IMG/VR virus record: IMGVR_UViG_3300020375_000072
DNA: 64,000 nt
Reading direction: 5' to 3' (one strand)
Origin: an uncultured virus (IMG/VR IMGVR_UViG_3300020375_000072)
Lineage: Duplodnaviria; Heunggongvirae; Uroviricota; Caudoviricetes
Part shown: positions 1 to 64,000 of the stretch, one piece after another
Layout of the letters: each line of letters begins with the position of its first letter
Position numbering within the stretch: the stretch's first letter is position 1
Notes under the pieces: model-generated
The model's input: only the letters and a program-made list of their open reading frames with translations
Database searches by the model: none
Told to the model about the DNA's origin: nothing
Made by a program: the position numbers and the translations under genes

Positions 1-2
1 CA

Positions 3-683
3 ATGATGTCTCGTTATTTGGAAGGTGGTATAGCTGCAGGGGGCGGCGTTGTTGCAGAACTGGATGCGGATGTTATTGTATCTGCCAGAGATGATATAAT
101 GAGTACTGTAGATACAGCAGGTAGAAGATGGGTTGAAATGTCTTGGTTTGCTAATGCACAAAGGGGTGGAACAGGACCCAAATTTGCAGTAGTAGAACGT
201 GAACTTAATGATTTAATAAGAGAACTTGTATTAAAACATCTTAGTCCAATACTGGGAAAAGATAGAGTACGAAGAGAATTTGAATTTGAACTTTGGAATG
301 ACATGAAAAAACACATGTCTGGAGATGGTAAAGCATTAAGATTGGTAATAAAAGATTATTTTGATGGTGTAGAGAAAATTATTAAAAAGAATTCAGAGGT
401 AATGAGTAGTATATTTTATGGTTATGCAAAATCAAAAAGACAAACAGATAGTTCATGGGATGAACAAATAGTCAATAATATTAAGATTAAAAAAATTCAT
501 TATATACCAATTAAAGTAGATAATGAAGAAGAAGATGGAAATATTGAAAATGAAGAACAGCAAGAAAATATAGATGCATTTGTTGCAAAATACAAGATAC
601 CACGAAAGAGATGGGAATATTCTTCAGAGTTAGAAATTTATACAAGAGAAGTTGTTGCAAAAGAAATTGGAAGGAAAATTTGA
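3..683 (+). CDS. hypothetical phage protein (probably 5'-partial)
   Basis: Open frame from the window edge; its stop overlaps the next ATG; no recognisable motif. Confidence 0.7.
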   Translation: MMSRYLEGGIAAGGGVVAELDADVIVSARDDIMSTVDTAGRRWVEMSWFANAQRGGTGPKFAVVERELNDLIRELVLKHLSPILGKDRVRREFEFELWNDMKKHMSGDGKALRLVIKDYFDGVEKIIKKNSEVMSSIFYGYAKSKRQTDSSWDEQIVNNIKIKKIHYIPIKVDNEEEDGNIENEEQQENIDAFVAKYKIPRKRWEYSSELEIYTREVVAKEIGRKI

Positions 684-913
684 TGAAAACATTTAAAAAT
701 CATTTAATAGAGGGTATGCCAAGAGGTATGATAGCGTCATTTGATGGCCGTGAAGGTGAAGTACAAATTTATAGAAAAGGATTAAAAGGATTTTATGGTG
801 ATGCATGGAACAAGTTTGATTTTTCAGCAAAAGATGTAAAAGAACTTAGAGACAAATTAAAAGATATGGGGGTTAATCCAGATAAACCATCTTCAGGATC
901 ATTAACACCATGA
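683..913 (+). CDS. small hypothetical protein with T4 internal-protein-like N-terminus
   Basis: ATG at 683 overlaps the upstream TGA; begins MKTFKNHLIEG; preferred over the 611 start. Confidence 0.7.
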   Translation: MKTFKNHLIEGMPRGMIASFDGREGEVQIYRKGLKGFYGDAWNKFDFSAKDVKELRDKLKDMGVNPDKPSSGSLTP

Positions 914-2142
914 AATCATTTATAAATATATTACTTGGTGAAGCAAAAACTGGTAAAAATCTACATTTAGAACACATAGAAGATGAAGTTTTAAATGGTG
1001 GAGTGGATGGGACCAGAGGTTCAATCAATTTTATTCAATCGCTTAGAGATATGTTAGCGGGTTCTTCAATGAAAAATACCTACATTACTACTAAATGGGA
1101 TGGTGCACCTGCAGTTTTTTGTGGAATTAATCCTGATAATGGTAAATTTTTTGTTGGATCAAAAAGTATTTTCAATAAAACTCCCAAAATTAATTATACA
1201 CCACAAGATATTGATAATAATCATCCTCCTGGACTTGGATCTAAGTTAAAAGTTGCTCTAGAACATTTACCAAAATTGGGAATTAAAGGTGTATTACAGG
1301 GAGATATGATGTTTGCTAAAGAGGATTTGGCAATTAAAACCATAGAAGGAGAGAGATATGTCACATTTCATCCAAATACTATAGTTTATGCAGTTCCTTT
1401 GGGTTCTGATTTGGGAAAAGAGATATTAAACTCAAAAATGGGCATTGTTTTTCATACGGAATATAAAGGTACAAAATTAGAAGATATGAAATCGTCTTTC
1501 AATATAAATATTAACAGGTTATTAAAGAATAAAGATATCTGGTTTAGAGATGCAGAATTTACTGATGCATCCGGTACAGCAAGTTTCACAGCAAGGGACA
1601 CGGAGACTATTACTAAAATTCTTTCTTCTGTAGGGAGAACTTTTCAAAACATATCAGCGAATACGCTAAACATGATAGCTGATGATTCTGAAATTAATAC
1701 AATTATAAAAACTTTTAATAATAGCAAAATAAAAACAGGACAACAAATAAGAAATACAAGAACACATGTGACACAATTGATAAGATATATAGAAAATAAA
1801 TACGATAAAGATATTAATAAATTAAAAACTGATGCATCTAAAGATAAAAAAACACAACGGAAAAATGAGTTTTTGAAGTTCTTCCTACAGAAGAAAGTTG
1901 ATTTAGGAAAAATATTCGATTTAATGAATATGTTAATTGATGCTAAAATGATGATAATATCTAAATTGGAAAATATGGAACAATTAACGCAAACTTTTGT
2001 TAAAGATGGTGCTGGTTATAAAGTAACTGCTCCAGAGGGGTTTGTGGCGGTAGATCAAATAAAAGGTGGAGCAGTCAAATTGGTTGACCGGCTAGAATTT
2101 TCAAGAAATAATTTTAATGTAGAACTAAAGAATTGGAGCTAA
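910..2142 (+). CDS. conserved T4-like phage protein (DUF6267-like)
   Basis: KNLHLEHIED, TTKWDGAPAVFCG, PEGFVAVD and KLVDRLEFSRNNF motifs typical of this marine T4-like family. Confidence 0.8.
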   Translation: MKSFINILLGEAKTGKNLHLEHIEDEVLNGGVDGTRGSINFIQSLRDMLAGSSMKNTYITTKWDGAPAVFCGINPDNGKFFVGSKSIFNKTPKINYTPQDIDNNHPPGLGSKLKVALEHLPKLGIKGVLQGDMMFAKEDLAIKTIEGERYVTFHPNTIVYAVPLGSDLGKEILNSKMGIVFHTEYKGTKLEDMKSSFNININRLLKNKDIWFRDAEFTDASGTASFTARDTETITKILSSVGRTFQNISANTLNMIADDSEINTIIKTFNNSKIKTGQQIRNTRTHVTQLIRYIENKYDKDINKLKTDASKDKKTQRKNEFLKFFLQKKVDLGKIFDLMNMLIDAKMMIISKLENMEQLTQTFVKDGAGYKVTAPEGFVAVDQIKGGAVKLVDRLEFSRNNFNVELKNWS

Positions 2143-2145
2143 TAA

Positions 2146-3138
2146 ATGGATAGTTTAACACAAACGTCTTATAAAGTGATGATAGACGAAGAAGAAGGTA
2201 TGTCTACAAAATTAAGACAGCTGGTTATGGCTGGATTAATTCAAGACAAAAAGGATTTACCTTATTTTAAGTCAGCACTGAAAAAAATTAAAGGCGGGAC
2301 AATAACAACCGTTGTGGAAAGACAAATTTTAATAAATGTCCTTCAACAATTTTTAGGTATGGTTGATGAAGCTCCTGAATTTTTTAATTTGTTAAGAAGA
2401 CAATTATCAAAGAGCAAGAATAAGAAAAAAGAAGTAAAGAAGGAAGAGTTTGAATTAGCTTTTGAACAAGTTGCGAAAAGACGGGCGGATAAAAGAAATT
2501 CAGAAACGTCTCCACATAAACAAGGAAGTTCTGATGAAGGTACTCCTGGACAAGTAAATGAGGATGATCAAGAAAGGGCACGGGATGCGTGGTATAAGGG
2601 GGATGATCATTTTGCACAACACAAAATAGCAAACCCCAGTGTGCATAAAAAAGTACCCGTTAAGAAAAGGGGAATGGATATACCTAAAGGACATCTACCT
2701 CCAGATAAGCAAGAAAGAGATCGTGCTGCGTTTTATGCGAAAAAAGAAGGTGTAGAAATACCAGATAATGTAGGCCATTCAACAAAAATAAAAAAGAAGG
2801 CAGGTTCCGCTACTACTATAGCTGTGAAAGATCCTGACTATAAAGAAAGTGTAGATTATGGATTTACTTCATTTAAAGAGTGGCGAGCACAGAAGTCTAA
2901 AGACGCAGAACCCGTTGGTGAAGGGATCACCGGTGATGATGATGCGAATGAAAGAGCGTTAGATAAAAACCGCGCTATGGCAAAGAAGTATGGCCAAGTT
3001 CGACAGGGTATTCCTCCTGAAGACAAAGAAAAAAAGAAAGCACCGCCAAAAACAAGAGAATGGAAGGATAAAGAAAATGCTTGGAGAAGGGCACAAAGAG
3101 CAAATCGTAAAGCTTCCGGAATTGTCAGACAGGATTGA
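2146..3138 (+). CDS. charged hypothetical protein, possible head-internal protein
   Basis: 330-aa ORF with GGAG RBS; K/E/D-rich low complexity. Confidence 0.7.
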   Translation: MDSLTQTSYKVMIDEEEGMSTKLRQLVMAGLIQDKKDLPYFKSALKKIKGGTITTVVERQILINVLQQFLGMVDEAPEFFNLLRRQLSKSKNKKKEVKKEEFELAFEQVAKRRADKRNSETSPHKQGSSDEGTPGQVNEDDQERARDAWYKGDDHFAQHKIANPSVHKKVPVKKRGMDIPKGHLPPDKQERDRAAFYAKKEGVEIPDNVGHSTKIKKKAGSATTIAVKDPDYKESVDYGFTSFKEWRAQKSKDAEPVGEGITGDDDANERALDKNRAMAKKYGQVRQGIPPEDKEKKKAPPKTREWKDKENAWRRAQRANRKASGIVRQD

Positions 3139-3141
3139 AAT

Positions 3142-3744
3142 ATGGGTCAAAGATTCTCAGAATATTTGAAAAAAGAAGACGATAAAATTGATGAAATGTC
3201 TAAAGACATGCTTTATAGAGCCGCTAGAAAAGCAGAAGTACAAGGAAGGGAGCCTAACAGTACTGGCGCAAATTATAGCATGAAGACCCCCGAAGTAAGA
3301 AAAAAACGAAGAGGACAAGCTGTAAAATTTGTTAAAGGAATGGCTAAAAAAGAATTTGGTGAAGCAAGTACTTACAGAGATAGAAGAAGAGAAGATGAAA
3401 AAGAAAAGAAAAAGCATGGAAAGAAACCACAAAGTCAAAAGGGCAGTCGTTGGGGATCTGGTGGATATGGTAAGGGGCATGAAGAAGTAGAAACAGACAA
3501 AGAGGGAAATTTTAAAGATTTTAAATCATTCTTTGAGGGAATGGGTAAGAGTCAAAATTATGGAGTTGTAAAAATAGAAGGAAAACCTGAGAGAATTCCA
3601 CAACATTCTTCAGGAGAAATTGTTTTCCTTGGCAATAAAAGGGTAGCATCAAAACATTTAAAACAACTTAAAAAAGATGGCAATAATGGGTATTTGTCTT
3701 TTGGTATGCATCAGAAAATTGGAGATAAGGTTAAGGGAAAATGA
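3142..3744 (+). CDS. basic hypothetical protein
   Basis: 200-aa ORF tightly packed with its neighbours. Confidence 0.7.
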   Translation: MGQRFSEYLKKEDDKIDEMSKDMLYRAARKAEVQGREPNSTGANYSMKTPEVRKKRRGQAVKFVKGMAKKEFGEASTYRDRRREDEKEKKKHGKKPQSQKGSRWGSGGYGKGHEEVETDKEGNFKDFKSFFEGMGKSQNYGVVKIEGKPERIPQHSSGEIVFLGNKRVASKHLKQLKKDGNNGYLSFGMHQKIGDKVKGK

Positions 3745-5132
3745 AAACATATAAAAATCTCATAAAAGAAGCAAAAGGTAAGACAGGAGTATTTGTTTTT
3801 GGTAGATTTAATCCACCAACAACCGGCCATGGTCGATTGTTGGAAGGGGCAAGTAATGTAGCAAAAAGATATAATACTGAATTACATGTTTTTGGAAGTC
3901 AATCTCATGATTCTAAAAAGAATCCATTGACTAATCAACAAAAAATGAAATATATGAAGGAAATGTTTCCTAATTTTGCTAAAACTTTTTCCAGAGATAT
4001 TAATATTAAAGATGCATTAGGGGCAGCAGTACAATTAAATGATCAGTATGATAATTTATGTATGGTTGTAGGAAGTGATAGAGTTGCAGATTTTAAAAAA
4101 TTGTTAGAACAATATAATGGTAAAAAATCAAGACATGGATATTATGAATTTGATTATATTAAAGTTCATAGTGCAGGAACAAGAGATCCAGATGCAGAAG
4201 GAGTGTCAGGAATGTCTGCTTCTAAAATGAGAAAAGCGGCATCAGAAAATGATATAGAATCATTTAAAAAAGGATTACCGGAATCGATGTCAGATAGATC
4301 CGCGATGAAAATGTTGAAGGATGTTAGAAAGGGATTAAATTTAAGAGAGGCAATGTTTGATAAAGAGTGGCCAATTAGACCTGAAAGACTTACTGTTGAT
4401 AGACCAAAAAAGGATAATGAATATGTTTATTTAAATTATGAAACAGAATATTTTTCAAATATGCCTTTAGTTGAAGAATGTTTTGCAGAACTTAGAGCTA
4501 TTACATTATCACAATCAAAGCATAATGTTTATGTTGTTGAAGCGATGAAAGAAACAGATAAATTAATTAGTAATATGTTATTGTTTGAACATGGAAAAGA
4601 AGGATTAGAAGATGTTATAGAAAATTCTGTGAAAAAAATAGATAAACTTTTTGAAAATATAGAACACGATTATAATTGTTCAAAGGGGGATATTTTCAAC
4701 AGACCATTTTTATATCAAATTTTAGAATCTATAACATGGGGTCCTCATCCTGGTAAAATGGATACATCAGACACACAAGAAAATGGTAGATTTGGACAAC
4801 ATGTGGATCAGCGTGGGCCGTTGGAATGGGGAACTCCTGAGATGGTGAAATCCTATGCTGGTGATACTCCAGGACAAGATGCAGAAAAACTTCTTTATGC
4901 TACATATAAGTATAAAATGCAAAGAGATGTCACGGGAGAGGTTGATGGATATGGAACTGTTGAATTAGCACAAGAAGAAGGCCCAGTAGCAAAAGTAAAA
5001 AAAGAATATGCTAAAAAATATAAGGCTTTAATATCAGATAGAAAAGTAAATGTTGGTGGAGCAAGAGTAGATTATGCGAATAAAACATTAAAATCAGCAC
5101 AAAAATATAATTCAATTAGAATAGGACAATAA
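3741..5132 (+). CDS. phage cytidyltransferase-like (HIGH-superfamily nucleotidyltransferase) protein with C-terminal extension
   Basis: FGRFNPPTTGH, KNPL, VVGSDRV and SAGTRDPDAEGVSGMSASKMR motifs. Confidence 0.85.
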   Translation: MKTYKNLIKEAKGKTGVFVFGRFNPPTTGHGRLLEGASNVAKRYNTELHVFGSQSHDSKKNPLTNQQKMKYMKEMFPNFAKTFSRDINIKDALGAAVQLNDQYDNLCMVVGSDRVADFKKLLEQYNGKKSRHGYYEFDYIKVHSAGTRDPDAEGVSGMSASKMRKAASENDIESFKKGLPESMSDRSAMKMLKDVRKGLNLREAMFDKEWPIRPERLTVDRPKKDNEYVYLNYETEYFSNMPLVEECFAELRAITLSQSKHNVYVVEAMKETDKLISNMLLFEHGKEGLEDVIENSVKKIDKLFENIEHDYNCSKGDIFNRPFLYQILESITWGPHPGKMDTSDTQENGRFGQHVDQRGPLEWGTPEMVKSYAGDTPGQDAEKLLYATYKYKMQRDVTGEVDGYGTVELAQEEGPVAKVKKEYAKKYKALISDRKVNVGGARVDYANKTLKSAQKYNSIRIGQ

Positions 5133-5133
5133 T

Positions 5134-6495
5134 ATGTCAAGTTTAGATGAATCTATTGTACAAGTTTTAACAGTTGGTGGGAATAATATAAGTGGAACTG
5201 CTAAAGTTCAACCATTAACTATAACTGGTGGACCCCCTTGGTTAAAGCAACAAGTTACAGAAGAAGCACCTAAAGAAGAAAAAAAAGGAATAGATCCCGC
5301 TGTTAGAGATGCATTAGAACAGATTGCTAAAGGTAAAACTTATGATGAATGGGCAAAAGAAACTGATGCGAGTCCAGAAGTAAAAGATGAAGTAATGAAA
5401 AGAATAGAAGCTGAAGGAGAAGTACCCGAAGAAGAACCAGAAGGTGATGAAGCAGAACAACACGCAGGTCCTTCACATGATAAGGATCATATTACTAAAG
5501 CTATGTTTGATACATTACCAGATGATGAAAAGGCGGGGCACCACGATGAATTACGAGCCTCAATGAAACATCATGGAATTAAAAATGGTGAAGAAGAAGG
5601 TGAAGAAGAAAGTGAAGAGGAAGGTGGAGAAGAAGAACCAATGGATTATGAAATACAAGATGGTGAAGGAGAAGAAGAAGCACCAGCACCAAAAGAAAAA
5701 CCAGAACCAAAAATGAAACTTTCTAAGAAAAAGGAAAAAGTGACTGTTAATCCTAAACTCGAACAAAAATCGCACAATAGAAAAAAGTTGATTGAAGATT
5801 TGAAAGAAAAAAGAAAGAAGCGGTTTAAAAATCATGTTAAATCAATCAGCAATAAAGAGGATCTTCCAGATATAGAAAAAAAAGTTGAAAAGAATATTAA
5901 TATACAACATCCAAATGATATTGAAGATCATAATAGAAAACAGGGCTATAAAGAAGAAAGAGAAGCTAGAGCAGGTTTACCGACCAGAGAATGGATCAAA
6001 AAATCATGGGCAGATCGTACGGCAAAAGCTAAAGAGAAATTGGTTAAAAAGGTTAGTCATCCAGGATATGAAGAATTTACAAATGAAGAAGCCCCTCCTG
6101 GTAGAGAACATCAAGTAAAAGCCCTAAAGAAGAAAGTTGGAACAGACAAAGCTTATGCATTTGCTTGGGCTCAACATAATAAACACGGTGAACCAGTAGA
6201 AGAAGCAAACGAAATGGAAAATGTTGTGGGTCATAGATCTACTCCATTAGAAGTTATAAAAACATTAAAAGATAAAGTTGATGCAAAAGATCCTACTGCG
6301 ATGGAAGGAAATAATTGGTCAGAATTTGAAAATGAAAGATTACAACAATTGGAAAAAATGGTTAGGCCGGGAGCCAATGTTCTAATGTTTATGGATAAAC
6401 CAGTAGGACATTATGAATTAGAAGAATATGTATTTGTTATGAGGGATAAAATACCTAAATATGTGGAGATGGGTTATAAAATAGTAGCTGAATAA
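5134..6495 (+). CDS. acidic low-complexity hypothetical protein
   Basis: 453-aa ORF with Glu-rich tracts. Confidence 0.7.
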   Translation: MSSLDESIVQVLTVGGNNISGTAKVQPLTITGGPPWLKQQVTEEAPKEEKKGIDPAVRDALEQIAKGKTYDEWAKETDASPEVKDEVMKRIEAEGEVPEEEPEGDEAEQHAGPSHDKDHITKAMFDTLPDDEKAGHHDELRASMKHHGIKNGEEEGEEESEEEGGEEEPMDYEIQDGEGEEEAPAPKEKPEPKMKLSKKKEKVTVNPKLEQKSHNRKKLIEDLKEKRKKRFKNHVKSISNKEDLPDIEKKVEKNINIQHPNDIEDHNRKQGYKEEREARAGLPTREWIKKSWADRTAKAKEKLVKKVSHPGYEEFTNEEAPPGREHQVKALKKKVGTDKAYAFAWAQHNKHGEPVEEANEMENVVGHRSTPLEVIKTLKDKVDAKDPTAMEGNNWSEFENERLQQLEKMVRPGANVLMFMDKPVGHYELEEYVFVMRDKIPKYVEMGYKIVAE

Positions 6496-6509
6496 TTAAA
6501 GGAGTTAAT

Positions 6510-6713
6510 ATGGCTGAACATGGTAAAAAACATCATCATAAACATGAACACGATAAACACGAACGCAGCGCTGAACATTCTGTAAAAGAGCATGTTAAAG
6601 AAGCTGTAAAGGAAGTCAAAAAGACAGTTCGTGCAGATGGCGGCAAAGCACAAAAACTTGGTTTTAAATCGCCTCAAGCCTATCAAAGATTTTTAGATAA
6701 GTTTGGTTCTTAA
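6510..6713 (+). CDS. small His-rich protein
   Basis: AAGGAG RBS; 9 His in the first 28 residues. Confidence 0.75.
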   Translation: MAEHGKKHHHKHEHDKHERSAEHSVKEHVKEAVKEVKKTVRADGGKAQKLGFKSPQAYQRFLDKFGS

Positions 6714-6732
6714 TAATTAAAGGAGAAAAGAT

Positions 6733-7047
6733 ATGTCTTTATGGACAATGGACGACAATGAGGGGTCGAAGCCTCGCTGGATTGCTAATTCAACAAATTA
6801 CACTACAAGTTCTGTTGTAGTACACGATCATGATAACGGTGCACACCAATTACCAGGAAATACCGCCGCTATTTTTGGTGTAGATTCCACAGAAACAACT
6901 GTAGGTAATGCTGCCGGTATGGGAATTGCTCATGGTGGTTGGGTAAAGAAAATTACTAAGGGTTCGAGAGTTCAATATGAAACTCTAGTTGCTTCTGGTT
7001 CAATTACTGGTGATGCAGCAGACGATGCAACATTTGCTGACAGTTAA
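6733..7047 (+). CDS. conserved T4-like small virion protein
   Basis: AAGGAG RBS; MSLW start with HGGWV and RVQYETLVA motifs. Confidence 0.7.
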   Translation: MSLWTMDDNEGSKPRWIANSTNYTTSSVVVHDHDNGAHQLPGNTAAIFGVDSTETTVGNAAGMGIAHGGWVKKITKGSRVQYETLVASGSITGDAADDATFADS

Positions 7048-7065
7048 TAAATAGGAGAATAAATA

Positions 7066-7359
7066 ATGGCTGATAAAAAAATAACAGACTTGACTGCTGC
7101 GACGGTGGCCAGTAAAGATGATCTAGTCATGGTTGTCGATGATCCAGCAGGAGCATCGCCAAGTAATAAAAAGATCACAATACAGAACTTTTTTAAAGTT
7201 CCGTCAAGCAATACTGGAAATGTTACCGCATATACAAATACTACTGCGGGACAGGTAGCATGGGTGACGGATGGGAACGCCGGTACGGCGACTTTGGCTG
7301 TATTTGATGGTACAAATTGGAAAGTCGTATCACAAGGATCAACCATCAGTCATAATTAA
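7066..7359 (+). CDS. small virion structural protein
   Basis: MADKKITDLTA...NKKIT N-terminus and AVFDGTNWK C-terminus typical of capsid/fibre decoration proteins; AGGAG RBS. Confidence 0.7.
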   Translation: MADKKITDLTAATVASKDDLVMVVDDPAGASPSNKKITIQNFFKVPSSNTGNVTAYTNTTAGQVAWVTDGNAGTATLAVFDGTNWKVVSQGSTISHN

Positions 7360-7390
7360 TTTTTTAACTTTTTTTTGATTATGGTATATT

Positions 7391-7603
7391 ATGAGTACAA
7401 AGAATGACAGGAAAACAGTCTCTATTGAGGAGATTGAAAATAAACGAGAAGAATTGATTCAAAATAATAAAGCTCTTGCGGAAAGAATTCAACTTCTGAA
7501 CCAAGAGCATACCAATCTTACGAATCAGATTCACATGACAAACGGTGCATTAAATGTTATCAATATGCTTCTTGATGAAAAATCACAAACAAATGAAGAA
7601 TGA
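7391..7603 (+). CDS. small coiled-coil protein
   Basis: Heptad pattern; stop overlaps the next start. Confidence 0.65.
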   Translation: MSTKNDRKTVSIEEIENKREELIQNNKALAERIQLLNQEHTNLTNQIHMTNGALNVINMLLDEKSQTNEE

Positions 7604-7992
7604 TATTTTCAGATATAACAGATGGTAATATAAATTTATATGCAATGAAAGTGTATGATAATCCTCAATGTATTGATGAAGCAGAATATCATGAGGATAT
7701 GAAAAAAACTACTTATATAAAAAGATTATTTAATCATTATAGATTAACAGGTGAACTGAAATCTAGATTAATTTTAAATCATTTGATAGTTTTTACTAAT
7801 GTTTTTCCTACACGTGATGCTGCTAGGATATTATTTTTTAAAATTCATGAAGAATATTATCCAATATTAAAACCATTTTTAGTATCATTATCAATGATGC
7901 CAGATAGGATTGAGGGGATTAGAGGAAAGAATATATACTCTAGTGATATTTTTATGGATGATTACGTAATACAAGAATTAAGGAAATTATAA
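7600..7992 (+). CDS. conserved T4-like hypothetical protein
   Basis: YDNPQC, YIKRLF and RLILNHLIVFTNVF motifs. Confidence 0.8.
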   Translation: MIFSDITDGNINLYAMKVYDNPQCIDEAEYHEDMKKTTYIKRLFNHYRLTGELKSRLILNHLIVFTNVFPTRDAARILFFKIHEEYYPILKPFLVSLSMMPDRIEGIRGKNIYSSDIFMDDYVIQELRKL

Positions 7993-8744
7993 TGTCTGCA
8001 ATAACTACAGGAGTAGATTATTATCTCGCTTATCAATTCTTAAAAAAATTGACCACACCATTTAATAAAACAGAAGCCTTCAAATTAGGAATCATCGATA
8101 AAAACGGTAAAGTTTTGAGGAAGAGAAAAGAATTATCTTCTAAAGAACGTGATTCTTATAAGATAATGGATACTATTGCATTCAATTTAAAAAAATTATT
8201 ACAAAAACTTCCTGGTGGAAAAAGTAAAATAGCTTCTCTTGGTGCTGCGTTGTTTCTTATGAAAGAAGAAACAATTATTAAGGAAAGTTTTCCACAGTCA
8301 TCATTTTTTGAATATCATAGAAACAGTTTTGAAGAAGAATTTAAACAGTTTATAAATTCTCAAGAATGTTTTGATTCCTTGCAAGGAATGGCACAATATT
8401 TAAAAGAAGAAGAAGTACAAATATTATTAATTCCAGAAGATGGCCCGACAGTTGTAACAACCGGACAAGCGGGATTAGGTACTAATCCTCCTGGGCCGTC
8501 AAGAAGATTTGCTGGAGCAAAAGTCTTTAAAGTCCCAACTACAACATTTATGAGAGCGAGATTGGGAAAAAAGAAATATGCGAGATATAGAAAGATATTA
8601 GGAGAAATTGATAATGGTGAAGAAATTAGACAATATTGTTTAAAAAATTACAAAGATCCGATTGTTCTTGAAGATGAAAGAACCGGAGCGATGTTATATT
8701 TAAGATATGGAAAGGACCGTGATGTTAGCAGGCTTACTGTTTAA
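7992..8744 (+). CDS. conserved T4-like hypothetical protein
   Basis: YQFLKKLTTPF...AFKLGIIDKNG motif. Confidence 0.75.
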   Translation: MSAITTGVDYYLAYQFLKKLTTPFNKTEAFKLGIIDKNGKVLRKRKELSSKERDSYKIMDTIAFNLKKLLQKLPGGKSKIASLGAALFLMKEETIIKESFPQSSFFEYHRNSFEEEFKQFINSQECFDSLQGMAQYLKEEEVQILLIPEDGPTVVTTGQAGLGTNPPGPSRRFAGAKVFKVPTTTFMRARLGKKKYARYRKILGEIDNGEEIRQYCLKNYKDPIVLEDERTGAMLYLRYGKDRDVSRLTV

Positions 8745-9033
8745 TGTAATTTCTGGACTTGTGATGGATAAAGCACAAGATTTAGCAACAGATCATGTTG
8801 AAAAAATGATTGATTCTATAATTCCAGATGCTGCAAAAAAAGAATTAGATAAAGTAATTAAAGATGATCCCACACATGCTTTTAAGACAGCAAAAGAGGC
8901 ACTTAAAGGTGCTGTAGAAGGTAAGCTCCCCATTACTATGAAGGATGGGAAGATAATGCCAATCGAATTAAATATTAAAATTAAATATGATCCTACTACT
9001 GGGTCAATTGATGTAGAAAAAGCAGTTAAATAA
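8722..9033 (+). CDS. hypothetical protein
   Basis: AAGGA RBS precedes the ATG at 8722 (ORF track starts at 8707). Confidence 0.65.
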   Translation: MLAGLLFNVISGLVMDKAQDLATDHVEKMIDSIIPDAAKKELDKVIKDDPTHAFKTAKEALKGAVEGKLPITMKDGKIMPIELNIKIKYDPTTGSIDVEKAVK

Positions 9034-9045
9034 AGAAAGGAATTT

Positions 9046-9381
9046 ATGGCAGGAATTGAACAAACCAAAGAGGTAATGACTTTCATTTTTTCATTATCAG
9101 AAGCGGTGGAAAAATCCTTAGATGATGGTGAATTTAGTTGGTCAGATGCGAGATATTTTCTTGATCCATTAAAAAAATTAAAACCAGCATTAAATGAAAT
9201 TGATGAGGTTATTCCAGAAATAATGGATTTGGATGATGATGAACTATCTGAATTAGTTGCATATGCTAAAGATAAATTTGATTTAGATGATGATGGTGCT
9301 GAAGAAAAAGTTGAACGTGTAGTAGATTGCGGCGTTGAACTTCTTAGATTATTCACAGATTTAAAAAAATCCCCTGCATAG
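9046..9381 (+). CDS. acidic hypothetical protein
   Basis: AAGGA RBS; 111 aa. Confidence 0.7.
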   Translation: MAGIEQTKEVMTFIFSLSEAVEKSLDDGEFSWSDARYFLDPLKKLKPALNEIDEVIPEIMDLDDDELSELVAYAKDKFDLDDDGAEEKVERVVDCGVELLRLFTDLKKSPA

Positions 9382-9388
9382 AAAAGAC

Positions 9389-9417
9389 TTGACTTTTGCC
9401 CCTTTGGAGAGTATAAT
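9389..9417 (+). promoter_or_regulatory. sigma70-type (early/middle) promoter
   Basis: TTGACT (9389-9394), 17-nt spacer, TATAAT (9412-9417), intergenic upstream of primase. Confidence 0.85.
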
Positions 9418-9446
9418 TAATAATATATTCTCTGAAGGAAAAACTA

Positions 9447-10454
9447 ATGAGTATTTTTACTGATATCAAATATCTAAATCTAGCCTCTTCACATTTACAA
9501 TCATTTAAGAAAAAGGGAGAACATCTTTGGAATTTCCGCTGCCCTATTTGTGGAGATTCTCAAAAGAATAAAGCTAAGGCTAGAGGATATGTTTATAGAA
9601 AACAAAATGCATTATTCTATAAATGTCATAATTGTGGTGATGGTAGATCTGTATCTAATCTTGTAAAATTTTTAAGTGTAGATATACATAAACAGTATGT
9701 TCTTGAGGTTTATAAAGATGGAGAAAATAGATATACAAAACCAAAAGAAAAACCAAAATATGAATTCAGGCGACCTTCCTTTAAAAAGAAACATCAAATA
9801 AAATTACCAAATATTAGATCTCTTCCTGTTGAACATTATGCTAAACAATATGTGTTAAATAGGAAAGTTCCTCTCAATTTTCATTCTTTATTATATTATA
9901 CTGATGACTTTAAACAATGGGTAAATAGTATTGTAGAAGGAACAAAATATGAATTACAAGAAAAAGATTCTAGATTAGTAATTCCATTTTTTGATAAAAA
10001 GGGAAATTTAATAGGCGCACAAGGAAGAGCATTAGATCAATCAGAATTAAAATATATCACAATTAAAATTAGTGAAGATTTTAAAAAGATATTTGGACTT
10101 GATAGAGTTGATATTAACAAACATGTATATGTAGTAGAGGGTCCAATTGATTCTATGTTTCTGGATAATTGTATCGCAATGGCTGGATCAGATATTTCTG
10201 ATTTGTCTTTTATTAAAGATAAGGTTATTGTATATGACAATGAACCAAGAAATAATGAAATTGTTAAAAAATTAGAGAAGCAAATAATTCAGAATAATTC
10301 TGTATGTATTTGGCCTTCTAACTTGAAATTTAAAGATATTAATGATATAATAATATCTGGAATAAAAAAAGAAAAAATAAAATCAATTATAGATGAAAAT
10401 ACATTTAAAGGTCCAGTAGCCACTCTTAAATTAAATTCTTGGAGAAAGATATGA
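9447..10454 (+). CDS. gp61: DNA primase (T4 gp61-like)
   Basis: Zn finger NFRCPICGDS...YKCHNCG; GAQGRAL; TOPRIM motifs VVEGPIDSMF, YDNEPRN and KDIND. Confidence 0.95.
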   Translation: MSIFTDIKYLNLASSHLQSFKKKGEHLWNFRCPICGDSQKNKAKARGYVYRKQNALFYKCHNCGDGRSVSNLVKFLSVDIHKQYVLEVYKDGENRYTKPKEKPKYEFRRPSFKKKHQIKLPNIRSLPVEHYAKQYVLNRKVPLNFHSLLYYTDDFKQWVNSIVEGTKYELQEKDSRLVIPFFDKKGNLIGAQGRALDQSELKYITIKISEDFKKIFGLDRVDINKHVYVVEGPIDSMFLDNCIAMAGSDISDLSFIKDKVIVYDNEPRNNEIVKKLEKQIIQNNSVCIWPSNLKFKDINDIIISGIKKEKIKSIIDENTFKGPVATLKLNSWRKI

Positions 10455-10630
10455 AATATATGGTTGTAATAGAATCACCAGAAGGACAAATTGTTAAATC
10501 TGAAATTCAAGCAGATACTATAACAGAAGCGAAACAAATTGTGTTTGGTATAACTACATATCCCTCAGGTAATATGAGTGATAAAACAAAATATGCAGAT
10601 CATACATTTATTAGAGCTGTTGAAATTTAA
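10451..10630 (+). CDS. small hypothetical protein
   Basis: ATGA overlap with the primase stop; GGAG RBS. Confidence 0.6.
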   Translation: MKYMVVIESPEGQIVKSEIQADTITEAKQIVFGITTYPSGNMSDKTKYADHTFIRAVEI

Positions 10631-10632
10631 TT

Positions 10633-11379
10633 ATGACAAACAGTATAAATCATGAAGGAGTTGATTTTCACTTTTATACGGGTGAAAGAAAACCCGCCAG
10701 AGATCTTGTTTTAAAATATCATTATTCTGGAAGATGCCATAATAATCCAATTTTAGTTGGAAGTCTTCATTTAAATGGTGGATTATTTGGTGATAAAGGA
10801 GAAATTGTTGCTGCATGTTTTTTTGCGTTGTCTAATAATAATACATGGTCAGTGAAGAAAGTTAATGTTATTGAGCTTGTTAGATTAGTTAGGAAAGAAA
10901 GTATCAAAGCGCCTCTTAGTTGGCTTATATCAAAAACTATCAAAGCTTTAAAGAGAAAAGGTGGTTATGATATTGCGATTTCTTATGCAGATGCTACACA
11001 AAAACATCATGGAGGAATTTATCAGGCGTGTTCTTGGAATTATCATGCATATAGACAACCAGGAGAAGATGGTTTAATAATTGATGGAGAATTTGTTCCA
11101 CGTAGAAGCGTTTCAACTAGATTTGGAACTTATTCTAAAGGGAAATTGGGAGAAATGTTTGATGAAGTTAAAGATGATCCTGGAATTTTGGCATTCGCTG
11201 GTGAAAAGGAAACAGTTAAAACTATTGAATGGACTGAACATATTGATCAAGGTAAATATTTATACTGGATTCCATTAAATAAAAAAGGAAAACATATTGC
11301 GACAAAAGAATTGGATTTTGAGAACAATGTATATCCAAAACCTGAGAAAGAGTCATGTCAACAAGGAACGAAAAATTAA
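10633..11379 (+). CDS. Mom-like adenine-modification enzyme (GNAT fold)
   Basis: KYHYS, ELVRLV, SWLISKTIK and ISYADATQKHHGGIYQACSW match the Mu Mom family pattern. Confidence 0.8.
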   Translation: MTNSINHEGVDFHFYTGERKPARDLVLKYHYSGRCHNNPILVGSLHLNGGLFGDKGEIVAACFFALSNNNTWSVKKVNVIELVRLVRKESIKAPLSWLISKTIKALKRKGGYDIAISYADATQKHHGGIYQACSWNYHAYRQPGEDGLIIDGEFVPRRSVSTRFGTYSKGKLGEMFDEVKDDPGILAFAGEKETVKTIEWTEHIDQGKYLYWIPLNKKGKHIATKELDFENNVYPKPEKESCQQGTKN

Positions 11380-11999
11380 ATAATTCTACAGATAATCGAG
11401 GAGAATATAAAGTTTTAATAGATTCAGTAAAATTAGTTTCTGAATTGCCAGGACTTACTTGTGAAATAGGAGTAAGGGCTGGAGGATCTAGTTATAAAAT
11501 TATGAGAGAAAAGCAGAGATGTGATGATAAAAGTATACATATTGGTATTGATCCTTTTGGTAATATATTATGGACAACTGAAGGAGATAAAAAGATTCGT
11601 TTAGATTACAATAATAAAATGAAACGAAAAATGTTGAGAGATATGTATGCATGGTGTTGTGAAAATGAATTAGAATTTTTATATTTTCCATTGGAAGATA
11701 CGGAATTTTTTAAAAGATATTCTGATGGAGTGCCAATATATGATGAAGAAAAAAGAATAGAAAATCAATATAAATTAGTTTTTTTTGATGGTCCACATCA
11801 ATATGAACCAGTAAAAGTTGAAGTAGATTTTTTTATAGATAAAATACCTTCTGGTGGAGTTATGGTATTTGATGATTGGGAATGGTATGATCATTCTAAA
11901 ATACAAACAATGCTTTTAAATAGAGGATATTCAACTGTTGATGTTGAAATTAATAAAGGTCCTGGAGCGTCTGGAACTATTTCATATATTAAGAAGTGA
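11355..11999 (+). CDS. class I SAM-dependent methyltransferase
   Basis: CEIGVRAGGS, GIDPF, FFDGPH and GGVMVFDD motifs. Confidence 0.8.
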   Translation: MSTRNEKLNNSTDNRGEYKVLIDSVKLVSELPGLTCEIGVRAGGSSYKIMREKQRCDDKSIHIGIDPFGNILWTTEGDKKIRLDYNNKMKRKMLRDMYAWCCENELEFLYFPLEDTEFFKRYSDGVPIYDEEKRIENQYKLVFFDGPHQYEPVKVEVDFFIDKIPSGGVMVFDDWEWYDHSKIQTMLLNRGYSTVDVEINKGPGASGTISYIKK

Positions 12000-12005
12000 G
12001 GAATT

Positions 12006-12605
12006 ATGAGTTGGATTGATGAAGTTTATGATAAAGAATTTGCTAACCTCTTAGATGAAGAACCCACGTTAGCAAGATCTAATACATTTAGAAAAGTTTT
12101 TGAATATTTGATAGGAACGGATAGAAAATATTATCAAATAATTGAAACTGGATCTTTAAGAGCATTGGATCAATGGGGAGATGGTCAGAGTACTAGATTA
12201 TTTGATTCATTTGTAAATTATTATGATGGTGAAATAATTTCAATAGATAATAGAGAAGAATGTACAACATTAACTGAGGAAAATACTACTTCTAAAGTTA
12301 CAGCACTTACCGGAGACAGTTTAGAAGTTTTGAGTGAAATAGAAATATGTGCAGACCTATTATATTTGGATTCTTTTGATTATATACCAGGAAAAGAATT
12401 GGAATCTGGATTACATCATTTGTATGAAATGATGTGCTGTATGAATATTATTGATGATGAAACTCTTATTGTGGTTGATGACACAGACGAGAGTGGAGAA
12501 GGTAAGGGTAAATATATTTTAGAATTTATTCAAAGAAGTAATAGAGAAATAATTTTCAATGAAGGTAGACAATTAGCATTTACTATGAAGGGGGAGAAGG
12601 AATGA
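12006..12605 (+). CDS. class I SAM-dependent methyltransferase-like protein
   Basis: IIETGS, ISID, GDS, DLLYLDS and IVVDD motifs. Confidence 0.75.
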   Translation: MSWIDEVYDKEFANLLDEEPTLARSNTFRKVFEYLIGTDRKYYQIIETGSLRALDQWGDGQSTRLFDSFVNYYDGEIISIDNREECTTLTEENTTSKVTALTGDSLEVLSEIEICADLLYLDSFDYIPGKELESGLHHLYEMMCCMNIIDDETLIVVDDTDESGEGKGKYILEFIQRSNREIIFNEGRQLAFTMKGEKE

Positions 12606-13573
12606 GGCTTACTATATTTCAAGAAAGATTGCCATTACCCGTTCAAGGTTATGGTGGAACGGAAAGAGTATCACAATCACAATTTATCGGTCAATGTGAG
12701 TTAAACAAACATGAAGTGACATTGGTTTGTAGAAGTGAATCTACAATTTCTCATCCAAATGGAAAAGTAATTAAACTTGATGAAAATATTTTACAAGACC
12801 TTAGAAAAGGAAAATTAAAGGTTGAAGATTATATTCCAGATGGTGATATTATGTTGGTACAATTTCCTGAAGAGACTGATCCTATGGATTTAGAAGGTAC
12901 AAGTTATAAACGAGTTTCTGTTTGTAATGGAGATATTGGAGAAAAAACAGGAAGCAATTGTCAAGTATTTCTTACTCAGGGTCATAAAGCGACACATGAA
13001 ACATTTAGATCAGGTGATTATAGTAAAAATAAATATGTGATTAACAATGGAATAGTCCCTTATGATTTTGAATTGAGGAAGAGTGGTAATAAAATTGTTT
13101 GGATGGGTTCATTAGACGGGAGAAAAAGTCCAGAATTAGTTCAACAAATAGCGGATGAATTGGGTTGGTTTATAAAAGCTGCGGGATCACATGGAACACT
13201 TAAACATCCTAGAGTTGAATGGTGTGGAGAATTACAAACAGAGAAAGATAAAAGTAAATTTTTTTCTGATGCGGAAGTTTATATACATACCGCCTACTCA
13301 CCAAATTTTAATGAACCTTTTGGATTATCTATAGTAGAAGCACAGTTTTGTGGTGTACCTGTTGTTGGATTACAATCAGGAGGAGTATCTGAAGTAGTTT
13401 ATGATTCTAGTTATATTTTTAATGATGTAAAAGATATGGTAGATTGTTTAAGAAAGAAACCATATTTAAAACACAAATCAGAAGATATTAGAGATTGGAC
13501 AATTGAAAAATTTTCACACACAGCAATGGTAGAAAATTATAATAAATTATTTGAAAAAGTTTTAAGTGAATAA
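12602..13573 (+). CDS. GT-B glycosyltransferase (GT4-like)
   Basis: YGGTER N-terminus; EPFGLSIVEAQFCGVPVV...GGVSEVV. Confidence 0.9.
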   Translation: MRLTIFQERLPLPVQGYGGTERVSQSQFIGQCELNKHEVTLVCRSESTISHPNGKVIKLDENILQDLRKGKLKVEDYIPDGDIMLVQFPEETDPMDLEGTSYKRVSVCNGDIGEKTGSNCQVFLTQGHKATHETFRSGDYSKNKYVINNGIVPYDFELRKSGNKIVWMGSLDGRKSPELVQQIADELGWFIKAAGSHGTLKHPRVEWCGELQTEKDKSKFFSDAEVYIHTAYSPNFNEPFGLSIVEAQFCGVPVVGLQSGGVSEVVYDSSYIFNDVKDMVDCLRKKPYLKHKSEDIRDWTIEKFSHTAMVENYNKLFEKVLSE

Positions 13574-14177
13574 TATTATATTAATATCATATCTCTCTGG
13601 TTCATCGGGGCAATTTCTTGAACATTTTTTAATGAAACATGCAGGAATATTTAATAAAGGAAAAACAGTAATTTATGAGACTAATGAATGGGATGTTAAA
13701 TATTATTGTCTTGGGAACCCTCGCGAGGATATTGCAATTCCAATTGTGCAGAAATCAGAAAGAATAGAAAAGTATATATTAAATAATTCGTTTGATACTG
13801 GTACAGATACACTTACTATTTCATGTCATGAATTAACAAAAAATTATAAATTAGAAAATAAAAATGTATCTATTTTAGGTATAGATGTAGAAGATGATAT
13901 TTCTAAAAGATATGTACGTAATTTATCTCTATTAAAGGAAAATAAGGGAGATGACATAACAAAATATTATAAAGATTATGAAAGCGGAATAAAGTCTCAA
14001 AATGTTCCTTATTATTTTATAAATTATAAAAAATTCTTTATAGATCAAGAATTGGATGAATATATAAATTTGTGTAAATTTTTAAATATAAAATCTAATA
14101 TTAAAATGTATATGAAAAACATAGATTATTACATGTATGAAAATGACAGACTATTAGATGAGCATAAACTCCTATGA
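13566..14177 (+). CDS. hypothetical protein, possibly sulfotransferase/P-loop-like
   Basis: GTG start; ISYLSGSSGQFL N-terminal loop; very AT-rich. Confidence 0.5.
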   Translation: MNNIILISYLSGSSGQFLEHFLMKHAGIFNKGKTVIYETNEWDVKYYCLGNPREDIAIPIVQKSERIEKYILNNSFDTGTDTLTISCHELTKNYKLENKNVSILGIDVEDDISKRYVRNLSLLKENKGDDITKYYKDYESGIKSQNVPYYFINYKKFFIDQELDEYINLCKFLNIKSNIKMYMKNIDYYMYENDRLLDEHKLL

Positions 14178-15001
14178 TTCTTGATACTATTATGTTTGTT
14201 GGTTATGCTAATGAAGTTGATATTTTAGAATTCAGATTAGAAGAATATTACGATATTGTAGATAACTTCCTTATTATAGAAGGAACACACACTTTTCAAG
14301 GAGATGAAAAACCATTACATTTTAAAGATGTATTTTCTAAACAGGATAGATTTAAAAAATATATGGATAAAGTTGAAATGGTTACTTTTAATTCTTTAGC
14401 AAAAGGAGAAGAAAGTAAAATTCCTTCAGATTTTAAACCAAATTATTCAGACCCCATTTCTAGTTGGAATGATCATAATCAAAGAAGATTAATTACAGAT
14501 ATTTGTAGTGATTGGGGATTAACAAAAGATGATATAATAATTATTGCGGATTGTGATGAAATATATGATAAGCAATATTTACCCAAATTACTAGAAAGCG
14601 CATTACCATGTGCAGGATATTTACATTTATCAACGTATTTTATTAATGTGTGGAGACGGAATTCTTGGAGCGGTGGATATATTATGAACTTTGATTCAGA
14701 TTTTGATTTAGAGAATACAAGACATAACAGAGATGATAGACATATGAATTTTCCATTTGATCAAACTAAAACTGGTTGGCATTTGGCGTGGTTGGGTACT
14801 GCTGAACAAATAGCAGTTAAAATATTAAGTGGAGGACACACAGATCATAATCATCATGCTAATAATTTAAATAATTTAAAAGAAAAAATACACAATTTGG
14901 AATGGTTTGATTCAAATGAACAGTTCATTTTAAATAATGATATTGTTCCTTCATTTTTTAAGCAAGATAGATTCAAACATCTTTTTAGAGGTGAATTATG
15001 A
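14174..15001 (+). CDS. GT17-like N-acetylglucosaminyltransferase-family protein
   Basis: NEVDILEFRL, EGTHTFQG, IIADCDEI and GWHLAW motifs. Confidence 0.8.
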   Translation: MILDTIMFVGYANEVDILEFRLEEYYDIVDNFLIIEGTHTFQGDEKPLHFKDVFSKQDRFKKYMDKVEMVTFNSLAKGEESKIPSDFKPNYSDPISSWNDHNQRRLITDICSDWGLTKDDIIIIADCDEIYDKQYLPKLLESALPCAGYLHLSTYFINVWRRNSWSGGYIMNFDSDFDLENTRHNRDDRHMNFPFDQTKTGWHLAWLGTAEQIAVKILSGGHTDHNHHANNLNNLKEKIHNLEWFDSNEQFILNNDIVPSFFKQDRFKHLFRGEL

Positions 15002-15807
15002 AAACAGCAGTTTGGATGACAGGAGGAATGAGGTCACATTGGAAAGAGCGATGTTTAAAATCCTTTAAGGAAAAAATTTTAGATGTTTTAGATTGTGATT
15101 TATATATTTCAACAGCAAGAACTCAAGGTGGGGAAGAGGAAACAATAAAAGAAATATATCCTGATGCAAAATTAAATTACATTACAGAAGTTGATGAGAT
15201 TCCAGGAGGACCAAATATACCTATACAAACCAATGATGATATTGTACAATGTTTAACTTGGTATAGAATTTGGGATGCTAGAAGAATGATGGAAGAAAGT
15301 GGAGTGCAGTATGATTTAGTTATCAGAGTAAGACCTGATTTAGAATATCGTGGCGATTTTCCATTTTTCGTTTTTAACCCTTCTCATATATGTTGGATAT
15401 ATCAACATCCTTGGAAACAAAAAAATCTGATGGAATATGATGATAGATTTGCTGTAGGATCTTTAGGAATAATGTTGTGGTATTCTGAATTATATAATCA
15501 TTTACCAGAACATAAACTGAGAGGATCTAAATTTGGAATCGATCACCATCCGCGAGGTTGGATAGGGGGGGCGAATAGTGAACATAATTTATTTTGTCAT
15601 ATGAATCAATATAAAGTAGCACATTTTATTTTAAATAATGAATTAGAACAAAATCATTTTCATATACCAAGAGATGGTGGAACGGAAGGTATTGATTGTT
15701 TATTGGCTATTTCATCTATAGCAACAATACGGGATAATGATCCTGATTTACCTCCTGAAAATTGGAAAGATTTTGTTCCATTTAAAGATCAATGGAGGCC
15801 ATTTTGA
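14998..15807 (+). CDS. putative GT-A glycosyltransferase
   Basis: KTAVWMTGGMR, YDLVIRVRPDL and DDRFAVG motifs. Confidence 0.65.
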   Translation: MKTAVWMTGGMRSHWKERCLKSFKEKILDVLDCDLYISTARTQGGEEETIKEIYPDAKLNYITEVDEIPGGPNIPIQTNDDIVQCLTWYRIWDARRMMEESGVQYDLVIRVRPDLEYRGDFPFFVFNPSHICWIYQHPWKQKNLMEYDDRFAVGSLGIMLWYSELYNHLPEHKLRGSKFGIDHHPRGWIGGANSEHNLFCHMNQYKVAHFILNNELEQNHFHIPRDGGTEGIDCLLAISSIATIRDNDPDLPPENWKDFVPFKDQWRPF

Positions 15808-16376
15808 TTAAATTAGTAATATTAGATGTTGATGGTGTTTTAACAACCGGAAAAAAATATTATAATAGAGAAGGTGAGGTTAAATTAAAATCATTTTGTG
15901 ATAAAGATTGGACATCAATTAAAAGATTTCAAGCAATAGGCATTCCAGTTATTTTTATTACAGGAGATCCATATAATAAACAAATACTTGATAATAGAAA
16001 TCTGGAAAATTATATTTGTAGAAGTGGGGTATTTCGAGAAGAGTTTAAAAAAGATGAAGTGGTTGAAGTACTTGATAAGGCTGAACTTTTGCCAGAAATA
16101 TGTGAAAAGTATGATTGTAGTGTAAGAGAAATAGTATATGCTGGTGATGATTTATTAGATATTGGAATTATGAGAAAAATAGAATGGACTTTTTGTCCTC
16201 AAGATGCACCACAAATGGTAAAAGATATAGCGTCCAGTACATTAAAGCAAAATGGTGGAGATAATTTTGTTGTAGCTCTTTTTGAATCTTTGGAGGTTCT
16301 AAAACTTATACCAACTTATTCATTTGATGAAGTGATTGATAAGATATATGCACTGGATGCAAAAGAAAAATTTTAA
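15804..16376 (+). CDS. KdsC-like HAD phosphatase
   Basis: IKLVILDVDGVLT and YAGDDLLD motifs; TTG start after GGAGG preferred (ORF track starts at 15792). Confidence 0.85.
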   Translation: MIKLVILDVDGVLTTGKKYYNREGEVKLKSFCDKDWTSIKRFQAIGIPVIFITGDPYNKQILDNRNLENYICRSGVFREEFKKDEVVEVLDKAELLPEICEKYDCSVREIVYAGDDLLDIGIMRKIEWTFCPQDAPQMVKDIASSTLKQNGGDNFVVALFESLEVLKLIPTYSFDEVIDKIYALDAKEKF

Positions 16377-17026
16377 TGTATGATATATCTCTATATGGAC
16401 ATTTGACCGTTGATAGAATTTTTGAAAAATTTAATAAAAGAAATGGATTAGGTTCTATCGCAAATGTTTGGAAGGCTTTGATAAATGAGAGTCCTGAATT
16501 AAAACTATATATTTGTCCAACTGAAATTGGGTCTGCAATTGTTTATATAGATAAAGATATAGGTGAAAGATATTCAAAGGCATCTTTATCTAATTTTATA
16601 CAAAAACCAGAAATAAAAAATTCAAAAATTAATCATATTCTTTATTTGAATGAACTTAAAAAACCATCCTTTATTCCTCTATTAGAAGGAATTAATTGTG
16701 CTGATATTTGTGTTGGTAAAAAAGTTAATTATTTATTATTGAAATATATAGATTATCTATTCATCGCTGATGAAGATTGCGACGATTATGAAGAATTAAA
16801 AAAACATACCAGAGGAAAAGTTATAGTGCATAGCTCAAATGGAAGTTATTGGGAAGATGGTTCTTATGATTTACCGCCATCACAGATTTTAAAAAATGTA
16901 AATGTATTGGGAGCAGGAGATATATTTGCGGCGAATTTTATGCTTGGATTATTAGAAAATTATTCTTTTCCCAAAATAATTGAAGAAGCACATCTTAAAA
17001 CAACTGAAAGGTTATCTAATGGTTAA
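16376..17026 (+). CDS. PfkB/ribokinase-family sugar kinase
   Basis: GHLTVD N-terminus; NVLGAGDIFAA anion-hole motif. Confidence 0.75.
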   Translation: MYDISLYGHLTVDRIFEKFNKRNGLGSIANVWKALINESPELKLYICPTEIGSAIVYIDKDIGERYSKASLSNFIQKPEIKNSKINHILYLNELKKPSFIPLLEGINCADICVGKKVNYLLLKYIDYLFIADEDCDDYEELKKHTRGKVIVHSSNGSYWEDGSYDLPPSQILKNVNVLGAGDIFAANFMLGLLENYSFPKIIEEAHLKTTERLSNG

Positions 17027-18182
17027 TGTATTAATACCAATGGCGGGAGCAGGAAGTCGATTTGTAAAACAGGGCATTAAATCTCCAAAACAACTTTTGT
17101 CAGTTAGAGGTAGACATGTTCTTGATATATCATTAGAGAGTATGTTGGGATGGGAAAATAATTATAATAATTTAATTTTTATTGTCAGGGATGAACAAGT
17201 ATATAATTTTCATATTGATAAAGTATTAAAACAGAAATATGGAGATAAAATAAAAATTGTTACTACAGATGGATTAACTGAGGGGTCTGTATGTAGTTGT
17301 CTTTTAGCAGAAGAATATATTAATAATAAAGATCCTTTAGTTATTAATACTTTAGATATTGAATTTAGACCACAATTTAATATTCATGAAATGTCTGATA
17401 TTGTATCAGATGGTTTAATATTAACTTTTAAATCCAATTCTTCAAATTATAGTTATGCAAGTTTAGATAATATGGGAAATGTTATAAAAACTGCAGAGAA
17501 AAAAGTGATAAGTCCAAATGCTTGTGTTGGAATTTATGGATTTAAAAGAGGAGAACAATTTGTAAAATATGCGAAAGATATGATTAAGAGAGATATTAGA
17601 CAAAATAATGAATTCTATATTTCTCCATTGTATAATCTATTAATAGAAGATGGATTAAAAATAAAAACAAAACCAGTATTAAAAATGCATATTTTTGGAA
17701 CTCCAGAAGAATATGAATTTTATAAAAATAACGTAGCGAAAAAAATACAAGATAAACCAGTATGTTTGGCATCAGATCATTCTGGATTTGATGCAAAAGA
17801 AACAACAAAAAAGATATTAGAAAAAAATAATATAGAGTATATAGATTTTGGGCCTGTGATTGGTAGTGATTGTGATTATAAAGATTATATTTCTCAAGCA
17901 GCAAAGGCTATTAATAATAAAGAATCTGATTTTGGATTTGGATTTTGTCGAACTGGACAGGGTGTAAATATGTGTGCTAACAAATATAAAGGAATTAGAT
18001 CAGCACTAATCTATGATGAAATGGCAATGGAAATGGCTATACGTCATAATTGTGCAAACTTTTTTGCAGTTCCTGGTGGTGCTACATTTTCAGAATCTAG
18101 AATGGAAAAATTTATACAAATTTGTAAAGAAGAAACATTTGACGGCGGTAGACATCAAGAAAGAGTGCAAAATTTAGAATGA
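17019..18182 (+). CDS. sugar-nucleotidyltransferase fused to an RpiB/LacAB sugar-phosphate isomerase
   Basis: N-terminal LIPMAGAGSRF, AEKKVIS, NNEFYISP and FGTPEE; C-terminal ASDHSG, CRTGQG, ANKYKGIR, RHNCAN and FDGGRH. Confidence 0.9.
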   Translation: MVNVLIPMAGAGSRFVKQGIKSPKQLLSVRGRHVLDISLESMLGWENNYNNLIFIVRDEQVYNFHIDKVLKQKYGDKIKIVTTDGLTEGSVCSCLLAEEYINNKDPLVINTLDIEFRPQFNIHEMSDIVSDGLILTFKSNSSNYSYASLDNMGNVIKTAEKKVISPNACVGIYGFKRGEQFVKYAKDMIKRDIRQNNEFYISPLYNLLIEDGLKIKTKPVLKMHIFGTPEEYEFYKNNVAKKIQDKPVCLASDHSGFDAKETTKKILEKNNIEYIDFGPVIGSDCDYKDYISQAAKAINNKESDFGFGFCRTGQGVNMCANKYKGIRSALIYDEMAMEMAIRHNCANFFAVPGGATFSESRMEKFIQICKEETFDGGRHQERVQNLE

Positions 18183-18529
18183 AAATATCAAATATAGATG
18201 AATATAAAAATGGTTGGTTTGTCGGGGATTTTGATCCGTCAATTTTTAAGAATCCATTTTTTGAAATAGGACATCACAAGCATAAAGCAAATGAGGAAAC
18301 TTTTTCACACACTCATAAAGTAACTACAGAATTAAATTATATTGTTAGTGGTGAATTGAGTATCAAAGCACCAGATCGACACTACATGAAAAGACAAATA
18401 TTAACTGCGGGAGACATGTGGATATATCATGCTAATGATATTTCTGACGTGGAGTTTATTACTGATGTAGAATTAATAGTTATTAGATGGCCGTCAATAC
18501 CTTCAGATAAATATTTGAATAATGAATAA
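18179..18529 (+). CDS. cupin-domain protein
   Basis: GWFVGDFDPS, HTHKVTTE and PSIPSDKY, a family found in polysaccharide loci. Confidence 0.75.
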   Translation: MKISNIDEYKNGWFVGDFDPSIFKNPFFEIGHHKHKANEETFSHTHKVTTELNYIVSGELSIKAPDRHYMKRQILTAGDMWIYHANDISDVEFITDVELIVIRWPSIPSDKYLNNE

Positions 18530-19271
18530 ACTTAATATAATTTTTAGAACTTGTGATGTTGTTGATTCAATACATGGAACAGGAAGACCATTTGGATTAA
18601 CAAAAAAAGAAGTAGTAGATGTTTGTTTCTCATCATTAATAAATTCTCTTAATAAAACAAAGGGAACGTATATAGGTGGTATAAGTCATAATCTTTATAT
18701 AATAGGAGATAAACTTTCTGAGGAAAGAATCGAATACTTAAAACCCCATGCTACTAAAATATATAATGGTGATTTGGGAAACGCTAAATCAATAACTGAA
18801 ACATTTAATTTAGCATCTACCCTTAATGATAATGATTGGGTATATTTTTGTGAAGATGATTATTTACATACTCCTGAAGCAATAACTTATCTTTATGAAT
18901 TATTAATTAATAATGAACAATATTTAAAAGATTTTAAAAATAAAGATTTATTTATTCATCCTGCAGATTATCCAGATAGATATAATAGAGCAGAAGATTT
19001 TTATAATAAATGGCATCTTATAATAAGTAAAGGGTGTCATTGGAGACAAATATATAATACAACATATACCTTTCTTTGTTCTGTCAAATCCTTTAAAAAA
19101 TATAAAGATATTTTTATGAAGTCTGCGGTTAATTGGAATGATGGTCTGTTTTCTGAACATGTTTATAAAAGAGATGATGTTCTTTGTATAAGTCCAATAC
19201 CATCTTTGGCGTGTCACATGCATGAAGTCGCCATGAGCCCATTGGTTGATTGGAAAAAATTAATTGAATAG
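18522..19271 (+). CDS. GT-A (GT2-like) glycosyltransferase
   Basis: VYFCEDDYLH and HPADYPDRY motifs. Confidence 0.75.
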   Translation: MNKLNIIFRTCDVVDSIHGTGRPFGLTKKEVVDVCFSSLINSLNKTKGTYIGGISHNLYIIGDKLSEERIEYLKPHATKIYNGDLGNAKSITETFNLASTLNDNDWVYFCEDDYLHTPEAITYLYELLINNEQYLKDFKNKDLFIHPADYPDRYNRAEDFYNKWHLIISKGCHWRQIYNTTYTFLCSVKSFKKYKDIFMKSAVNWNDGLFSEHVYKRDDVLCISPIPSLACHMHEVAMSPLVDWKKLIE

Positions 19272-19279
19272 GATATATT

Positions 19280-20101
19280 ATGTTAGATGAAAGAAAAGTA
19301 CACAATCATGGATTTGTTAAACTCATTGAAGTTATGGGTGATGATGAAGAAGTGGTTAATGCGGCAAGAATTAGTTATGGTAAGGGAACTAAAAAGTTTT
19401 CTGAAACAAGAAATTTAATTCGATATTTAATGAGACATAAACACACGTCACCTTTTGAGATGTGTGAAGTGAAGTTTCATTTGAAATTACCAATATTTAT
19501 AATGAGACAACTTGTTAGACATAGAACTGCTAATATAAATGAATATTCTGCTAGATATTCTGAAATGTCTGATGAATTTTATGAACCAGAAGACAAATAT
19601 ATTCAAAAACAATCTAAACAAAATAATCAAGGTAGAGGCGATCCAGTAGAAGAAAAAGGATTAATGAAATTTGAAATGAATAGATCGGCTGATGGAGCAT
19701 ATCATGCATATCAACATATGTTGAATTATGATGTTGCTAGAGAATTAGCAAGAATTGTTCTTCCAGTTTCAAATTATACTGAATGTATTTGGAAAATAGA
19801 TTTACATAATTTTTTTCATTTTGTTCATTTAAGATCAGATTTTCATGCACAAATTGAAATACAAGATTATGCTAATGCGATGTATGAATGTATTGAACCA
19901 CATTTTCCCATATGTTGTGAGGCATATGAGGATTATATTAAAAATGGTAAATCTTTTTCAGCTCAAGAAATGAACGTCATTAAAGAACTTTTAAAAAATG
20001 CAGATGCAAAAGCAGCACTAGCAAGATGTATGGCTAATCATGAAGGATTTCATTTAGAAAAATTAGAACAAAAAGAATTTTTATGGAAGCTGGAAGAATA
20101 G
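19280..20101 (+). CDS. thyX: FAD-dependent thymidylate synthase
   Basis: AARISY, HTSPFE, RQLVRHRTANINEYSARY, ELARIVLP and HAQIEI motifs. Confidence 0.97.
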   Translation: MLDERKVHNHGFVKLIEVMGDDEEVVNAARISYGKGTKKFSETRNLIRYLMRHKHTSPFEMCEVKFHLKLPIFIMRQLVRHRTANINEYSARYSEMSDEFYEPEDKYIQKQSKQNNQGRGDPVEEKGLMKFEMNRSADGAYHAYQHMLNYDVARELARIVLPVSNYTECIWKIDLHNFFHFVHLRSDFHAQIEIQDYANAMYECIEPHFPICCEAYEDYIKNGKSFSAQEMNVIKELLKNADAKAALARCMANHEGFHLEKLEQKEFLWKLEE

Positions 20102-20883
20102 GATTCACTTGTACAAATGATGGTGTTCTAGCAGCAAAAAAATCTGGAACAAATTCTATAGGTGATTGGGTATGTTTAACATCATTTCCAGAAAATTTTT
20201 ATAAATTAACAGGTGATCGAATTATTGATGTAGATAAAACGTGGGTATTTGATTCAAATCCATATGTTAATAGGGAAGATACTGCAGAACAAATAATAGA
20301 TACTAAACCCGCATGGTTTAGATATGGTAGAAATTCTCCTGTGATGATGTCATTTGCGGATAGTCTTATGTCATTATTGGGTACAGATAAATTACCTTGG
20401 CTCAGACATCCTAAATTTTATAGGTATGAAGACGAAGAAATAATCCCCACTAGAATAATTTTTCATCCAGAGGGTGCACAAAATAAATCTACACCAAGAG
20501 TACTAAAATATAGTACAATTCAGTATATATTAGAGAAATATAAAAAGTTTGATATCTGTCATGTTGGTGGAAAAGATGATGACTCCATTGGACATGGAGT
20601 ACATGATTGTCGAGGAATGGATCTTTGGGAGGTTGTCGAATTAACATCAAAGGCGGCAATATTTATTGGTGTTGATTCAGGTCCATATCATATAGCACAA
20701 GCATATCCTAGAATTAATAGAAAATTGATCATAACAGAAGACCAATTTAAAACTGATTGGCCGCGTGACTCTTATATTTTAGATCCTAAAAGAGATGTGA
20801 CTTATTGGTATGATTGGGATACTATGTTTTTTAATGAATTTGGTATAGATGTTGGAATAACTACAAGTTATTTAAAAATATGA
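20083..20883 (+). CDS. GT9-like (heptosyltransferase-fold) glycosyltransferase
   Basis: IGD N-terminal motif; FIGVDSGPYHIA; paralogue of 21539-22369. Confidence 0.7.
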   Translation: MEAGRIGFTCTNDGVLAAKKSGTNSIGDWVCLTSFPENFYKLTGDRIIDVDKTWVFDSNPYVNREDTAEQIIDTKPAWFRYGRNSPVMMSFADSLMSLLGTDKLPWLRHPKFYRYEDEEIIPTRIIFHPEGAQNKSTPRVLKYSTIQYILEKYKKFDICHVGGKDDDSIGHGVHDCRGMDLWEVVELTSKAAIFIGVDSGPYHIAQAYPRINRKLIITEDQFKTDWPRDSYILDPKRDVTYWYDWDTMFFNEFGIDVGITTSYLKI

Positions 20884-21539
20884 TAGCTCCCATAATTAAT
20901 CATTATAAAAAGTTGTCTTTTCAGAATGTAGAAAATAGAACAGCTTTGTGTCAATGTGGAGAAAAACCACATGATCATCCTGCATGTAAAATAAATTTTT
21001 TTGTTGATTGTTGTATTAAAATTAAAGATAAAAATTTAGAAGGTGATGTTGCAGAATGTGGAGTATTTAAAGGTGGTAGTGCGAGGATTTTAGCAACAGT
21101 TTTTGAAGATAAAAAAATATTATTATTTGATACATTTACTGGTTTGCCTGAAGATGATGCACATCCAGAAGGAACTTTAAAAAAGGGTGGATTTGGTGAG
21201 GTAACTCTTGATGAAGTTAAAGAATATTTAAGTGATAAAGATAATTGTTTATTTTATCCTGGATGGTTCCCCAAATCAGCACAAAGAAGTTCATTATGGC
21301 AAAATGATAAAAAGTTTAGTTTTGTACATCTAGATATGGATTTATATCAATCTACTAAAACAGGAATTGAATTTTTTTGGAAGAAATTAGTTAATGGTGG
21401 AGCTATAATTTTTGATGATTTTAAAGGAGTAGATACTCCAGGAATAGAACAATCTATTATTGAATTTTTTGAAAATAGAAATGATTATAGTAGTGAAGTT
21501 TATCCAAGTATGTGTATAATTTATAAAAAGGAGACATAA
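20880..21539 (+). CDS. TylF/MycF-family O-methyltransferase
   Basis: GDVAECGVFKGGS, FDTFTGLP, GWFP, FVHLDMDLYQS and GGAIIFDD motifs. Confidence 0.9.
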   Translation: MIAPIINHYKKLSFQNVENRTALCQCGEKPHDHPACKINFFVDCCIKIKDKNLEGDVAECGVFKGGSARILATVFEDKKILLFDTFTGLPEDDAHPEGTLKKGGFGEVTLDEVKEYLSDKDNCLFYPGWFPKSAQRSSLWQNDKKFSFVHLDMDLYQSTKTGIEFFWKKLVNGGAIIFDDFKGVDTPGIEQSIIEFFENRNDYSSEVYPSMCIIYKKET

Positions 21540-22369
21540 TGACATTAGAGGTTATTGAACCGGGCGCTATTCCCGAGCCCACACCTAGATTTGGGATGTT
21601 TTTTAGAGAAGATAAAATAGGAGATGGATTAATTTATTCATCATGTCCAGAAAATTTTCATAAAGCTGGAAAGGGGAAAATTTTAGATGTGAAAAATGCA
21701 TGGTTTTTTGATCATAATCCATATGTTGTTAGAGATGTTCCTTCAACGCAAAATATTGATATGCAAAAATTTGCGGATCAGACGTCATTTTTTCATTATG
21801 GAAGATCTAGTTTACCATGTTTATTATCTGTAGCAGATAGATTTAATACTAAGTTTGGAATTCCTACTAGATTAAGGCATCCTAGATTATATCAGTATGA
21901 AGATTTGCCACAAATACCAAATAAACTTGTAGTGCATACTCAAGGAGATTTAAATGAACCTATTGCATTATATGAAGACACTCATGCACTTATGACTGAT
22001 GATGTTATGGATGTTATTCAAGAAAAATATAGTCAATATGATATTGTACAGGTTGGTGGAAAAGGTGATAAACCTTTTGGAAGAAAGGCTAAAGATAAAA
22101 GAGGATTGGCAATTTGGGATTCAGTTAAAGAAATAGCAGATGCGGCAATATTTATAGGAGTTAATAGTGGTCCTATGAATATAGCGCTATGTTATCCGAG
22201 AATAAATATTAGGATGTTCGAACCACAATTTCCCCAAACCGTATTAGAGAATTTTTTTATACCAATGGATGCTAAATTTGCACACAACCAGTGGTTCGAT
22301 TATGGTATAAAAATATTTAATAGATATGATGCGGATTTGGGAGCAACCTATAGCTATTTAAAGATATAA
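21539..22369 (+). CDS. GT9-like glycosyltransferase
   Basis: IGD, VQVGG and FIGVNSGPMNIA motifs; paralogue of 20083-20883. Confidence 0.7.
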   Translation: MTLEVIEPGAIPEPTPRFGMFFREDKIGDGLIYSSCPENFHKAGKGKILDVKNAWFFDHNPYVVRDVPSTQNIDMQKFADQTSFFHYGRSSLPCLLSVADRFNTKFGIPTRLRHPRLYQYEDLPQIPNKLVVHTQGDLNEPIALYEDTHALMTDDVMDVIQEKYSQYDIVQVGGKGDKPFGRKAKDKRGLAIWDSVKEIADAAIFIGVNSGPMNIALCYPRINIRMFEPQFPQTVLENFFIPMDAKFAHNQWFDYGIKIFNRYDADLGATYSYLKI

Positions 22370-23413
22370 ATGAGAGAAAAAAGTAAAGAAGAACATAAGT
22401 TTACTTCCACAGGTATTAAATTTTGGAGACATCAAGAACAGATGTTTAATTATAAAAATGGTGATCCAAATACTGTTATATCAACTCATATAGCACCTGA
22501 GGGAGTATGTAATCTTCAATGTCCATATTGTTCTGTGACATATAGAGATACACATGAACGTATTGATCTAGAAGTTATAAAACAATATGTAAGAGATTTA
22601 AAAACTCGTGGACTTAAAGCGGTTATAATAACAGGTGGTGGAGAGCCGACAACTTACAAATATTTTAATGAACTTGTTAGATTTATACATGATGAAGAAG
22701 AATTAAAAGTTGCTCTTATTAATAATGGAACTTTAACACGTAGAATTAAAGATGATGTTTTAAAAATGTTTTCTTGGGTCCGTGTATCTGTTAATATGTT
22801 TGATAGATGGGAAGAAAGAATCAAATTTCCATATCATAAACTTTCCAATGAATGTATAGTTGGTTGTTCAAGTGTATTCACTACAGCTCATGAAAAGTCA
22901 GAAGATACGGAAAATAAAATAGAAATGTATAAAAAAATATCTGAAGTAGCAGATAATTGTGGAGCAGAATATATTAGACTTTTACCAGATTGTTTATTAG
23001 AACAAGATAAATTAATTGAAAAGCATTCTGAATTAGATGAAGTATTATTAGAGGTAAATGATACAAGGTATTTTCATCAATATAAAATTCATGGTGCACC
23101 ACAAACATCAAAATGTCATCAATCATATTTTAGACCATATTTAAGTGAAGTTAATGGTGGTACAGTTTTTCCATGTGATTCAGTAGTTTTAAATGGAGCA
23201 GTTGCTCATTTTTCAGAACAATATGCATTATGTAAAGCGGAAGATGTTTTGGAATATATTGATGGTAGAATTGAGCAACCATTTGATGCACAAGTACATT
23301 GTAAGGGTTGCGTTTTTACAGAGAATGTTAATATGTTGGATGATTTTATTAATGATAAATTAAATAAATTTGAGGAATTTTCTTCACCATTAGATCATGA
23401 AGAATTTGTATGA
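22370..23413 (+). CDS. radical SAM protein with C-terminal Cys cluster
   Basis: CNLQCPYC, TGGGEP and C-terminal C...FPCD...CKGC. Confidence 0.9.
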   Translation: MREKSKEEHKFTSTGIKFWRHQEQMFNYKNGDPNTVISTHIAPEGVCNLQCPYCSVTYRDTHERIDLEVIKQYVRDLKTRGLKAVIITGGGEPTTYKYFNELVRFIHDEEELKVALINNGTLTRRIKDDVLKMFSWVRVSVNMFDRWEERIKFPYHKLSNECIVGCSSVFTTAHEKSEDTENKIEMYKKISEVADNCGAEYIRLLPDCLLEQDKLIEKHSELDEVLLEVNDTRYFHQYKIHGAPQTSKCHQSYFRPYLSEVNGGTVFPCDSVVLNGAVAHFSEQYALCKAEDVLEYIDGRIEQPFDAQVHCKGCVFTENVNMLDDFINDKLNKFEEFSSPLDHEEFV

Positions 23414-24063
23414 AAAAAGAATATTTTGATGAAGATTATTTTGAAAGAGGAGCAGAAACAGGAAAATCATTATATTCACACTATAGATGGATGCCAGAAT
23501 TAACCATTCCAATGTGTCACCATTTAATTAATACTTGTGATATTACTGAAGATGATACTGTTTTGGATTTTGGTTGTGCTAAAGGATATGTTACTTATGG
23601 ATTTCGATTATTAGGAATTGAGGCATATGGAGTTGATATATCAGAATATCCCATATCAAAAGCACCAAAGGAAGTTGAACAATATTTAACTTTAATAAAA
23701 CCTCAGGAGAAATTACCAAAAAAAGAGTATAGTTGGGGAATATGTAAAGACATATTGGAACACATTCCTTATGATGGAATTAAAAAACAATTGCAAATTT
23801 TATATGAACATTGTGAAAATATTTTTATTATTGTTCCTTTAGGTGATGGTGAAAGATATTATATTGATAGTTATGAACATGATAAAAGTCATTATATAAG
23901 AGAAGATTTGGTTTGGTGGCATGAGATGTTACAAGAAGTGGGTTACTCAAATGTTAGATCTACATATGATCTTGGTCCTTTTAAAAAGAATTGGAATTTT
24001 GAAAAAAGAGGAAATGGAATGATTATAGGAAATAAGGTTGAGGGGATTATGAAGGGAATATGA
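23410..24063 (+). CDS. class I SAM-dependent methyltransferase
   Basis: VLDFGCAKG, GVDISEY and DILEHIP motifs. Confidence 0.9.
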   Translation: MKKEYFDEDYFERGAETGKSLYSHYRWMPELTIPMCHHLINTCDITEDDTVLDFGCAKGYVTYGFRLLGIEAYGVDISEYPISKAPKEVEQYLTLIKPQEKLPKKEYSWGICKDILEHIPYDGIKKQLQILYEHCENIFIIVPLGDGERYYIDSYEHDKSHYIREDLVWWHEMLQEVGYSNVRSTYDLGPFKKNWNFEKRGNGMIIGNKVEGIMKGI

Positions 24064-25004
24064 GAGAAGAGATACGGATAAGACATAAACAATTGATGGG
24101 CATAGACCCCTCATGCGCCCCTGGGCAAGGCAATAACGCGAAGACTATGGGTAATGACCCTAGAAATTTATTTCAAGCGCCTTGGAGAATTGGTGATGCT
24201 GTTTCTTTAATGATCTCTGCAAATTTTAAAAAACGTGTACATGGATCTTATATAAAATTTGAATATGTAGATGAAATTCATAAATCTATGCGTTTAGATA
24301 TTTTATATAAGGATGTTATTAATGAATTTTTAGAGGAACCAATTGAGAATTTACAAGATGATATATACGATCCAGGATTACTATGGTTAACTTCTCCCTA
24401 TTATGTAAAAAAATATGGATATGATATTATACCAACATTACAGTGGGATAAAGAAGAATATAATGGGCCTGAACTTTCTTGGGGAAAGTATGTAGTATTT
24501 GCACCATTGATGGATGCACAATATAATCTCGAAAGAAACATGTCAGTTGATTTTGTTAATGAATTTTGTAGAAAATTGAAAGATGAATTTGGTGACGATT
24601 TATATGTCATTACCAATAAAAAAATTGAAATTTTGATAGATACCAAAAACATAAATACTCTTGATTCCGATAGCATTTATGATCTTGGTTACATTATTTC
24701 TCATTCAAAATGTTTTATTGGCGGTGATTCAGGATTTAGTCATTTGGCAGGAAGCTCTCGACTACCCAAACAGATATGTATAGGTTGGCCAAAACAAAGA
24801 TTAAATAATTTTAATTGGAGTGAATGGCCTTATTATTTTATTAACCCCTTTTCACTTCAGGGTCAATTTATGAACCAAACCTGGGATATGTTTCCACAAG
24901 TCGATCCACGTAGTACAGATTATCAAGAATTTTTGTTACAAAATAATTCTCTGAATGAGAACCAAATACAATTGTTATTAACTTATATTAAAAAAGGATT
25001 ATAA
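24060..25004 (+). CDS. GT9-like glycosyltransferase
   Basis: RIGD and FIGGDSGFSHLA motifs. Confidence 0.65.
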   Translation: MREEIRIRHKQLMGIDPSCAPGQGNNAKTMGNDPRNLFQAPWRIGDAVSLMISANFKKRVHGSYIKFEYVDEIHKSMRLDILYKDVINEFLEEPIENLQDDIYDPGLLWLTSPYYVKKYGYDIIPTLQWDKEEYNGPELSWGKYVVFAPLMDAQYNLERNMSVDFVNEFCRKLKDEFGDDLYVITNKKIEILIDTKNINTLDSDSIYDLGYIISHSKCFIGGDSGFSHLAGSSRLPKQICIGWPKQRLNNFNWSEWPYYFINPFSLQGQFMNQTWDMFPQVDPRSTDYQEFLLQNNSLNENQIQLLLTYIKKGL

Positions 25005-26986
25005 TGCCCCTACCTACTGAATATCAATCATTTATACATTTATCACGTTATGCGAGATGGGATTATAAGGAAGAACGAAGAGAAACGTGGGAAGAAACTG
25101 TTAATAGATATTTTGATTTTTTTCAAAAACATTTAGAGGAAAATAATAATTATAAATTAGAAAATGGAGAAAGAGCAGATTTAGAAAACCAAATTATGAA
25201 TCTAAATGTTATGCCTTCTATGCGTTGTTTAATGACAGCAGGAGCAGCATTAGAAAAGGAAAATATTGCTGGATATAATTGTTCTTATGTAAAAATCGAT
25301 ACTTCGCGATCTTTTGATGAAATTCTTTATGTTTTAATGAATGGTACAGGAGTAGGATTTTCTGTAGAAGAAGAGTATGTAAATAAACTTCCAGTTATTC
25401 CTGAAGAAATGTATGATACTGATACGACAATCATTGTTGCGGATTCTAAACTTGGTTGGGCAAAGGCGTTCAAAGAACTTTTGGGTTTGTTATGGACAGG
25501 ACAAATTCCAAAATGGGATCTTTCAAAAGTTCGTGAAGCGGGAGCACCATTAAAAACATTTGGTGGAAGAGCGTCTGGTCCTCAACCGTTAGATGATTTG
25601 TTTCATTTTGTAACAAGTATGTTTCGAGAATCAGCAGGAAGAAAACTTAAACCAGTAGAATGTCATGATATCGTTTGTAAAGTCGCAGAAATTGTTGTCG
25701 TGGGTGGTGTCCGTCGTTCTGCTCTCATTAGTCTTTCTGATCTCAATGATAGAGAAATGCGATTCGCCAAACATGGAGAATGGTATAAATTTAATGTACA
25801 ACGAGCATTAGCAAATAATTCAGTTAATTACAAAGAAAAACCAGATGTTGGTACTTTTATGCGAGAATGGTTATCTCTTTATGATTCTAAATCTGGTGAA
25901 CGAGGAATTTATAGTAGCTTATCCGCGGAAAAACATATAACAAATTTAAATAAACAGGAAAAAGATGAAAACGGAAATTATATACAAAGACGAGAACCAA
26001 GACGAGACTTTGGAACTAATCCCTGTAGCGAGATTATTCTTAGAAGCAGAGAATTCTGCAATCTTTCAGAAGTCATCATCAGAGGAGATGACGATTGGCA
26101 ATCTCTGGAAGAGAAAGTGCGATATGCAACTATCCTTGGCACCATTCAATCCACTCTTACCAATTTCAAATACATTGGAAGGGAGTGGAAACGAAATTGC
26201 GATGATGAACGACTTCTTGGAGTCTCTCTTACAGGAATAATGGATAATCCATTAACAAACGGAAAGAAAAAAGATTTAGATAAACTATTAACAAAATTAA
26301 AAAATGTTGCAATCAAAACAAACAAAGAGTGGGCAGAGAAATTGGGTATCGAGAGATCAGCCGCTATTACTTGTGTCAAACCTTCTGGTACTGTTTCTCA
26401 GCTTGTTGATACTGCTTCTGGTATTCATGCCAGGCATAATCCTTATTATCTTAGAACAGTAAGGGCGGACAATAAGGACCCCCTTTGTATGTTTATGAAA
26501 AATGAGGGATTTCCAAATGAACCTGATGTAACTAAACCTAATCATACTACAGTATTCAGTTTTCCAATGGAAAGTCCTAAAGGTGCAATTTGTCGAAAAG
26601 ATATGACAGCATGGAAGCAATTATCCTTATGGCATACCTATGCAAAACATTGGTGTGAACATAAGCCCAGTGTAACCGTATCTGTTAAAGAAGATGAATG
26701 GGTAAACACTTCTGCTTGGGTATATGATAATTTTGATGATATAAGTGGTATTTCATTTTTACCATTTAGTGATCATACTTATCAACAAGCACCTTATCAA
26801 GATTGTAGTAAAGAAGAATATAATGAATTATTGAAAAAAATGCCCAAAAATGTTAATTGGGGTAAATTGTCTGATTATGAAGCTAAAGATTATACAATAG
26901 CTTCACAGGAATTAGCCTGTTCTGCTGAAGGTGGATGTGAGATTGTTGATTTACCAGTGACCCCAAGCAGAGTGGACGCATCATGA
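25004..26986 (+). CDS. nrdJ: class II (adenosylcobalamin-dependent) ribonucleotide reductase
   Basis: YNCSY, GTGVGFS, GGVRRSA, GTNPCSEI, FCNLSE, TCVKPSGT, WCEHKPS and a C-terminal Cys pair; no intein-sized insertion. Confidence 0.95.
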   Translation: MPLPTEYQSFIHLSRYARWDYKEERRETWEETVNRYFDFFQKHLEENNNYKLENGERADLENQIMNLNVMPSMRCLMTAGAALEKENIAGYNCSYVKIDTSRSFDEILYVLMNGTGVGFSVEEEYVNKLPVIPEEMYDTDTTIIVADSKLGWAKAFKELLGLLWTGQIPKWDLSKVREAGAPLKTFGGRASGPQPLDDLFHFVTSMFRESAGRKLKPVECHDIVCKVAEIVVVGGVRRSALISLSDLNDREMRFAKHGEWYKFNVQRALANNSVNYKEKPDVGTFMREWLSLYDSKSGERGIYSSLSAEKHITNLNKQEKDENGNYIQRREPRRDFGTNPCSEIILRSREFCNLSEVIIRGDDDWQSLEEKVRYATILGTIQSTLTNFKYIGREWKRNCDDERLLGVSLTGIMDNPLTNGKKKDLDKLLTKLKNVAIKTNKEWAEKLGIERSAAITCVKPSGTVSQLVDTASGIHARHNPYYLRTVRADNKDPLCMFMKNEGFPNEPDVTKPNHTTVFSFPMESPKGAICRKDMTAWKQLSLWHTYAKHWCEHKPSVTVSVKEDEWVNTSAWVYDNFDDISGISFLPFSDHTYQQAPYQDCSKEEYNELLKKMPKNVNWGKLSDYEAKDYTIASQELACSAEGGCEIVDLPVTPSRVDAS

Positions 26987-26998
26987 AGGAGATGAGAA

Positions 26999-27232
26999 AT
27001 GAATACAGCAACAATATATGGGACACCGACATGTGCTTGGTGTGATAAAGCAGAAGATTTATTAGAATCGAAAGGATATGAAGTTAATAAAATAGATATT
27101 ACGTCATCCAGAAAACATTATGATGATATGCAAAAAGTAGTAGGAAACAATGTAAGAACTGTTCCACAAATCATATTGAATGATAAATATGTCGGTGGAT
27201 ATGGTGAAGTAGAACAGTATTTGAATAAATAG
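26999..27232 (+). CDS. glutaredoxin
   Basis: CAWC active site; RTVPQI and YVGGY motifs. Confidence 0.9.
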   Translation: MNTATIYGTPTCAWCDKAEDLLESKGYEVNKIDITSSRKHYDDMQKVVGNNVRTVPQIILNDKYVGGYGEVEQYLNK

Positions 27233-27291
27233 AGGTATAAGTACATTGGTTATATGTACTTGGTTAAATTAACATAATAGAGGAGTAATTC

Positions 27292-27513
27292 ATGGTAGAA
27301 AAAGTATTAGGCTGGATTCGCAGTCTTACAGAAGTCGGCCTAGCGCTTGTAGCATTAGGTGTTGTACTTCAAATCATTTTTGGTGCTGCAGTGCCATTTT
27401 TGGGTATTGATATGATTGGTTCAGTAGTTGGATTGGTCAAACAGCTTGGAAGTGAAGGATTGATTGGACTCGTAGCCATATGGGTACTTTGGGGAATTTA
27501 TTCAAAGCAATAA
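27292..27513 (+). CDS. small membrane protein
   Basis: GAGGAG RBS; hydrophobic helices. Confidence 0.75.
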   Translation: MVEKVLGWIRSLTEVGLALVALGVVLQIIFGAAVPFLGIDMIGSVVGLVKQLGSEGLIGLVAIWVLWGIYSKQ

Positions 27514-27555
27514 AATTCCATCTAAGTCTGACTTAGTTTAACATGGATCGTTACT

Positions 27556-27589
27556 AAAATGGGAGCCAATTTTGTCTCCCATTTTTTTT
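27556..27589 (+). terminator. intrinsic (rho-independent) terminator
   Basis: AAAATGGGAG...CTCCCATTTT stem followed by a T run; separates the replication and structural blocks. Confidence 0.85.
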
Positions 27590-27638
27590 GCCCTGATTCT
27601 GCCATCCATTGAATTTACTAAATAATACTATAAGCATA

Positions 27639-27646
27639 TATAAATA
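27639..27646 (+). promoter_or_regulatory. T4-type late promoter (gp55 box)
   Basis: Exact TATAAATA, intergenic, upstream of the structural operon; a variant ACTAAATA lies at 27617-27624. Confidence 0.75.
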
Positions 27647-27663
27647 GCTGGATAGGAGTATTA

Positions 27664-28002
27664 ATGGCACAAACTTTGAATTTAAGGGCCGATCAGGGCT
27701 CGGATTTTACAATAAATCTCACAGTAGCTGATAATTTGGGAGTAGCATATGATTTAGGTGATTGGACAGCAAATTCCTCTTTTAAAAAACATCACGGTTC
27801 TTCTACATATTATGATATGTCCACTAAGACTGTATCTGCACCAGATGGTAATTTAGATCTCCAATTACTAGCCAATTCTACCAATAGTGTCATCCCTGAA
27901 GGTCGATATTATTATGATGTTGTTCTTAAATCTAATGCGAATACAGCTATGAAAAGAGTAATGCAAGGAATAATCACTATAGATCCAAAAGTATCACGAT
28001 GA
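27664..28002 (+). CDS. small virion structural protein (baseplate/fibre-associated)
   Basis: LRADQGSDF, GRYYYDVV and RVMQGIITIDP.V motifs common in T4-like structural regions. Confidence 0.75.
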   Translation: MAQTLNLRADQGSDFTINLTVADNLGVAYDLGDWTANSSFKKHHGSSTYYDMSTKTVSAPDGNLDLQLLANSTNSVIPEGRYYYDVVLKSNANTAMKRVMQGIITIDPKVSR

Positions 28003-28017
28003 TGGGAGTAGAAATAT

Positions 28018-31000
28018 ATGCCACAAGTCAGAGTTGATAGTCCTTCCTTTTCATTAACAGTTGAAAAAAAGCAACCCGTAGTAATAAGAACTGGAGCGCA
28101 AGGATTGCGTTTCAGCTCACATGGAGAAGACGGCTCTATTCAATTTGCGAATGGTAGTGCTTTAGGTTCACATCCGTCTCTCGTCCATGATGCGGCGAAT
28201 AACATCACTTCTATACAGATTTTAAAATCAGTAGATGCCCTTTTAGACACGGCAAATATAACCACAGCAAATATTGGTACTTTATTTGCAACAACTATGG
28301 TGGTTGGATCCACTGAAGCTGCAGGAGCAACTTTTGAAGATCTATCAATAACCAATGGACTTACAGTTGGTAAAAATGTAACAGTAACAGGTAACTTAAC
28401 TGTAGAAGGAACGACAACAACTGTATCGAGTTCTACATTAGATGTAGCTGACTTAAATATTACCGTTGCAAAAGGTGCGGTAGACAGTGCCGCAGCCGAT
28501 GGAGCAGGACTTACAGTAGATGGTGCATCGGCAACATTTTTATATGCACATGATGGTACTAAATGGGTTGTTAATAAACCATTTTCTGCGGCGGAAGCAA
28601 ATCTTACAGTATCCAATACAGTAACTTCATATACAACATCTTCATTGGTTCTTCCTGTTGGAAATGATGCTTCTAGAGTAAGTACTCAGGGAGGAATTAG
28701 ATATAGTACCGCCCAAAGTACATTTGAAGGTTATGATGGTTCTGCGTGGGGATCTTTAGGTGGAGTTATTGATGTTGATCAAGATACTTATATTAAAGCT
28801 GAGTTATCTGATGATAATGATATTTTAGATTTTTATACTAAGGGAATTAGACAAGCATATATTAGTAATACGGGACTTGTATCTGTAACAACCAAGATGA
28901 CAGTACCTGAGGCTAATGTTACTGTAGCAAATGTTACAACTCTATATGTAACAAGCGGAGCTACAGTTCCAACTCCAACTGAAACAGGACATGCAACAAC
29001 AAAAGCGTATGTTGATGCAGTTAGTGCATCAGTTGTAGGTAATACGATTGAACTTGGAGCTGTTCCTGATGGTTCTTGGCATGATGGAGCATTTTTAGCA
29101 AATAATGTAACATATGATACTAATTATTTACCAGCGGAAGGTATAGAAGATAATGATAATGTTACGGCAACATTAGATACATTGAATGAAGTAATGCATA
29201 ATGTTTATAGAGGTTCATATGTAAGGCATGCGAAATTTACAGGATCTGGTTTATCAGGACCAGCAACATTAACGCCAACCTTTACAATTGATTCTGAGGT
29301 ATATAATACATATGATGCGACAAGATATGATTGGGATTTTGGTGATGGTAATACATTATCAAATCAATCAGCCACCACTCAACAACATAGTTATACAACT
29401 AATGCGGGATCTCCATTTACAGTAACACTTACTGCTAAAAATCATAATGCAGAAGTTTCTGGATCAAAGGGAAGTTTTTCAACTTTTAAATGGGAAGACA
29501 TGGTAGTTGTGTATACAAATGCACCAATACCGGCATTTACTTATGCATATACACAAAGAGATTCTTCCTCAGTCGGCCCCACATCAGCATTAAATGCTAC
29601 AATTAATGTAGATGAAAGTTCTTCAGCAGGAGATTCTCAACCAGTAACATATGATGTAACAGCTTCACAATTTACTACTCATTGGATGTTGTCATTTTCT
29701 GATGGCACAACTTATCCCACTTCAGCAACAACTGGACAAACAGGAGCAACACTAGAAGCTAATTGGGAAGTCTATGCATCCACAAAAGATTATGATAAAA
29801 CATGGTCAAGTATAACACAAGATACAAATTTTACTGCAACTTTATATTGTTATAGTACAACAACTGATCCAACTGACCCTAAAAGGAATTCTTCAGGTGA
29901 TCCTCATAATATAAGAGTCTTTAGAGATTATACCAATATAGGAACCTTTACTGCTGTGGGATATAATAGTACATTAACAGGTAATAATAACGAAGATGTA
30001 GACAATAATGCGGTTGCAAGTGGTGCATCTGAAGATGGAATGAAAGTTACATTAACACCAGCATTATCTGGTGGATCAATTAATGGGTCTTATTCTACAC
30101 AATTACAATGGAGTTTTGAGGATGCATATAATAGTCAAAGCACCGCAGGTTGGAATTATACGGCAAGTAATTTTACAAATGTGCAAGTTGTTTATTTTGC
30201 AAGACAAAGTAATACTGCGGACAATTCAGGGGATGTAAAAACAATTTCAGCACAAATTTCGTCTAATCATACTTTATCTCCTTTTCCAGTAAAAATAGGT
30301 GGAGCAACTACTACGGATGTAACAATTCAAAAAGACCCAAGAGCAATTTGGAGTGCGGTATTTGTAACATCATCGGCGGATGCTTCAGGAGGATCTACAA
30401 CTAAAGGATATAATTTTACTGATTGGGATGGAAATGTAAGAAATTCTGTACAATTTACTGATGCATCAGAAAATGTAAATGCATGGAATTGGGATTTTGA
30501 TTTAGATAATTCTGGTACTTCAACATCTACTACCCAAAGTCCATTAAATTCATATACTACTACGGGACAATATGACATAAAATTAATATCAACAGGTGCA
30601 AATTCAGAAACACATCGTTATGCGTCTGGTGCGGATGATACAGAACAAAAGAACAATTACATTGAAATGGTCGCTCTACCTTCATACAATTATACTTATT
30701 TGACCGGTAAATCTATGTCAGTAGCTTCACAAGGATCTTATACAGCAAAGTTATGTAGTGGTTTCACGGATAATTCAGGTTCAGAAACACATGGACTTTC
30801 TGCGGATGATACAGTTAATAGGAGATCTTCTACTACAGTAGCGGCAACAAAATTTTCAACTCAAGCAAGAGAATTTGTTGGTGATGCAGGAGGATATTCT
30901 GGTTCAATCTTAACAGCACTTGTTAATGGTTCAGCTGATGGAGCAAAAACATTCACTACAGGTAATGATAATGGAACATATACTTCTTTAGTTGTTAGTG

Positions 31001-32289
31001 ATGATAATGATATTCAATATGGACAAAGTGCGTTTCCTACTAAATTTAATAGAATTTACAAAGGTACAATTTCAAATGCATCAGCTTTAGCTGCGGGAGT
31101 AAATTGTTATAAACTTTCACATGATAATGGAGCATCAACGACAACCAGTGGTGTATTATCTTTTGTTGTAGATACGGATATGTCAAGCACACCATCATTA
31201 AATGCATATAATGTGGCAATGAATTCAAACGGCACAGTAAGATATATGTCAAAAATGGCTTATCTTAGAAATTCTGGAACTCCAAAATTAGCAATATCTA
31301 GTTTAAATATTACAAATTTGGCTGGAGAATGTTTTGCAGATACTACACCAATACAAGTCGTTGATAACGGGGGTTCTGCGGTTAATGGCACTAAATATAT
31401 GAGTTACAGTGATTTAAGTATTTCCACTCCATTAGCAAGAAATTCTAGTCCAACAGGATTAAGTGGAAATGTTACTATTACACCTACGGGAAAAGGTATT
31501 GACGGAACTATAAAATTGAGGGGGGTAAATTTGAACGGATCAGGAAGTTATGTGGCAGACTCCACAAACATTATGTATTGGAATGATGCTCCACAAATCG
31601 ATGAAGAAGATGTTTCAGATGTGTCGGGGGGATATAGTAGTAGAAATTCAATGATAAGGGTGGGTGGATTTTCAGTGGCTGACACTCCTTCATATACTGC
31701 GGCTGATTTTTATAGTACGGCGGCATGGGATTCACAAAATACAACATTAGTCGATTCAGATGCACCATTACTACCACATTCAACATCAGACCGCTTTGTT
31801 TGGGATGATACAAATTGGCAAACAAAACTACCAGGATTAACAAATAATAATGATAGATCTAGTGCACCGGCAACACAATATGTTACATTTGCGGTAAGTA
31901 AAACCAATGTTAATAGTCTTATTCTTACATTAACGGGAAAAATATCAGCCATGTATTGCGCTTTTCCTGGAGCAGGAGACGGGGTTAATTTAACAGATAC
32001 ATCTAGTGGTTTAAATGGTTGGCTTAATGTTGGAGCAAACTATGGGGGTGCGGGAATGCCAGGATCAGATACAGGAAATGGTGGTAATGGTTCAGATGGA
32101 ATTAGAAATCCAGCGAGTCCTGGAACAGCACCGGGAAGTTTTTCTGGTTCAACATTAAGTGGTGACACATTTAATATTTCATTAGGAACATGTAATACTG
32201 CTAATGGTTCAGCACACAACCATAATATTTTAATTAGAGTTGTTTTAGCAAGTGGACACTATTTGTCAGCAATATCATTTAGTACGTAA
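28018..32289 (+). CDS. large tail-fibre/virion protein with PKD-like domains
   Basis: 1423 aa, S/T/G/N-rich; FEGYDGSAWGSLGG, HATTKAYVD, YDWDFGDG and WNWDFD...YTTTGQYDIKL motifs. Confidence 0.8.
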   Translation: MPQVRVDSPSFSLTVEKKQPVVIRTGAQGLRFSSHGEDGSIQFANGSALGSHPSLVHDAANNITSIQILKSVDALLDTANITTANIGTLFATTMVVGSTEAAGATFEDLSITNGLTVGKNVTVTGNLTVEGTTTTVSSSTLDVADLNITVAKGAVDSAAADGAGLTVDGASATFLYAHDGTKWVVNKPFSAAEANLTVSNTVTSYTTSSLVLPVGNDASRVSTQGGIRYSTAQSTFEGYDGSAWGSLGGVIDVDQDTYIKAELSDDNDILDFYTKGIRQAYISNTGLVSVTTKMTVPEANVTVANVTTLYVTSGATVPTPTETGHATTKAYVDAVSASVVGNTIELGAVPDGSWHDGAFLANNVTYDTNYLPAEGIEDNDNVTATLDTLNEVMHNVYRGSYVRHAKFTGSGLSGPATLTPTFTIDSEVYNTYDATRYDWDFGDGNTLSNQSATTQQHSYTTNAGSPFTVTLTAKNHNAEVSGSKGSFSTFKWEDMVVVYTNAPIPAFTYAYTQRDSSSVGPTSALNATINVDESSSAGDSQPVTYDVTASQFTTHWMLSFSDGTTYPTSATTGQTGATLEANWEVYASTKDYDKTWSSITQDTNFTATLYCYSTTTDPTDPKRNSSGDPHNIRVFRDYTNIGTFTAVGYNSTLTGNNNEDVDNNAVASGASEDGMKVTLTPALSGGSINGSYSTQLQWSFEDAYNSQSTAGWNYTASNFTNVQVVYFARQSNTADNSGDVKTISAQISSNHTLSPFPVKIGGATTTDVTIQKDPRAIWSAVFVTSSADASGGSTTKGYNFTDWDGNVRNSVQFTDASENVNAWNWDFDLDNSGTSTSTTQSPLNSYTTTGQYDIKLISTGANSETHRYASGADDTEQKNNYIEMVALPSYNYTYLTGKSMSVASQGSYTAKLCSGFTDNSGSETHGLSADDTVNRRSSTTVAATKFSTQAREFVGDAGGYSGSILTALVNGSADGAKTFTTGNDNGTYTSLVVSDDNDIQYGQSAFPTKFNRIYKGTISNASALAAGVNCYKLSHDNGASTTTSGVLSFVVDTDMSSTPSLNAYNVAMNSNGTVRYMSKMAYLRNSGTPKLAISSLNITNLAGECFADTTPIQVVDNGGSAVNGTKYMSYSDLSISTPLARNSSPTGLSGNVTITPTGKGIDGTIKLRGVNLNGSGSYVADSTNIMYWNDAPQIDEEDVSDVSGGYSSRNSMIRVGGFSVADTPSYTAADFYSTAAWDSQNTTLVDSDAPLLPHSTSDRFVWDDTNWQTKLPGLTNNNDRSSAPATQYVTFAVSKTNVNSLILTLTGKISAMYCAFPGAGDGVNLTDTSSGLNGWLNVGANYGGAGMPGSDTGNGGNGSDGIRNPASPGTAPGSFSGSTLSGDTFNISLGTCNTANGSAHNHNILIRVVLASGHYLSAISFST

Positions 32290-32300
32290 GGTAAAAAAGA

Positions 32301-35300
32301 ATGGCAATTTCAAATGACGTAACAACCAATAGATTAAATAAGAAGATTAATTACGGTGTAGCCAGAACTGAAATGGATTCTGTAATAGGTCCTACAGGTG
32401 AAGCTATGGGTAGTCCAGTATTTAATCCATCGAATGATTTATGGATTAATTCTGATCAATTACCTGCGTCTTTTCTCGGCACATCCGTGAATACTTCAGA
32501 TATGTTGGTATATCAATATACGTCAAGTGCGTCAGGAGCGGGAACAGCAGATGGTGAAACTGTGGGTGTTTTAGAGCTTAAAGCGGCTTCTGGAACAGAC
32601 GTTACTTATGGTTCAGGAAATTATGCTACATATATTGCTTGTACAAATAGATCTAGCGCTGCGGCAACAAGACTTCAAGATTGGATTCCATTTGGATTTT
32701 TTGGGGCTACTTATCTTACAAGTTTTGCGGTAGCTACAGAAGGTTATCATTTAACAAACACAAATTTATCAGCTACTGCTGCATATTATTCACAAATTTA
32801 TCCTTCTTCTTCCGGTTATGAATTTTATTTTGATACGGATGCAGGACTTCTTGTATTTGCGGGGTCTAGTGGTCCGCCATCAAATTTGACTGCGGGTAGA
32901 TCTATTTATTTAATAAAGGGAGCAAGATATCAAGGGCCTAAAGGTGTTGCGAACATGCCAGTATCAAAATTGAGTGATATTCATACTGCAACTCCTTCAG
33001 ATAGTGATGTACTAATATGGGATAATGGAAATAGTCGTTGGGCTCCGGGTACAAGTTTAACCAAAGTTGATATCGGAGAAGCTAACGTCACAGTTGCTAA
33101 TATTGCTACTTTATATACTACAACATTACAAGTTGGAACTGGAACTACGACAATTACGACAGATGATGTTAAAACTGGGGTGATTAATTTAACTACAGCA
33201 AATATAGCAACTGCATATATTACGTCATCGGCAACGATTTTTAAAGAAGATGTTGAAGAGTCTAATGTAACTGTGGCGAATGTTAGTACGTTATATGTTA
33301 CTACTGCGGTTGGCGGTGAAGCTGTTCTCGATGAAGACAATATGGCTTCAGATAGTGCAACCAAACTTGCTACACAACAATCTATTAAAGCATATGTTGA
33401 TACACAGATATTGACTGAAGATACCATAGAAGAATTAAATGATACGACAATAACAAGTGCTACGGAAAATGATGTTTTAACATATAGAGGTGGAGCTTGG
33501 ATAAATTCTACGGAAGTGGATTTGGCAGAAGCGAATGTAACTGTAACAAATGTTTCGACGGCATATATTACTACAGAAGCGACTATAGCAACTGCTAAAG
33601 TTTCTGATTTAACTTCTGGAAGAGTGGTTCTCGCAGGTACTAGTGGTGAATTAGAAGATTCTGCATCATTAACTTTCGATGGAACAGTCTTAACGTCTCC
33701 ACGATTAGCTTTTGCTGAAGCAAATATAACTGTAGCAAATATAGCAACTGCATATATTACGTCATCAGCAACGATTTTTAAAGAGGATGTTGAAGAAGCG
33801 AACATTACTGTAGCGAATATTGCTACTTTATATACTACAACATTACAAGTTGGGTCTGGAACTACGACAGTCACGACAGATGATGTTAAAACCACAACAA
33901 TTAATTTAACTACTCTTAACACTGCTACAGCATTTATAACTACAGCTGTTGAAACTCAATGTGCAAAAGTTTTTGATTTAACTGATGGCAGAGTTACATA
34001 TGCTTCTGCTATGGGAGAACTTGTTGATAGTTCTAATTTAACTTTTGATGGAACAGTTTTAACTTCAACTGAAGTGACCACACCTGAAGCTAATGTGACG
34101 GTAGCAAATATAGCAACTGCATATATTACTACAGAAGCGACCATAGCGACCGCTAAAGTTTCCGATTTGACAGATGGTAGAGTGGTTCTCGCAGGTACTA
34201 GTGGTGAATTAGAAGATTCTGGAGCATTAACATTTGACGGAACTGTTTTAACTTCAACAGAAATAACTACACCTGAAGCTAATGTGACAGTAGCGAATGT
34301 AACAACATTATATGTACCATCAACTGCAACAATTGGAGATTTAACAGTTGACAATGGCGTAGTAATTGGTCAAAATTTAACGGTTTCAGGAAATGTAACT
34401 ATTCAGGGTGGAGCAACCACAATAGAATCTACAACATTAACGGTTGATGATAAAAATATTGAATTAGGAACGGTTGATACACCAACAGATGTAACTGCTG
34501 ATGGTGGAGGTATTACACTTAAAGGAACTTCAGACAAAACAATTTTATGGACAGATTCGACTGATTCTTGGGATGTTAATCAAGATTTAAATATTGATAA
34601 AACTACAGCCGATAGTGCATTAAAAATAGATGGCACTTTTATTGCAAATACTTCAGTCGTTTCTCCAAGTACAAAATTAACCGCACATGAAGCTAATGTA
34701 ACTTCAGTAAATACTTCTTCTCTTTATGTAACTACTGATGCGACTGTAGCAACTGCTAAAATTTCAGATTTAACAAGTGGAAGAGTAGTCCTTGCAGGTA
34801 CTTCTGGAGAGATTGAGGATAGTGGAAATTTAACTTTCGATGGAACAGTCTTAACGTCTCCACGATTAGCTTTTGAAGAAGCAAATGTAACAGTAGCGAA
34901 TGTGGCGACATTATATGTACCAACAATCGCGACAATTTTTAAAACTGACATTGAAGAGGCGAATATAACTGTAGCAAATATTACTACTTTATATACCACA
35001 ACATTACAAGTTGGAACTGGAACTACAACGGTTACGTCGGATGATGTTAAAACAGGAGTAGTTAATGTAACAACTTCTAATATTAGTACTGCATATATCA
35101 CTACGGAAGCGACCATAGCGACCGCTAAAGTTTCTGATTTAACTTCTGGAAGAGTGGTTCTTGCCGGAACTGGTGGTGAATTAGAAGACCATACAAATTT
35201 AACTTTTGATGGAACAGTTTTAACTTCTACAGAAGTAACCACTCCTGAAGCTAATGTGACGGTAGCAAATATAGCAACTGCATATATTACTACGGACGCA

Positions 35301-36728
35301 ACTATAGCAACTGCTAAAATTTCAGATTTAACTTCTGGAAGAGTGGTTCTCGCAGGTACTAGTGGAGAGATTGAAGATAGTACAAATTTAACCTTTGATG
35401 GTACTGTCCTAACTTCAACAGAATTAACTACACCTGAAGCGAATATAACTGTAGCAAATGTTTCAACTCTATATGTGACAACTTCTGTGGGTGGTGAGGC
35501 AATTCTTGATGATGATTCTTTTGCCACAGCTTCTGCCACAACTCTTGCGACTTCAGAATCAATTAAGGCATATGTCGATGCAGAAATCTTAACAGAAGAT
35601 ACAATTGCGGAATTAAATGATACAACAATTTCACCTGGACTTGCTGAAAATGATGTTTTAACATATAGAGGTGGAGCTTGGATAAATTCTAATGAAGTAG
35701 ACCTCGCTGAAGCGAATATAACTGTAGCAAATGTTTCAACTCTATATTCAACCAGTAGTGCGGTAATGAATAAAGTTGATATTGTAGAAGCAAATGTAAC
35801 AGTAGCGAATGTGGCAACACTATATTCAACCAGTAGTGCGGTAATGAATGATGTTGATATAACTAAAGTTGATATTGGAGAAGCTAATGTTACAGTATCC
35901 AATACAGTAACTACTTGGATTACTGATTATCTTTGTGTAGAAGCAGGAGGATATGGAGCATATATTAATAGTAAACTTCATACTCCTGAAGCAAATATAA
36001 CAGTAGCGAATGTTTCTACAGCATATGTTACAAATAAAGCAACAGTACAAAATTTAGATGTAGATGTTAGACTTGCTGGTAGTCCAGCCCCCGGCGGGAT
36101 GGGATGTGTTCCTGAAGCGAATATAGCGGTTGCTAATATTGCGACGTTACATATTACAACTGATTCAACTATAGCGACTGCGAAGATTTCAGATTTAACT
36201 GACGGTAGAGTTGTTTTAGCGGGAACTAGTGGTGAATTGGAAGATAGTACAAATCTAACTTTCGATGGAACTGTTCTCACTTCAACTGAAGTAACTACAC
36301 CAGAAGCAAACATTACTGTAGCAAATGTAGCAACATTATATGTAACTAGTCAAATTGATAAACTTGACATTGCGGAAGTTGACATTGCGGAAGCTAATGT
36401 TACTGTAGGAAATGTGGCAACATTATATGTTCCAGGAGATGGGGGACCAACTAATCTGGCCCTCAACGTTGGGGATGGAGCAATCACAATAAATACAGAT
36501 GACTTCACGACATCATTAAGTGCGAACGCTACTTTACAGGGAACAACTCAAATAACTCAATTAAATAGTAGTACCGTAACTGAAAGTGGTATTACGGTCG
36601 CTCAATATGGTGGTGCATTGGGTACACCCACAAACAAAGTATGGGCAAATTCATCCGGATTACACTATCAAACAAAACAACTTGCAGGAACTGATGACGC
36701 AACAGCTTTGGCAATAGCATTAGGATAA
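32301..36728 (+). CDS. large repetitive fibre protein
   Basis: 1475 aa; about 19 EAN[VI]TVAN units, about 7 DLT.GRV.LAGTSGE.ED...LTFDGTVLTS modules, SIKAYVD twice, C-terminal ATALAIALG. Confidence 0.85.
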   Translation: MAISNDVTTNRLNKKINYGVARTEMDSVIGPTGEAMGSPVFNPSNDLWINSDQLPASFLGTSVNTSDMLVYQYTSSASGAGTADGETVGVLELKAASGTDVTYGSGNYATYIACTNRSSAAATRLQDWIPFGFFGATYLTSFAVATEGYHLTNTNLSATAAYYSQIYPSSSGYEFYFDTDAGLLVFAGSSGPPSNLTAGRSIYLIKGARYQGPKGVANMPVSKLSDIHTATPSDSDVLIWDNGNSRWAPGTSLTKVDIGEANVTVANIATLYTTTLQVGTGTTTITTDDVKTGVINLTTANIATAYITSSATIFKEDVEESNVTVANVSTLYVTTAVGGEAVLDEDNMASDSATKLATQQSIKAYVDTQILTEDTIEELNDTTITSATENDVLTYRGGAWINSTEVDLAEANVTVTNVSTAYITTEATIATAKVSDLTSGRVVLAGTSGELEDSASLTFDGTVLTSPRLAFAEANITVANIATAYITSSATIFKEDVEEANITVANIATLYTTTLQVGSGTTTVTTDDVKTTTINLTTLNTATAFITTAVETQCAKVFDLTDGRVTYASAMGELVDSSNLTFDGTVLTSTEVTTPEANVTVANIATAYITTEATIATAKVSDLTDGRVVLAGTSGELEDSGALTFDGTVLTSTEITTPEANVTVANVTTLYVPSTATIGDLTVDNGVVIGQNLTVSGNVTIQGGATTIESTTLTVDDKNIELGTVDTPTDVTADGGGITLKGTSDKTILWTDSTDSWDVNQDLNIDKTTADSALKIDGTFIANTSVVSPSTKLTAHEANVTSVNTSSLYVTTDATVATAKISDLTSGRVVLAGTSGEIEDSGNLTFDGTVLTSPRLAFEEANVTVANVATLYVPTIATIFKTDIEEANITVANITTLYTTTLQVGTGTTTVTSDDVKTGVVNVTTSNISTAYITTEATIATAKVSDLTSGRVVLAGTGGELEDHTNLTFDGTVLTSTEVTTPEANVTVANIATAYITTDATIATAKISDLTSGRVVLAGTSGEIEDSTNLTFDGTVLTSTELTTPEANITVANVSTLYVTTSVGGEAILDDDSFATASATTLATSESIKAYVDAEILTEDTIAELNDTTISPGLAENDVLTYRGGAWINSNEVDLAEANITVANVSTLYSTSSAVMNKVDIVEANVTVANVATLYSTSSAVMNDVDITKVDIGEANVTVSNTVTTWITDYLCVEAGGYGAYINSKLHTPEANITVANVSTAYVTNKATVQNLDVDVRLAGSPAPGGMGCVPEANIAVANIATLHITTDSTIATAKISDLTDGRVVLAGTSGELEDSTNLTFDGTVLTSTEVTTPEANITVANVATLYVTSQIDKLDIAEVDIAEANVTVGNVATLYVPGDGGPTNLALNVGDGAITINTDDFTTSLSANATLQGTTQITQLNSSTVTESGITVAQYGGALGTPTNKVWANSSGLHYQTKQLAGTDDATALAIALG
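33060..36430 (+). repeat. dispersed intragenic direct repeats encoding fibre modules
   Basis: Near-identical DNA blocks at about 33580, 34140, 34740, 35110, 35300 and 36170 (e.g. gatttaacttctggaagagtggttct). Confidence 0.85.
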
Positions 36729-36731
36729 AAT

Positions 36732-37106
36732 ATGGCAAACACATTTAAAGTTAAAACTGTACAGAATGTACCAAATACATCAGCATTTGTATATCAATGT
36801 CCAGATGACACTACTGCGGTGGTATTAGGAATGTTGGTTTCAAATACAAATGCTACAGCGGATTTGACCTGCACAGCGAATATGATAACAAATACAGCAG
36901 AAACAAAGGACGTTAGTGGTGGAGGTGTTACTGAAACTAATTATGATACTTGTCTTTTACCAGCAGTACCAATTCCTAGAGCAACGTCTTTAGAACTTTT
37001 TTCTGGACAAAAGATAGTATTACAAGCAACAGATGGAATAAAAATAAAATCTAGTATAACAGGATTATCTATGGATGTAACATTAACATTAATGGAAATG
37101 ACGTAA
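36732..37106 (+). CDS. conserved small virion protein
   Basis: MANTFK start with KIVLQATD motif, a family that typically follows genes ending ALAIALG. Confidence 0.75.
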   Translation: MANTFKVKTVQNVPNTSAFVYQCPDDTTAVVLGMLVSNTNATADLTCTANMITNTAETKDVSGGGVTETNYDTCLLPAVPIPRATSLELFSGQKIVLQATDGIKIKSSITGLSMDVTLTLMEMT

Positions 37107-37107
37107 A

Positions 37108-37917
37108 ATGAATTATTTTGGACCACATCATTCATCAGGGCAAAATCAATTAAGATTTGCTGCACCTATCGCTAATACTGATCACGGTATTACAGTAGGA
37201 CATTGTGATCATGATGGTACGGGAACTGGTCATATTATGACAGCAAATACGACTGGAGTATTTTTAGCAAATGCTCATATTATAGGAGATTTGACGGTAA
37301 CGGGAACAACAGTGTCTGGTGGAACTTCAGAAGAAACTGTTCTTGTAATTGAAGCTGCTTCAGCTCCAACCCCGACTACAAATTCATTATATAATTTATC
37401 ACCAGGGCCTCCTAGTGGTGGATTACACTTTCACGGAGTTAAATTATTAACTGGAACACTTACTGATAATAGAATTCCTGTTGTAGATGGTAATGGACTT
37501 TTGGAAGATACTTCAAATTGGACTTACACTGCGGGTTCTCCTAATGAAGTGTATCTTAATGGAGATATGAGTGTAACGGGTGATGTTATTACAGAATCTA
37601 ATTCTTCTGATGGTAGATTAAAAGATGTTCATTGCACTATTGATAATGGATTAGAGAGATTAAAACATATAAATCCAGTAGAATTCAAATGGAATAAAAA
37701 AGCACAAGATGAATTTGGGGCGGATGATGAAATGCATACCGGTTTAATAGCACAAGAAGTGGAAAAGGTTTTACCAGATATTGTAAAAAAGTCTTCTTGG
37801 AGCCGTGATTATAAGGCGATTAAATATGAGAGAATGGTTCCATTATTATTATCTGCTATTAAACAATTACAGAAAAAGGTTGATTCTTTAGAGGCTCAAT
37901 TAATGATTGGAAAATAA
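37108..37917 (+). CDS. tail-fibre protein with peptidase S74 intramolecular chaperone
   Basis: SDGRLKD, FKWN, GLIAQEVEKVLP, YERMVPLLLSAIKQL and a terminal coiled coil. Confidence 0.9.
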   Translation: MNYFGPHHSSGQNQLRFAAPIANTDHGITVGHCDHDGTGTGHIMTANTTGVFLANAHIIGDLTVTGTTVSGGTSEETVLVIEAASAPTPTTNSLYNLSPGPPSGGLHFHGVKLLTGTLTDNRIPVVDGNGLLEDTSNWTYTAGSPNEVYLNGDMSVTGDVITESNSSDGRLKDVHCTIDNGLERLKHINPVEFKWNKKAQDEFGADDEMHTGLIAQEVEKVLPDIVKKSSWSRDYKAIKYERMVPLLLSAIKQLQKKVDSLEAQLMIGK

Positions 37918-37920
37918 TAT

Positions 37921-39174
37921 ATGAAACAACAATTAAAATTTAGTCCAACATTAAGTGATATGGCTTTTCCTATGATTGAAGTGGACGCCGATACTGTAAC
38001 CGTAAAAATGTTTATAGACGTTTTTAAAGGTGAGGATGGACCTATAGATCCTGCGGCAACTCCACCGATTAATCATTTTTATGCTAATAATTGTTCTGAA
38101 CATTATGTTATGCAAAGACATAATGTAAGAATAAATGAGGGGGATACTTATGATATTTTTAATGGAGATATTTGGTCAGATGATTTAAATAAACAAGGGA
38201 GATGGTTTAAATTTGTTGGTGGAGCACAAATTAAAAGAAATGCGGACAAGACAGGAATAAAACTTCTTACTACAGTTTTTGATAGAAATGAGGAAAGTCC
38301 GGATGAAGGATTTGAAATAGGACCCAATATGCCTGAATGGCAAGATTGTTCAATGTGGGCATTTGATTATAGTTTCGCTGGTCAAAATTTTTATACTCCA
38401 TACAATTTATTTTTGGAAACAAAAGCAAGTCATTCTACAGGTTATAGATATGAAGCCAGAAGAAATTTTGTTTATAAACCAGTAATAACTGTAATGCAAG
38501 AAGGAAAAACATATTATTCTACGTCTGAACATCAAAAAAGAATGGTGGGAATGTTTTTATTTGATAAAGATGATGCCTTTACTAATGCGTCATTCTATGT
38601 TAAAACATGGGGAAAACCATTATATCAAAAAACAGAAACAGGATGGACAGCCTCTGAACTAGAACAAGCAGAAGATGCATTTAATACATTTTATAAACCA
38701 GAAGGAACCTTTTCTAAGTATTATAGACAAGACCATACATTATTGAATTATCAAACCTTACCGACACCTACTATATATGTGAATATTCCAGAAACAATTA
38801 ATAGAGATGATATTGTTAAAGGTAATGTTTCATTATTAGACTTGGATGATGTGTTACTAATGGAGGATGGAGATATTTTAATTACAGAGGGAATGGATGA
38901 ATCTTCAATAAGTTTACTTAGACAGGTGGATGAGTCACTTCAAGTTGATGGTGAACCAGAATCAAGCAAAATATTAAACAAAGATGTTTCAGTATATGTA
39001 AAATCCAATATGGGATATTTGGGAAAAAATAAAATTGAGTTAATTAACGGTAAGGGATCATTTTATTTCAGGGCATTAGATTTAGAAGTGGATGATGAAG
39101 TTAAATTAAAGATAGGATTTAAAACTTTTAGTAATGTAACTGAACAAAATATAAAAGTTATTTTGGGAGCATAA
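37921..39174 (+). CDS. hypothetical protein with beta-rich (Ig-like?) C-terminus
   Basis: 417-aa ORF in the structural operon; LLMEDGDILITE motif; C-terminal GYLGKNKIELINGKGSFYFRALDL. Confidence 0.7.
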   Translation: MKQQLKFSPTLSDMAFPMIEVDADTVTVKMFIDVFKGEDGPIDPAATPPINHFYANNCSEHYVMQRHNVRINEGDTYDIFNGDIWSDDLNKQGRWFKFVGGAQIKRNADKTGIKLLTTVFDRNEESPDEGFEIGPNMPEWQDCSMWAFDYSFAGQNFYTPYNLFLETKASHSTGYRYEARRNFVYKPVITVMQEGKTYYSTSEHQKRMVGMFLFDKDDAFTNASFYVKTWGKPLYQKTETGWTASELEQAEDAFNTFYKPEGTFSKYYRQDHTLLNYQTLPTPTIYVNIPETINRDDIVKGNVSLLDLDDVLLMEDGDILITEGMDESSISLLRQVDESLQVDGEPESSKILNKDVSVYVKSNMGYLGKNKIELINGKGSFYFRALDLEVDDEVKLKIGFKTFSNVTEQNIKVILGA

Positions 39175-39915
39175 ATGGCATTTTTTATAGGAGATAATTG
39201 TTGGGTTGATCACCCACTAACTACTTTAATGATTAATTTTAAAGAAGTGATTCATGATAATTTTGAAACGTTTTCTGATGAGACCTGGAAATGTAAACCA
39301 AAAGTTATTGCACATTTAAAAGTATATGGAAATCCAGTAGGAGGATTTTTAGGGGAACAACAGATGTGTGGCCGAGGTAGCGGTTATAATTTCAATTATC
39401 AATGTACTAAATATGTTGATGCAACAAACAAAGCTGGATTTTATTGGGATGGTCTTTCTAGTGGGTTTGAATGGTGTTGGAGTGAGCAACGTGATTGTGC
39501 TGCGGCGTGTTCAGGATGTATATGTCATTTTTGGAATTCAATGACCAGTACTGGTAATAACGGGGCATTCTTCTTTGAACCAATCTGTAATCATCAAACT
39601 CAAAATGTTGGAGGATCTGGTTCAATACGTGGAGATTATCAAGGTAGTCAATTGTATGATAAGTATAACGGTGCTTGGATGGTGGGTATATGTTTACATT
39701 CTGATTATAGATTAAAAGATAATATTACATTGTTACAAGAAGAAAAAGCTGGAATTCCCAATATCTACTCTTTCAATTATAAATGGGATACAAAAACCAC
39801 TTGGACCGGAGTTATAGCACAAGAATTACTTGATACTGGTTATTCTGATGCTGTAGGTGTAGATTCAGAAGGATTTTATTATGTAAATTATTCCAGATTA
39901 GGAGCAAAACAATAA
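39175..39915 (+). CDS. Cys-rich fibre-like protein with a short S74 chaperone domain
   Basis: 11 Cys before SDYRLKDNI...FNYKW...GVIAQEL...VNYSRL. Confidence 0.8.
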   Translation: MAFFIGDNCWVDHPLTTLMINFKEVIHDNFETFSDETWKCKPKVIAHLKVYGNPVGGFLGEQQMCGRGSGYNFNYQCTKYVDATNKAGFYWDGLSSGFEWCWSEQRDCAAACSGCICHFWNSMTSTGNNGAFFFEPICNHQTQNVGGSGSIRGDYQGSQLYDKYNGAWMVGICLHSDYRLKDNITLLQEEKAGIPNIYSFNYKWDTKTTWTGVIAQELLDTGYSDAVGVDSEGFYYVNYSRLGAKQ

Positions 39916-41214
39916 ATGGCATTTTATGTAGGTAGTAAAAAAGTTATTTCTAAACAAATGTTTATGGATGCATCCGGTAATACGAATAATGACGGTTCGA
40001 ATGTTACCGCCTGTGTATATCCTGGAGAAACATTTGGAGGATGTGGTGGAATAATGGCTACTAATCCTGGTGGTTGTTCCGGTTCAGTAGTCTTAGAACA
40101 TTCAGGTGGATGTGATCTGCCGGCAGGAGGAGGCATTGATAAATATCCATTTTTTTGTGATTTTGTTGGGAAAAAAGGTCCAACGCAAGATCCTGGGTAT
40201 ACTGGTAATCAAAATTGGGGCACGGGTAATCTCGACTGTCAATCACATTGGCACTTTTGCGATCAGTGTATGCCACCCAGGCAGTGTCAGGCTGATGGAA
40301 GTAGATGTTTATCTCATGTTATTTTTGGTTTTGGTCAATCAGAATATAGATCAGGAATGTTGGGAATTAATGGCCATTGGGGAGAAGGTGGAGCAGGATT
40401 AAATGCAACTCATAGTGCTGGAAGTTTAAGAACAAGTATGGTGTACACGGAGGGAGCACATAATGGAACAAATTATTGTTATCCTCATGGTGATGAATTT
40501 ATTTGGGATATGGAACGCTGTTGTGAAAGAGCATTCATAGGTGTAACTGGTTGGAGCGGGAGCACGGTATGTACTCAGCGGACAAATCAAGTTGCACATA
40601 ACTTATTTGAGGGCAACAACACGTTGGGGTATGGGAGAAATTGGCATACTGCTAGTTTAGATGGAACTGTTGGTGATGGTGGATATCTAGAAGTAAATCA
40701 TCAGCCGGGGAACAACGCGGGGGGCTGTGGTATTCGTTTCCACTGCACTTGCTTCTCAGATTGGTTTTGTACTGATGGAACTGGTAAAAATAAATTATGG
40801 GGATGTACAAACTGGGCTGCAGGGCCTGGTAGATTTGATGGAGATGGACAGGTGAGTACGGGGGAATATCCAGCCGGCTGTTGGATTTTTCCTCATTATT
40901 TCACTTGGTCTGGTGAACCAATTTGTAAAAGAGGATTTATGATAGGTATGGGCTGGGAAGCAGATTTTGCAAGTTGTGATCCTGGGTCAGATAGAAGAGG
41001 TAAGGTATTAAATTCGATAATGTTAAGGTGTGAAAATAATATGGGATTCATGGATGGCTGCGCGATAGATTATTGGTCAGGAGAATATTGTTGTTCCGGA
41101 GGATGTAATGGTACGATTAATGGTCACGCTAGACACGCAGGAGGATATGGAGAAGGTTCAGCTTTGTCATTTGTGACAGCGAAACAGGGTATTACTTGTG
41201 TGTGTTTTAGTTAA
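39916..41214 (+). CDS. Cys/Gly-rich protein
   Basis: 432 aa, about 29 Cys, ends ITCVCFS. Confidence 0.8.
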   Translation: MAFYVGSKKVISKQMFMDASGNTNNDGSNVTACVYPGETFGGCGGIMATNPGGCSGSVVLEHSGGCDLPAGGGIDKYPFFCDFVGKKGPTQDPGYTGNQNWGTGNLDCQSHWHFCDQCMPPRQCQADGSRCLSHVIFGFGQSEYRSGMLGINGHWGEGGAGLNATHSAGSLRTSMVYTEGAHNGTNYCYPHGDEFIWDMERCCERAFIGVTGWSGSTVCTQRTNQVAHNLFEGNNTLGYGRNWHTASLDGTVGDGGYLEVNHQPGNNAGGCGIRFHCTCFSDWFCTDGTGKNKLWGCTNWAAGPGRFDGDGQVSTGEYPAGCWIFPHYFTWSGEPICKRGFMIGMGWEADFASCDPGSDRRGKVLNSIMLRCENNMGFMDGCAIDYWSGEYCCSGGCNGTINGHARHAGGYGEGSALSFVTAKQGITCVCFS

Positions 41215-41224
41215 AGGATAAATT

Positions 41225-42019
41225 ATGGCGTTAAAATTTGGATCTAAGTCAGGAAAGCAGGGTGCGGGGTACGGCTCGCCCAACAGAATGCATGGAATGG
41301 AAGTACAATCTGATGGGTCGATAGCAATCTCTGCCAGTATGATTGATCCCATGTCAATTCCTGGACATTATGTTGCATCAAACTGGTTTATTAATTCTGT
41401 ATATATTAATAATACCGCAGGAGATGGTCAAACTAATCAAACGGGAAGTGGATTAAGATTTTATAATGTTAACAAAATGGGTATTTCGACGGGTGAAGGT
41501 GGTGGAAGACAATTAAGATTCGAATATACACAAAATTGTAACTGTAAGTGTAAATGCCAATGTAAGTGTAAATGCAAGTGTAAATGCAAATGTAAGTGTA
41601 AGTGTAAATGCAAGTGTAAATGCAAATGTAAGTGCAAGTGCAAATGTGCGTGTAAATGCAAGTGCAAGTGTAAGTGTAAATGCGCGTGTGCATGTTGGAG
41701 TGATGGAAGACTCAAGGAAAATGTTGAAGGAATGGATAATGGTTTAGAAAAAATAAAACAGATCCAATCCATCATGTTTAAATATAATGAGAAGGGTGTA
41801 GAATTTCAAGATGGAGAAGTTAATGAAAAAGATGCAGATGTTCAAGAATTGGGATTTATGGCTGAGGAAATAGAACAAGTATTTCCTGAAATGGTTGATA
41901 TGGTTGAGGTGGAAGATAAACAATATAGAGCGGTAGCATATGTAAAAATGATACCTGTATTATTGAATGCTATTAAAGAATTGAATAAAAAGGTTGAAGA
42001 TATAGAAAATAAGGAGTAA
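41225..42019 (+). CDS. (Cys-Lys)n tract protein with peptidase S74 chaperone
   Basis: AAGGA RBS; 27 alternating Cys followed by WSDGRLKENV...GFMAEEIEQVFP...YVKMIPVLLNAIKEL. Confidence 0.9.
   Translation: MALKFGSKSGKQGAGYGSPNRMHGMEVQSDGSIAISASMIDPMSIPGHYVASNWFINSVYINNTAGDGQTNQTGSGLRFYNVNKMGISTGEGGGRQLRFEYTQNCNCKCKCQCKCKCKCKCKCKCKCKCKCKCKCKCKCKCACKCKCKCKCKCACACWSDGRLKENVEGMDNGLEKIKQIQSIMFKYNEKGVEFQDGEVNEKDADVQELGFMAEEIEQVFPEMVDMVEVEDKQYRAVAYVKMIPVLLNAIKELNKKVEDIENKE
41537..41695 (+). repeat. 6-nt-period coding repeat (TGY AAR)n encoding (C-x)26-C
   Basis: A Cys codon every 6 nt from 41537 to 41693; x = 21 K, 3 A, 1 N, 1 Q; synonymous codons are mixed. Confidence 0.95.
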
Positions 42020-42022
42020 ATT

Positions 42023-42697
42023 ATGAATGTGATGATGTTAGATAATTATAGTATTAGAAAAGCTAATATTGTAATTTATAATGATTGTTTTTCACTTGAA
42101 CAATGTGACGAAATACAAGAGTTACAAAAAGGAAGAGATGTAATTTTATCAAATGATGATGAAAGTTTTTTATTAAATTATAAACATGGAAAGAGTTTAT
42201 ATTCTTATGAGAAAGTTATTTTAGATGATACATTACATATAAAGCAAGAAGAAGATAATCAACCAAAAAATGAAATTGAAATAAGGGCATTTGAATCAAC
42301 TCTTCCTAATAGTTTAGAAGACCATTTAATGAGTTATATTTTTGATGCAAATGTGAAAGTATTTGGTTATGAAATTTGGGGAATGGAAAAAGATCCAGAA
42401 ATACTTACATTTAAAAAAGATGATTTTTTTGGATATCATGAAAATATGTTATGGTATAGTGAAGAAGCAAATGATAGAAAATTGACGGGATATGTATATT
42501 TGTCAGACCATAATAAATCAGAAGGTGGAGAATTATTATTTGATAAAAGTCAAGATATATCTTCCCCTTTGGGAAATTATAATCTTAGGGGAAATTTAGT
42601 AATCTTCCCGTCTTTTTTATGTTATTCTTTTAATAAAATTAAAAGCGGATTTTTACAAGTTCTAGCTTTTGATATCATTGGTCCAAAATTAAAGTGA
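42023..42697 (+). CDS. 2OG-Fe(II) oxygenase-fold protein, iron ligands degenerate
   Basis: DRKLT, EGGEL, GNLVIFPSF and GPKLK align with 50554-51207; HxD reads HEN and the distal His is Tyr. Confidence 0.75.
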   Translation: MNVMMLDNYSIRKANIVIYNDCFSLEQCDEIQELQKGRDVILSNDDESFLLNYKHGKSLYSYEKVILDDTLHIKQEEDNQPKNEIEIRAFESTLPNSLEDHLMSYIFDANVKVFGYEIWGMEKDPEILTFKKDDFFGYHENMLWYSEEANDRKLTGYVYLSDHNKSEGGELLFDKSQDISSPLGNYNLRGNLVIFPSFLCYSFNKIKSGFLQVLAFDIIGPKLK

Positions 42698-42704
42698 GGT
42701 AATT

Positions 42705-43256
42705 ATGTTATATGATCATATTGTTTTTCCTGGTGCGGTAGAAGAAATTGTAGATGAAATGTCAATGTCAATGGGAGACTTACAATCCAAAGGAAATGCA
42801 TCTTCAGGTGCTGGTAAAAATGTTGAAGTTGATTGGTATGGTGGAGGTTATGTAAGTAATATTGAAGAAAATGTTTATTATTATTTTAAAAGAGCGAATT
42901 CTCTAAATTTTGGATATGATATATCCTATACCGAAGCTGTAAGGTGGGAGAAATATTCAAAAGGTGGAAGTTATTCAGTAAGAAAAGAATTGAACCATTT
43001 TTATCAAAATCATCTTGATAGAAAATTGGTTGCTGTAGTAAACATGAATGATCCCTTTGATCCAAAGGAAAAGGGAGGGAACATAGTTCTTTATGAATCA
43101 ACTAGAAAAAGAACAAGCCTTGATGATATTTTTTATCAGAAAAAAGGGGCGATAGCAGTTTTTAACGTATTCACAGGATATGAAATAGAAGAAGTTAAAT
43201 GTGAAGAAGGATTAACTTACTTATTCTGTTTCTGTGTGGGAGACAAATGGCGATAA
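42705..43256 (+). CDS. 2OG-Fe(II) oxygenase-fold protein, iron ligands absent
   Basis: DRKLV, GGNI, KGAIAVF and GDKWR align with its paralogues; no HxD. Confidence 0.65.
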   Translation: MLYDHIVFPGAVEEIVDEMSMSMGDLQSKGNASSGAGKNVEVDWYGGGYVSNIEENVYYYFKRANSLNFGYDISYTEAVRWEKYSKGGSYSVRKELNHFYQNHLDRKLVAVVNMNDPFDPKEKGGNIVLYESTRKRTSLDDIFYQKKGAIAVFNVFTGYEIEEVKCEEGLTYLFCFCVGDKWR

Positions 43257-45178
43257 ACAATATAGCAATATTAGGAAATACTTTAGAAGCAAAATTAGAA
43301 GCAATAACGATGCATCTTAGTTGTCCTAATGTTACTACTACAATTTATACAAATGGGCAGGAATATGAGAATCATGTAATGGTCCCTATTCAATATCCAA
43401 TGTGTTGTCCTGGAACAAGGTATTTGAATGAATATATCGGAATTAAAACTCAAGATCTATTTGAAAATACCAATACCACTGTGGCGATGGGTCAAAATTG
43501 GCAACACAATGATAATGGTATTGTTTCTAATGTTTATATAACAATGGTAAGTAATGTATTTCCTCTTATTATGACTCATTATCAATGTACAGTAAAAGGA
43601 TTTCATGTTGATGCAGATGAAAATGAACAAATTCGATTATTTTTTGAATGGATGAAATACAAATATCCAAATGAGTATTATTCTATTTTGGATATATGGA
43701 CATGGTTTTCTGCAGAGAGATTTCATAATACACCATTTCAAGAACATTTTTTTAATATGGAAAATGCAGTTATAAATTCAGCTCCTGATTATGGAGATTT
43801 TAATTGGGCTCATGCAATGCCGACATGTTATGATTTGGATGGAATGGTGACATTGTTAGATGCTAGAATTGCGTTTTTCAATATTCCTATTGTTACAGAC
43901 GTTATTGACAGCTTTACTATTGAACAAAAATCTCCGGATTTGGGTGCTGGTATTCGAGAAGAATCTTTTAATTGGAAATCATTAGATACTTATGAAGAAC
44001 AAAATTTTAATGATGATTTATTTGCAAAAGATTGGAAAAATATCACACACTTAACAATTGGTGGAGGTGATATTGATATTGATTTTGTAATTGATACTGG
44101 ATGTAATCATCCACAGATGACAGGTTTTATAGAATCTGATGAAGATTTGACAGAAGTGAATTCAACAATGCCCTGGACACAATACCGAGAATATGAATCT
44201 TCAAGACATAAAATGAGTTCTCATGCAGTTTATCAAGTTGATGGAATTCCAAATGGTGCAAGAGTTCATGAAGTTTATAGAGATAAAACGATACATAAAG
44301 AGTTTCAAATAGAAGATTCAAATTGTGATGCTGTTACTGGAAGTTATGCAGGAGAATTCCTTGCGGGAGCAAAAGATAATATTAAAACAGTTTCTTTAAG
44401 TGGAAGAAATGTACAAGATCGATTTATTATAAATGACAAATATAATTCAAATTATATAAGATTTGATATTAAGAGACAAGGATTAAATCCTGTGATGCAT
44501 GAAGAATTATCAAATGTTTTTAATTATGCATATATGTGTACAGAAAAATTAACAAATTGTATTGCAGATCCTGATAATTCTCCAATGTATTTGTCATCAG
44601 CACAATATCATTATAGAATTAATAGAGATGAATTTAAACAATTTGCTTATTATGTATGGGATAATAATACAATTGGTCCTGGTTGGGAATGGGCAAATTC
44701 TGTACCTTCCAAATATAAAAATTTATTTGATTCATGGAATGGTGATATACCAAAAGTTCCTCATGTAGCGGATTATTTGGGACATTCTTTATCTTCAACT
44801 TTTGTAACTAAATATGGAAATTCTCCTGGTGGAAGTAATTCTCCGAGTCGAGTGGCATGGCCGTATTTGGATTTAGAATATACATTCATTGCTGAAGCAA
44901 GAGGAAAAATAACAAAAGATTTTAGTAATAAATTTATTGGATATGAGGATATATTTGAGGATATTAGATTACTTTCTATTATGTTAAAATCAAAATTTTA
45001 TGAATTTGGCACATTAACTTTTGAGGAGTTTAGAGCTAAACATTTAGTTGGTGAAGATTCATTAACTCCCATCACAGCAAATCATATTTTGTTAGAAGAT
45101 GGAACAGGAAAATTATTAACTCGTCATAAGTATATTCAAATAAAAGAATATACATCATCAGAAGATAGTACTATTTAA
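43247..45178 (+). CDS. highly diverged flavin-halogenase-like protein (FAD motif lost)
   Basis: INNIAILGNTLEA replaces the GGGTAG loop; DFVIDTG; size and layout resemble 46004-47872. Confidence 0.5.
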   Translation: MAINNIAILGNTLEAKLEAITMHLSCPNVTTTIYTNGQEYENHVMVPIQYPMCCPGTRYLNEYIGIKTQDLFENTNTTVAMGQNWQHNDNGIVSNVYITMVSNVFPLIMTHYQCTVKGFHVDADENEQIRLFFEWMKYKYPNEYYSILDIWTWFSAERFHNTPFQEHFFNMENAVINSAPDYGDFNWAHAMPTCYDLDGMVTLLDARIAFFNIPIVTDVIDSFTIEQKSPDLGAGIREESFNWKSLDTYEEQNFNDDLFAKDWKNITHLTIGGGDIDIDFVIDTGCNHPQMTGFIESDEDLTEVNSTMPWTQYREYESSRHKMSSHAVYQVDGIPNGARVHEVYRDKTIHKEFQIEDSNCDAVTGSYAGEFLAGAKDNIKTVSLSGRNVQDRFIINDKYNSNYIRFDIKRQGLNPVMHEELSNVFNYAYMCTEKLTNCIADPDNSPMYLSSAQYHYRINRDEFKQFAYYVWDNNTIGPGWEWANSVPSKYKNLFDSWNGDIPKVPHVADYLGHSLSSTFVTKYGNSPGGSNSPSRVAWPYLDLEYTFIAEARGKITKDFSNKFIGYEDIFEDIRLLSIMLKSKFYEFGTLTFEEFRAKHLVGEDSLTPITANHILLEDGTGKLLTRHKYIQIKEYTSSEDSTI

Positions 45179-46000
45179 ATGAGAAGAATACAAGCATTTT
45201 TTGGACATAAAGAGGCAACATATGCTTTTAGAGCATGTGGAGCATCAACTAAATCAGATTTTAATGTTCGTGCAGCAAAAGCAATGAGAGGAGTTAATAG
45301 ATATACGCTTTCAACTGTGAGATCAAAAAATTATGATGGATCATTTACAGTAGATAAGTATGAAAATATTAAAGATAAATTGAAAATATTGAACATGAAA
45401 ATGAGAGAATTGGGATATGCTCAACCAATCAAAGAATTAAGATTTAAGGTATGGGCAGAAAAAGAATCTCAAATAATTAGTGATGGAGAACATTATAATA
45501 AAAAGTTATTTAAAAAACCAATTTCTATGATGGTAGACGGAAAAACGAGCAATTTAAAAGAGGCTATAGATAAAGGTGAAGTATCAAGAAATTTATTTGT
45601 TTTTTTAAGTCGAGCAAATTGGGGAAGATGGCAAAGAAAATCAACCAAGAGAACTGAAGCATGGCCTCATGGTGATTCAATAGTATGTACATTGTGGACT
45701 AAATGTGCTACACTACATTATAAAAAAACAAATTCCAATGATGATGTAAAAACTCTTGATGTTAAAAAGGGAGACGTTACAATTGCTGAATATGAAGATT
45801 TGTGGATTGGTGATATTGTAGGTAGTTTTGCAGAAGCATTTCATATAATTTATAAAGATACAGTTTTAACACCATTGGATAAAGGTTCATATAAAAATCC
45901 AATAATGACCACCGCAGCAGAAGCAGAAGCGCGGTGGAATAGAATGGACGGGACAGAGTGGGTACAAGAAAATACCCTTAATACCGATTTAGAAGGATAG
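45179..46000 (+). CDS. hypothetical protein (possible cupin/oxygenase fold)
   Basis: 273-aa ORF; WPHGD and VKKGDV motifs. Confidence 0.55.
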   Translation: MRRIQAFFGHKEATYAFRACGASTKSDFNVRAAKAMRGVNRYTLSTVRSKNYDGSFTVDKYENIKDKLKILNMKMRELGYAQPIKELRFKVWAEKESQIISDGEHYNKKLFKKPISMMVDGKTSNLKEAIDKGEVSRNLFVFLSRANWGRWQRKSTKRTEAWPHGDSIVCTLWTKCATLHYKKTNSNDDVKTLDVKKGDVTIAEYEDLWIGDIVGSFAEAFHIIYKDTVLTPLDKGSYKNPIMTTAAEAEARWNRMDGTEWVQENTLNTDLEG

Positions 46001-46003
46001 ATT

Positions 46004-47872
46004 ATGTATATTGAAAAAATTGTTGTTGTGGGAGGCGGTACTTCAGGATGGATGACCGCATATTGGATGAGAAGACTTTTCCCTGATATAAAAATTACTG
46101 CAATTGTTAGTGAAGAAATAGATATTCTTGGTGCCGGCGAGGGCGGACTTCCAATATTTTTTGGATGGTTTAAACAAACAGGAATAGATTTAAAAGAATT
46201 TTTTCAATATACAGGAGCAACTGTAAAATTGGGAATTGATTATAGAGATTGGTATGCAAAAGGTTCAAATTTTTTACATCCTTTTACTGGTGATCTATTA
46301 AGAGTTGGTGATGTTTCATGGCCTACCTTAGAAGAAAGTCCCAAACCAGAAGAGCAAGATGAGGCGGCGAAATTAATATGGAACAAATTGACACCACAAG
46401 AACAAGAAGAAAAGATAAAAGAGTTGGATGGAGAACATACAGAATATGTAGATTTGTCAGATGAAAATAAAGAATTGATTAAAGATGGAGTGCTTGATGA
46501 AAATACAGAAGATATTATGCATGAATATGAAGAAGATCCGGATCTAGAAATACGTGATGTCAATAAACACTCAAGACGAGCATATGTAAACAGAGTTTAT
46601 AATGAACCTGAATTGAATTTTTTAGAATGGGCAAGTCCGTTCATGCATGATGGTATTCCTGATGAATCACTAGAAGATTTAATGAAAGCATTATCAGATA
46701 ATCAAATGAGTGGAGTTTCTTTACATTTTGATGCGATAAAGGTTGGAGAATTTTTCAAAGAAAAATGTGTTCAAGAAGGAGTACTTCATATTCCTGGTAC
46801 TGTCATTGATATCGAGAAAACTGCAGAAGGTATGATTACCGGAATAATTACTGATGATCAAGAAAAACATGAATGTGATTTTGTATTTGATTGTTCAGGA
46901 GAAAGAAGAGCAATTAGTTCTAAATTTGAAGAAGATAAAGATTGGTGGCCCTTTCCACATTTAACTTTAAATTCTGCTCTTCCTTTTAATTTAGAAAATG
47001 AAAAAGATATTGGTATGTGGACTGCTGCACAAGCTATGGATTGTGGTTGGATGTGGCAAATTCCATTACAGAATAGAATTGGTTGTGGTTATGTATTTGA
47101 TGACAGATTTATTGATTATGATTATGCTCAACAAGAAGTAGAAAAGTTTTTAGGTAAAAAAATAAATCCAATTAAACCTGTCAGTTTTAGGTCAGGATAT
47201 CTAGAAAAACCCTGGGCTTATAATTGTATTAGTATGGGAATGTCTCAAAGTTTTGTTGAACCATTGGAAGCAACTGCTTTGGGTTCTTTGTGTGTACAAC
47301 ATTTCATTCTAAGAGATATTATATATGCATTAGTAGAAAAATTTGAAGAAAAAAGAATTGAAGATTTCAAGGGTTGGAATGAAGTACATTGGGATGAAGG
47401 AGATTATTCTATAGCGCAACTTGAATATAATGCATTGTGTGGAAACATTATTAGAGAAATTGCGGATTTTGTACATTGTCATTATTATACTCCAAGAAAA
47501 GATACTGATTTTTGGGAATCTCGACAAGAATTATTTAATATGAATCAAGAAGAGTTTACAGGAGAGGGTGAATCTATGTCTCATAAATTGAAAGTATGGA
47601 AAGATACTCCTGTATATTATCAACCAGAGACAGAAGCGCAACAAATATACAATGAATTTAATTTAATTTGTGTATTTGATGGCTTAAATATATATGATAG
47701 AAAAGAAAGACAAAAATTAATGGCTAATTATCCTTATTTGATTAACTGGATGAGTGATCAAAATTTTGAAGATTGGAAAGAAATTTTTCAAGAAGAGAAA
47801 TTACAATTTAATAATGGAAGATTGAAACAATTTGATTATCTAAAAAAATATGAGTATCTTACTAAAACCTAG
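46004..47872 (+). CDS. flavin-dependent (tryptophan-halogenase-family) halogenase
   Basis: VVVGGGTSGW, GAGEG, ATVKLGI (catalytic Lys position), HFDA, DCSG, GWMWQIPL and FVEPLEAT; contains an acidic insert. Confidence 0.9.
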   Translation: MYIEKIVVVGGGTSGWMTAYWMRRLFPDIKITAIVSEEIDILGAGEGGLPIFFGWFKQTGIDLKEFFQYTGATVKLGIDYRDWYAKGSNFLHPFTGDLLRVGDVSWPTLEESPKPEEQDEAAKLIWNKLTPQEQEEKIKELDGEHTEYVDLSDENKELIKDGVLDENTEDIMHEYEEDPDLEIRDVNKHSRRAYVNRVYNEPELNFLEWASPFMHDGIPDESLEDLMKALSDNQMSGVSLHFDAIKVGEFFKEKCVQEGVLHIPGTVIDIEKTAEGMITGIITDDQEKHECDFVFDCSGERRAISSKFEEDKDWWPFPHLTLNSALPFNLENEKDIGMWTAAQAMDCGWMWQIPLQNRIGCGYVFDDRFIDYDYAQQEVEKFLGKKINPIKPVSFRSGYLEKPWAYNCISMGMSQSFVEPLEATALGSLCVQHFILRDIIYALVEKFEEKRIEDFKGWNEVHWDEGDYSIAQLEYNALCGNIIREIADFVHCHYYTPRKDTDFWESRQELFNMNQEEFTGEGESMSHKLKVWKDTPVYYQPETEAQQIYNEFNLICVFDGLNIYDRKERQKLMANYPYLINWMSDQNFEDWKEIFQEEKLQFNNGRLKQFDYLKKYEYLTKT

Positions 47873-48062
47873 AAAAATAAAAAAACATTCTATCAAAAAA
47901 GACTATTCTAAAATATCTACAACTGAGCAATATAAAGCTTTGGATTTAGATACATGTAAGAAGGTGACGTGTGTTCGTGGATATTCTTTTGATAGAAGAA
48001 TAAGTTATAAATTAGCATATGGAAACATGAATCTAATTTATGAAATGCATGGTAGAGATTAG
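47850..48062 (+). CDS. small hypothetical protein
   Basis: Fills the gap between genes; its stop overlaps the GTG of the radical SAM gene. Confidence 0.5.
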   Translation: MSILLKPRKIKKHSIKKDYSKISTTEQYKALDLDTCKKVTCVRGYSFDRRISYKLAYGNMNLIYEMHGRD

Positions 48063-49408
48063 TGGCAGATAAAGATTTAACATATACCTTACATTGCGAA
48101 GACGGTTCAAAATTATATTACAAACCACACCTTAGTAAATTAACTAATGAACAAGGACAGGATATGTATGCTAAAAATCCTGTTGGAATAAAAAAGGTAA
48201 ACAAGTGGTATGTGGAAGAACCAAAAGACCACAATCACATGCATGGTGTAGATCCTATTCATCCATTTTTTAATCCTGGAAAAAAAGTCAAAGAACCAAT
48301 GAGACTTAAAATTCAATTAGGATTGAAATGTAATTATTCATGTGAGTATTGTAGTCAAGCATCTTTTGTTCCTGAATCAACTGTCACGGGAGATGATGAT
48401 CTTGAAGAATTTATGGCAAAATTAGATGATAGATTAGATTTACAACATTGTTCTCTTGTGGAGGTTTGGGGCGGAGAACCTTTATTATATTGGAAAAAAA
48501 TAAAAAAACTAATTCCATTTTTAAAAGAACGTTGTCCAGAAGATGTAGAGTTTAGTATAGTCACAAATGGAAGTTTGATTACTCAAGAAAAAATAGATTT
48601 TTTTAAAAAGTATAAAATGGCAGTTACTATGAGTCATGATGGTCCTGGATATCATCTTAGAGGTCCAGATCCGTTAAATAATTCTAAAAAATTTAAACTT
48701 ATACAACAATTGTTAGAACTAAATGCTCAAGGAAAATTGGGATTTTGTTTTAGTATAGTTTGGACAAAAGAAAATACAAAAGATTTTGATGAAACGGTAA
48801 ATTGGTTTAAAGATAAATTTAATGATGAAAATGTTCCAGTGGGAGCAGAGGGTATAGTAGAAGCATATGATATTGACACCGCCATGAATACAAAAACTGG
48901 CAAATTTGATTATTCCGGTTTGGAAGATTTGGAAGAAAAAGTATTCAAAGGAATAACTGAAGGAAATCAACCACTTTTAGGCGTATTTACAACTGTAGAT
49001 AAGATTAATGAATTTTATGGTTCATTAATGTTTAAAAAAGATAGTGATACTTTAGGACAGAAATGTGGAATGGATCGAGATGATGATATTGCGGTTGATT
49101 TAAAAGGTAATGTTTTAACGTGTCAGAATGTTGGATTAGAAAGAAAACATTTATCAGGGCACATGGATGATTTAGAAAATGTTAGAACAAAATCGAGTCA
49201 ACATTGGAGTTGGCGAGATGAATGTTCACATTGCCCGGTACTACAATTGTGTCAAGGATCTTGTATGTTTTTAACTGGAAAAGAATTTGCACAGACATGT
49301 TGGAATGAATATGCATATAATCTAGGACATTTGCGTGGAGCAATTAAGTTGTTAACTGGAAAGACTGTTGTAGATATTGAAGGAAAACAAGTTAGACCAA
49401 AATTATGA
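48062..49408 (+). CDS. radical SAM/SPASM-domain protein (peptide/protein maturase-like)
   Basis: LKIQLGLKCNYSCEYCSQ, WGGEPL, IVTNG and MSHDG; SPASM-type QKCG...TCQN...CSHCPVLQLCQGSC...TC. Confidence 0.92.
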   Translation: MADKDLTYTLHCEDGSKLYYKPHLSKLTNEQGQDMYAKNPVGIKKVNKWYVEEPKDHNHMHGVDPIHPFFNPGKKVKEPMRLKIQLGLKCNYSCEYCSQASFVPESTVTGDDDLEEFMAKLDDRLDLQHCSLVEVWGGEPLLYWKKIKKLIPFLKERCPEDVEFSIVTNGSLITQEKIDFFKKYKMAVTMSHDGPGYHLRGPDPLNNSKKFKLIQQLLELNAQGKLGFCFSIVWTKENTKDFDETVNWFKDKFNDENVPVGAEGIVEAYDIDTAMNTKTGKFDYSGLEDLEEKVFKGITEGNQPLLGVFTTVDKINEFYGSLMFKKDSDTLGQKCGMDRDDDIAVDLKGNVLTCQNVGLERKHLSGHMDDLENVRTKSSQHWSWRDECSHCPVLQLCQGSCMFLTGKEFAQTCWNEYAYNLGHLRGAIKLLTGKTVVDIEGKQVRPKL

Positions 49409-49914
49409 GTGATCCTTACTTTAGTATAGTTGATTTACCTGTTGTACCTTTGGGATTGCGTGAGCATTATCAGGATATTATAGCAAAAACTAATACATTT
49501 GTGCCTGGAAAAGGTGTAACAGAAATGAATTATGCTACATTTGCTGTAAATGAAGATTTAAAAGAGTGGATACAAGACTTATTTGATTATCCTGTAGATG
49601 TGAATTACCAATTAATTAGAGCCGGACTTAAAATACATAAAGACAGAGCCGCTATCTACAAATACAATTACTATATTACAACTGGTGGTCCAGACTCACA
49701 AATATTATGGCGCACAAAAGATGATCCTGACACTATATATGCCGCACTTGATGCCCAGCCTAATACTTGGTATAAATTATGGGTAGAACATCATCACAGT
49801 GTATGTAATGTAACAAGTCCTAGATTAAGTATTTGTGTTGTTCCTAGTCATGAAGGAAGTATGAAGGAAAACAAGTTAGATCAAAATTATAGGAGTTATT
49901 ATGGAAGGTGGTAG
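49405..49914 (+). CDS. cupin/oxygenase-fold hypothetical protein
   Basis: IHKD...NYYI..GG...HHSV...RLSI pattern. Confidence 0.6.
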   Translation: MSDPYFSIVDLPVVPLGLREHYQDIIAKTNTFVPGKGVTEMNYATFAVNEDLKEWIQDLFDYPVDVNYQLIRAGLKIHKDRAAIYKYNYYITTGGPDSQILWRTKDDPDTIYAALDAQPNTWYKLWVEHHHSVCNVTSPRLSICVVPSHEGSMKENKLDQNYRSYYGRW

Positions 49915-50557
49915 ACATGATATGTCAAATGATCCAGAATATGATGCAACTGAAGGTGGGGCAATAAATTATCCACATTTTGGTCCTGATGAAGATTATC
50001 ATATTATTCAATATAAAAAATCCCCGTATGTGATTTATGATAAATTTTTTCATCCCACTTTATGTGATAAATTACTCAATATTGTAGAAGAATTTCCTTA
50101 TAAAAAATTTAATAATGGAAAGTCGAGATTTGAATATATTAGTTTAAATGAAAATATAAAAAGAAAAGGTTTGAGGTGGTTAAGAAGACCATTAAAGGAA
50201 TTGGTAGACGATGCAAACAATACCAATTTTATGATAGATATAACTTCAGTAGAATTTTTGACATTAAAAAAGTTTCATGTAGGCGATCATTGGCATTGGC
50301 ATCATGATTGTGATTGGTGGTTTAATCCATTAGCTTTTGATAAAAAAATAACACTTCTTATGGAATTAAGTGATAATAGTGAATATGAGGGCGGTGAATA
50401 TGGTGAATATATGAGCACAATTCCATTTCCAAAACAGCATTTAAATAGAGGTAGTGTAATAGTTATTCCTGCATACTATTATTATAATATTTCTGATATT
50501 ATAAAAGGATGTAAAAAACTTTTAGTTGTTAACGTAATAGGACCTAAATTTAGATGA
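49901..50557 (+). CDS. 2OG-Fe(II) oxygenase-fold protein (distal His replaced)
   Basis: WHHD, DKKIT, EYEGGE, RGSVIVIPAYYYY and GPKFR. Confidence 0.8.
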   Translation: MEGGRHDMSNDPEYDATEGGAINYPHFGPDEDYHIIQYKKSPYVIYDKFFHPTLCDKLLNIVEEFPYKKFNNGKSRFEYISLNENIKRKGLRWLRRPLKELVDDANNTNFMIDITSVEFLTLKKFHVGDHWHWHHDCDWWFNPLAFDKKITLLMELSDNSEYEGGEYGEYMSTIPFPKQHLNRGSVIVIPAYYYYNISDIIKGCKKLLVVNVIGPKFR

Positions 50558-51207
50558 TTACTTCACCAAATGATATAAATGTAACAGACAACATTTTAGA
50601 GGAACATGGTTATCAGGAAATGTCTGATGCTAGAAAACCATACTTCTTTAAAAGAAATGTTTTTACAGACGAGGAGTGTGACAAACTTTGGACTTATTGG
50701 AATGAAGACGAATGTTTTGTTGAAGATGATGTTACTCCTGATAGTCCTTGGTATAAGTATTTTAGAGAGTTGAGAAGTAGAAAACATATGTTTTTAGAGG
50801 GGAAGGATCCGGAAGAATTGTCGTGGTTTGAAAATAAAATTGATGGTTATGTACAACAGGCAAATAAAGAATGCTTTTTCCTTGATGTTAGTTTTGGATT
50901 GATGTCTAAACAATTAATGTGGTATGGAAAAGGTGATTGGTTTCAACCGCATGATGATACAAATCATTGGGATAACAATCATTATGATAGAAAAATAACA
51001 ATAATAATACAATTATGTGATAGCAATGAATATGATGGAGGAGAAACTTTAATATGTTGTGATGATGAAATTGCTCAACCAAAATATCAAAGAGAAAGAG
51101 GAAGTATTTTCATTTTTCCCACTTTTGCGACCCACTCTGTTAATAAAATTACAAAAGGTGAAAGAAAGGCATTTATATGTTGGTACATTGGCCCAAAATT
51201 GAGGTAA
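50554..51207 (+). CDS. 2OG-Fe(II) oxygenase (prolyl-hydroxylase-like), intact
   Basis: PHDD, RKIT, YDGGE and FPTFATHSVNKITKGERK motifs. Confidence 0.92.
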   Translation: MITSPNDINVTDNILEEHGYQEMSDARKPYFFKRNVFTDEECDKLWTYWNEDECFVEDDVTPDSPWYKYFRELRSRKHMFLEGKDPEELSWFENKIDGYVQQANKECFFLDVSFGLMSKQLMWYGKGDWFQPHDDTNHWDNNHYDRKITIIIQLCDSNEYDGGETLICCDDEIAQPKYQRERGSIFIFPTFATHSVNKITKGERKAFICWYIGPKLR

Positions 51208-52160
51208 AATCAGATTTACATATTATCCAAAATGGTATTGGTAAAGTCGCCCTTTGGTCAAATATGATACAAGATCTAAAAACAAAAGAACCAAACACAT
51301 TAATTTCCGTATCATCTCCCTGGCCTGATTTATATGAAGGAAATCCAAATATTCATTCTTCTATAAAAATAGGAGATATGCATGTAGATTATGAGAAATA
51401 TTTTAATAATATCATTTGTCATGAACCCTATATGTCAACATATCTTAAAAAAAATATACATATTGTGGATGCGTGGAGACAACAATATGGTTTAGAAAAT
51501 GGATCAGACGGAAGTGGTTACGGAGATACGTGCATTGATTTAGCAATTCAAGAACCAGATAAGGTTTATGTAGTTGAAATATTTCAACATATGAGAGGCA
51601 ATCCATTTATTATAATCCAATTAAAGGGTGGTACAAACCCAATGGGTCCTACAAATCCACAACACCATGATCATATGATTATGGAGAGAAATTATGAACA
51701 TGATTATAACTTAATTTCTGCACTACATGAAGAATTTAAAAATATTTGGCTTTTAATAGTCAGAACTAAAAATGATAGATATAGTGCAAATGTGGATATG
51801 CTGCCGAGAGTTGCTCGTCTTGAGGATGAAAAATTATCCGCATTATTTGCAATGACACAAGAATGTTTAAGTTTTGTTACTATAGATAGTTGTATTCATC
51901 ATTTTGCTGCTCAGCGAGGAAATATAAAACGTGGAGTGGTAATGTGGGGAAGAGCGACACAGCCTGATATGATTGGTCATGATTGGAATGCAAATCTTTT
52001 GTCAGATCATCCATCTAAGGTTGAAATAAGACCAGAAAGAGTTGTGGAAGAATTAAAGGAAATTTTAAAAAAAGAAAAGCCAGTGCTTAATGAAGACAAT
52101 AAAGGACAAGCGGACAACATCCGGCGAAATACAGGGGTAAAGAGGCGACTAATCCAATAG
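51177..52160 (+). CDS. GT9-like glycosyltransferase
   Basis: NGIGK, HEPY, FVTIDSCIHH and GVVMWG motifs. Confidence 0.7.
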   Translation: MLVHWPKIEVKSDLHIIQNGIGKVALWSNMIQDLKTKEPNTLISVSSPWPDLYEGNPNIHSSIKIGDMHVDYEKYFNNIICHEPYMSTYLKKNIHIVDAWRQQYGLENGSDGSGYGDTCIDLAIQEPDKVYVVEIFQHMRGNPFIIIQLKGGTNPMGPTNPQHHDHMIMERNYEHDYNLISALHEEFKNIWLLIVRTKNDRYSANVDMLPRVARLEDEKLSALFAMTQECLSFVTIDSCIHHFAAQRGNIKRGVVMWGRATQPDMIGHDWNANLLSDHPSKVEIRPERVVEELKEILKKEKPVLNEDNKGQADNIRRNTGVKRRLIQ

Positions 52161-52167
52161 CATAAAA

Positions 52168-52989
52168 ATGGAAACATCTGCAAAATTAAGAAATACTAAA
52201 GAATTAAAAACTTTTTCAAGAAATCATTTAAAAATAAGTGAAACGAAGAGTCGTAAACATTTATTCGAATATAGTGATAAAAATTATCATTTTGAGAATT
52301 TTCTCTCAGAGGAAGAAAGATATGATATTTTTAATCTACAAAAACTTCCACAAGGTGATACTCAAGGAAGATATCCGAGCATTTTTAAGGTACAAAGTGC
52401 TAAGTATGAAGAACTTTTGGAAAGAAGGATGGTATCATTAATGTTTCCGGATGAAGATCCTTCAATATTTACTATTAAAAATTCACTATCATTATTAAAT
52501 TTAGAACAACCAACCAAACCACATGTGGATGGGAATTATCCTCATGAAAATAAGTTTTATATAATCAAATCTTGTGTTGCTCTATTAGCTTTTGATACAG
52601 AGGAAGATGATGTTGATGATTTAACTACATCATTAATTACATTTAAACAGCATACAAATGAATATAAACGTGGTGGAATGGAATTAGATTATTGTTTTGA
52701 ACATAATACAGTACCTAAAGTCTGGGAGGATTTTAAAGGAAACAGATTAGAGAATCATAAAAATTCCTTTATACCAAAGGGGGAAGAGAAAGATTATCAG
52801 CACGTCACATTCACTCATGAAGGTCAAATGCAATATGGATTAGATATAGACAAAGAAATAGTAATGCACTTGGGAGATCTTGCCACATTTAATCCATATC
52901 AAATGCATATGACTAAGGGCTATGATGAACTCATTCCTGGTGGTAAATGGGCATTAAGAATAATTTTATATAAAAGAATTCATGAATAA
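52168..52989 (+). CDS. putative 2OG-Fe(II)/cupin-fold oxygenase
   Basis: PHVD...GLDID...GDLATFNPYQMH; paralogous to 54201 and 57672. Confidence 0.6.
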   Translation: METSAKLRNTKELKTFSRNHLKISETKSRKHLFEYSDKNYHFENFLSEEERYDIFNLQKLPQGDTQGRYPSIFKVQSAKYEELLERRMVSLMFPDEDPSIFTIKNSLSLLNLEQPTKPHVDGNYPHENKFYIIKSCVALLAFDTEEDDVDDLTTSLITFKQHTNEYKRGGMELDYCFEHNTVPKVWEDFKGNRLENHKNSFIPKGEEKDYQHVTFTHEGQMQYGLDIDKEIVMHLGDLATFNPYQMHMTKGYDELIPGGKWALRIILYKRIHE

Positions 52990-54211
52990 ATTTAAGCGTT
53001 ATTGTCCTATTCCATTTTTTAGTGTAGAGTTAAATAGTAATGAACATGCAAAATTGTGTTGTAATAGTGGTCATCGTTATACTATGGATGGTGATTTAAA
53101 ACATTTTTGGCATTCTGATAAAATGAAAGATATCAGAAAAAACATGTTAGATGATAAGTACTATGATGATTGTCAATTATGTTATCAAAGGGAAGAATTA
53201 TTTAATGATTCAAAACGCTTAGATGAACTTGTACGACAAGGAAAATATTACAAAACACCTTTAGCTTTTCCAACTTTTCTACAGCTTAATTTATCAAATA
53301 TTTGTAATTTAAAATGTATAATGTGTAGTCCAAAATATTCCACAAAATGGAATGAGGATGTTGATAAATTAAAGGGTATGAGAAAAAATCTTGTGAAAGA
53401 ATCCGCATCTAAATTATCAACTGAGGTGCTGAAAAGAACTATTAAAGATTTTATAGAGACAAGATCATTCGCGGAAAAGACTGTTGAGATTTATGGTGGT
53501 GAACCTTTCTTGTCTAAAGAATTTTGGAAAATTATTTCAGAAATACCATATAAAAAATTAAGAAATGTTATATTTAGATGTAATACTAATGGCACTATTC
53601 TTAATAAACCAATAATGGATGGCCTTAAAAAATTTAAGAAGGCTATGATTAATTTTAGTATTGATGGTATTGGAGATGTATTCGAATTTCAAAGGTTCCC
53701 CGCTAATTGGGAGAAAGTAAAGAAGAACATTCTCTATATGAAAGAGTTTGATAAAAGATTTAGATTTAAATTTAAATGCGATTTATATTTTACTTTAACT
53801 TCTTTTAGTGGTATAGGTTTGAAGGAATTTTTAGATTTTTGTAAAAAACATGATTTTGAATATTATATTAATATAGCAGATAATGAGCCACTAATAGATG
53901 TGAAAGATAGAAAAATAGTCAGAGATTCAAGAGAAGATCTTAATGAATGGGAAGAGCCGGAGTATTTTGGAGCAAAAGGATTTACTCATCCATGTATGTT
54001 ACCTGAAGTAGTAAAAGAACAAATATTGAGTGAAGTGGAATCTATGTTATCTCACAAAGATTATATTAAAATAAAGAATTCATTTAGTGATACAAAGGTA
54101 TTTAACGTAAAAATGTTAAATCAATTTCCAAATTATTGTGAACTATTGAAACAAGTTAGGGGGTTAGATTTTTTAAAAATGTTAGAAGAGAGATATAATT
54201 ATGCCTATTAA
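52982..54211 (+). CDS. radical SAM protein with N-terminal twitch/SPASM-like Cys domain
   Basis: YCPIPF...LCC...CQLC, then NICNLKCIMCSPKYST, GGEPF, NTNGT and FSIDG. Confidence 0.9.
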   Translation: MNKFKRYCPIPFFSVELNSNEHAKLCCNSGHRYTMDGDLKHFWHSDKMKDIRKNMLDDKYYDDCQLCYQREELFNDSKRLDELVRQGKYYKTPLAFPTFLQLNLSNICNLKCIMCSPKYSTKWNEDVDKLKGMRKNLVKESASKLSTEVLKRTIKDFIETRSFAEKTVEIYGGEPFLSKEFWKIISEIPYKKLRNVIFRCNTNGTILNKPIMDGLKKFKKAMINFSIDGIGDVFEFQRFPANWEKVKKNILYMKEFDKRFRFKFKCDLYFTLTSFSGIGLKEFLDFCKKHDFEYYINIADNEPLIDVKDRKIVRDSREDLNEWEEPEYFGAKGFTHPCMLPEVVKEQILSEVESMLSHKDYIKIKNSFSDTKVFNVKMLNQFPNYCELLKQVRGLDFLKMLEERYNYAY

Positions 54212-55055
54212 TGATATTATAATAATGGAAACGCCGACCACATTAAAACTATCAGATATGTTCGATAGATATATAGTAACTGATTCTAAGGATATAACTA
54301 CACATCCAGCAATTAAAGTTGATGGTGTGATGCAGGGAAAATATCGACATATTGATGAACTGAAAGCAGAAAATACTGGTGGGAAAACATTTAAATGGCA
54401 ATTAAATCTTCCAAAATTTAATAATGATTTAAGGTATTGGTTTAAAAAATTGTATAAAGAAGTTGATATTCCACTTGATTCACAAGTACATTGTTCAATG
54501 AAAAAATTACAACCATTGAGTCATCAAGTGCATACTGATAGTGATAATAATTATGGAGAACATCATGAAGTATATACTCGATTTTCAATACCGTTGACAC
54601 CTGGATCACCAACCACTTATTATGATAAATGCATGGATGATGATGATTTTAATGTTAGAGTAGATAAAACTAGTTTTAGGAAAGTTGGAAAAGATAATAA
54701 GTGGCAGGGCTTTGAACAAAAACATTTAAAGGATATGAAAACAGGAAAAGAAGTGCGGCTTGACTTACCAACTACGGAAGTTTTTAGAGAAGAATATATG
54801 AAGAAAATGAATCTAATGAATATTCCTGTACAACAAATGTATGGATTAAATATTCATACAATAGCAGAATGGAATCCTGGGGAAATTCAATTTTTCCCTT
54901 GTAGTAATTTACATAGTAGTACGGATTGTCGTGGTACAAAATTTGAAAAAAATGATGATGGAACATGGTATGAAAAGTATTTCTTGACAGGAATTATATT
55001 TAAACCAAAATCCGGAAGACACCAATTTGCATATGGAAATACCGAAAGCTATTGA
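54201..55055 (+). CDS. putative 2OG-Fe(II)/cupin-fold oxygenase
   Basis: VHTD...SIPL...GLNIH...WNPGEIQFFPCSNLHSS. Confidence 0.6.
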   Translation: MPINDIIIMETPTTLKLSDMFDRYIVTDSKDITTHPAIKVDGVMQGKYRHIDELKAENTGGKTFKWQLNLPKFNNDLRYWFKKLYKEVDIPLDSQVHCSMKKLQPLSHQVHTDSDNNYGEHHEVYTRFSIPLTPGSPTTYYDKCMDDDDFNVRVDKTSFRKVGKDNKWQGFEQKHLKDMKTGKEVRLDLPTTEVFREEYMKKMNLMNIPVQQMYGLNIHTIAEWNPGEIQFFPCSNLHSSTDCRGTKFEKNDDGTWYEKYFLTGIIFKPKSGRHQFAYGNTESY

Positions 55056-56220
55056 TAAATTAAGAATTGTTGGTTCTGGAACTGCCGGTTTGATATTTGC
55101 TACTTATTTTAAAAAAATGGTTCCAGACATGGAGATTGAGATTTATTATGACTCCAAGATAAAACCTCTGGTTGTTGGTGAAAGCATGCAACCATATATG
55201 AGATTCTTTTTTGAAAAAGTTTTTGAAGACGAATCTTGGATGGACAAAACAAACGCAACTTATAAATTTTATATTAAACATGATGGTTGGGCTTCCAAAG
55301 ATAGTTCAATGACATTTCCACTGTGTGATGATAGATTTGATAATATAGAAGAATGTGAAAGAGAAGTATTTTCAGCAACATCTACTAAATTACCATCATG
55401 TTCTTCAAGACATGCCTGGCAAATGCAATCAGTTCTATTGCAACCCATATTAATCGAAAAATGTGAAGAAATGGGAATCAAATTGATTGATAAGCATTTT
55501 GATTTTGATGATACTTCTGAATTTGTTATAGATTGTAGAGGATTTAAAGGATTAGAGGGAGGAAACATTTCTCCATTAATTATTAATGATACAGCAATTG
55601 CTGGACATGTTGATCATTTTGGTGATACTAAAGAAAGATATTATACAAGAACTATCGCAAAAGATAATGGATGGGCTTGGGAAATTCCATTACAAAATAA
55701 AGTAGGAGTTGGTAGAGTTTTTTGTTCTAGATATAATACTGAAGAAGAGATTAAAGAACAGTTATTAAAAACTTATGGATTAAAGAAGACTTTGACAGTT
55801 CCTTTTGTCACGAGATATAATACTGATGCATGTACCTCACAAAGCTTAAAAATTGGAACATCATCAGTATTCATAGAACCATTAGAAGCTACAACATTAT
55901 TATTAGTTGTATATTCTTGTTGGTTATTTAAAGAGATGTTAAAATCATTTCAATTTACAATTGATAAGTATTTTGTTGAACATTATAATAAAAATTATAG
56001 ACGGATGGTTGACCAACATGTTCTTTTTATTGAAAGTTTTTATGGATTATCAAATAGAGTAGATTCTCCTTACTGGCAAGAAATTGATAAACATCGAAAA
56101 GCTTTTAGAAAAAAGATTAATAAAAACTGGCCAGAATATTATGGAAATTATATAAAAAAGAAGGTATATGAAGGATTTGAATTCAAGCCATCTGGTATTG
56201 GAAGATACTTTAATATGTAA
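55027..56220 (+). CDS. flavin-dependent halogenase-family protein (short)
   Basis: IVGSGTAG, VGES, ATYK, IDCRG, GWAWEIPL and FIEPLEAT; start may be 55033. Confidence 0.88.
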   Translation: MHMEIPKAIDKLRIVGSGTAGLIFATYFKKMVPDMEIEIYYDSKIKPLVVGESMQPYMRFFFEKVFEDESWMDKTNATYKFYIKHDGWASKDSSMTFPLCDDRFDNIEECEREVFSATSTKLPSCSSRHAWQMQSVLLQPILIEKCEEMGIKLIDKHFDFDDTSEFVIDCRGFKGLEGGNISPLIINDTAIAGHVDHFGDTKERYYTRTIAKDNGWAWEIPLQNKVGVGRVFCSRYNTEEEIKEQLLKTYGLKKTLTVPFVTRYNTDACTSQSLKIGTSSVFIEPLEATTLLLVVYSCWLFKEMLKSFQFTIDKYFVEHYNKNYRRMVDQHVLFIESFYGLSNRVDSPYWQEIDKHRKAFRKKINKNWPEYYGNYIKKKVYEGFEFKPSGIGRYFNM

Positions 56221-56782
56221 TGGAGTTATAACATGGGAGGGTGGAAGATTTGTGATGCCCTCTGGAAAACATTTGGATATGGGGTGTGGCGACATGCCTT
56301 ATAAAAAAGATTTAATGACTGAAAATATAGTGGGAATTGATAATCAAAAATTCCCAAATGTAGATATTATTGGAAATTTAGAAGATATTAAATTATGGAA
56401 AACATTATCAAATGATGAATTTGACTGTATTACCTCATTTGGAGTATTACATTGGTTGGGGAAAAGGTCAGAAGTTTGGCTGAAAGAAACTTATAGAGTG
56501 TTAAAGCCGGGTGGGAAATTTTATCATTATTTTTGGGATATGAGAAATTTGTATGAACCAGAAATATGTAAACTTTTATCTGGAATGCATCCTGGGAATT
56601 ACCCCTATTGGTGGAAACAATATGCTTCGTCAGCAAAAGAGAAATTTGAAAGAACTGGATTTAAAATAATTCTTTCAGAATCTTGCAGACCTAAAATAAT
56701 TAGACGCGGATTGATAAATAAAATTAAGGGAACACTTAAAGATCCAAGACCATATTTTATTAGAATTGTTGGAGAGAAATGA
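56168..56782 (+). CDS. class I SAM-dependent methyltransferase
   Basis: HLDMGCG, GID and YRVLKPGG motifs; true start uncertain (possibly 56255). Confidence 0.85.
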   Translation: MKDLNSSHLVLEDTLICNGVITWEGGRFVMPSGKHLDMGCGDMPYKKDLMTENIVGIDNQKFPNVDIIGNLEDIKLWKTLSNDEFDCITSFGVLHWLGKRSEVWLKETYRVLKPGGKFYHYFWDMRNLYEPEICKLLSGMHPGNYPYWWKQYASSAKEKFERTGFKIILSESCRPKIIRRGLINKIKGTLKDPRPYFIRIVGEK

Positions 56783-57675
56783 ATTTTAAATATTTTAAAT
56801 TTACAGAAGACCAAAAAGCACATTTAAAAGCATTAACAGAATATTCAAAAATTATTCTCAGAGATGATTCTTTTTTTAAAGAACCATATAAGTCATTTGA
56901 ACATTCAGCACAAAAATTCCAAATTCATCATGAACTTGGTATTATTCCGGATAGTTCTTCTACACTTGTTAGATGTATTCAGATGGATTCTTCAAGAATT
57001 GTGTCTTTCTTTGAACAAATAGTAAGAGGCGGTGAGAATGTGACATTTTTTTATTCATTGGGACCATTAGAAAATGACGTTGAAGAAGATTCTATTGATT
57101 TGGCCCCATTTTATGATTATGTAAATTCTATTCAAGATGTATTAAAAACTTATGGAAGGGAAAATAATATAAATGAGGATGAGGTTACAATCTGTTTTGA
57201 AATTTATTATTTTCCTAAAAATAGATATAAATTTTTACTTGGAAATGAGAGGCAGGGTTCAATATTTAATTTAATGGCTTCAACTAATTCAATAATATAT
57301 TATGAACCACATGAAGAATTTAAATTATTTAATGCGGGAGTATTATCTTTTGGTGATGAAAGATTTTATACCTACAATGATATAATTAAAGATGGAATTG
57401 TTGTTGTTGGGATTTTTGTTGAACAATTAATTTCTGAGGATGAACTGGAAGAGAAGAAGAAAGACAAATCCAAAGCAAGAGACAATAATGTTACATATAG
57501 ACCGCCTTGGGGTAGACCAAAGTATAATGAGGAGATGACAGATGATAAACAAAAGACTCGTGAAACAAAAAAGACTCAATCTAAAAGACCCAACATTGAA
57601 ATAGTGGATAGGGGAAGAGATACACAATGGGGTGTTGATAAATTCTCTATCAGACCAACAAAAAATAAAAAATGA
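56779..57675 (+). CDS. hypothetical protein
   Basis: 298-aa ORF with ATGA overlaps at both ends. Confidence 0.65.
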   Translation: MNFKYFKFTEDQKAHLKALTEYSKIILRDDSFFKEPYKSFEHSAQKFQIHHELGIIPDSSSTLVRCIQMDSSRIVSFFEQIVRGGENVTFFYSLGPLENDVEEDSIDLAPFYDYVNSIQDVLKTYGRENNINEDEVTICFEIYYFPKNRYKFLLGNERQGSIFNLMASTNSIIYYEPHEEFKLFNAGVLSFGDERFYTYNDIIKDGIVVVGIFVEQLISEDELEEKKKDKSKARDNNVTYRPPWGRPKYNEEMTDDKQKTRETKKTQSKRPNIEIVDRGRDTQWGVDKFSIRPTKNKK

Positions 57676-58496
57676 CACCAAGCGCAGAAGAACTTGTATA
57701 TCATAAAACGGATGATTTTTTCTCACATTGGAAACCGCCAGAACTCTATGAATCTTTTTTTGATAAGTATGAAATTTCAAAGATTTGGAATGATTATACT
57801 GATAATGGATTTCGCTCTCAAGGAAAGGATTATGCTGGAAGAACTCTAAATTGGAATAGTTCTTTTTATAAAAAGTATAAGCCTTTTTTGTGGAAAGGAT
57901 TAAAGAAATTGTATCCCAAATTAAAGTATGAACAATTGTGGGGAGAACTCTTATATAATGATGCACCAACAGCACCACATATCGATGGGCAAATGCGTCA
58001 TGATAATTATCCTGTTAGACAATTTCTTGTACCTATAAATGTTAACTGTGAGAATACTTTTTATAAATGGGCAGGAACTGTAATATTTAAACAGCATGTG
58101 GTTACAGATTGGGAGAATGGGGCTGAATGGCATATAATTGGAAGTAGAGAAAAGTTTAGTCTTTTACCAAAATTCGTGGATAAATGGAAGTTTAAAAAAT
58201 TTTTTGGGAAGGGTTATTCAAACATGGAATGGAGAGATTGTTATGGAGTACCATTAAAACACCATAATGATCTCACATGTTCTCCAAAAGATTTTGGTGA
58301 TGATTTCTGTCATATTGTTATCAGAGATAAAAATTGGTTGAAAGGATTGGATATTGATCAATATTTCAATTACCATCCAGGTGACCTACTTTCATTTAGT
58401 CCCTATTGTGTACATAGTGGTGCAAATTACTGGAAAGATGGTGTAAAGGGGAAAACGTTTTTTAGAATGAGAATATATGAAAATTATAGAATTTAA
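57672..58496 (+). CDS. putative 2OG-Fe(II)/cupin-fold oxygenase
   Basis: PHID...LVPI...FKQH...GLDID...PGDLLSFSPYCVHS. Confidence 0.6.
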   Translation: MTPSAEELVYHKTDDFFSHWKPPELYESFFDKYEISKIWNDYTDNGFRSQGKDYAGRTLNWNSSFYKKYKPFLWKGLKKLYPKLKYEQLWGELLYNDAPTAPHIDGQMRHDNYPVRQFLVPINVNCENTFYKWAGTVIFKQHVVTDWENGAEWHIIGSREKFSLLPKFVDKWKFKKFFGKGYSNMEWRDCYGVPLKHHNDLTCSPKDFGDDFCHIVIRDKNWLKGLDIDQYFNYHPGDLLSFSPYCVHSGANYWKDGVKGKTFFRMRIYENYRI

Positions 58497-59064
58497 TAAA
58501 ACTGATGAAATAAGAAAAACATTTGATGATGTCTTTGATCATATCAAATTTGAAGAAAAGGATTTAATAAGAGAACATTATAATCAATTCTCAAATAAAT
58601 TTCATTATTTAAAAATATATTCTAATATTCATAAAATGCGAGTAGAGAATGTGATATCTGATAATAAATTAATAGAATTATTACATAAACACCATCTTTC
58701 ATTAAATGTTATCATCAAAGAACTATTGAGATGGGAATATAAATATAGATTTGGAAGTAAACTGTTTCATATATTTAAAAAATATGAACTGGATTCCCAT
58801 ATAATCAATTATACTCCACCAAAGAAGAAAACAAGTCGAGGGGGGATGAATGAACATACTGACAATACAGTATTTACTATTAATTGTTGTGATGGGGGAG
58901 GGTTGATATTAAATGGAAGACCTTTTGAAAATTATAAAGATAGAGTTGTTCTATTCTCTGGTGATGTTGTCCACCGCGTAGAAGGGCCCACCAAACAAAG
59001 AAGATCTATTACGACTTTTGTGAACAAACGCAGTTTAAAAAAACTATTCAAATATGTCTTATAA
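58477..59064 (+). CDS. 2OG-Fe(II) oxygenase
   Basis: EHTD...FSGD.VHRV...RRSITTF. Confidence 0.75.
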   Translation: MKIIEFNKTDEIRKTFDDVFDHIKFEEKDLIREHYNQFSNKFHYLKIYSNIHKMRVENVISDNKLIELLHKHHLSLNVIIKELLRWEYKYRFGSKLFHIFKKYELDSHIINYTPPKKKTSRGGMNEHTDNTVFTINCCDGGGLILNGRPFENYKDRVVLFSGDVVHRVEGPTKQRRSITTFVNKRSLKKLFKYVL

Positions 59065-59332
59065 CTTTAAAGAAACCTCAAAAACTCTCATGTTTGATGT
59101 ACCGGCAAAATGGAAGAATTTCTTTTATGAAGAGTGCGTCACCTATCTTAAAATCAATGATGGTGAAAGAACTGAAGAAGATCTAAAATATATAAAGGAA
59201 AGGTGGGGAATGTATGACCTTAAATTTGAAAAGGGAGATTTTGAAAATCCCATAGAATGGAAATTTGTGGGAGATCCTGAAAGAACGTTTACTATATCCA
59301 GAGACAAACATATACATTATCCAGCAGTATGA
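59054..59332 (+). CDS. hypothetical protein
   Basis: 92-aa ORF overlapping both neighbours. Confidence 0.6.
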   Translation: MSYNFKETSKTLMFDVPAKWKNFFYEECVTYLKINDGERTEEDLKYIKERWGMYDLKFEKGDFENPIEWKFVGDPERTFTISRDKHIHYPAV

Positions 59333-60288
59333 CTATACCAATAATTGACTTCTATGACCCAGACGTTGAAGAAAAAATGTATGACGCATTTACCACAACT
59401 GGTGTAGCTATTTTTACAGGAAACCTGGTGGGTTGGAAACCTGATTTTGATGCTTTGCATGAAAAGATACAAGAATTTTTTGCTCTTCCTATGAAAACTA
59501 AGAAGAAATATTCCCAAATATTAAACTTTAAAAATATTGGATATATTTGGCCAGAACAAGAAAAATTAGTTATAGATAATCCTGGGGATATGAAAGAAAC
59601 CTTTAATTTCGTTGATATAAGTAAGATGCCAGAACAGTATTGGCCGAAAGAGGTGGAAGGATTTAAAGAATATGCTGATAAAATTTATAGAATCAGTACA
59701 CTCATTGTCTATGAAATACTCTATAGATTTGAAAGTATTCTAAAAATTCCTAAAGGACACTTTGTTGAAAAGCATTTAAATGCAATAAATGGTATGAGGT
59801 TTATTCATTACCCTGGGTGGGACATTCCCATAAAGGAAAATCAATTAAGATGTGGAGAGCATTCTGATTTCGATACAATGACACTATTATATAATGATGA
59901 CTGTGCGGGATTACAAATTTATTATAAAGATGAATGGGTTGATGTTCCTGTAGTAGAAAATTCTATTACTGTTATGGTAGCAGATATGTTTCAAAGGTGG
60001 ACAAATGATTTATTAAAATCTATTCCACATAGAGTAGTCAATAAATCAATGAATAGATCAAGATATACAATAGCACATTTTATAGGCCCAGCAAGAAACA
60101 CAATGATTGAAAATTTGACAGATGAGCCAGCTAAATATGACCCCATAAGTTCAGCAGATTATTTAGAATGGAGATATAAAAAACAGTTTTTAGATCCAGA
60201 ACAGGGAGGACTCGATAAAGAGACGTCAAATCCTTATCATGATTGGGAAAGAGTACCAGAACACGATAGCCCTCATTATTGGAGATAA
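59329..60288 (+). CDS. isopenicillin-N-synthase-like 2OG-Fe(II) dioxygenase
   Basis: IPIIDF, FFALP, DMKETF, HYP, CGEHSDF, GLQI, RWTND, PHRV and RYTIAHF motifs. Confidence 0.92.
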   Translation: MTIPIIDFYDPDVEEKMYDAFTTTGVAIFTGNLVGWKPDFDALHEKIQEFFALPMKTKKKYSQILNFKNIGYIWPEQEKLVIDNPGDMKETFNFVDISKMPEQYWPKEVEGFKEYADKIYRISTLIVYEILYRFESILKIPKGHFVEKHLNAINGMRFIHYPGWDIPIKENQLRCGEHSDFDTMTLLYNDDCAGLQIYYKDEWVDVPVVENSITVMVADMFQRWTNDLLKSIPHRVVNKSMNRSRYTIAHFIGPARNTMIENLTDEPAKYDPISSADYLEWRYKKQFLDPEQGGLDKETSNPYHDWERVPEHDSPHYWR

Positions 60289-60364
60289 ATAAACATGTCA
60301 AACTTCAAAAATCCTAATCTTATACATATCATTGTAAACCCTCACCAAAGAAAGAACATATAAA

Positions 60365-61627
60365 ATGGATAAAATGAAATGGTGGAATCGTGACCGGTTT
60401 AAACACGTGACACGACCTTATTCTCACAGTGAAGTCAAATCATTAAGCGGTTCCTTGAAGATAGAATATACGCTCGCAAAAATTGGATCAGAAAAGCTCT
60501 GGGACATATTACATACTAAAAAATACGTTAGTGCATTGGGTGCATTGACAGGCAATCAGGCAATGCAACAGGCAAAGGCGGGACTCGATTCAGTATATCT
60601 TTCTGGATGGCAAGTCGCTGGTGATGCGAATGATAGTCTACAAATGTATCCTGATCAATCATTATATGCAGTCAGCAGTGTTCCCACAATAGTCAAAAGA
60701 ATCAACAATACATTTCAACGTGCGGATCAAATCCAAAGAATGGAAGATAAGACACCATTACATCACAAATGGATAGATTATTTTCTTCCAATTGTAGCTG
60801 ATGCGGAGTCAGGATTTGGTGGAGTTCTCAATACACATGAATTAGTAAAAGCATTAATTGAGGCTGGTGCATCAGGGATACATTTAGAGGACCAACTATC
60901 ATCTGCTAAAAAGTGTGGGCACATGGGAGGAAAGGTTTTAGTTCCTACTCAAGATATGATTAACAAACTTATAGCCTCAAGATTAGCCGCAGACATTATG
61001 GATGTACCAACTGTAATTATTGCAAGAACTGATGCTCTATCTGGTGCATTGTTACAGACTGATAGTGACGGACAAGATCGTAAATTTATGACGGGTGAAA
61101 GAACCGAAGAAGGATTTTTCAGAACAAAAGCTGGAATGGATCAAGCGGTAGCAAGAGGTTTGGCGTATGGAGAATATTGTGATCTGTTATGGATGGAAAC
61201 AGGAAACCCTGACATTGGAGAATGTAGAGAATTTGTACAAGATATTAGATCAATATATCCAAATATGTTATTTGCATACAACTGTTCACCATCATTCAAC
61301 TGGAAAGCAAAATTGAGTGATAAAGAGATTAGAACTTTCAAAGATGAACTAGGAGATCTGGATGTAAAATATCAATTCATAACTCTAGCAGGATTTCATT
61401 CTTTGAATTATGGTATGTTTGAACTATCTGAAAAGTATAGGGATACTGGTATGTCTGGTTTTGTTGAACTTCAAGAAAAGGAATTTGCAGCACAAGAAAG
61501 AGGATTTACAGCAGTCAAACATCAACGGGAGGTTGGTGCTAGTTATTTTGATCAGATTGGACAATTATGTACAGGAAGTTCAGATCTTAGTGCGATTAAA
61601 GGTTCAACAGAAGAGGAACAATTTTAA
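60365..61627 (+). CDS. aceA: isocitrate lyase
   Basis: YLSGWQVA, MYPDQSLY, PIVADAESGFGG, HLEDQ..SAKKCGHMGGK, AYNCSPSFNW, QFITLAGFH and KHQREVG motifs. Confidence 0.97.
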   Translation: MDKMKWWNRDRFKHVTRPYSHSEVKSLSGSLKIEYTLAKIGSEKLWDILHTKKYVSALGALTGNQAMQQAKAGLDSVYLSGWQVAGDANDSLQMYPDQSLYAVSSVPTIVKRINNTFQRADQIQRMEDKTPLHHKWIDYFLPIVADAESGFGGVLNTHELVKALIEAGASGIHLEDQLSSAKKCGHMGGKVLVPTQDMINKLIASRLAADIMDVPTVIIARTDALSGALLQTDSDGQDRKFMTGERTEEGFFRTKAGMDQAVARGLAYGEYCDLLWMETGNPDIGECREFVQDIRSIYPNMLFAYNCSPSFNWKAKLSDKEIRTFKDELGDLDVKYQFITLAGFHSLNYGMFELSEKYRDTGMSGFVELQEKEFAAQERGFTAVKHQREVGASYFDQIGQLCTGSSDLSAIKGSTEEEQF

Positions 61628-61677
61628 TAACTACTAAATAAAATTATTGGGAGCGGAAGGCTCTTTGAGGTATATTC

Positions 61678-62133
61678 ATGATTAAAAAATGGTATGATTG
61701 GAAAGAAATGCGAAGAGATGTGAACACTCTTTGTAGAGAGATTGTTCTCGCAAAATTCGACCCTGATGTTATAGTAGGTATATCAAGGGGAGGACTCTTA
61801 CCAGGAGTCATGATGAGTCATTGGTTACAAAAACCTTTCAAACCAATTAAAGCAGCATTAAGAGATTTTCCAGAATGGGAAGATTATTTACCAAGAAAAA
61901 CTGATAAACGTGTTTTAATTGTTGATGATGTGTGTGACTCTGGTGAAACTTTTCATAAAATTAAAACTTTTATTACAGAGAGAGCAAACGGTGTAGATGT
62001 CCGGTTTGCTGTTCTTTGGTGGAATAATGAGTGTAATTTTGAACCTCATTATTATGCACAGGAATGTGCGAAGGATTCAGAAGATATCTGGATTCATTTT
62101 CCCTGGGAGCATTGGTGGAATGTTCCCGTTTAA
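61678..62133 (+). CDS. purine phosphoribosyltransferase (Gpt-like)
   Basis: GISRGGL, PRPP motif LIVDDVCDSGET, and WIHFPWE. Confidence 0.88.
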   Translation: MIKKWYDWKEMRRDVNTLCREIVLAKFDPDVIVGISRGGLLPGVMMSHWLQKPFKPIKAALRDFPEWEDYLPRKTDKRVLIVDDVCDSGETFHKIKTFITERANGVDVRFAVLWWNNECNFEPHYYAQECAKDSEDIWIHFPWEHWWNVPV

Positions 62134-62157
62134 CAATTTAACTCGGAAGGAGTTAAG

Positions 62158-63243
62158 ATGAAGAAAATCATTGCCTTAGTGGCGGTGGCTACAATGTTTG
62201 TAGCTTTTAGTATTAGTATCGTTGGTAAGAAATTACCTTCAGTTGGTTATGTTCTAGTGGGTCCAAAAAATGATGGTGGATGGTCGATGAGACATTCACA
62301 AGGATTTGAATCTCTAACAAAACATGGTTATAACGTTTCTGGAGTGGAAGCTGTACCAGAAGCAGAATCTGCAAAAATATTTCTTAAACTTGCACGAAAA
62401 CATGATATTGTTTTTGGAACATCTTTTGGATATATGGATGGAATGGTAAAAGCTGCAAAGAAAGCACCGGATACGATTTTCATGCACGCTACGGGTTTTA
62501 AAGGTAGTGAAAATATGGACAACTATAATTGTCAGTCCTATCAAGCACGATACCTTACAGGTATAGCTGCGGGTCTGTTGACCAAAACAAATAAGATTGG
62601 AGTAGTTGGATCTCATCCAATTCCTGAAATTATTCGTAATATCAATGCGATTGCAATTGGTGCAAGATCAGTTAATCCAAAAGCAGAAGTTAGTATCGTC
62701 TGGATAAATTCTTGGTTTAATCCTCCTAAAGACATGGAAGCAGCCAAAGCACTTCTTGATGATGGAAATGATATTTTATATACAACAACAGATTCACCTA
62801 GTGTAGTTGTACTTGCACAACAAGCTTGGAAAAAAGATGGTCAAGAAGTATGGAGTATGGGTAATGATGCACCTATGGGTAGCCACGGCCCAGACCGTTA
62901 TGTTACTGGTATGATGTTCAACTGGAATGTCCTCTATAAACACCTCGTTGATCAACTTGCAGCAGGGAAGCTGAAAATGGGTCAAAGTTGGAGTTGGGGA
63001 TTACAAAAAAATTGTGTTGGATTATCGCCTTGGGGTAAAAATGTACCAGGACATGTTGTGAATATAGTTGAAACAGTTAAAATGAACTGGATCAATGATA
63101 AGATGGATCAATTTTTTCCATATTCATCAGGTATTACTAAGCAGGATGGAACAAAAATTGCTGCTGGTGTTATCAAAAGACCTACGTTGGAAACTATGCA
63201 ATATTTTGTAGAGGGCGTTGTTAATAAATTTCCTGTGCAATAG
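62158..63243 (+). CDS. BMP-family ABC transporter substrate-binding protein (purine/nucleoside-type)
   Basis: Signal peptide; VGPKNDGGW, FGTSFGYMD, YQARYLTGIAAG, PIPEIIRNINA and SWFNP motifs. Confidence 0.9.
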   Translation: MKKIIALVAVATMFVAFSISIVGKKLPSVGYVLVGPKNDGGWSMRHSQGFESLTKHGYNVSGVEAVPEAESAKIFLKLARKHDIVFGTSFGYMDGMVKAAKKAPDTIFMHATGFKGSENMDNYNCQSYQARYLTGIAAGLLTKTNKIGVVGSHPIPEIIRNINAIAIGARSVNPKAEVSIVWINSWFNPPKDMEAAKALLDDGNDILYTTTDSPSVVVLAQQAWKKDGQEVWSMGNDAPMGSHGPDRYVTGMMFNWNVLYKHLVDQLAAGKLKMGQSWSWGLQKNCVGLSPWGKNVPGHVVNIVETVKMNWINDKMDQFFPYSSGITKQDGTKIAAGVIKRPTLETMQYFVEGVVNKFPVQ

Positions 63244-63453
63244 GTGAGTAAAGTAAAACAGCCTGATCCACTTAGTGAGGGTTGGGAGGAATATAAGGAG
63301 CTCGTTCGTACACATTTAATGACGAGCGAGCCCCGTAGTAAATGTTTAACACATGAAAATTGTCATTTAAATTCTTTTTATCCAGGAAAATTGTATCGTG
63401 CAATGAAAATGGAAAGAGATGAAAATGGCACTCTTAGAATAATTAAGGAGTAA
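63244..63453 (+). CDS. small hypothetical protein
   Basis: GTG start directly after the upstream stop; fills the gap. Confidence 0.5.
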   Translation: MSKVKQPDPLSEGWEEYKELVRTHLMTSEPRSKCLTHENCHLNSFYPGKLYRAMKMERDENGTLRIIKE

Positions 63454-63457
63454 TAAT

Positions 63458-64000
63458 ATGGAAGGCTTATTTGAAAGTATTTTGACCGCAATAGCGGTCG
63501 TGATTAATGGTATACCTCAGGGGATTTTAGCCTTATCCTTTGGGTTTGCCGCATTTCCTACCGCAATTGCATTTGTTATTGGTATTTTAGGTTCAATAGC
63601 ATTTGCTTCAGTAGCAACTATTTCGTTTCAAGCAGAAACGATTACGCTCGCTGGTACTTTGGGTAGTACTATGAAAGAGAGATTATCTCTCATATTTTGG
63701 GGTGCCGCATTATTGTTGATTCCATCAATACTTGGAATGAATGAGGCACTTGTTCAATTTATAGGACCAGTAGTTGTTACATCAATGATGTGTGGTGTTG
63801 GTCTTATGTTGGCAAACGTGTCAATGGATTTATTCAATTCAGAGAAGTGGACAGGTATAGCATCAATGGTTAGTGCATTGGTTGTTTGGTTCTGGACTAA
63901 AGATCTGGCATGGACAATCATTGCATCCGTAGCTATTTCTACTGCATTTTATGTCTTACTTAAAACCAATGCAATGTTACGAGAAACATTGGGAGTAGAG
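63458..64000 (+). CDS. NCS2/AzgA-like nucleobase permease (3'-partial)
   Basis: Not in the ORF track; AAGGAG RBS, then MEGLFESILTAIAVVINGIPQGILALSFGFAAFPTA...ISFQAETITLAG; hydrophobic and open to the window end. Confidence 0.75.
   Translation, partial: MEGLFESILTAIAVVINGIPQGILALSFGFAAFPTAIAFVIGILGSIAFASVATISFQAETITLAGTLGSTMKERLSLIFWGAALLLIPSILGMNEALVQFIGPVVVTSMMCGVGLMLANVSMDLFNSEKWTGIASMVSALVVWFWTKDLAWTIIASVAISTAFYVLLKTNAMLRETLGVE

Follow-up and report, generated by a model that had tools for sequence, protein, structure and literature searches.

A candidate late-operon cassette for maturation of Cys-rich fibre-type proteins in a marine T4-like phage

The closest precedents for the viral locus described here are QhpD/QhpC and CrpC/CrpA, in which whole proteins serve as substrates: QhpC is modified by QhpD, and CrpC introduces ranthionine links into the Cys-repeat protein CrpA (available part of PMC13692751). 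In the QhpD system, which also includes QhpG and QhpE and belongs to quinohemoprotein amine dehydrogenase, the SPASM enzyme cross-links Cys to neighbouring residues of a whole subunit, and a flavin monooxygenase modifying Trp acts alongside. According to the available part of the CrpC/CrpA report, which concerns Methanococcus voltae, the substrate of this SPASM enzyme is a Cys-repeat protein and not a short peptide; CrpA is archaeal and cellular, and contains ten copies of a 17-residue motif with C-x-x-Q/D behind a common 47-residue N-terminus (PMC13692751). The substrates of PapB and CteB in the ranthipeptide (SCIFF) systems, PapA and CteA, are peptides of ∼45 aa with a leader and RRE. In marine phages, prnA is present in several cyanomyophages, and the available part of the report proposes roles in 2OG/nitrogen physiology or in DNA repair (Sullivan et al. 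2010, PMC3037559).

The window analysed here is a 64,000-nucleotide stretch of DNA from an uncultured virus (IMG/VR IMGVR_UViG_3300020375_000072). Every ORF between positions 27664 and 60288 lies on the + strand, and neighbouring ORFs overlap or are at most 15 nt apart; the first larger gap, of 76 nt, follows the block (60288–60365). An upstream unit appears, as read from the sequence, to end in a terminator-like hairpin followed by T8 (∼27560–27590, + strand). A T4-type late-promoter-like TATAAATA box (27639–27646, + strand) is positioned 18 nt 5' of the ATG at 27664. We take TATAAATA to be the late-promoter consensus; in a sequence scan this was its sole + strand copy between 1503 and 58738. 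Within the block, terminator-like matches are about as frequent as expected by chance (11 versus 7.4 ± 2.7, and 9 versus 6.4 ± 2.8) and, since the gene gaps do not exceed 15 nt, they fall within ORFs. The original prediction that the fibre genes run into an 18-kb enzyme array without real spacing, and that no terminator intervenes between 27639 and ∼60.3 kb, is thus borne out, apart from these chance-level matches. Contigs from RNA libraries of two studies cover the fibre genes as well as the array, DNA carry-over being possible in such material. The head of the operon (27664–37106, + strand) encodes a 112-aa fibre-assembly-like protein, two giant repeat fibres (1423 and 1475 aa) and a 124-aa protein (phrog_1084/3304, phrog_8578). 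On the opposite side of the fibre genes lies a second enzyme island (10.6–25 kb), with sugar-nucleotide genes, glycosyltransferases, a Mom-like protein, ThyX and a third radical SAM enzyme.

Pfam scores (S74, PF13884; cut-off 22 bits) and Cys counts agree with the presence, predicted originally, of three S74-bearing and three Cys-rich proteins in the region 37108–42019 (+ strand). The first gene (37108–37917) specifies a fibre-type protein of 269 aa whose C-terminus is an S74 intramolecular chaperone (48.7 bits; 34 PHROG tail-fibre families). It is followed by a gene (37921–39174) for a 417-aa, beta-rich protein with a C-terminal Ig-like domain, a member of a family referred to as c2 (c2 HMM, E 2e-22; E 1e-36 to RSP15 ORF047); a fold search with its AF2 model (pLDDT 69) returned uncharacterised phage proteins only. 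Next come a 246-aa MAFFIG-type Cys-rich protein with a weak S74 (39175–39915; 11 Cys, 4.5%; 24.3 bits), the S74 part of which is lacking both in L003, a 99%-identical relative, and in the contigs from three out of four RNA-library runs (X1, X2 and X4), and a 432-aa MAFYVG-type Cys-rich protein ending in ...ITCVCFS (39916–41214; 29 Cys, 6.7%), for which Pfam, PHROG and NCBIfam gave no family match.

The 264-aa protein encoded at 41225–42019 (+ strand) consists of a folded N-terminal part, a C-x ladder, Trp158 and a self-cleaving S74 chaperone (50.6 bits). It has 27 Cys (10.2%), in an unbroken C-x ladder, mostly Cys-Lys, at residues 105–157; W158 follows, and the S74 match begins right behind it, at SDGRLKEN. 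The Cys positions are invariant across four homologues that are 41–55% identical overall, and the ladder segment (residues 105–158; 41537–41698, + strand) mixes TGT with TGC and AAA with AAG codons, which indicates that the ladder is under constraint at the protein level. The ladder ends at Trp158, directly N-terminal to the S74 self-cleavage site, so that cleavage would leave it at the C-terminus of the mature protein.

The likely core enzyme of the cassette is a radical SAM protein with a full SPASM domain (48062–49408, + strand), as judged from motifs and from NCBIfam and PDB sequence matches. Its CxxxCxxC motif (C90/C94/C97) and all seven SPASM Cys (C335, G349-x4-C354, C388-x2-C391-x5-C397-x3-C401 and C413) are invariant in 17 homologues. 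By sequence, its best full-length matches are maturases that modify Cys in peptides or proteins: PapB (E 1e-19), DynA, SCIFF maturase and anSME (E 2.7e-12) in NCBIfam, and 8vpo (1e-19), anSME 4k36 (1.5e-12) and CteB 5wgg in the PDB; for each named maturase family of NCBIfam, its score is far under the cut-off. A gene for a 70-aa basic protein (47850–48062, + strand) is conserved immediately 5' of the SPASM gene in close relatives.

Of 80 viral loci with a SPASM-enzyme homologue, 64 also carry a same-strand ORF with C-x-C-x-C-x-C (opposite strand, 1 of 80); among the 67 whose upstream DNA extends to 3 kb or more, 59 do, and the median distance is 955 bp; in bacterial genomes a ladder lies beside the homologue in 44 of 74 cases (31 of 40 with full flanks) and never on the other strand, the counts being partly non-independent because some loci are duplicates or neighbours on the same contig. 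For the reverse comparison, 80 flanked viral loci were retrieved by a CNCNCNC DNA pattern, and the enzyme was present in 32 of the 39 in which the pattern was in frame (ORF of at least 50 aa) and in none of the 41 out-of-frame controls. The c2 family occurs in 51 of the 80 SPASM viral loci. The coupling of the SPASM enzyme to (Cx)n proteins and to the 37921 family that had been anticipated is thus strong, in both directions and in viral contigs as well as bacterial genomes. Elsewhere in viral contigs, in-frame (CK)4C is accompanied by the enzyme in only 1 of 12 loci, several of these being very short or from giant-virus bins. An oxygenase family absent from the window, c3, lies beside the enzyme in 50 of the 80 loci.

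In 56 of 78 ladder ORFs the ladder ends no more than 5 residues from the C-terminus; the other 22 mostly continue for ∼105–170 residues, corresponding to S74, Hint or one unknown domain. This family pattern, with ladders either C-terminal or in front of a self-cleaving S74 or Hint domain, fits the proposal that S74 is a removable C-terminal piece. A conserved RiPP-type leader is absent from the ladder proteins, which show at least four unrelated N-termini.

The enzyme array (42023–60288, entirely on the + strand) opens with two paralogous P4H-type 2OG/Fe(II) oxygenases (42023 and 42705; 42023–43256), below the PF13640 cut-off and matched at 100% by hhalign to 49901 and 50554. These are followed by a 643-aa degenerate flavin halogenase relative (43247–45178), whose likeness to halogenases is remote and lies in the N-terminal half (hhalign to 46004: 96.2% probability, E 2e-9), a 273-aa protein without matches in Pfam, PHROG or NCBIfam (45179–46000), and a Trp-halogenase-family flavoenzyme with a WMWQIP motif (46004–47872; PF04820, 260 bits; phrog_2928). 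Behind the SPASM gene are encoded a 169-aa protein missing from L003 (49405–49914), two further P4H-type oxygenases (49901 and 50554; 49901–51207; phrog_61 for 49901; PF13640, 50.6 bits) and a heptosyltransferase-like glycosyltransferase of the GT9 fold (51177–52160). The last has no match in a Pfam search and was assigned with Foldseek from its AF2 model (pLDDT 72.8), which resembles GT9 heptosyltransferases (1psw, E 6.6e-10; 3tov, TM 0.62; TibC, 4rap). Further downstream are a 273-aa protein with an invariant HxD...H (52168–52989), a twitch-domain radical SAM enzyme (52982–54211; NF033640 of NCBIfam, 228 bits, cut-off 170), a 284-aa protein with an invariant HxD...H (54201–55055), a second Trp-halogenase-family flavoenzyme, with a WAWEIP motif (55027–56220; PF04820, 166 bits), and a class I SAM methyltransferase (56168–56782; PF08241 and others). 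The array tail (56779–60288) encodes a 298-aa protein, an HxD...H paralogue of 52168 (57672–58496), a weak 2OG protein below the Pfam cut-off (58477–59064), a 92-aa protein and a DIOX_N + 2OG-FeII_Oxy oxygenase recognized by Pfam (59329–60288). Six proteins are of 2OG type by Pfam or PHROG (42023, 42705 and 58477, these three below the Pfam cut-off, 50554, 59329, and 49901 through phrog_61), and 52168, 54201 and 57672 by the invariant HxD...H in alignments only. Thus, six to nine of the 'about ten' Fe/2OG-fold proteins of the original prediction are supported, with 45179, 49405 and 56779 not assigned; the remaining enzymes that it listed (SPASM, a second radical SAM, two halogenases plus a degenerate one, a glycosyltransferase and a methyltransferase) were all found.

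About 16 genes, from the S74 fibre gene to 54201, are kept in content and near-order in relatives with a 64–66% identical SPASM enzyme; such synteny can come from common descent alone. All four clade relatives examined have two P4H-type genes directly 3' of the ladder gene and two directly 3' of the SPASM gene. A mini-array was found in an independent lineage, L066, in which the SPASM enzyme is 35% identical: placed between two S74 fibre genes, it comprises a ladder protein ending in ...CDCACW, a B12 radical SAM enzyme, the SPASM enzyme, three 2OG proteins and a Trp halogenase (319 bits). Of all loci examined, only L066, its near-identical partial copy L069 and the window's clade have a Trp-ending or Trp-carrying ladder; a halogenase lies beside the SPASM enzyme in L066 and the window's clade, the sequence of L069 stopping at the SPASM gene. 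Of 75 loci outside the clade, only 3 have an accessory family within ±8 kb of the SPASM enzyme (halogenase in 1, P4H-type 2OG in 2), and none of the 75 has GT9-like, 52168-like or 54201-like genes there. The gene order is fibre with NCNCDCNCNCSC and a Hint domain, one gene, enzyme in Achromobacter phage JWF, and fibre ending in NCQCGN, c2 homologue, one gene, enzyme in Ralstonia phage RSP15. The RiPP-like reading of the locus put forward originally holds in part: co-occurrence and the position of the ladders at the C-terminus or before S74 and Hint domains speak for it, and the missing leader and the rarity of accessory families outside the clade against it.

Because ladder-bearing fibre proteins and tailoring enzymes share one packed operon, and the core enzyme travels with ladders of this kind in hundreds of further phages, the fibre parts of the phage are probably modified chemically by its own enzymes. 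We consider it fairly likely that the locus is a late-operon cassette for the post-translational maturation of the small fibre-type proteins that this marine T4-like phage encodes. The inferred targets are 41225–42019 and probably also 39916–41214 and 39175–39915, with a common MAxx(I/V)G-type N-terminus and Cys-x ladders. Like QhpD, CrpC, PapB and CteB, 48062–49408 would most likely form thioether bonds from ladder Cys to neighbouring residues, and the 37921–39174 family would be its non-enzymatic constant partner, acting as a docking protein or chaperone. Four P4H-type and several HxD...H oxygenases, the two Trp-halogenase-family flavoenzymes, the GT9-fold transferase, the twitch radical SAM and the methyltransferase could place further marks on the same proteins, possibly Lys hydroxylation, halogenation or oxidation of the terminal Trp, and glycosylation. 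Action of the halogenases, oxygenases and glycosyltransferase on the ladder proteins is less secure, and is suggested by the conserved synteny in close relatives and by the distant mini-array of L066.

It is conceivable, if rather unlikely, that the SPASM enzyme and the 37921 family alone serve the ladder proteins, and that everything else in the 18-kb array belongs to a generic accessory island of marine T4-like phages, whose enzymes have small molecules, nucleic acids or glycans of the host surface as substrates and adjoin the fibre genes by descent only. Accessory families are indeed almost never near distant enzyme homologues, and a second enzyme island lies across the fibre genes at 10.6–25 kb; in Pelagibacter phage HTVC008M, five 2OG genes and PrnA lie among or next to the structural genes, and the annotation lists neither a ladder nor a radical SAM; multiple 2OG-Fe(II) genes are reported for 14 of 16 cyanomyophages in the available part of PMC3037559. 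Such an island, however, would not be expected to place P4H-type pairs directly behind both ladder and SPASM genes in 4 of 4 clade relatives, nor to be matched by L066, which independently unites a halogenase, 2OG proteins, two radical SAM enzymes and a Trp-ending ladder between S74 fibres; the operon is also free of any internal gap or signal.

That the ladder proteins are RiPP-like products (toxin, signal or metal binder) freed at lysis, with the MAYKVG-type region as leader, rather than parts of the virion, seems quite improbable, given that bona fide long fibres end in the same ladder (JWF gp028, with a T4 gp36-like annotation; proteins of 615 and 2084 aa; S74 and Hint fusions), and that ladder genes sit within tail-fibre blocks. 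Moreover, a fibre-cluster HMM (c1) matches 37108, 39175 and 41225, and no protease, exporter or immunity gene was seen within the window. These points outweigh, in our opinion, the small size of many ladder ORFs (60–110 aa), their layout of conserved N-terminus, variable middle and C-terminal Cys core, the MAYKVG-type start of 33 of 64 distinct ladder proteins (versus 49 of 2466 other ORFs), and the fact that RiPP maturases are the nearest named families of the enzyme. The T4 gp37 needle, with its His-x-His iron sites, provides a model for a further explanation, in which the ladder holds a trimeric fibre together as a zipper of bound metal or disulfides and the radical SAM enzyme performs non-thioether chemistry, such as Cys-to-formylglycine conversion or epimerisation. 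In a strand of alternating C-x every thiol points to the same face, S74 chaperones fold trimers, and anSME, which oxidises Cys to formylglycine, aligns with the enzyme over its full length (E 2.7e-12; 4k36, 1.5e-12). Yet PapB, 8vpo and CteB-type proteins score equally well or better, and many ladders have 4–5 Cys only, on proteins lacking any recognisable trimerising domain. The close coupling of the two in genomes points to the ladder as substrate of the enzyme, whichever the chemistry, and we regard this explanation as very improbable.

Our literature search found no paper describing such a system for a virus. Comparably to the QhpD system, the window combines a SPASM enzyme with Trp-halogenase/QhpG-like flavoenzymes and a Trp-ending ladder; scores are 54 bits against the QhpD model (cut-off 453), in the N-terminal part only, and 23 against the QhpG model (cut-off 240). 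Unlike the QhpD system, the window has no dehydrogenase, the target would be a phage fibre-type protein, and the ladder consists of C-x repeats. Against TIGR04463, used for comparison with CrpC, the enzyme scores 38.8 bits (cut-off 525). PapB is the best NCBIfam match across the whole enzyme (residues 82–402, E 1e-19; 70.8 bits, cut-off 340), and CteB (5wgg) also aligns over the full length, but the window shows no common leader and, in place of the leader and RRE of PapA and CteA, has the partner family of 300–400-aa beta-rich proteins. The 2OG and PrnA sets of marine T4-like cyanophages and pelagiphages resemble the window in families, multiple copies and structural-gene setting; the available parts of the published accounts describe no link to a SPASM enzyme or Cys ladders, and the roles that they give are proposals. 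Finally, S74 (PF13884), known from endosialidase and tail fibres, is above the cut-off in three window proteins and starts with SD(G/Y)RLK(D/E); unlike the usual S74, one of these follows a 54-residue Cys-x ladder, and in other members of the ladder family S74 is swapped for a Hint domain or for nothing.

The SPASM radical SAM enzyme encoded at 48062-49408 had been proposed to accompany proteins with ladders, that is, runs of C-x repeats, across phage genomes, and this association was recovered in both search directions. Among 80 viral loci around enzyme homologues (L004 and L009-L087), an ORF with the motif C-x-C-x-C-x-C was found on the same strand in 64 and on the opposite strand in one; the proportion was 59 of 67 where at least 3 kb of upstream DNA was available, although these viral counts overstate independence, because the set includes five loci of the window's own clade as well as several duplicates. 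The median distance from ladder to enzyme in the viral loci was 955 bp. Bacterial enzyme loci, mostly prophage-like and from Rhodobacterales and Burkholderiales, contained a ladder ORF in 44 of 74 cases (31 of the 40 with full flanks) and never on the opposite strand. Marine Rhodobacterales whose prophages carry the module include Thalassobacter stenotrophicus CECT 5294 and Nereida ignava CECT 5292. For the reverse search, 80 flanked viral loci were picked by DNA pattern for CNCNCNC. An ORF of 50 aa or more contained the motif in frame in 39 of them; the enzyme was present in 32 of these 39, compared with 0 of the 41 out-of-frame loci. The enzyme is missing from seven in-frame loci, of which four extend no more than ∼2 kb downstream and two are giant-virus bins. 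An in-frame (CK)4C search of viral contigs returned few loci, one only with the enzyme; the Cys-Lys type of ladder is therefore specific to the window's clade.

In cultured phages, homologues of the SPASM enzyme are encoded directly behind tail-fibre genes. Fibre gp028 of Achromobacter phage JWF contains NCNCDCNCNCSC and then runs on into a Hint domain, and fibre ORF048 of Ralstonia phage RSP15 ends in NCQCGN, with the adjacent ORF047 being homologous to 37921-39174. Achromobacter phage 2-1 is another cultured carrier. In prophage-like viral contigs (e.g. L013, L015, L017, L018 and L020-L022) the SPASM gene is often the last before the contig end, within ∼100 nt of it, which suggests that it closes the late operon beside an attachment site or prophage border.

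Recurrent families were defined by clustering the neighbours in the 80 viral enzyme loci. The first (c1; 58/80 loci) is a fibre family whose HMM matches 37108, 41225 and 39175. The second (c2; ∼300 aa, 51/80 loci) has an HMM that matches 37921-39174 at 2e-22, in agreement with the expectation that this family too would travel with the enzyme. The c2 model is beta-rich, with an Ig-like domain at the C-terminus. Fold searches with 37921-39174 yielded from the PDB only Ig-like domains at low TM, with no readable function, and from BFVD only uncharacterised phage proteins; its predicted complex with residues 1-158 of 41225-42019 scored 0.00, which is uninformative either way. The third family (c3; ∼236 aa, 50/80 loci) is 2OG-FeII_Oxy_5/TIGR02466-like. 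It was not found in the window by HMM, nor by hhalign (no partner at ≥50% probability among 81 chosen pairs), and the oxygenases of the window belong to other families.

Most ladder proteins are 60-110 aa long with the ladder at the end (e.g. NCNCNCRC), and the others are long fibres with a terminal ladder. In 56 of 78 ladder ORFs the ladder ends no more than 5 residues from the C-terminus, and most of the remaining 22 have ∼105-170 residues past it, corresponding to S74, Hint or one unknown domain. Self-cleavage would leave the ladder exposed at the C-terminus in all ladder proteins with a downstream domain. The original prediction likened the locus to a RiPP cluster, and precursors in such clusters share a leader or follower that the maturase recognises. 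As regards a leader, this likeness did not hold: the 64 distinct ladder proteins have no common one and at least four unrelated N-termini, and neither an RRE nor a PqqD family turned up in the window. A MAYKVG-type start is nevertheless found in 33 of the 64, versus 49 of 2466 other ORFs. The three Cys-rich proteins of the window begin with MAFFIG, MAFYVG and MALKFG, and small Cys-rich ORFs at the matching place in relatives with MAFKIN, MAFFIG and MAFYIN.

C-terminal matches to S74 (PF13884; cut-off 22) above the gathering score were obtained for 37108, 39175 and 41225 (48.7, 24.3 and 50.6 bits). The conserved Ser is kept within SD(G/Y)RLK in all three, and autoproteolysis is predicted at this position. 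In 41225-42019, residues 105-157 form an unbroken ladder, mostly of Cys-Lys, followed by Trp158 and SDGRLKEN, at which the S74 match starts. The Cys positions of this ladder are invariant across four homologues (41-55% identity) and are encoded by mixed synonymous codons; the ladder is therefore a selected protein feature rather than a product of slippage.

Several variants were encountered. One RNA-library run, X1, has a Cys-Lys ladder shorter by 36 nt (12 residues) at 41560-41597, with a joint that is ambiguous by 38 nt (repeat), suggesting that the ladder varies naturally in length. A 199-nt deletion at 39697-39897 removes the weak S74 of 39175-39915 in contigs of three RNA-library runs (X1, X2 and X4) as well as in the 99%-identical contig L003, where the ORF (1313-1840) is 175 aa long. 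A third ladder class, of ∼290 aa, is encoded downstream of the enzyme (L059 2138-3007, L063 1696-2574, L071 9528-10427, L073 9263-10144 and L083 9483-10466). It combines a MTLPSSGxIS-type start, several CN ladders, a conserved ∼165-aa domain (SKIICAKL...) and a hydrophobic end, and has no Pfam or NCBIfam match.

The enzyme itself carries the CxxxCxxC cluster motif, with C90, C94 and C97 invariant in 17 sequences (PF04055, 50.6 bits). The seven-Cys SPASM motif has the form C-x(9-15)-G-x4-C...C-x2-C-x5-C-x3-C...C. It is present as C335, G349-x4-C354, C388, C391, C397, C401 and C413, all invariant, with a first spacing (C-x18-C) beyond that range. Scores stayed below the curated NCBIfam cut-offs for PapB (NF047865, 70.8 vs 340), the SCIFF maturase (TIGR03974, 46.5 vs 425), QhpD (TIGR03906, 54 vs 453), TIGR04463 (38.8 vs 525) and anSME (TIGR03942, 46.5 vs 349). 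Being far under every family cut-off, the protein represents a separate clade. It aligns over its full length to the Cys-modifying maturases PapB, DynA, the SCIFF maturase and anSME, as well as to the structures 8vpo, 4k36 (anSME) and 5wgg (CteB). Formation of thioethers on whole proteins has precedents in CrpC/CrpA and QhpD/QhpC (excerpt of PMC13692751). On the strength of these alignments and precedents, we favour a reading in which 48062-49408 would staple the ladder by thioethers; the alternatives are formylglycine formation and metal binding. Thioether stapling could also accommodate the strict C-terminal placement of ladders, since PapB is reported, in the accessible part of PMC12373016, to join Cys to a C-terminal residue and a link of this type would fit such placement.

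All genes of the window are on the plus strand, and its G+C content is ∼30%. The conserved upstream DUF6267 protein (910-2142) is closest to those of T4-like marine myoviruses, with Methylophilales phage Melnitz (48.6%) as top match, followed by cyanomyoviruses. Megablast found no DNA-level match to the region in cultured phages; its near-identical and diverged relatives are uncultured viral contigs only. Upstream of the block, on the plus strand, are a hairpin followed by T8 (∼27560-27590) and the sequence TATAAATA at 27639-27646, 18 nt 5' of the ATG at 27664. From there to 60288, intergenic gaps are all ≤15 nt or the ORFs overlap, confirming the nearly gap-free, one-strand layout from fibre genes into the array (the enzyme genes at 42023-60288). 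The claimed lack of an internal terminator is likewise upheld, in that neither terminator-like nor sigma-70-like matches within 27664-60288 are more frequent than in shuffles. The plus-strand operon opens, before 37108, with a fibre-assembly-like protein, two giant repeat fibres and a 124-aa protein. These are followed by a fibre-type protein with S74 (37108-37917), the c2 member (37921-39174), a protein with 11 Cys and a weak S74 (39175-39915), one with 29 Cys (39916-41214) and one with 27 Cys and S74 (41225-42019). Both fibre genes and array are covered by contigs of four RNA-library runs from two studies (24-29 of 30 bins, the uncovered bins being left uninterpreted); strand, ends, level and DNA carry-over are not readable from contigs.

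Within the array, the calls of a radical SAM/SPASM enzyme, a twitch-domain radical SAM, two halogenases and a methyltransferase were all confirmed. The twitch-domain protein (52982-54211) exceeds the NF033640 cut-off (228.2 bits vs 170). The products of 46004-47872 and 55027-56220 match PF04820 (Trp_halogenase, cut-off 21) with 260 and 166 bits and would act as halogenases or as monooxygenases. WxWxIP is a motif of flavin-dependent (Trp) halogenases, and it is kept in both, the two readings being WMWQIP and WAWEIP. The figure of about ten Fe/2OG-fold proteins was sustained in part: six have a family-level basis, namely 50554 and 59329 above the Pfam cut-off, 42023, 42705 and 58477 below it, and 49901 through phrog_61, while 52168, 57672 and 54201 are candidates by the invariant HxD...H residues only. 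Similarly, the glycosyltransferase call (51177-52160) stands at the level of fold and not of sequence family: the modelled GT-B fold is nearest to GT9 structures (1psw, E 6.6e-10; 3tov, TM 0.62-0.63; WaaC; TibC), with no Pfam match, and a Pfam search at E ≤ 5 with five homologues yielded nothing beyond noise. Profile searches of PDB sequences with 52168/57672, 54201 and 51177 were uninformative. Apparent second radical SAMs in 33 distant loci, retrieved with the twitch HMM, were the SPASM enzyme matched through the shared core. A defence-system reading was also discarded, as PADLOC matched only a generic radical-SAM core (viperin) and generic 2OG proteins. Two further indels distinguish L003 from the window. 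At 56180-56212, L003 (16405-18258) is ∼50 nt longer, with the insert flanked by a 33-nt direct repeat, and halogenase 2 and the methyltransferase therefore form one 617-aa ORF there, as opposed to two overlapping ORFs in the window. The 169-aa ORF at 49405-49914 is absent from L003 through a ∼455-nt indel right behind the SPASM gene.

The whole array may serve the ladder proteins, or only the SPASM enzyme and the 37921 family may do so, the rest being a generic accessory island. Service by the whole array is supported by relatives with a SPASM enzyme 64-66% identical, in which the order of the ∼16 genes spanning the S74 fibre to 54201 is almost unchanged, only halogenase 2, the methyltransferase and the 52168 homologue being slightly rearranged. 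It is also supported by a distant lineage (L066, enzyme 35% identical), in which a mini-array lies between two S74 fibre genes and comprises a 2OG protein, a B12 radical SAM, a ladder protein ending in CDCACW, the SPASM enzyme, two 2OG proteins and a Trp halogenase. Among the loci examined, only the window's clade, L066 and L069 (a partial, almost identical copy of L066) have ladders that end in or bear Trp; a halogenase lies beside the enzyme in the first two, and the L069 contig stops with the SPASM gene. A flavin-dependent brominase that works on ribosomal peptides has been published (excerpt of PMC10858898), the GT9 fold includes the protein heptosyltransferase TibC, and the upstream island encodes sugar-nucleotide enzymes. 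The accessory-island explanation, on the other hand, gains from 75 distant loci (±8 kb), of which one has a window-type halogenase, two have P4H-type oxygenases and none has GT9-like, 52168-like or 54201-like proteins. Furthermore, Pelagibacter phage HTVC008M carries 2OG and PrnA genes within its structural module with no ladder or radical SAM annotated, and the proposals for such genes in the available part of PMC3037559 concern 2OG/nitrogen physiology and DNA repair. Radical SAM enzymes also act in thymidine hypermodification (excerpt of PMC8989533), and such a role for the array was considered in view of the upstream Mom-like protein, ThyX and third radical SAM; since it leaves the coupling to ladders unexplained, it was kept only as part of the accessory-island explanation. 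In the most far-reaching form of whole-array service, which we consider unlikely, S74 would trimerise the 54-residue Cys-Lys ladder and then release it, to give a thin, covalently stapled polycationic needle, which a ∼20-gene pathway would finish. This pathway would introduce thioether staples, hydroxylate Lys, add sugars, and halogenate or oxidise the C-terminal Trp.

Other genes flank this region. A second island (10633-25004), upstream of the fibre operon, encodes a Mom-like protein, three methyltransferases, GT1/GT17/GT9-like transferases, a HAD phosphatase, a PfkB-like kinase, a nucleotidyltransferase-RpiB fusion, a cupin, ThyX and the third radical SAM (22370-23413); this island may furnish the GT9-fold enzyme with an activated sugar, or modify DNA. 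Next to it, at 25004-27232, a 660-aa ORF resembles, by eye, a class II (B12-type) ribonucleotide reductase and is followed by a 77-aa CxxC protein that appears glutaredoxin-like. Right behind the array (60365-63243) are genes for an isocitrate lyase (345 bits), a phosphoribosyltransferase and a Bmp/PnrA-type nucleoside-binding lipoprotein, which are unusual auxiliary genes in a phage.

Full-text literature searches did not find radical SAM modification of a phage fibre or virus particle described. In the excerpt available, a cyanophage paper labels a phage radical SAM maturase an 'antibiotic synthesis gene' (PMC12801897), and the accessible passages on JWF-like phages, including those of PMC9959647, contain nothing on the module. 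New here are the size of the array, the ladder of Cys-Lys type, the recognition that c2 is a constant partner, the rule that ladders are C-terminal or precede a self-cleaving domain, and the link between Trp-ending ladders and a halogenase, seen in two independent lineages; among the loci seen, the window holds the most elaborate version. If phages do staple or decorate fibre tips enzymatically, part of what determines host range would be chemistry that cannot be read from the fibre sequence, and structural and proteomic studies of fibres would need to look for it; the enzyme homologues, which number 3053 proteins at E ≤ 1e-20 and no fewer than 605 viral stretches, would be a large and so far unused collection of enzymes that act on folded proteins. 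The window could also suggest a role, open to testing, for the many 2OG oxygenase and Trp-halogenase genes that marine T4-like phages carry, a puzzle that dates from 2010 or earlier (PMC3037559, in part). Were the needle to exist, natural-product-style chemistry would be making a viral receptor-binding organelle, and the 2OG-oxygenase and PrnA sets of these phages would have their first assigned function. Radical SAM/SPASM cross-linking has so far concerned peptide antibiotics and two cellular proteins, QhpC and CrpA. The whole-protein substrates of QhpD and CrpC are thus cellular, whereas the candidate substrate in the window is a phage fibre-type protein.

Follow-up and report, generated by a model that had tools for sequence, protein, structure and literature searches.

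In a 64,000-nt stretch of DNA from an uncultured virus (the window), we find a gene encoding a protein, P0001, in which 27 strictly alternating cysteines run directly into a Peptidase_S74 self-cleaving chaperone domain. Across phages, the underlying motif, Asn-Cys-Asn-Cys-x-Cys(-x-Cys), is inherited together with one radical-SAM/SPASM enzyme family, a member of which is encoded downstream of P0001. These data are best explained if P0001 belongs to the virion of an uncultured marine T4-like phage as a small, trimeric protein of fibre type, whose expanded NCNCxC motif is modified by the SPASM enzyme and becomes the C-terminal tip once the S74 domain is cut off, a reading to which we give somewhat better than even odds (a probability of about 0.55). 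Judged from its sequence, the window protein is a hypertrophied, Lys-rich, S74-fused member of a tract–enzyme module. As far as searched, this "Asn-Cys tract plus SPASM enzyme" module is undescribed in print; in the published literature outside subscription journals we found neither tracts of this kind nor a radical-SAM enzyme acting on phage fibres.

Table 1. Coordinates in the window of the tract gene, its parts and its neighbours.
Feature	Position	Strand	Description and basis
Small fibre-type protein P0008	37108..37917	+	C-terminal S74, without Cys tract; Pfam E 9.5e-13
P0011, 417 aa	37921..39174	+	In a roughly 300-aa accessory family; hhalign 99.5%, E 2.8e-23, 202 columns
Two Cys-rich structural-type proteins	39175-39915 (S74-like end), 39916-41214	+	Putative module members, by position
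Tract protein gene P0001	41225..42019	+	264 aa: N-domain, (Cys-X)27 tract, S74 self-cleaving chaperone
N-terminal part, residues 1-104	41225..41536	+	First residues MALKFG, last ...LRFEYTQN
Tract CNCKCKCQ(CK)14CA(CK)5CACACW, residues 105-158	41537..41698	+	27 Cys, 21 Lys
Peptidase_S74 / intramolecular chaperone domain, residues 159-264	41699..42016	+	Pfam, PHROG
Two 2OG-Fe(II)-oxygenase-like genes	42023-42697, 42705-43256	+	Immediately follow the tract gene; Pfam 2OG-FeII_Oxy_3
Radical-SAM/SPASM peptide-maturase-like enzyme	48062..49408	+	Pfam Radical_SAM, Fer4_12; SPASM Cys pattern

In the ORF translation, residues 104–164 of P0001 read N CNCKCKCQ (CK)14 CA (CK)5 CACAC W SDGRLK. The cysteines occupy every odd position from 105 to 157 with an unbroken period, Lys fills 21 of the 27 alternate positions, and the tract opens N-C-N-C (...YTQ-N-C-N-C-K-C). 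The Pfam Peptidase_S74 profile (PF13884) aligns from position 1 to 57 of 58 with residues 159–224 (E 2.4e-13, 50.6 bits; cut-off 22), such that its first position falls on Ser159, directly after Trp158, and Lys164 lies at Ser+5 (S159-D-G-R-L-K164), completing a Ser-Lys dyad. Translation and Pfam match thus bear out a sequence-only reading of this DNA, which had placed 27 strictly alternating cysteines exactly at an S74 autocleavage site. In addition, 30 PHROG tail-fibre families match residues 154–263. In described S74 proteins, a Ser-Lys dyad cuts before the Ser and frees the domain from a trimeric stalk of beta-helical fold (PMC8326128); by this motif, P0001 would be cut between Trp158 and Ser159, and Lys164 would be the partner in the dyad. 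CxC-rich segments also lie just before the cut in other S74 proteins (P0022, P0157, P0111, P0062 and P0096, a list that the query profile biases towards such segments).

P0001 is expected to be a trimer, as the earlier reading had assumed. Three copies of P0001 modelled with ESMFold2 gave an ipSAE of 0.77, compared with 0.00 for the best of three controls, at an overall pLDDT of about 50. In the calibration set, 20 of 30 proteins known as pairs attained this ipSAE mark, as did 1 of 23 known as single chains; our run differs from that set in using its own alignment and three copies. The runs share at least 43% of contacts, with partner pLDDT of at least 50, and the high score may stem from solved S74 trimers that the model had learned. 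The modelled interface is formed mostly by residues 155–264; the tract residues that enter it confidently, 117, 119, 121, 123, 135, 137, 139 and 141, are all Cys. AF2 monomer models of P0001 (7 sequences, mean pLDDT 39.7) and of a small tract protein (25 sequences, mean pLDDT 51.5) were too poor for fold searches. The view that the tract forms the free C terminus of the trimer would hold for P0001 after the predicted S74 cleavage, but not across the family: in a sister subgroup (L003, L004, L009, L010 and P0005), the SD..LK motif is gone and Pfam finds no S74, so the tract of this subgroup would remain internal.

The N-domain of P0001 shares homology with small "MAYKVGTTIVIDD...NCNCxCRC" proteins encoded beside the radical-SAM gene in other phages. 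An hhalign comparison of the window's family (A5) with these small tract proteins (A3) gave a probability of 97.5% (E 6.5e-12, 90 columns), a score to which the tract contributes, and BLAST of the N-domain alone found no link between the two. Other searches returned mostly the S74 part: tblastn with P0001 matched this part alone, and the ESM Atlas gave for residues 1–158 only S74/tail-fibre clusters with scores of at most 0.82, which we treat as leads. Megablast of positions 39000–44000 against cultured phages and PDB sequence searches with the family profile and P0157 as queries gave no matches, and the nearest record, G001 (31.6 kb), does not contain the tract gene.

The radical-SAM/SPASM enzyme is encoded about 6 kb downstream of the tract gene on the same strand, with five genes between them compared with none or one in most loci; a same-strand enzyme is likewise found nearby in the relatives L002, L003 and L004. 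In the enzyme alignment (A4), C90, C94 and C97 form an invariant CxxxCxxC motif, and C335-x13-G349-x4-C354, C388-xx-C391-x5-C397-x3-C401 and C413 make up the seven-Cys pattern by which SPASM domains are defined. The enzyme has full-length matches, below threshold, to the PapB, SCIFF and anSME models. All 57 NCBIfam matches, including PapB, SCIFF maturase, anSME and QhpD, lie under their cut-offs (the best, PapB, with 70.8 bits against 340), and because no curated cut-off is reached, the specific chemistry of the enzyme cannot be assigned. The nearest solved chains are 8vpo, 5wgg and 4k36. Of these, 5wgg is CteB, and 8vpo, the nearest, is reportedly cited in a paper on cyclopropyl synthases.

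Tract and enzyme co-occur in both directions. The radical-SAM gene of the window has 491 relatives in viral contigs, and the best 80 of these 491 loci (1.01 Mb) include 67 with a same-strand tract of at least four alternating cysteines. These 80 loci hold 78 same-strand tracts, 64 of them preceded by Asn, compared with two on the opposite strand. The tract starts a median of 974 nt upstream of the enzyme, lies at most eight residues from the stop in 50 of the 80 loci, and usually takes the form N-C-N-C-x-C at the extreme C terminus of a fibre-like protein. In bacterial genome contigs, the best 80 of 151 enzyme relatives gave a same-strand tract in 58 loci, compared with three opposite-strand tracts. 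The 13 viral and 22 genomic loci among these best 80 that lack a tract of at least four cysteines include, on the viral side, six with sufficient upstream DNA. In the reverse direction, a DNA pattern for NCNCNCxC retrieved 80 viral loci. In 33 loci, the ORF that holds the tract was 100 aa or longer and the tract lay at most 25 aa from the stop, and 31 of these carried the enzyme on the same strand; the contigs of the other two end 1101 and 326 bp past the tract. In ORFs shorter than 100 aa, the enzyme was near only 3 of 41 matches. Because the loci are related and partly redundant, none of these counts represents independent events. The sequence-only reading had offered three roles for the tract, and this two-way association strongly backs one of them, that of a substrate for the SPASM enzyme.

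The carriers of such tracts are proteins of 61–483 aa, many of them fibre-like, with PHROG tail-fibre matches, collagen repeats and Hint or S74 domains. After the tract comes either a stop, a Hint domain or, in the window's family, S74. In the fibre of Achromobacter phage JWF and in six metagenomic fibres, position 1 of the Hint profile begins right behind the tract. The JWF protein, PJWF_00028, carries Shufflon_N-like repeats and a six-Cys tract of the NCNC type at its Hint self-cleavage site. The enzyme lies one to two genes past the fibre genes in the cultured phages JWF and RSP15; that of JWF, PJWF_00030, two genes downstream of the fibre, is 38% identical to the window's enzyme.

Other genes near the tract gene recur in these loci. 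S74 proteins are found in 97 of 120 radical-SAM loci, the P0011 accessory family in 71 of 120 (e.g., RSP15 gp047) and 2OG-like clusters in 56 of 120, with a 2OG-like gene between the tract gene and the radical-SAM gene in many loci besides the window. The 2OG-FeII_Oxy_3 matches of the two window genes (E 4.1e-5 and 2.1e-3) are both below cut-off. By hhalign (84–89% probability, E about 1e-5), the window 2OG family and the 2OG-like cluster share a superfamily and are not necessarily orthologous. The N termini of the two Cys-rich proteins upstream, MAFFIG and MAFYVG, resemble the MALKFG of P0001. Separately, we considered Cys-Trp chemistry at the terminal CW by a halogenase or QhpG-like activity; this was dropped because the Trp-halogenase-like genes and most of the window 2OG genes occur in at most two radical-SAM loci outside the family.

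The tract is most likely a substrate of the enzyme that ends up as the C terminus of the trimer. In the proposed mechanism, the S74 domain would gather three chains so that the tract cysteines face the three-fold axis and the lysines point outward. The SPASM enzyme would then modify the tract, and the likeliest product would be a thioether joining the sulfur of a Cys with a carbon in an adjacent residue or chain, by a chemistry modelled on NxxcB acting with Asn and on PapB acting with Asp/Glu or a C-terminal residue. NxxcB has Asn as its native acceptor and tolerates Ala, Gln and Asp (PMC9389541), and PapB joins Cys either with Asp/Glu or with the residue at the C terminus (PMC12373016). The enzyme class and the acceptor-like residues of the tracts together suggest that the modification is probably thioether cross-linking. 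Finally, the S74 domain would cut itself off before Ser159 and leave the cross-linked ...CACACW ladder as a free C-terminal fibre tip or shaft. A broader proposal, which we advance tentatively and regard as doubtful at present, is that tailed phages widely use a dedicated SPASM enzyme to staple their fibre C termini by thioethers, either inside one chain or across the three, at an Asn-Cys ladder exposed by a stop, Hint or S74; the window protein would then form, at the tip of the fibre, a 27-rung, Lys-coated, nonreducible polycationic nano-rod of roughly 10–18 nm, whose length shifts as in-frame repeats are gained and lost.

An unlikely alternative, though the best placed of the rivals, is that the cysteines form a purely structural core, a narrow triple-stranded beta shaft whose interior is packed by the small Cys side chains and in which inter-chain disulfides arise in oxic seawater with no enzyme involved. 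It would accord with the trimeric beta-helical stalk that normally precedes S74 (PMC8326128) and with the high Cys content of the neighbouring structural proteins. The free in-frame change in length is also what a length-adjustable shaft would be expected to show: P0003 has 12 Cys and L002 has 25, with flanks that differ at only 3 of 196 compared residues. However, a disulfide ladder leaves the linkage of tract and enzyme unexplained, the three cysteines of one layer could not all pair, and the short C-terminal tracts of four to five Cys are too short for a shaft.

We consider less likely still a metal-thiolate or Fe-S "wire," in which a column of metal would run between Cys layers on the three-fold axis and the enzyme would be either unrelated or an assembly aid. 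The C-x-C spacing sets successive thiols on one face of a strand, and in the trimer model each chain turns its Cys positions towards its partners; by general chemistry, the neighbouring lysines would favour thiolates, and the CxC-rich segments that precede the cut in other S74 proteins could be read in the same way. Against this, P0001 matched no metallothionein or other metal-binding family: Pfam returned PF13884 alone (E up to 0.01) and NCBIfam none. The geometry is also unfavourable. Cys layers of an extended strand would stand about 6.8 Å apart compared with metal–sulfur bonds of 2.3 Å, and at that spacing one ion could not bridge two Cys layers, as the longer His might, which would leave three-Cys sites within one plane as the sole fit. 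No His, and no gp37-type HxH motif, occurs in the tract, and the parallel with gp37 drawn by the sequence-only reading is no more than an analogy. Moreover, a wire explains neither the near-obligate pairing with a SPASM enzyme nor the preference for Asn, Ala and Asp at the non-Cys positions.

There is only a slim chance that the tract is primarily a polycationic adhesion needle, in which the 63 outward lysines of the trimer would bind anionic cell-surface polymers and the cysteines serve only as a scaffold. Many fibres carry receptor-binding tips at an exposed C-terminal end, and the cleaved tract would be such an end. Lys also accounts for 166 of the 243 non-Cys positions across the nine DNA-level tracts of the window's family. 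However, it is absent from all 114 tracts outside this family (0 of 440 non-Cys positions), in which Asn (50%), Ala (18%), Asp (17%) and Gln (2%) occur instead and Asn precedes the tract in 94 cases. In the sequences compared, Lys enrichment is specific to the window's lineage; a polycationic role would therefore be a lineage-specific add-on at most and cannot be the ancestral function of the motif. Such an add-on is compatible with a SPASM-modified tip and does not compete with it. The absence of Lys from all other tracts also means that the expanded part of the tract may not be a substrate at all.

The tract is maintained at the protein level, as had been proposed from its mixed codons (TGT 17 and TGC 10; AAA 10 and AAG 11). 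The independently assembled IMG/VR contig L001 carries this gene with an equally long tract that differs by two synonymous changes, and L006 is identical, which rules out an assembly artefact. The homologues P0002, P0003, P0005, L002–L004 and L007–L010 keep the Cys period over 12–29 Cys while third codon positions vary; between L003 and L009, six synonymous and no nonsynonymous codon differences occur over 58 tract codons. The statement that substitutions never fall on Cys is true of most relatives but fails in P0002, which has one Trp at a Cys position, and in L004, which has a one-residue register slip (CWCGKCKC) near the tract end. The long-tract S74 form is rare, P0002 being its only full-length cluster representative among 1.84 billion. 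Logan contigs of four runs stop within the repeat. That the tract is a neutral hypervariable microsatellite or an artefact with no protein-level role is scarcely credible and largely refuted, since, although its DNA is a tandem repeat (period 6, with higher-order periods of 12–36), close relatives differ in length and one RNA-library Logan contig spans it with a 36-nt skip that may reflect repeat collapse, the length variants are all in frame, the NCNC start and C[WL]-SD end are conserved, and the stretch is present in runs from 14 studies.

The module suggests that phage fibres undergo a chemical modification that has yet to be studied. Radical-SAM/SPASM enzymes have so far been known as makers of small modified peptides. 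If the family described here is linked to tail-fibre genes across hundreds of phage and prophage loci and its proposed role is correct, phages would chemically modify their own host-recognition organelles by applying RiPP-type chemistry to a virion structural protein, a step that current models of how fibres assemble, stay stable and set host range do not include. Such a modification would also explain the "radical SAM cassettes" that have been noted, without explanation, in the host-recognition clusters of T4-like phages from the sea (PMC7029224). Among candidate substrates, the (CK)27 protein is the most extreme and, being small and expressible with 27 potential sites, a handy probe of enzyme action. 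A self-assembling, self-cleaving and enzymatically cross-linkable Cys/Lys rod would also be of interest to protein engineers.

The tract resembles metallothioneins (CxC, CKC) in its Cys content, C-x-C spacing and Lys neighbours, but differs in its strict period of two over 54 residues, its fibre context, its radical-SAM partner and the absence of a family match. The T4 gp37 receptor-binding needle holds iron by HxH motifs, and P0001 would, by analogy, likewise set residues able to bind metal at alternate positions along a trimer axis close to the fibre tip; it uses Cys in place of His, has far more such residues and shares no sequence similarity with gp37, the tip of which is not known to be made by S74 cleavage. 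P0001 resembles the S74 intramolecular chaperones of phage tailspikes and fibres (endosialidase K1F type) in its Pfam match from Ser159, the Lys at +5, a helical C-terminal part and the predicted trimer. In contrast to known S74 proteins, in which a triple beta-helix of ordinary sequence precedes the domain, the upstream "stalk" of P0001 consists of nothing but a (Cys-X)n repeat, the mature protein would have a mere 158 residues, and a sister subgroup lacks the dyad.

The enzyme resembles the NxxcB/NxxcA, PapB/PapA and CteB/SCIFF maturase systems in its CxxxCxxC and seven-Cys SPASM patterns, and its best profile and structure matches are ranthipeptide/sactipeptide maturases. The phage tracts, with dense Cys and Asn, Asp or Ala neighbours, offer acceptor types that NxxcB and PapB use or tolerate, and the use of a C-terminal residue by PapB parallels the C-terminal position of the tracts. 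Unlike ranthipeptide and sactipeptide precursors, which are short leader–core peptides, the partners of the phage enzymes are fibre-type virion proteins of 85–480 aa, and the tract spacing is C-x-C rather than CxxxD or NxxC. PJWF_00028 of phage JWF and P0001 both place an NCNC-type tract precisely where self-cleavage is expected, and both are accompanied by an enzyme of this radical-SAM family, with six Cys before a Hint domain in a long fibre in the one and 27 Cys before S74 in the other.

The tract protein (P0001) is built as the sequence-only reading described it, and translation, Pfam and codon count confirm every detail: 27 Cys, one per odd position, with 21 Lys in the tract, mixed codons (TGT 17, TGC 10, AAA 10, AAG 11) and SDGRLK directly after the terminal W. 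The Peptidase_S74 match scores 50.6 bits (cut-off 22), and 30 PHROG tail-fibre families also match the S74-bearing C-terminal part. Tandem Repeats Finder gives the tract DNA periods of 12–36 with 77–85% matches. The minus-strand ORFs opposite the tract (41461–41775 and 41469–41693; 104 and 74 aa) are non-genes, open merely because the repeat has no stops in that frame.

Features of the tract protein, its neighbors and the partner enzyme in the window
Feature	Location	Strand	Basis or remark
S74-ended fibre protein	37108–37917		Counterpart of recurrent S74 genes of enzyme loci
Accessory-family protein	37921–39174		hhalign 99.5%, E 2.8e-23
Cys-rich protein, start MAFFIGD, S74-like end (ICLH-SDYRLK)	39175–39915		Directly upstream of tract gene
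Cys-rich protein, 432 aa, Cys/Gly/Trp-rich, start MAFYVGSKKV, end ...GITCVCFS	39916–41214		Directly upstream of tract gene
Tract-protein gene	41225..42019	+	ORF call, 264 residues translated
N-terminal part	104 residues	+	Translation of 41225..42019
Tract CNCKCKCQ(CK)14CA(CK)5CACACW	Residues 105–158, DNA 41537–41698	+	Translation
Peptidase_S74	Residues 159–224	+	Pfam, profile position 1 = Ser159, E 2.4e-13
2OG-like proteins	42023–43256		Similarity to recurrent 2OG-Fe(II)-oxygenase-like genes at superfamily level only
Radical-SAM/SPASM enzyme	48062–49408	+	Pfam radical-SAM

The same gene is present in an IMG/VR contig (L001), with equal tract length and two synonymous differences within the tract, and in a metagenome contig (L006) with an identical copy; runs from 14 marine-metagenome studies contain the tract stretch. 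The long-tract form is rare (a profile search gave one full-length match among 1.84 billion representatives), and window-family relatives are few (proteins P0002, P0003, and P0005; loci L002–L004 and L007–L010). Their tracts hold 12 to 29 Cys and always open with Y-[TS]-[TQ]-N-C-N-C-K-C-K-C. Across nine DNA-level tracts, the 243 Cys codons comprise 142 TGT and 101 TGC, and the non-Cys positions hold Lys (166), Ala (26), Gln (14), Asn (11), Leu (10), and a few others. Tract length changes rapidly, and every change is in frame. The flanks of P0003 and L002, whose tracts have 12 and 25 Cys, are different at 3 of 196 compared residues. Between L003 and L009, the 58 tract codons show six synonymous and no non-synonymous differences, compared with 19 and 4 over the whole gene (240 codons). 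Mixed codons, in-frame lengths, and these synonymous-only tract differences bear out the earlier claim of protein-level selection and, with the L001 and L006 copies, argue at the sequence level that the tract is real, non-artefactual and under selection. That substitutions fall only at non-Cys positions is true of the window tract but not of all its relatives, as P0002 has one Trp replacing Cys and L004 a one-residue slip near the tract end.

Several related sequences differ in architecture. A sister subgroup (L003, L004, L009, L010, and P0005) has a divergent C-terminal domain lacking the SD..LK motif and a Pfam S74 match. An oligo-dT RNA-library contig spanning 40900–41952 skips 36 nt in frame at 41560–41597, inside the tract, reflecting either an allele shortened to 21 Cys or assembly repeat collapse. 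P0004 (ENA), from a 1.2-kb contig, is probably a chimeric assembly: a PF00291-type enzyme part is fused in it to a stretch 100% identical to the final 92 residues of the window protein. The 255-aa metagenomic P0006, NCNCKCKCDPDCACACECECKC..., whose long CxC tract is interrupted by DP/ES turns and which has a hydrophobic C-terminal stretch, may be a membrane-anchored relative.

The partner enzyme covers the full length of the models for the PapB ranthipeptide maturase, the SCIFF maturase, and the anaerobic sulfatase maturase, with scores far under their cut-offs, and its closest solved chains are 8vpo, 5wgg, and 4k36. The alignment of its relatives (A4) shows an invariant CxxxCxxC and the SPASM pattern C-x13-G-x4-C ... 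CxxCx5Cx3C ... C. Among cultured phages, full-length relatives occur only in Achromobacter phage JWF and Ralstonia phage RSP15 (36–38% identity), one or two genes downstream of tail-fibre genes. The JWF fibre PJWF_00028, ...PRQ-NCNCDCNCNCSC-FPAGTMVLMADG, has an NCNC-opened alternating-Cys tract followed immediately by a Hint self-processing domain (Pfam Hom_end_hint, profile position 1 at residue 308, E 3e-12), and the RSP15 side fibre ends in ...SNTNCQCGN.

A two-way census links tract and enzyme. Among the best 80 of 491 viral A4 relatives (1.01 Mb; tract defined as at least four alternating Cys), 67 loci carry a same-strand tract; there are 78 such tracts, 64 of them preceded by Asn, and only 2 on the opposite strand. 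Tracts in this set start a median of 974 nt upstream of the enzyme start; they lie within eight residues of the stop in 50 loci, and are followed by a Hint-like start in 7 and by S74 in 3, all window family. Five loci form a further class, ...NCNCACNC-SKIICAKL..., and upstream DNA is shorter than 2.2 kb in 7 of the 13 tract-less loci. In bacterial genome contigs (best 80 of 151 relatives), 58 loci have a same-strand tract, with three tracts on the other strand; these loci are probably prophages. Among loci L213–L292, enzyme relatives accompanied by tract proteins lie in Variovorax, Limnohabitans, Bradyrhizobium, Ramlibacter, Polynucleobacter, and other genomes, and would provide cultured hosts. 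Conversely, a DNA pattern for N-C-N-C-N-C-x-C was matched in at least 80 viral loci. Among the matches listed, 33 lie within 25 residues of the stop of an ORF of at least 100 aa, and for 31 of them the enzyme is encoded on the same strand; the two enzyme-less contigs end 1101 and 326 bp past the tract. The enzyme accompanies 3 of 6 internal matches listed and 3 of 41 in ORFs below 100 aa, the latter being largely chance matches or a small Cys protein that is unrelated. Small proteins of the form KCK-NCNCNCHC...HGD.YG.C.C..C (L101–L104, L111, L127, L145, and L166), with no radical-SAM gene in the retrieved surrounding DNA, are an unrelated Cys-rich family with the NCNCNC word in common.

Short carriers, small tract proteins (61–111 aa) beside the enzyme in other phages, start with MAYKVGTTIVIDD.G..DW.R and end ...[YF]-N-CNCNCRC. 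Against a profile of 25 of them, the window family can be aligned over 90 columns, beginning at the first Met and extending through the tract (hhalign 97.5%, E 6.5e-12), with a score that is partly tract-driven; BLAST with the N-domain alone gave no match outside the window family. Long carriers match PHROG tail-fibre families and collagen repeats, and Hint profiles start immediately after the tract in the JWF fibre and in six carriers from metagenomes. Proteins of ~300 aa located after the radical-SAM gene (L043:8209-9099, L075, L082, L089, L091, L129, L227, and L245) contain a mid-protein ...SYNCNCACNC, then SKIICAKL...; their C-terminal half, without a Pfam or PHROG match, could be a removable domain of a third type. 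The metagenomic S74 proteins P0022, P0157, P0111, P0062, and P0096 have a CxC-rich segment immediately before SD..LK (for example CVCNSDCACNTVCTCNTDCQCNY-SDIRLK).

The 114 distinct tracts from enzyme-selected loci outside the window family have 4–12 Cys each, and their non-Cys positions hold Asn (50%), Ala (18%), Asp (17%), Arg (5%), and Gln (2%), with Lys at none of 440. Sequence comparison therefore assigns three changes to the window lineage: a two- to seven-fold expansion of the Cys ladder, substitution of Lys for the usual filler with the opening N-C-N-C kept, and gain of an S74 domain behind the ladder. As the most extreme representative of a widespread phage module, the tract protein is of high interest.

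The gene types recurrent across 120 enzyme-bearing loci, namely S74-ended fibre proteins (97), a ~300-aa accessory protein (71), and 2OG-Fe(II)-oxygenase-like proteins (56), are all present in the window. The starts of the two upstream Cys-rich proteins resemble the MALKFGSKSG start of the tract protein, and the three consecutive genes may have one N-terminal docking motif in common. All larger window genes lie on one strand, among them those for primase, ribonucleotide reductase, thymidylate synthase, and large structural proteins; the primase shares 45% identity with T4-like cyanophage primases, and megablast of 39000–44000 gave no DNA-level match to cultured phages. In its make-up, the region is similar to the "host recognition cluster" known from marine T4-like phages, which in pelagimyophages has radical-SAM cassettes interspersed with tail fibres (PMC7029224). 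The window also encodes a twitch-domain radical-SAM protein (52982–54211; 228 bits against an NCBIfam cut-off of 170), a third radical-SAM protein (22370–23413), and two Trp-halogenase-like flavoproteins (46004–47872 and 55027–56220); these and other window enzymes fall outside the wider tract module.

On comparative grounds, we put the probability that the tract is the enzyme's substrate at roughly 0.55. By class, the enzyme points to Cys chemistry. NxxcB forms a beta-thioether from Cys to Asn and can also work with Ala, Gln, and Asp as acceptors (PMC9389541), and PapB joins Cys with either Asp/Glu or the C-terminal residue (PMC12373016). Canonical-tract fillers are the same set as these acceptors, and the tracts either lie at the C-terminus or would come to lie there. 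Enzyme class, acceptor-like fillers, and tract position thus favor thioether links, which the enzyme would make within one chain or between trimer chains; by analogy, thioether is a tentative assignment, held at about one chance in three. After trimerising and folding the trimeric beta stalk that lies upstream, S74 domains cut before the catalytic Ser via a Ser-Lys dyad (PMC8326128). The S74 (or Hint) domain would be a removable assembly aid, with an order of modification and S74/Hint removal that we infer.

A three-copy ESMFold2 model scored 0.77 against 0.00 for controls, although a custom alignment and the use of three copies set it apart from the calibration, in which the mark was attained by 20 of 30 solved pairs and by 1 of 23 single chains. 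Runs share at least 43% of contacts, with pLDDT of at least 50. The confident interface is mainly the S74 part and may be a memory of solved S74 trimers; its only tract residues are odd-numbered (117–123 and 135–141), which are Cys positions, and the model weakly supports Cys facing inward and Lys outward.

A disulfide ladder or plain Cys core would suit a tract that sits where the stalk does and varies freely in length, but it leaves the enzyme unaccounted for, and we regard it as unlikely. Less likely still is the metal wire of the sequence-only reading, with the Cys as a metal-thiolate or Fe-S column: it leaves both the tract–enzyme linkage and the filler preference unexplained, and we infer from simple geometry that Cys layers ~6.8 Å apart make ion sharing as in HxH layers impossible. 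A polycationic needle with functional outward Lys, slightly more doubtful again, is possible only as a lineage-specific addition. A neutral microsatellite or assembly artefact, contradicted by the L001 and L006 copies, the synonymous differences, and the conserved period, is very improbable. The sequence-only reading, with its three options, is partly supported: its SPASM-substrate option has gained strong comparative support from the census, whereas the metal wire has gained none.

A full-text literature search, covering sources other than subscription journals, returned no account of fibre ends with alternating Cys, or of phage fibres as targets of radical-SAM enzymes. The closest known kind to the tract–enzyme module is the radical-SAM/SPASM RiPP systems. 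Unlike these, the module has a virion fibre protein as its putative substrate, uses C-x-C spacing, and is tied to self-cleaving domains, and the window copy differs also in scale.
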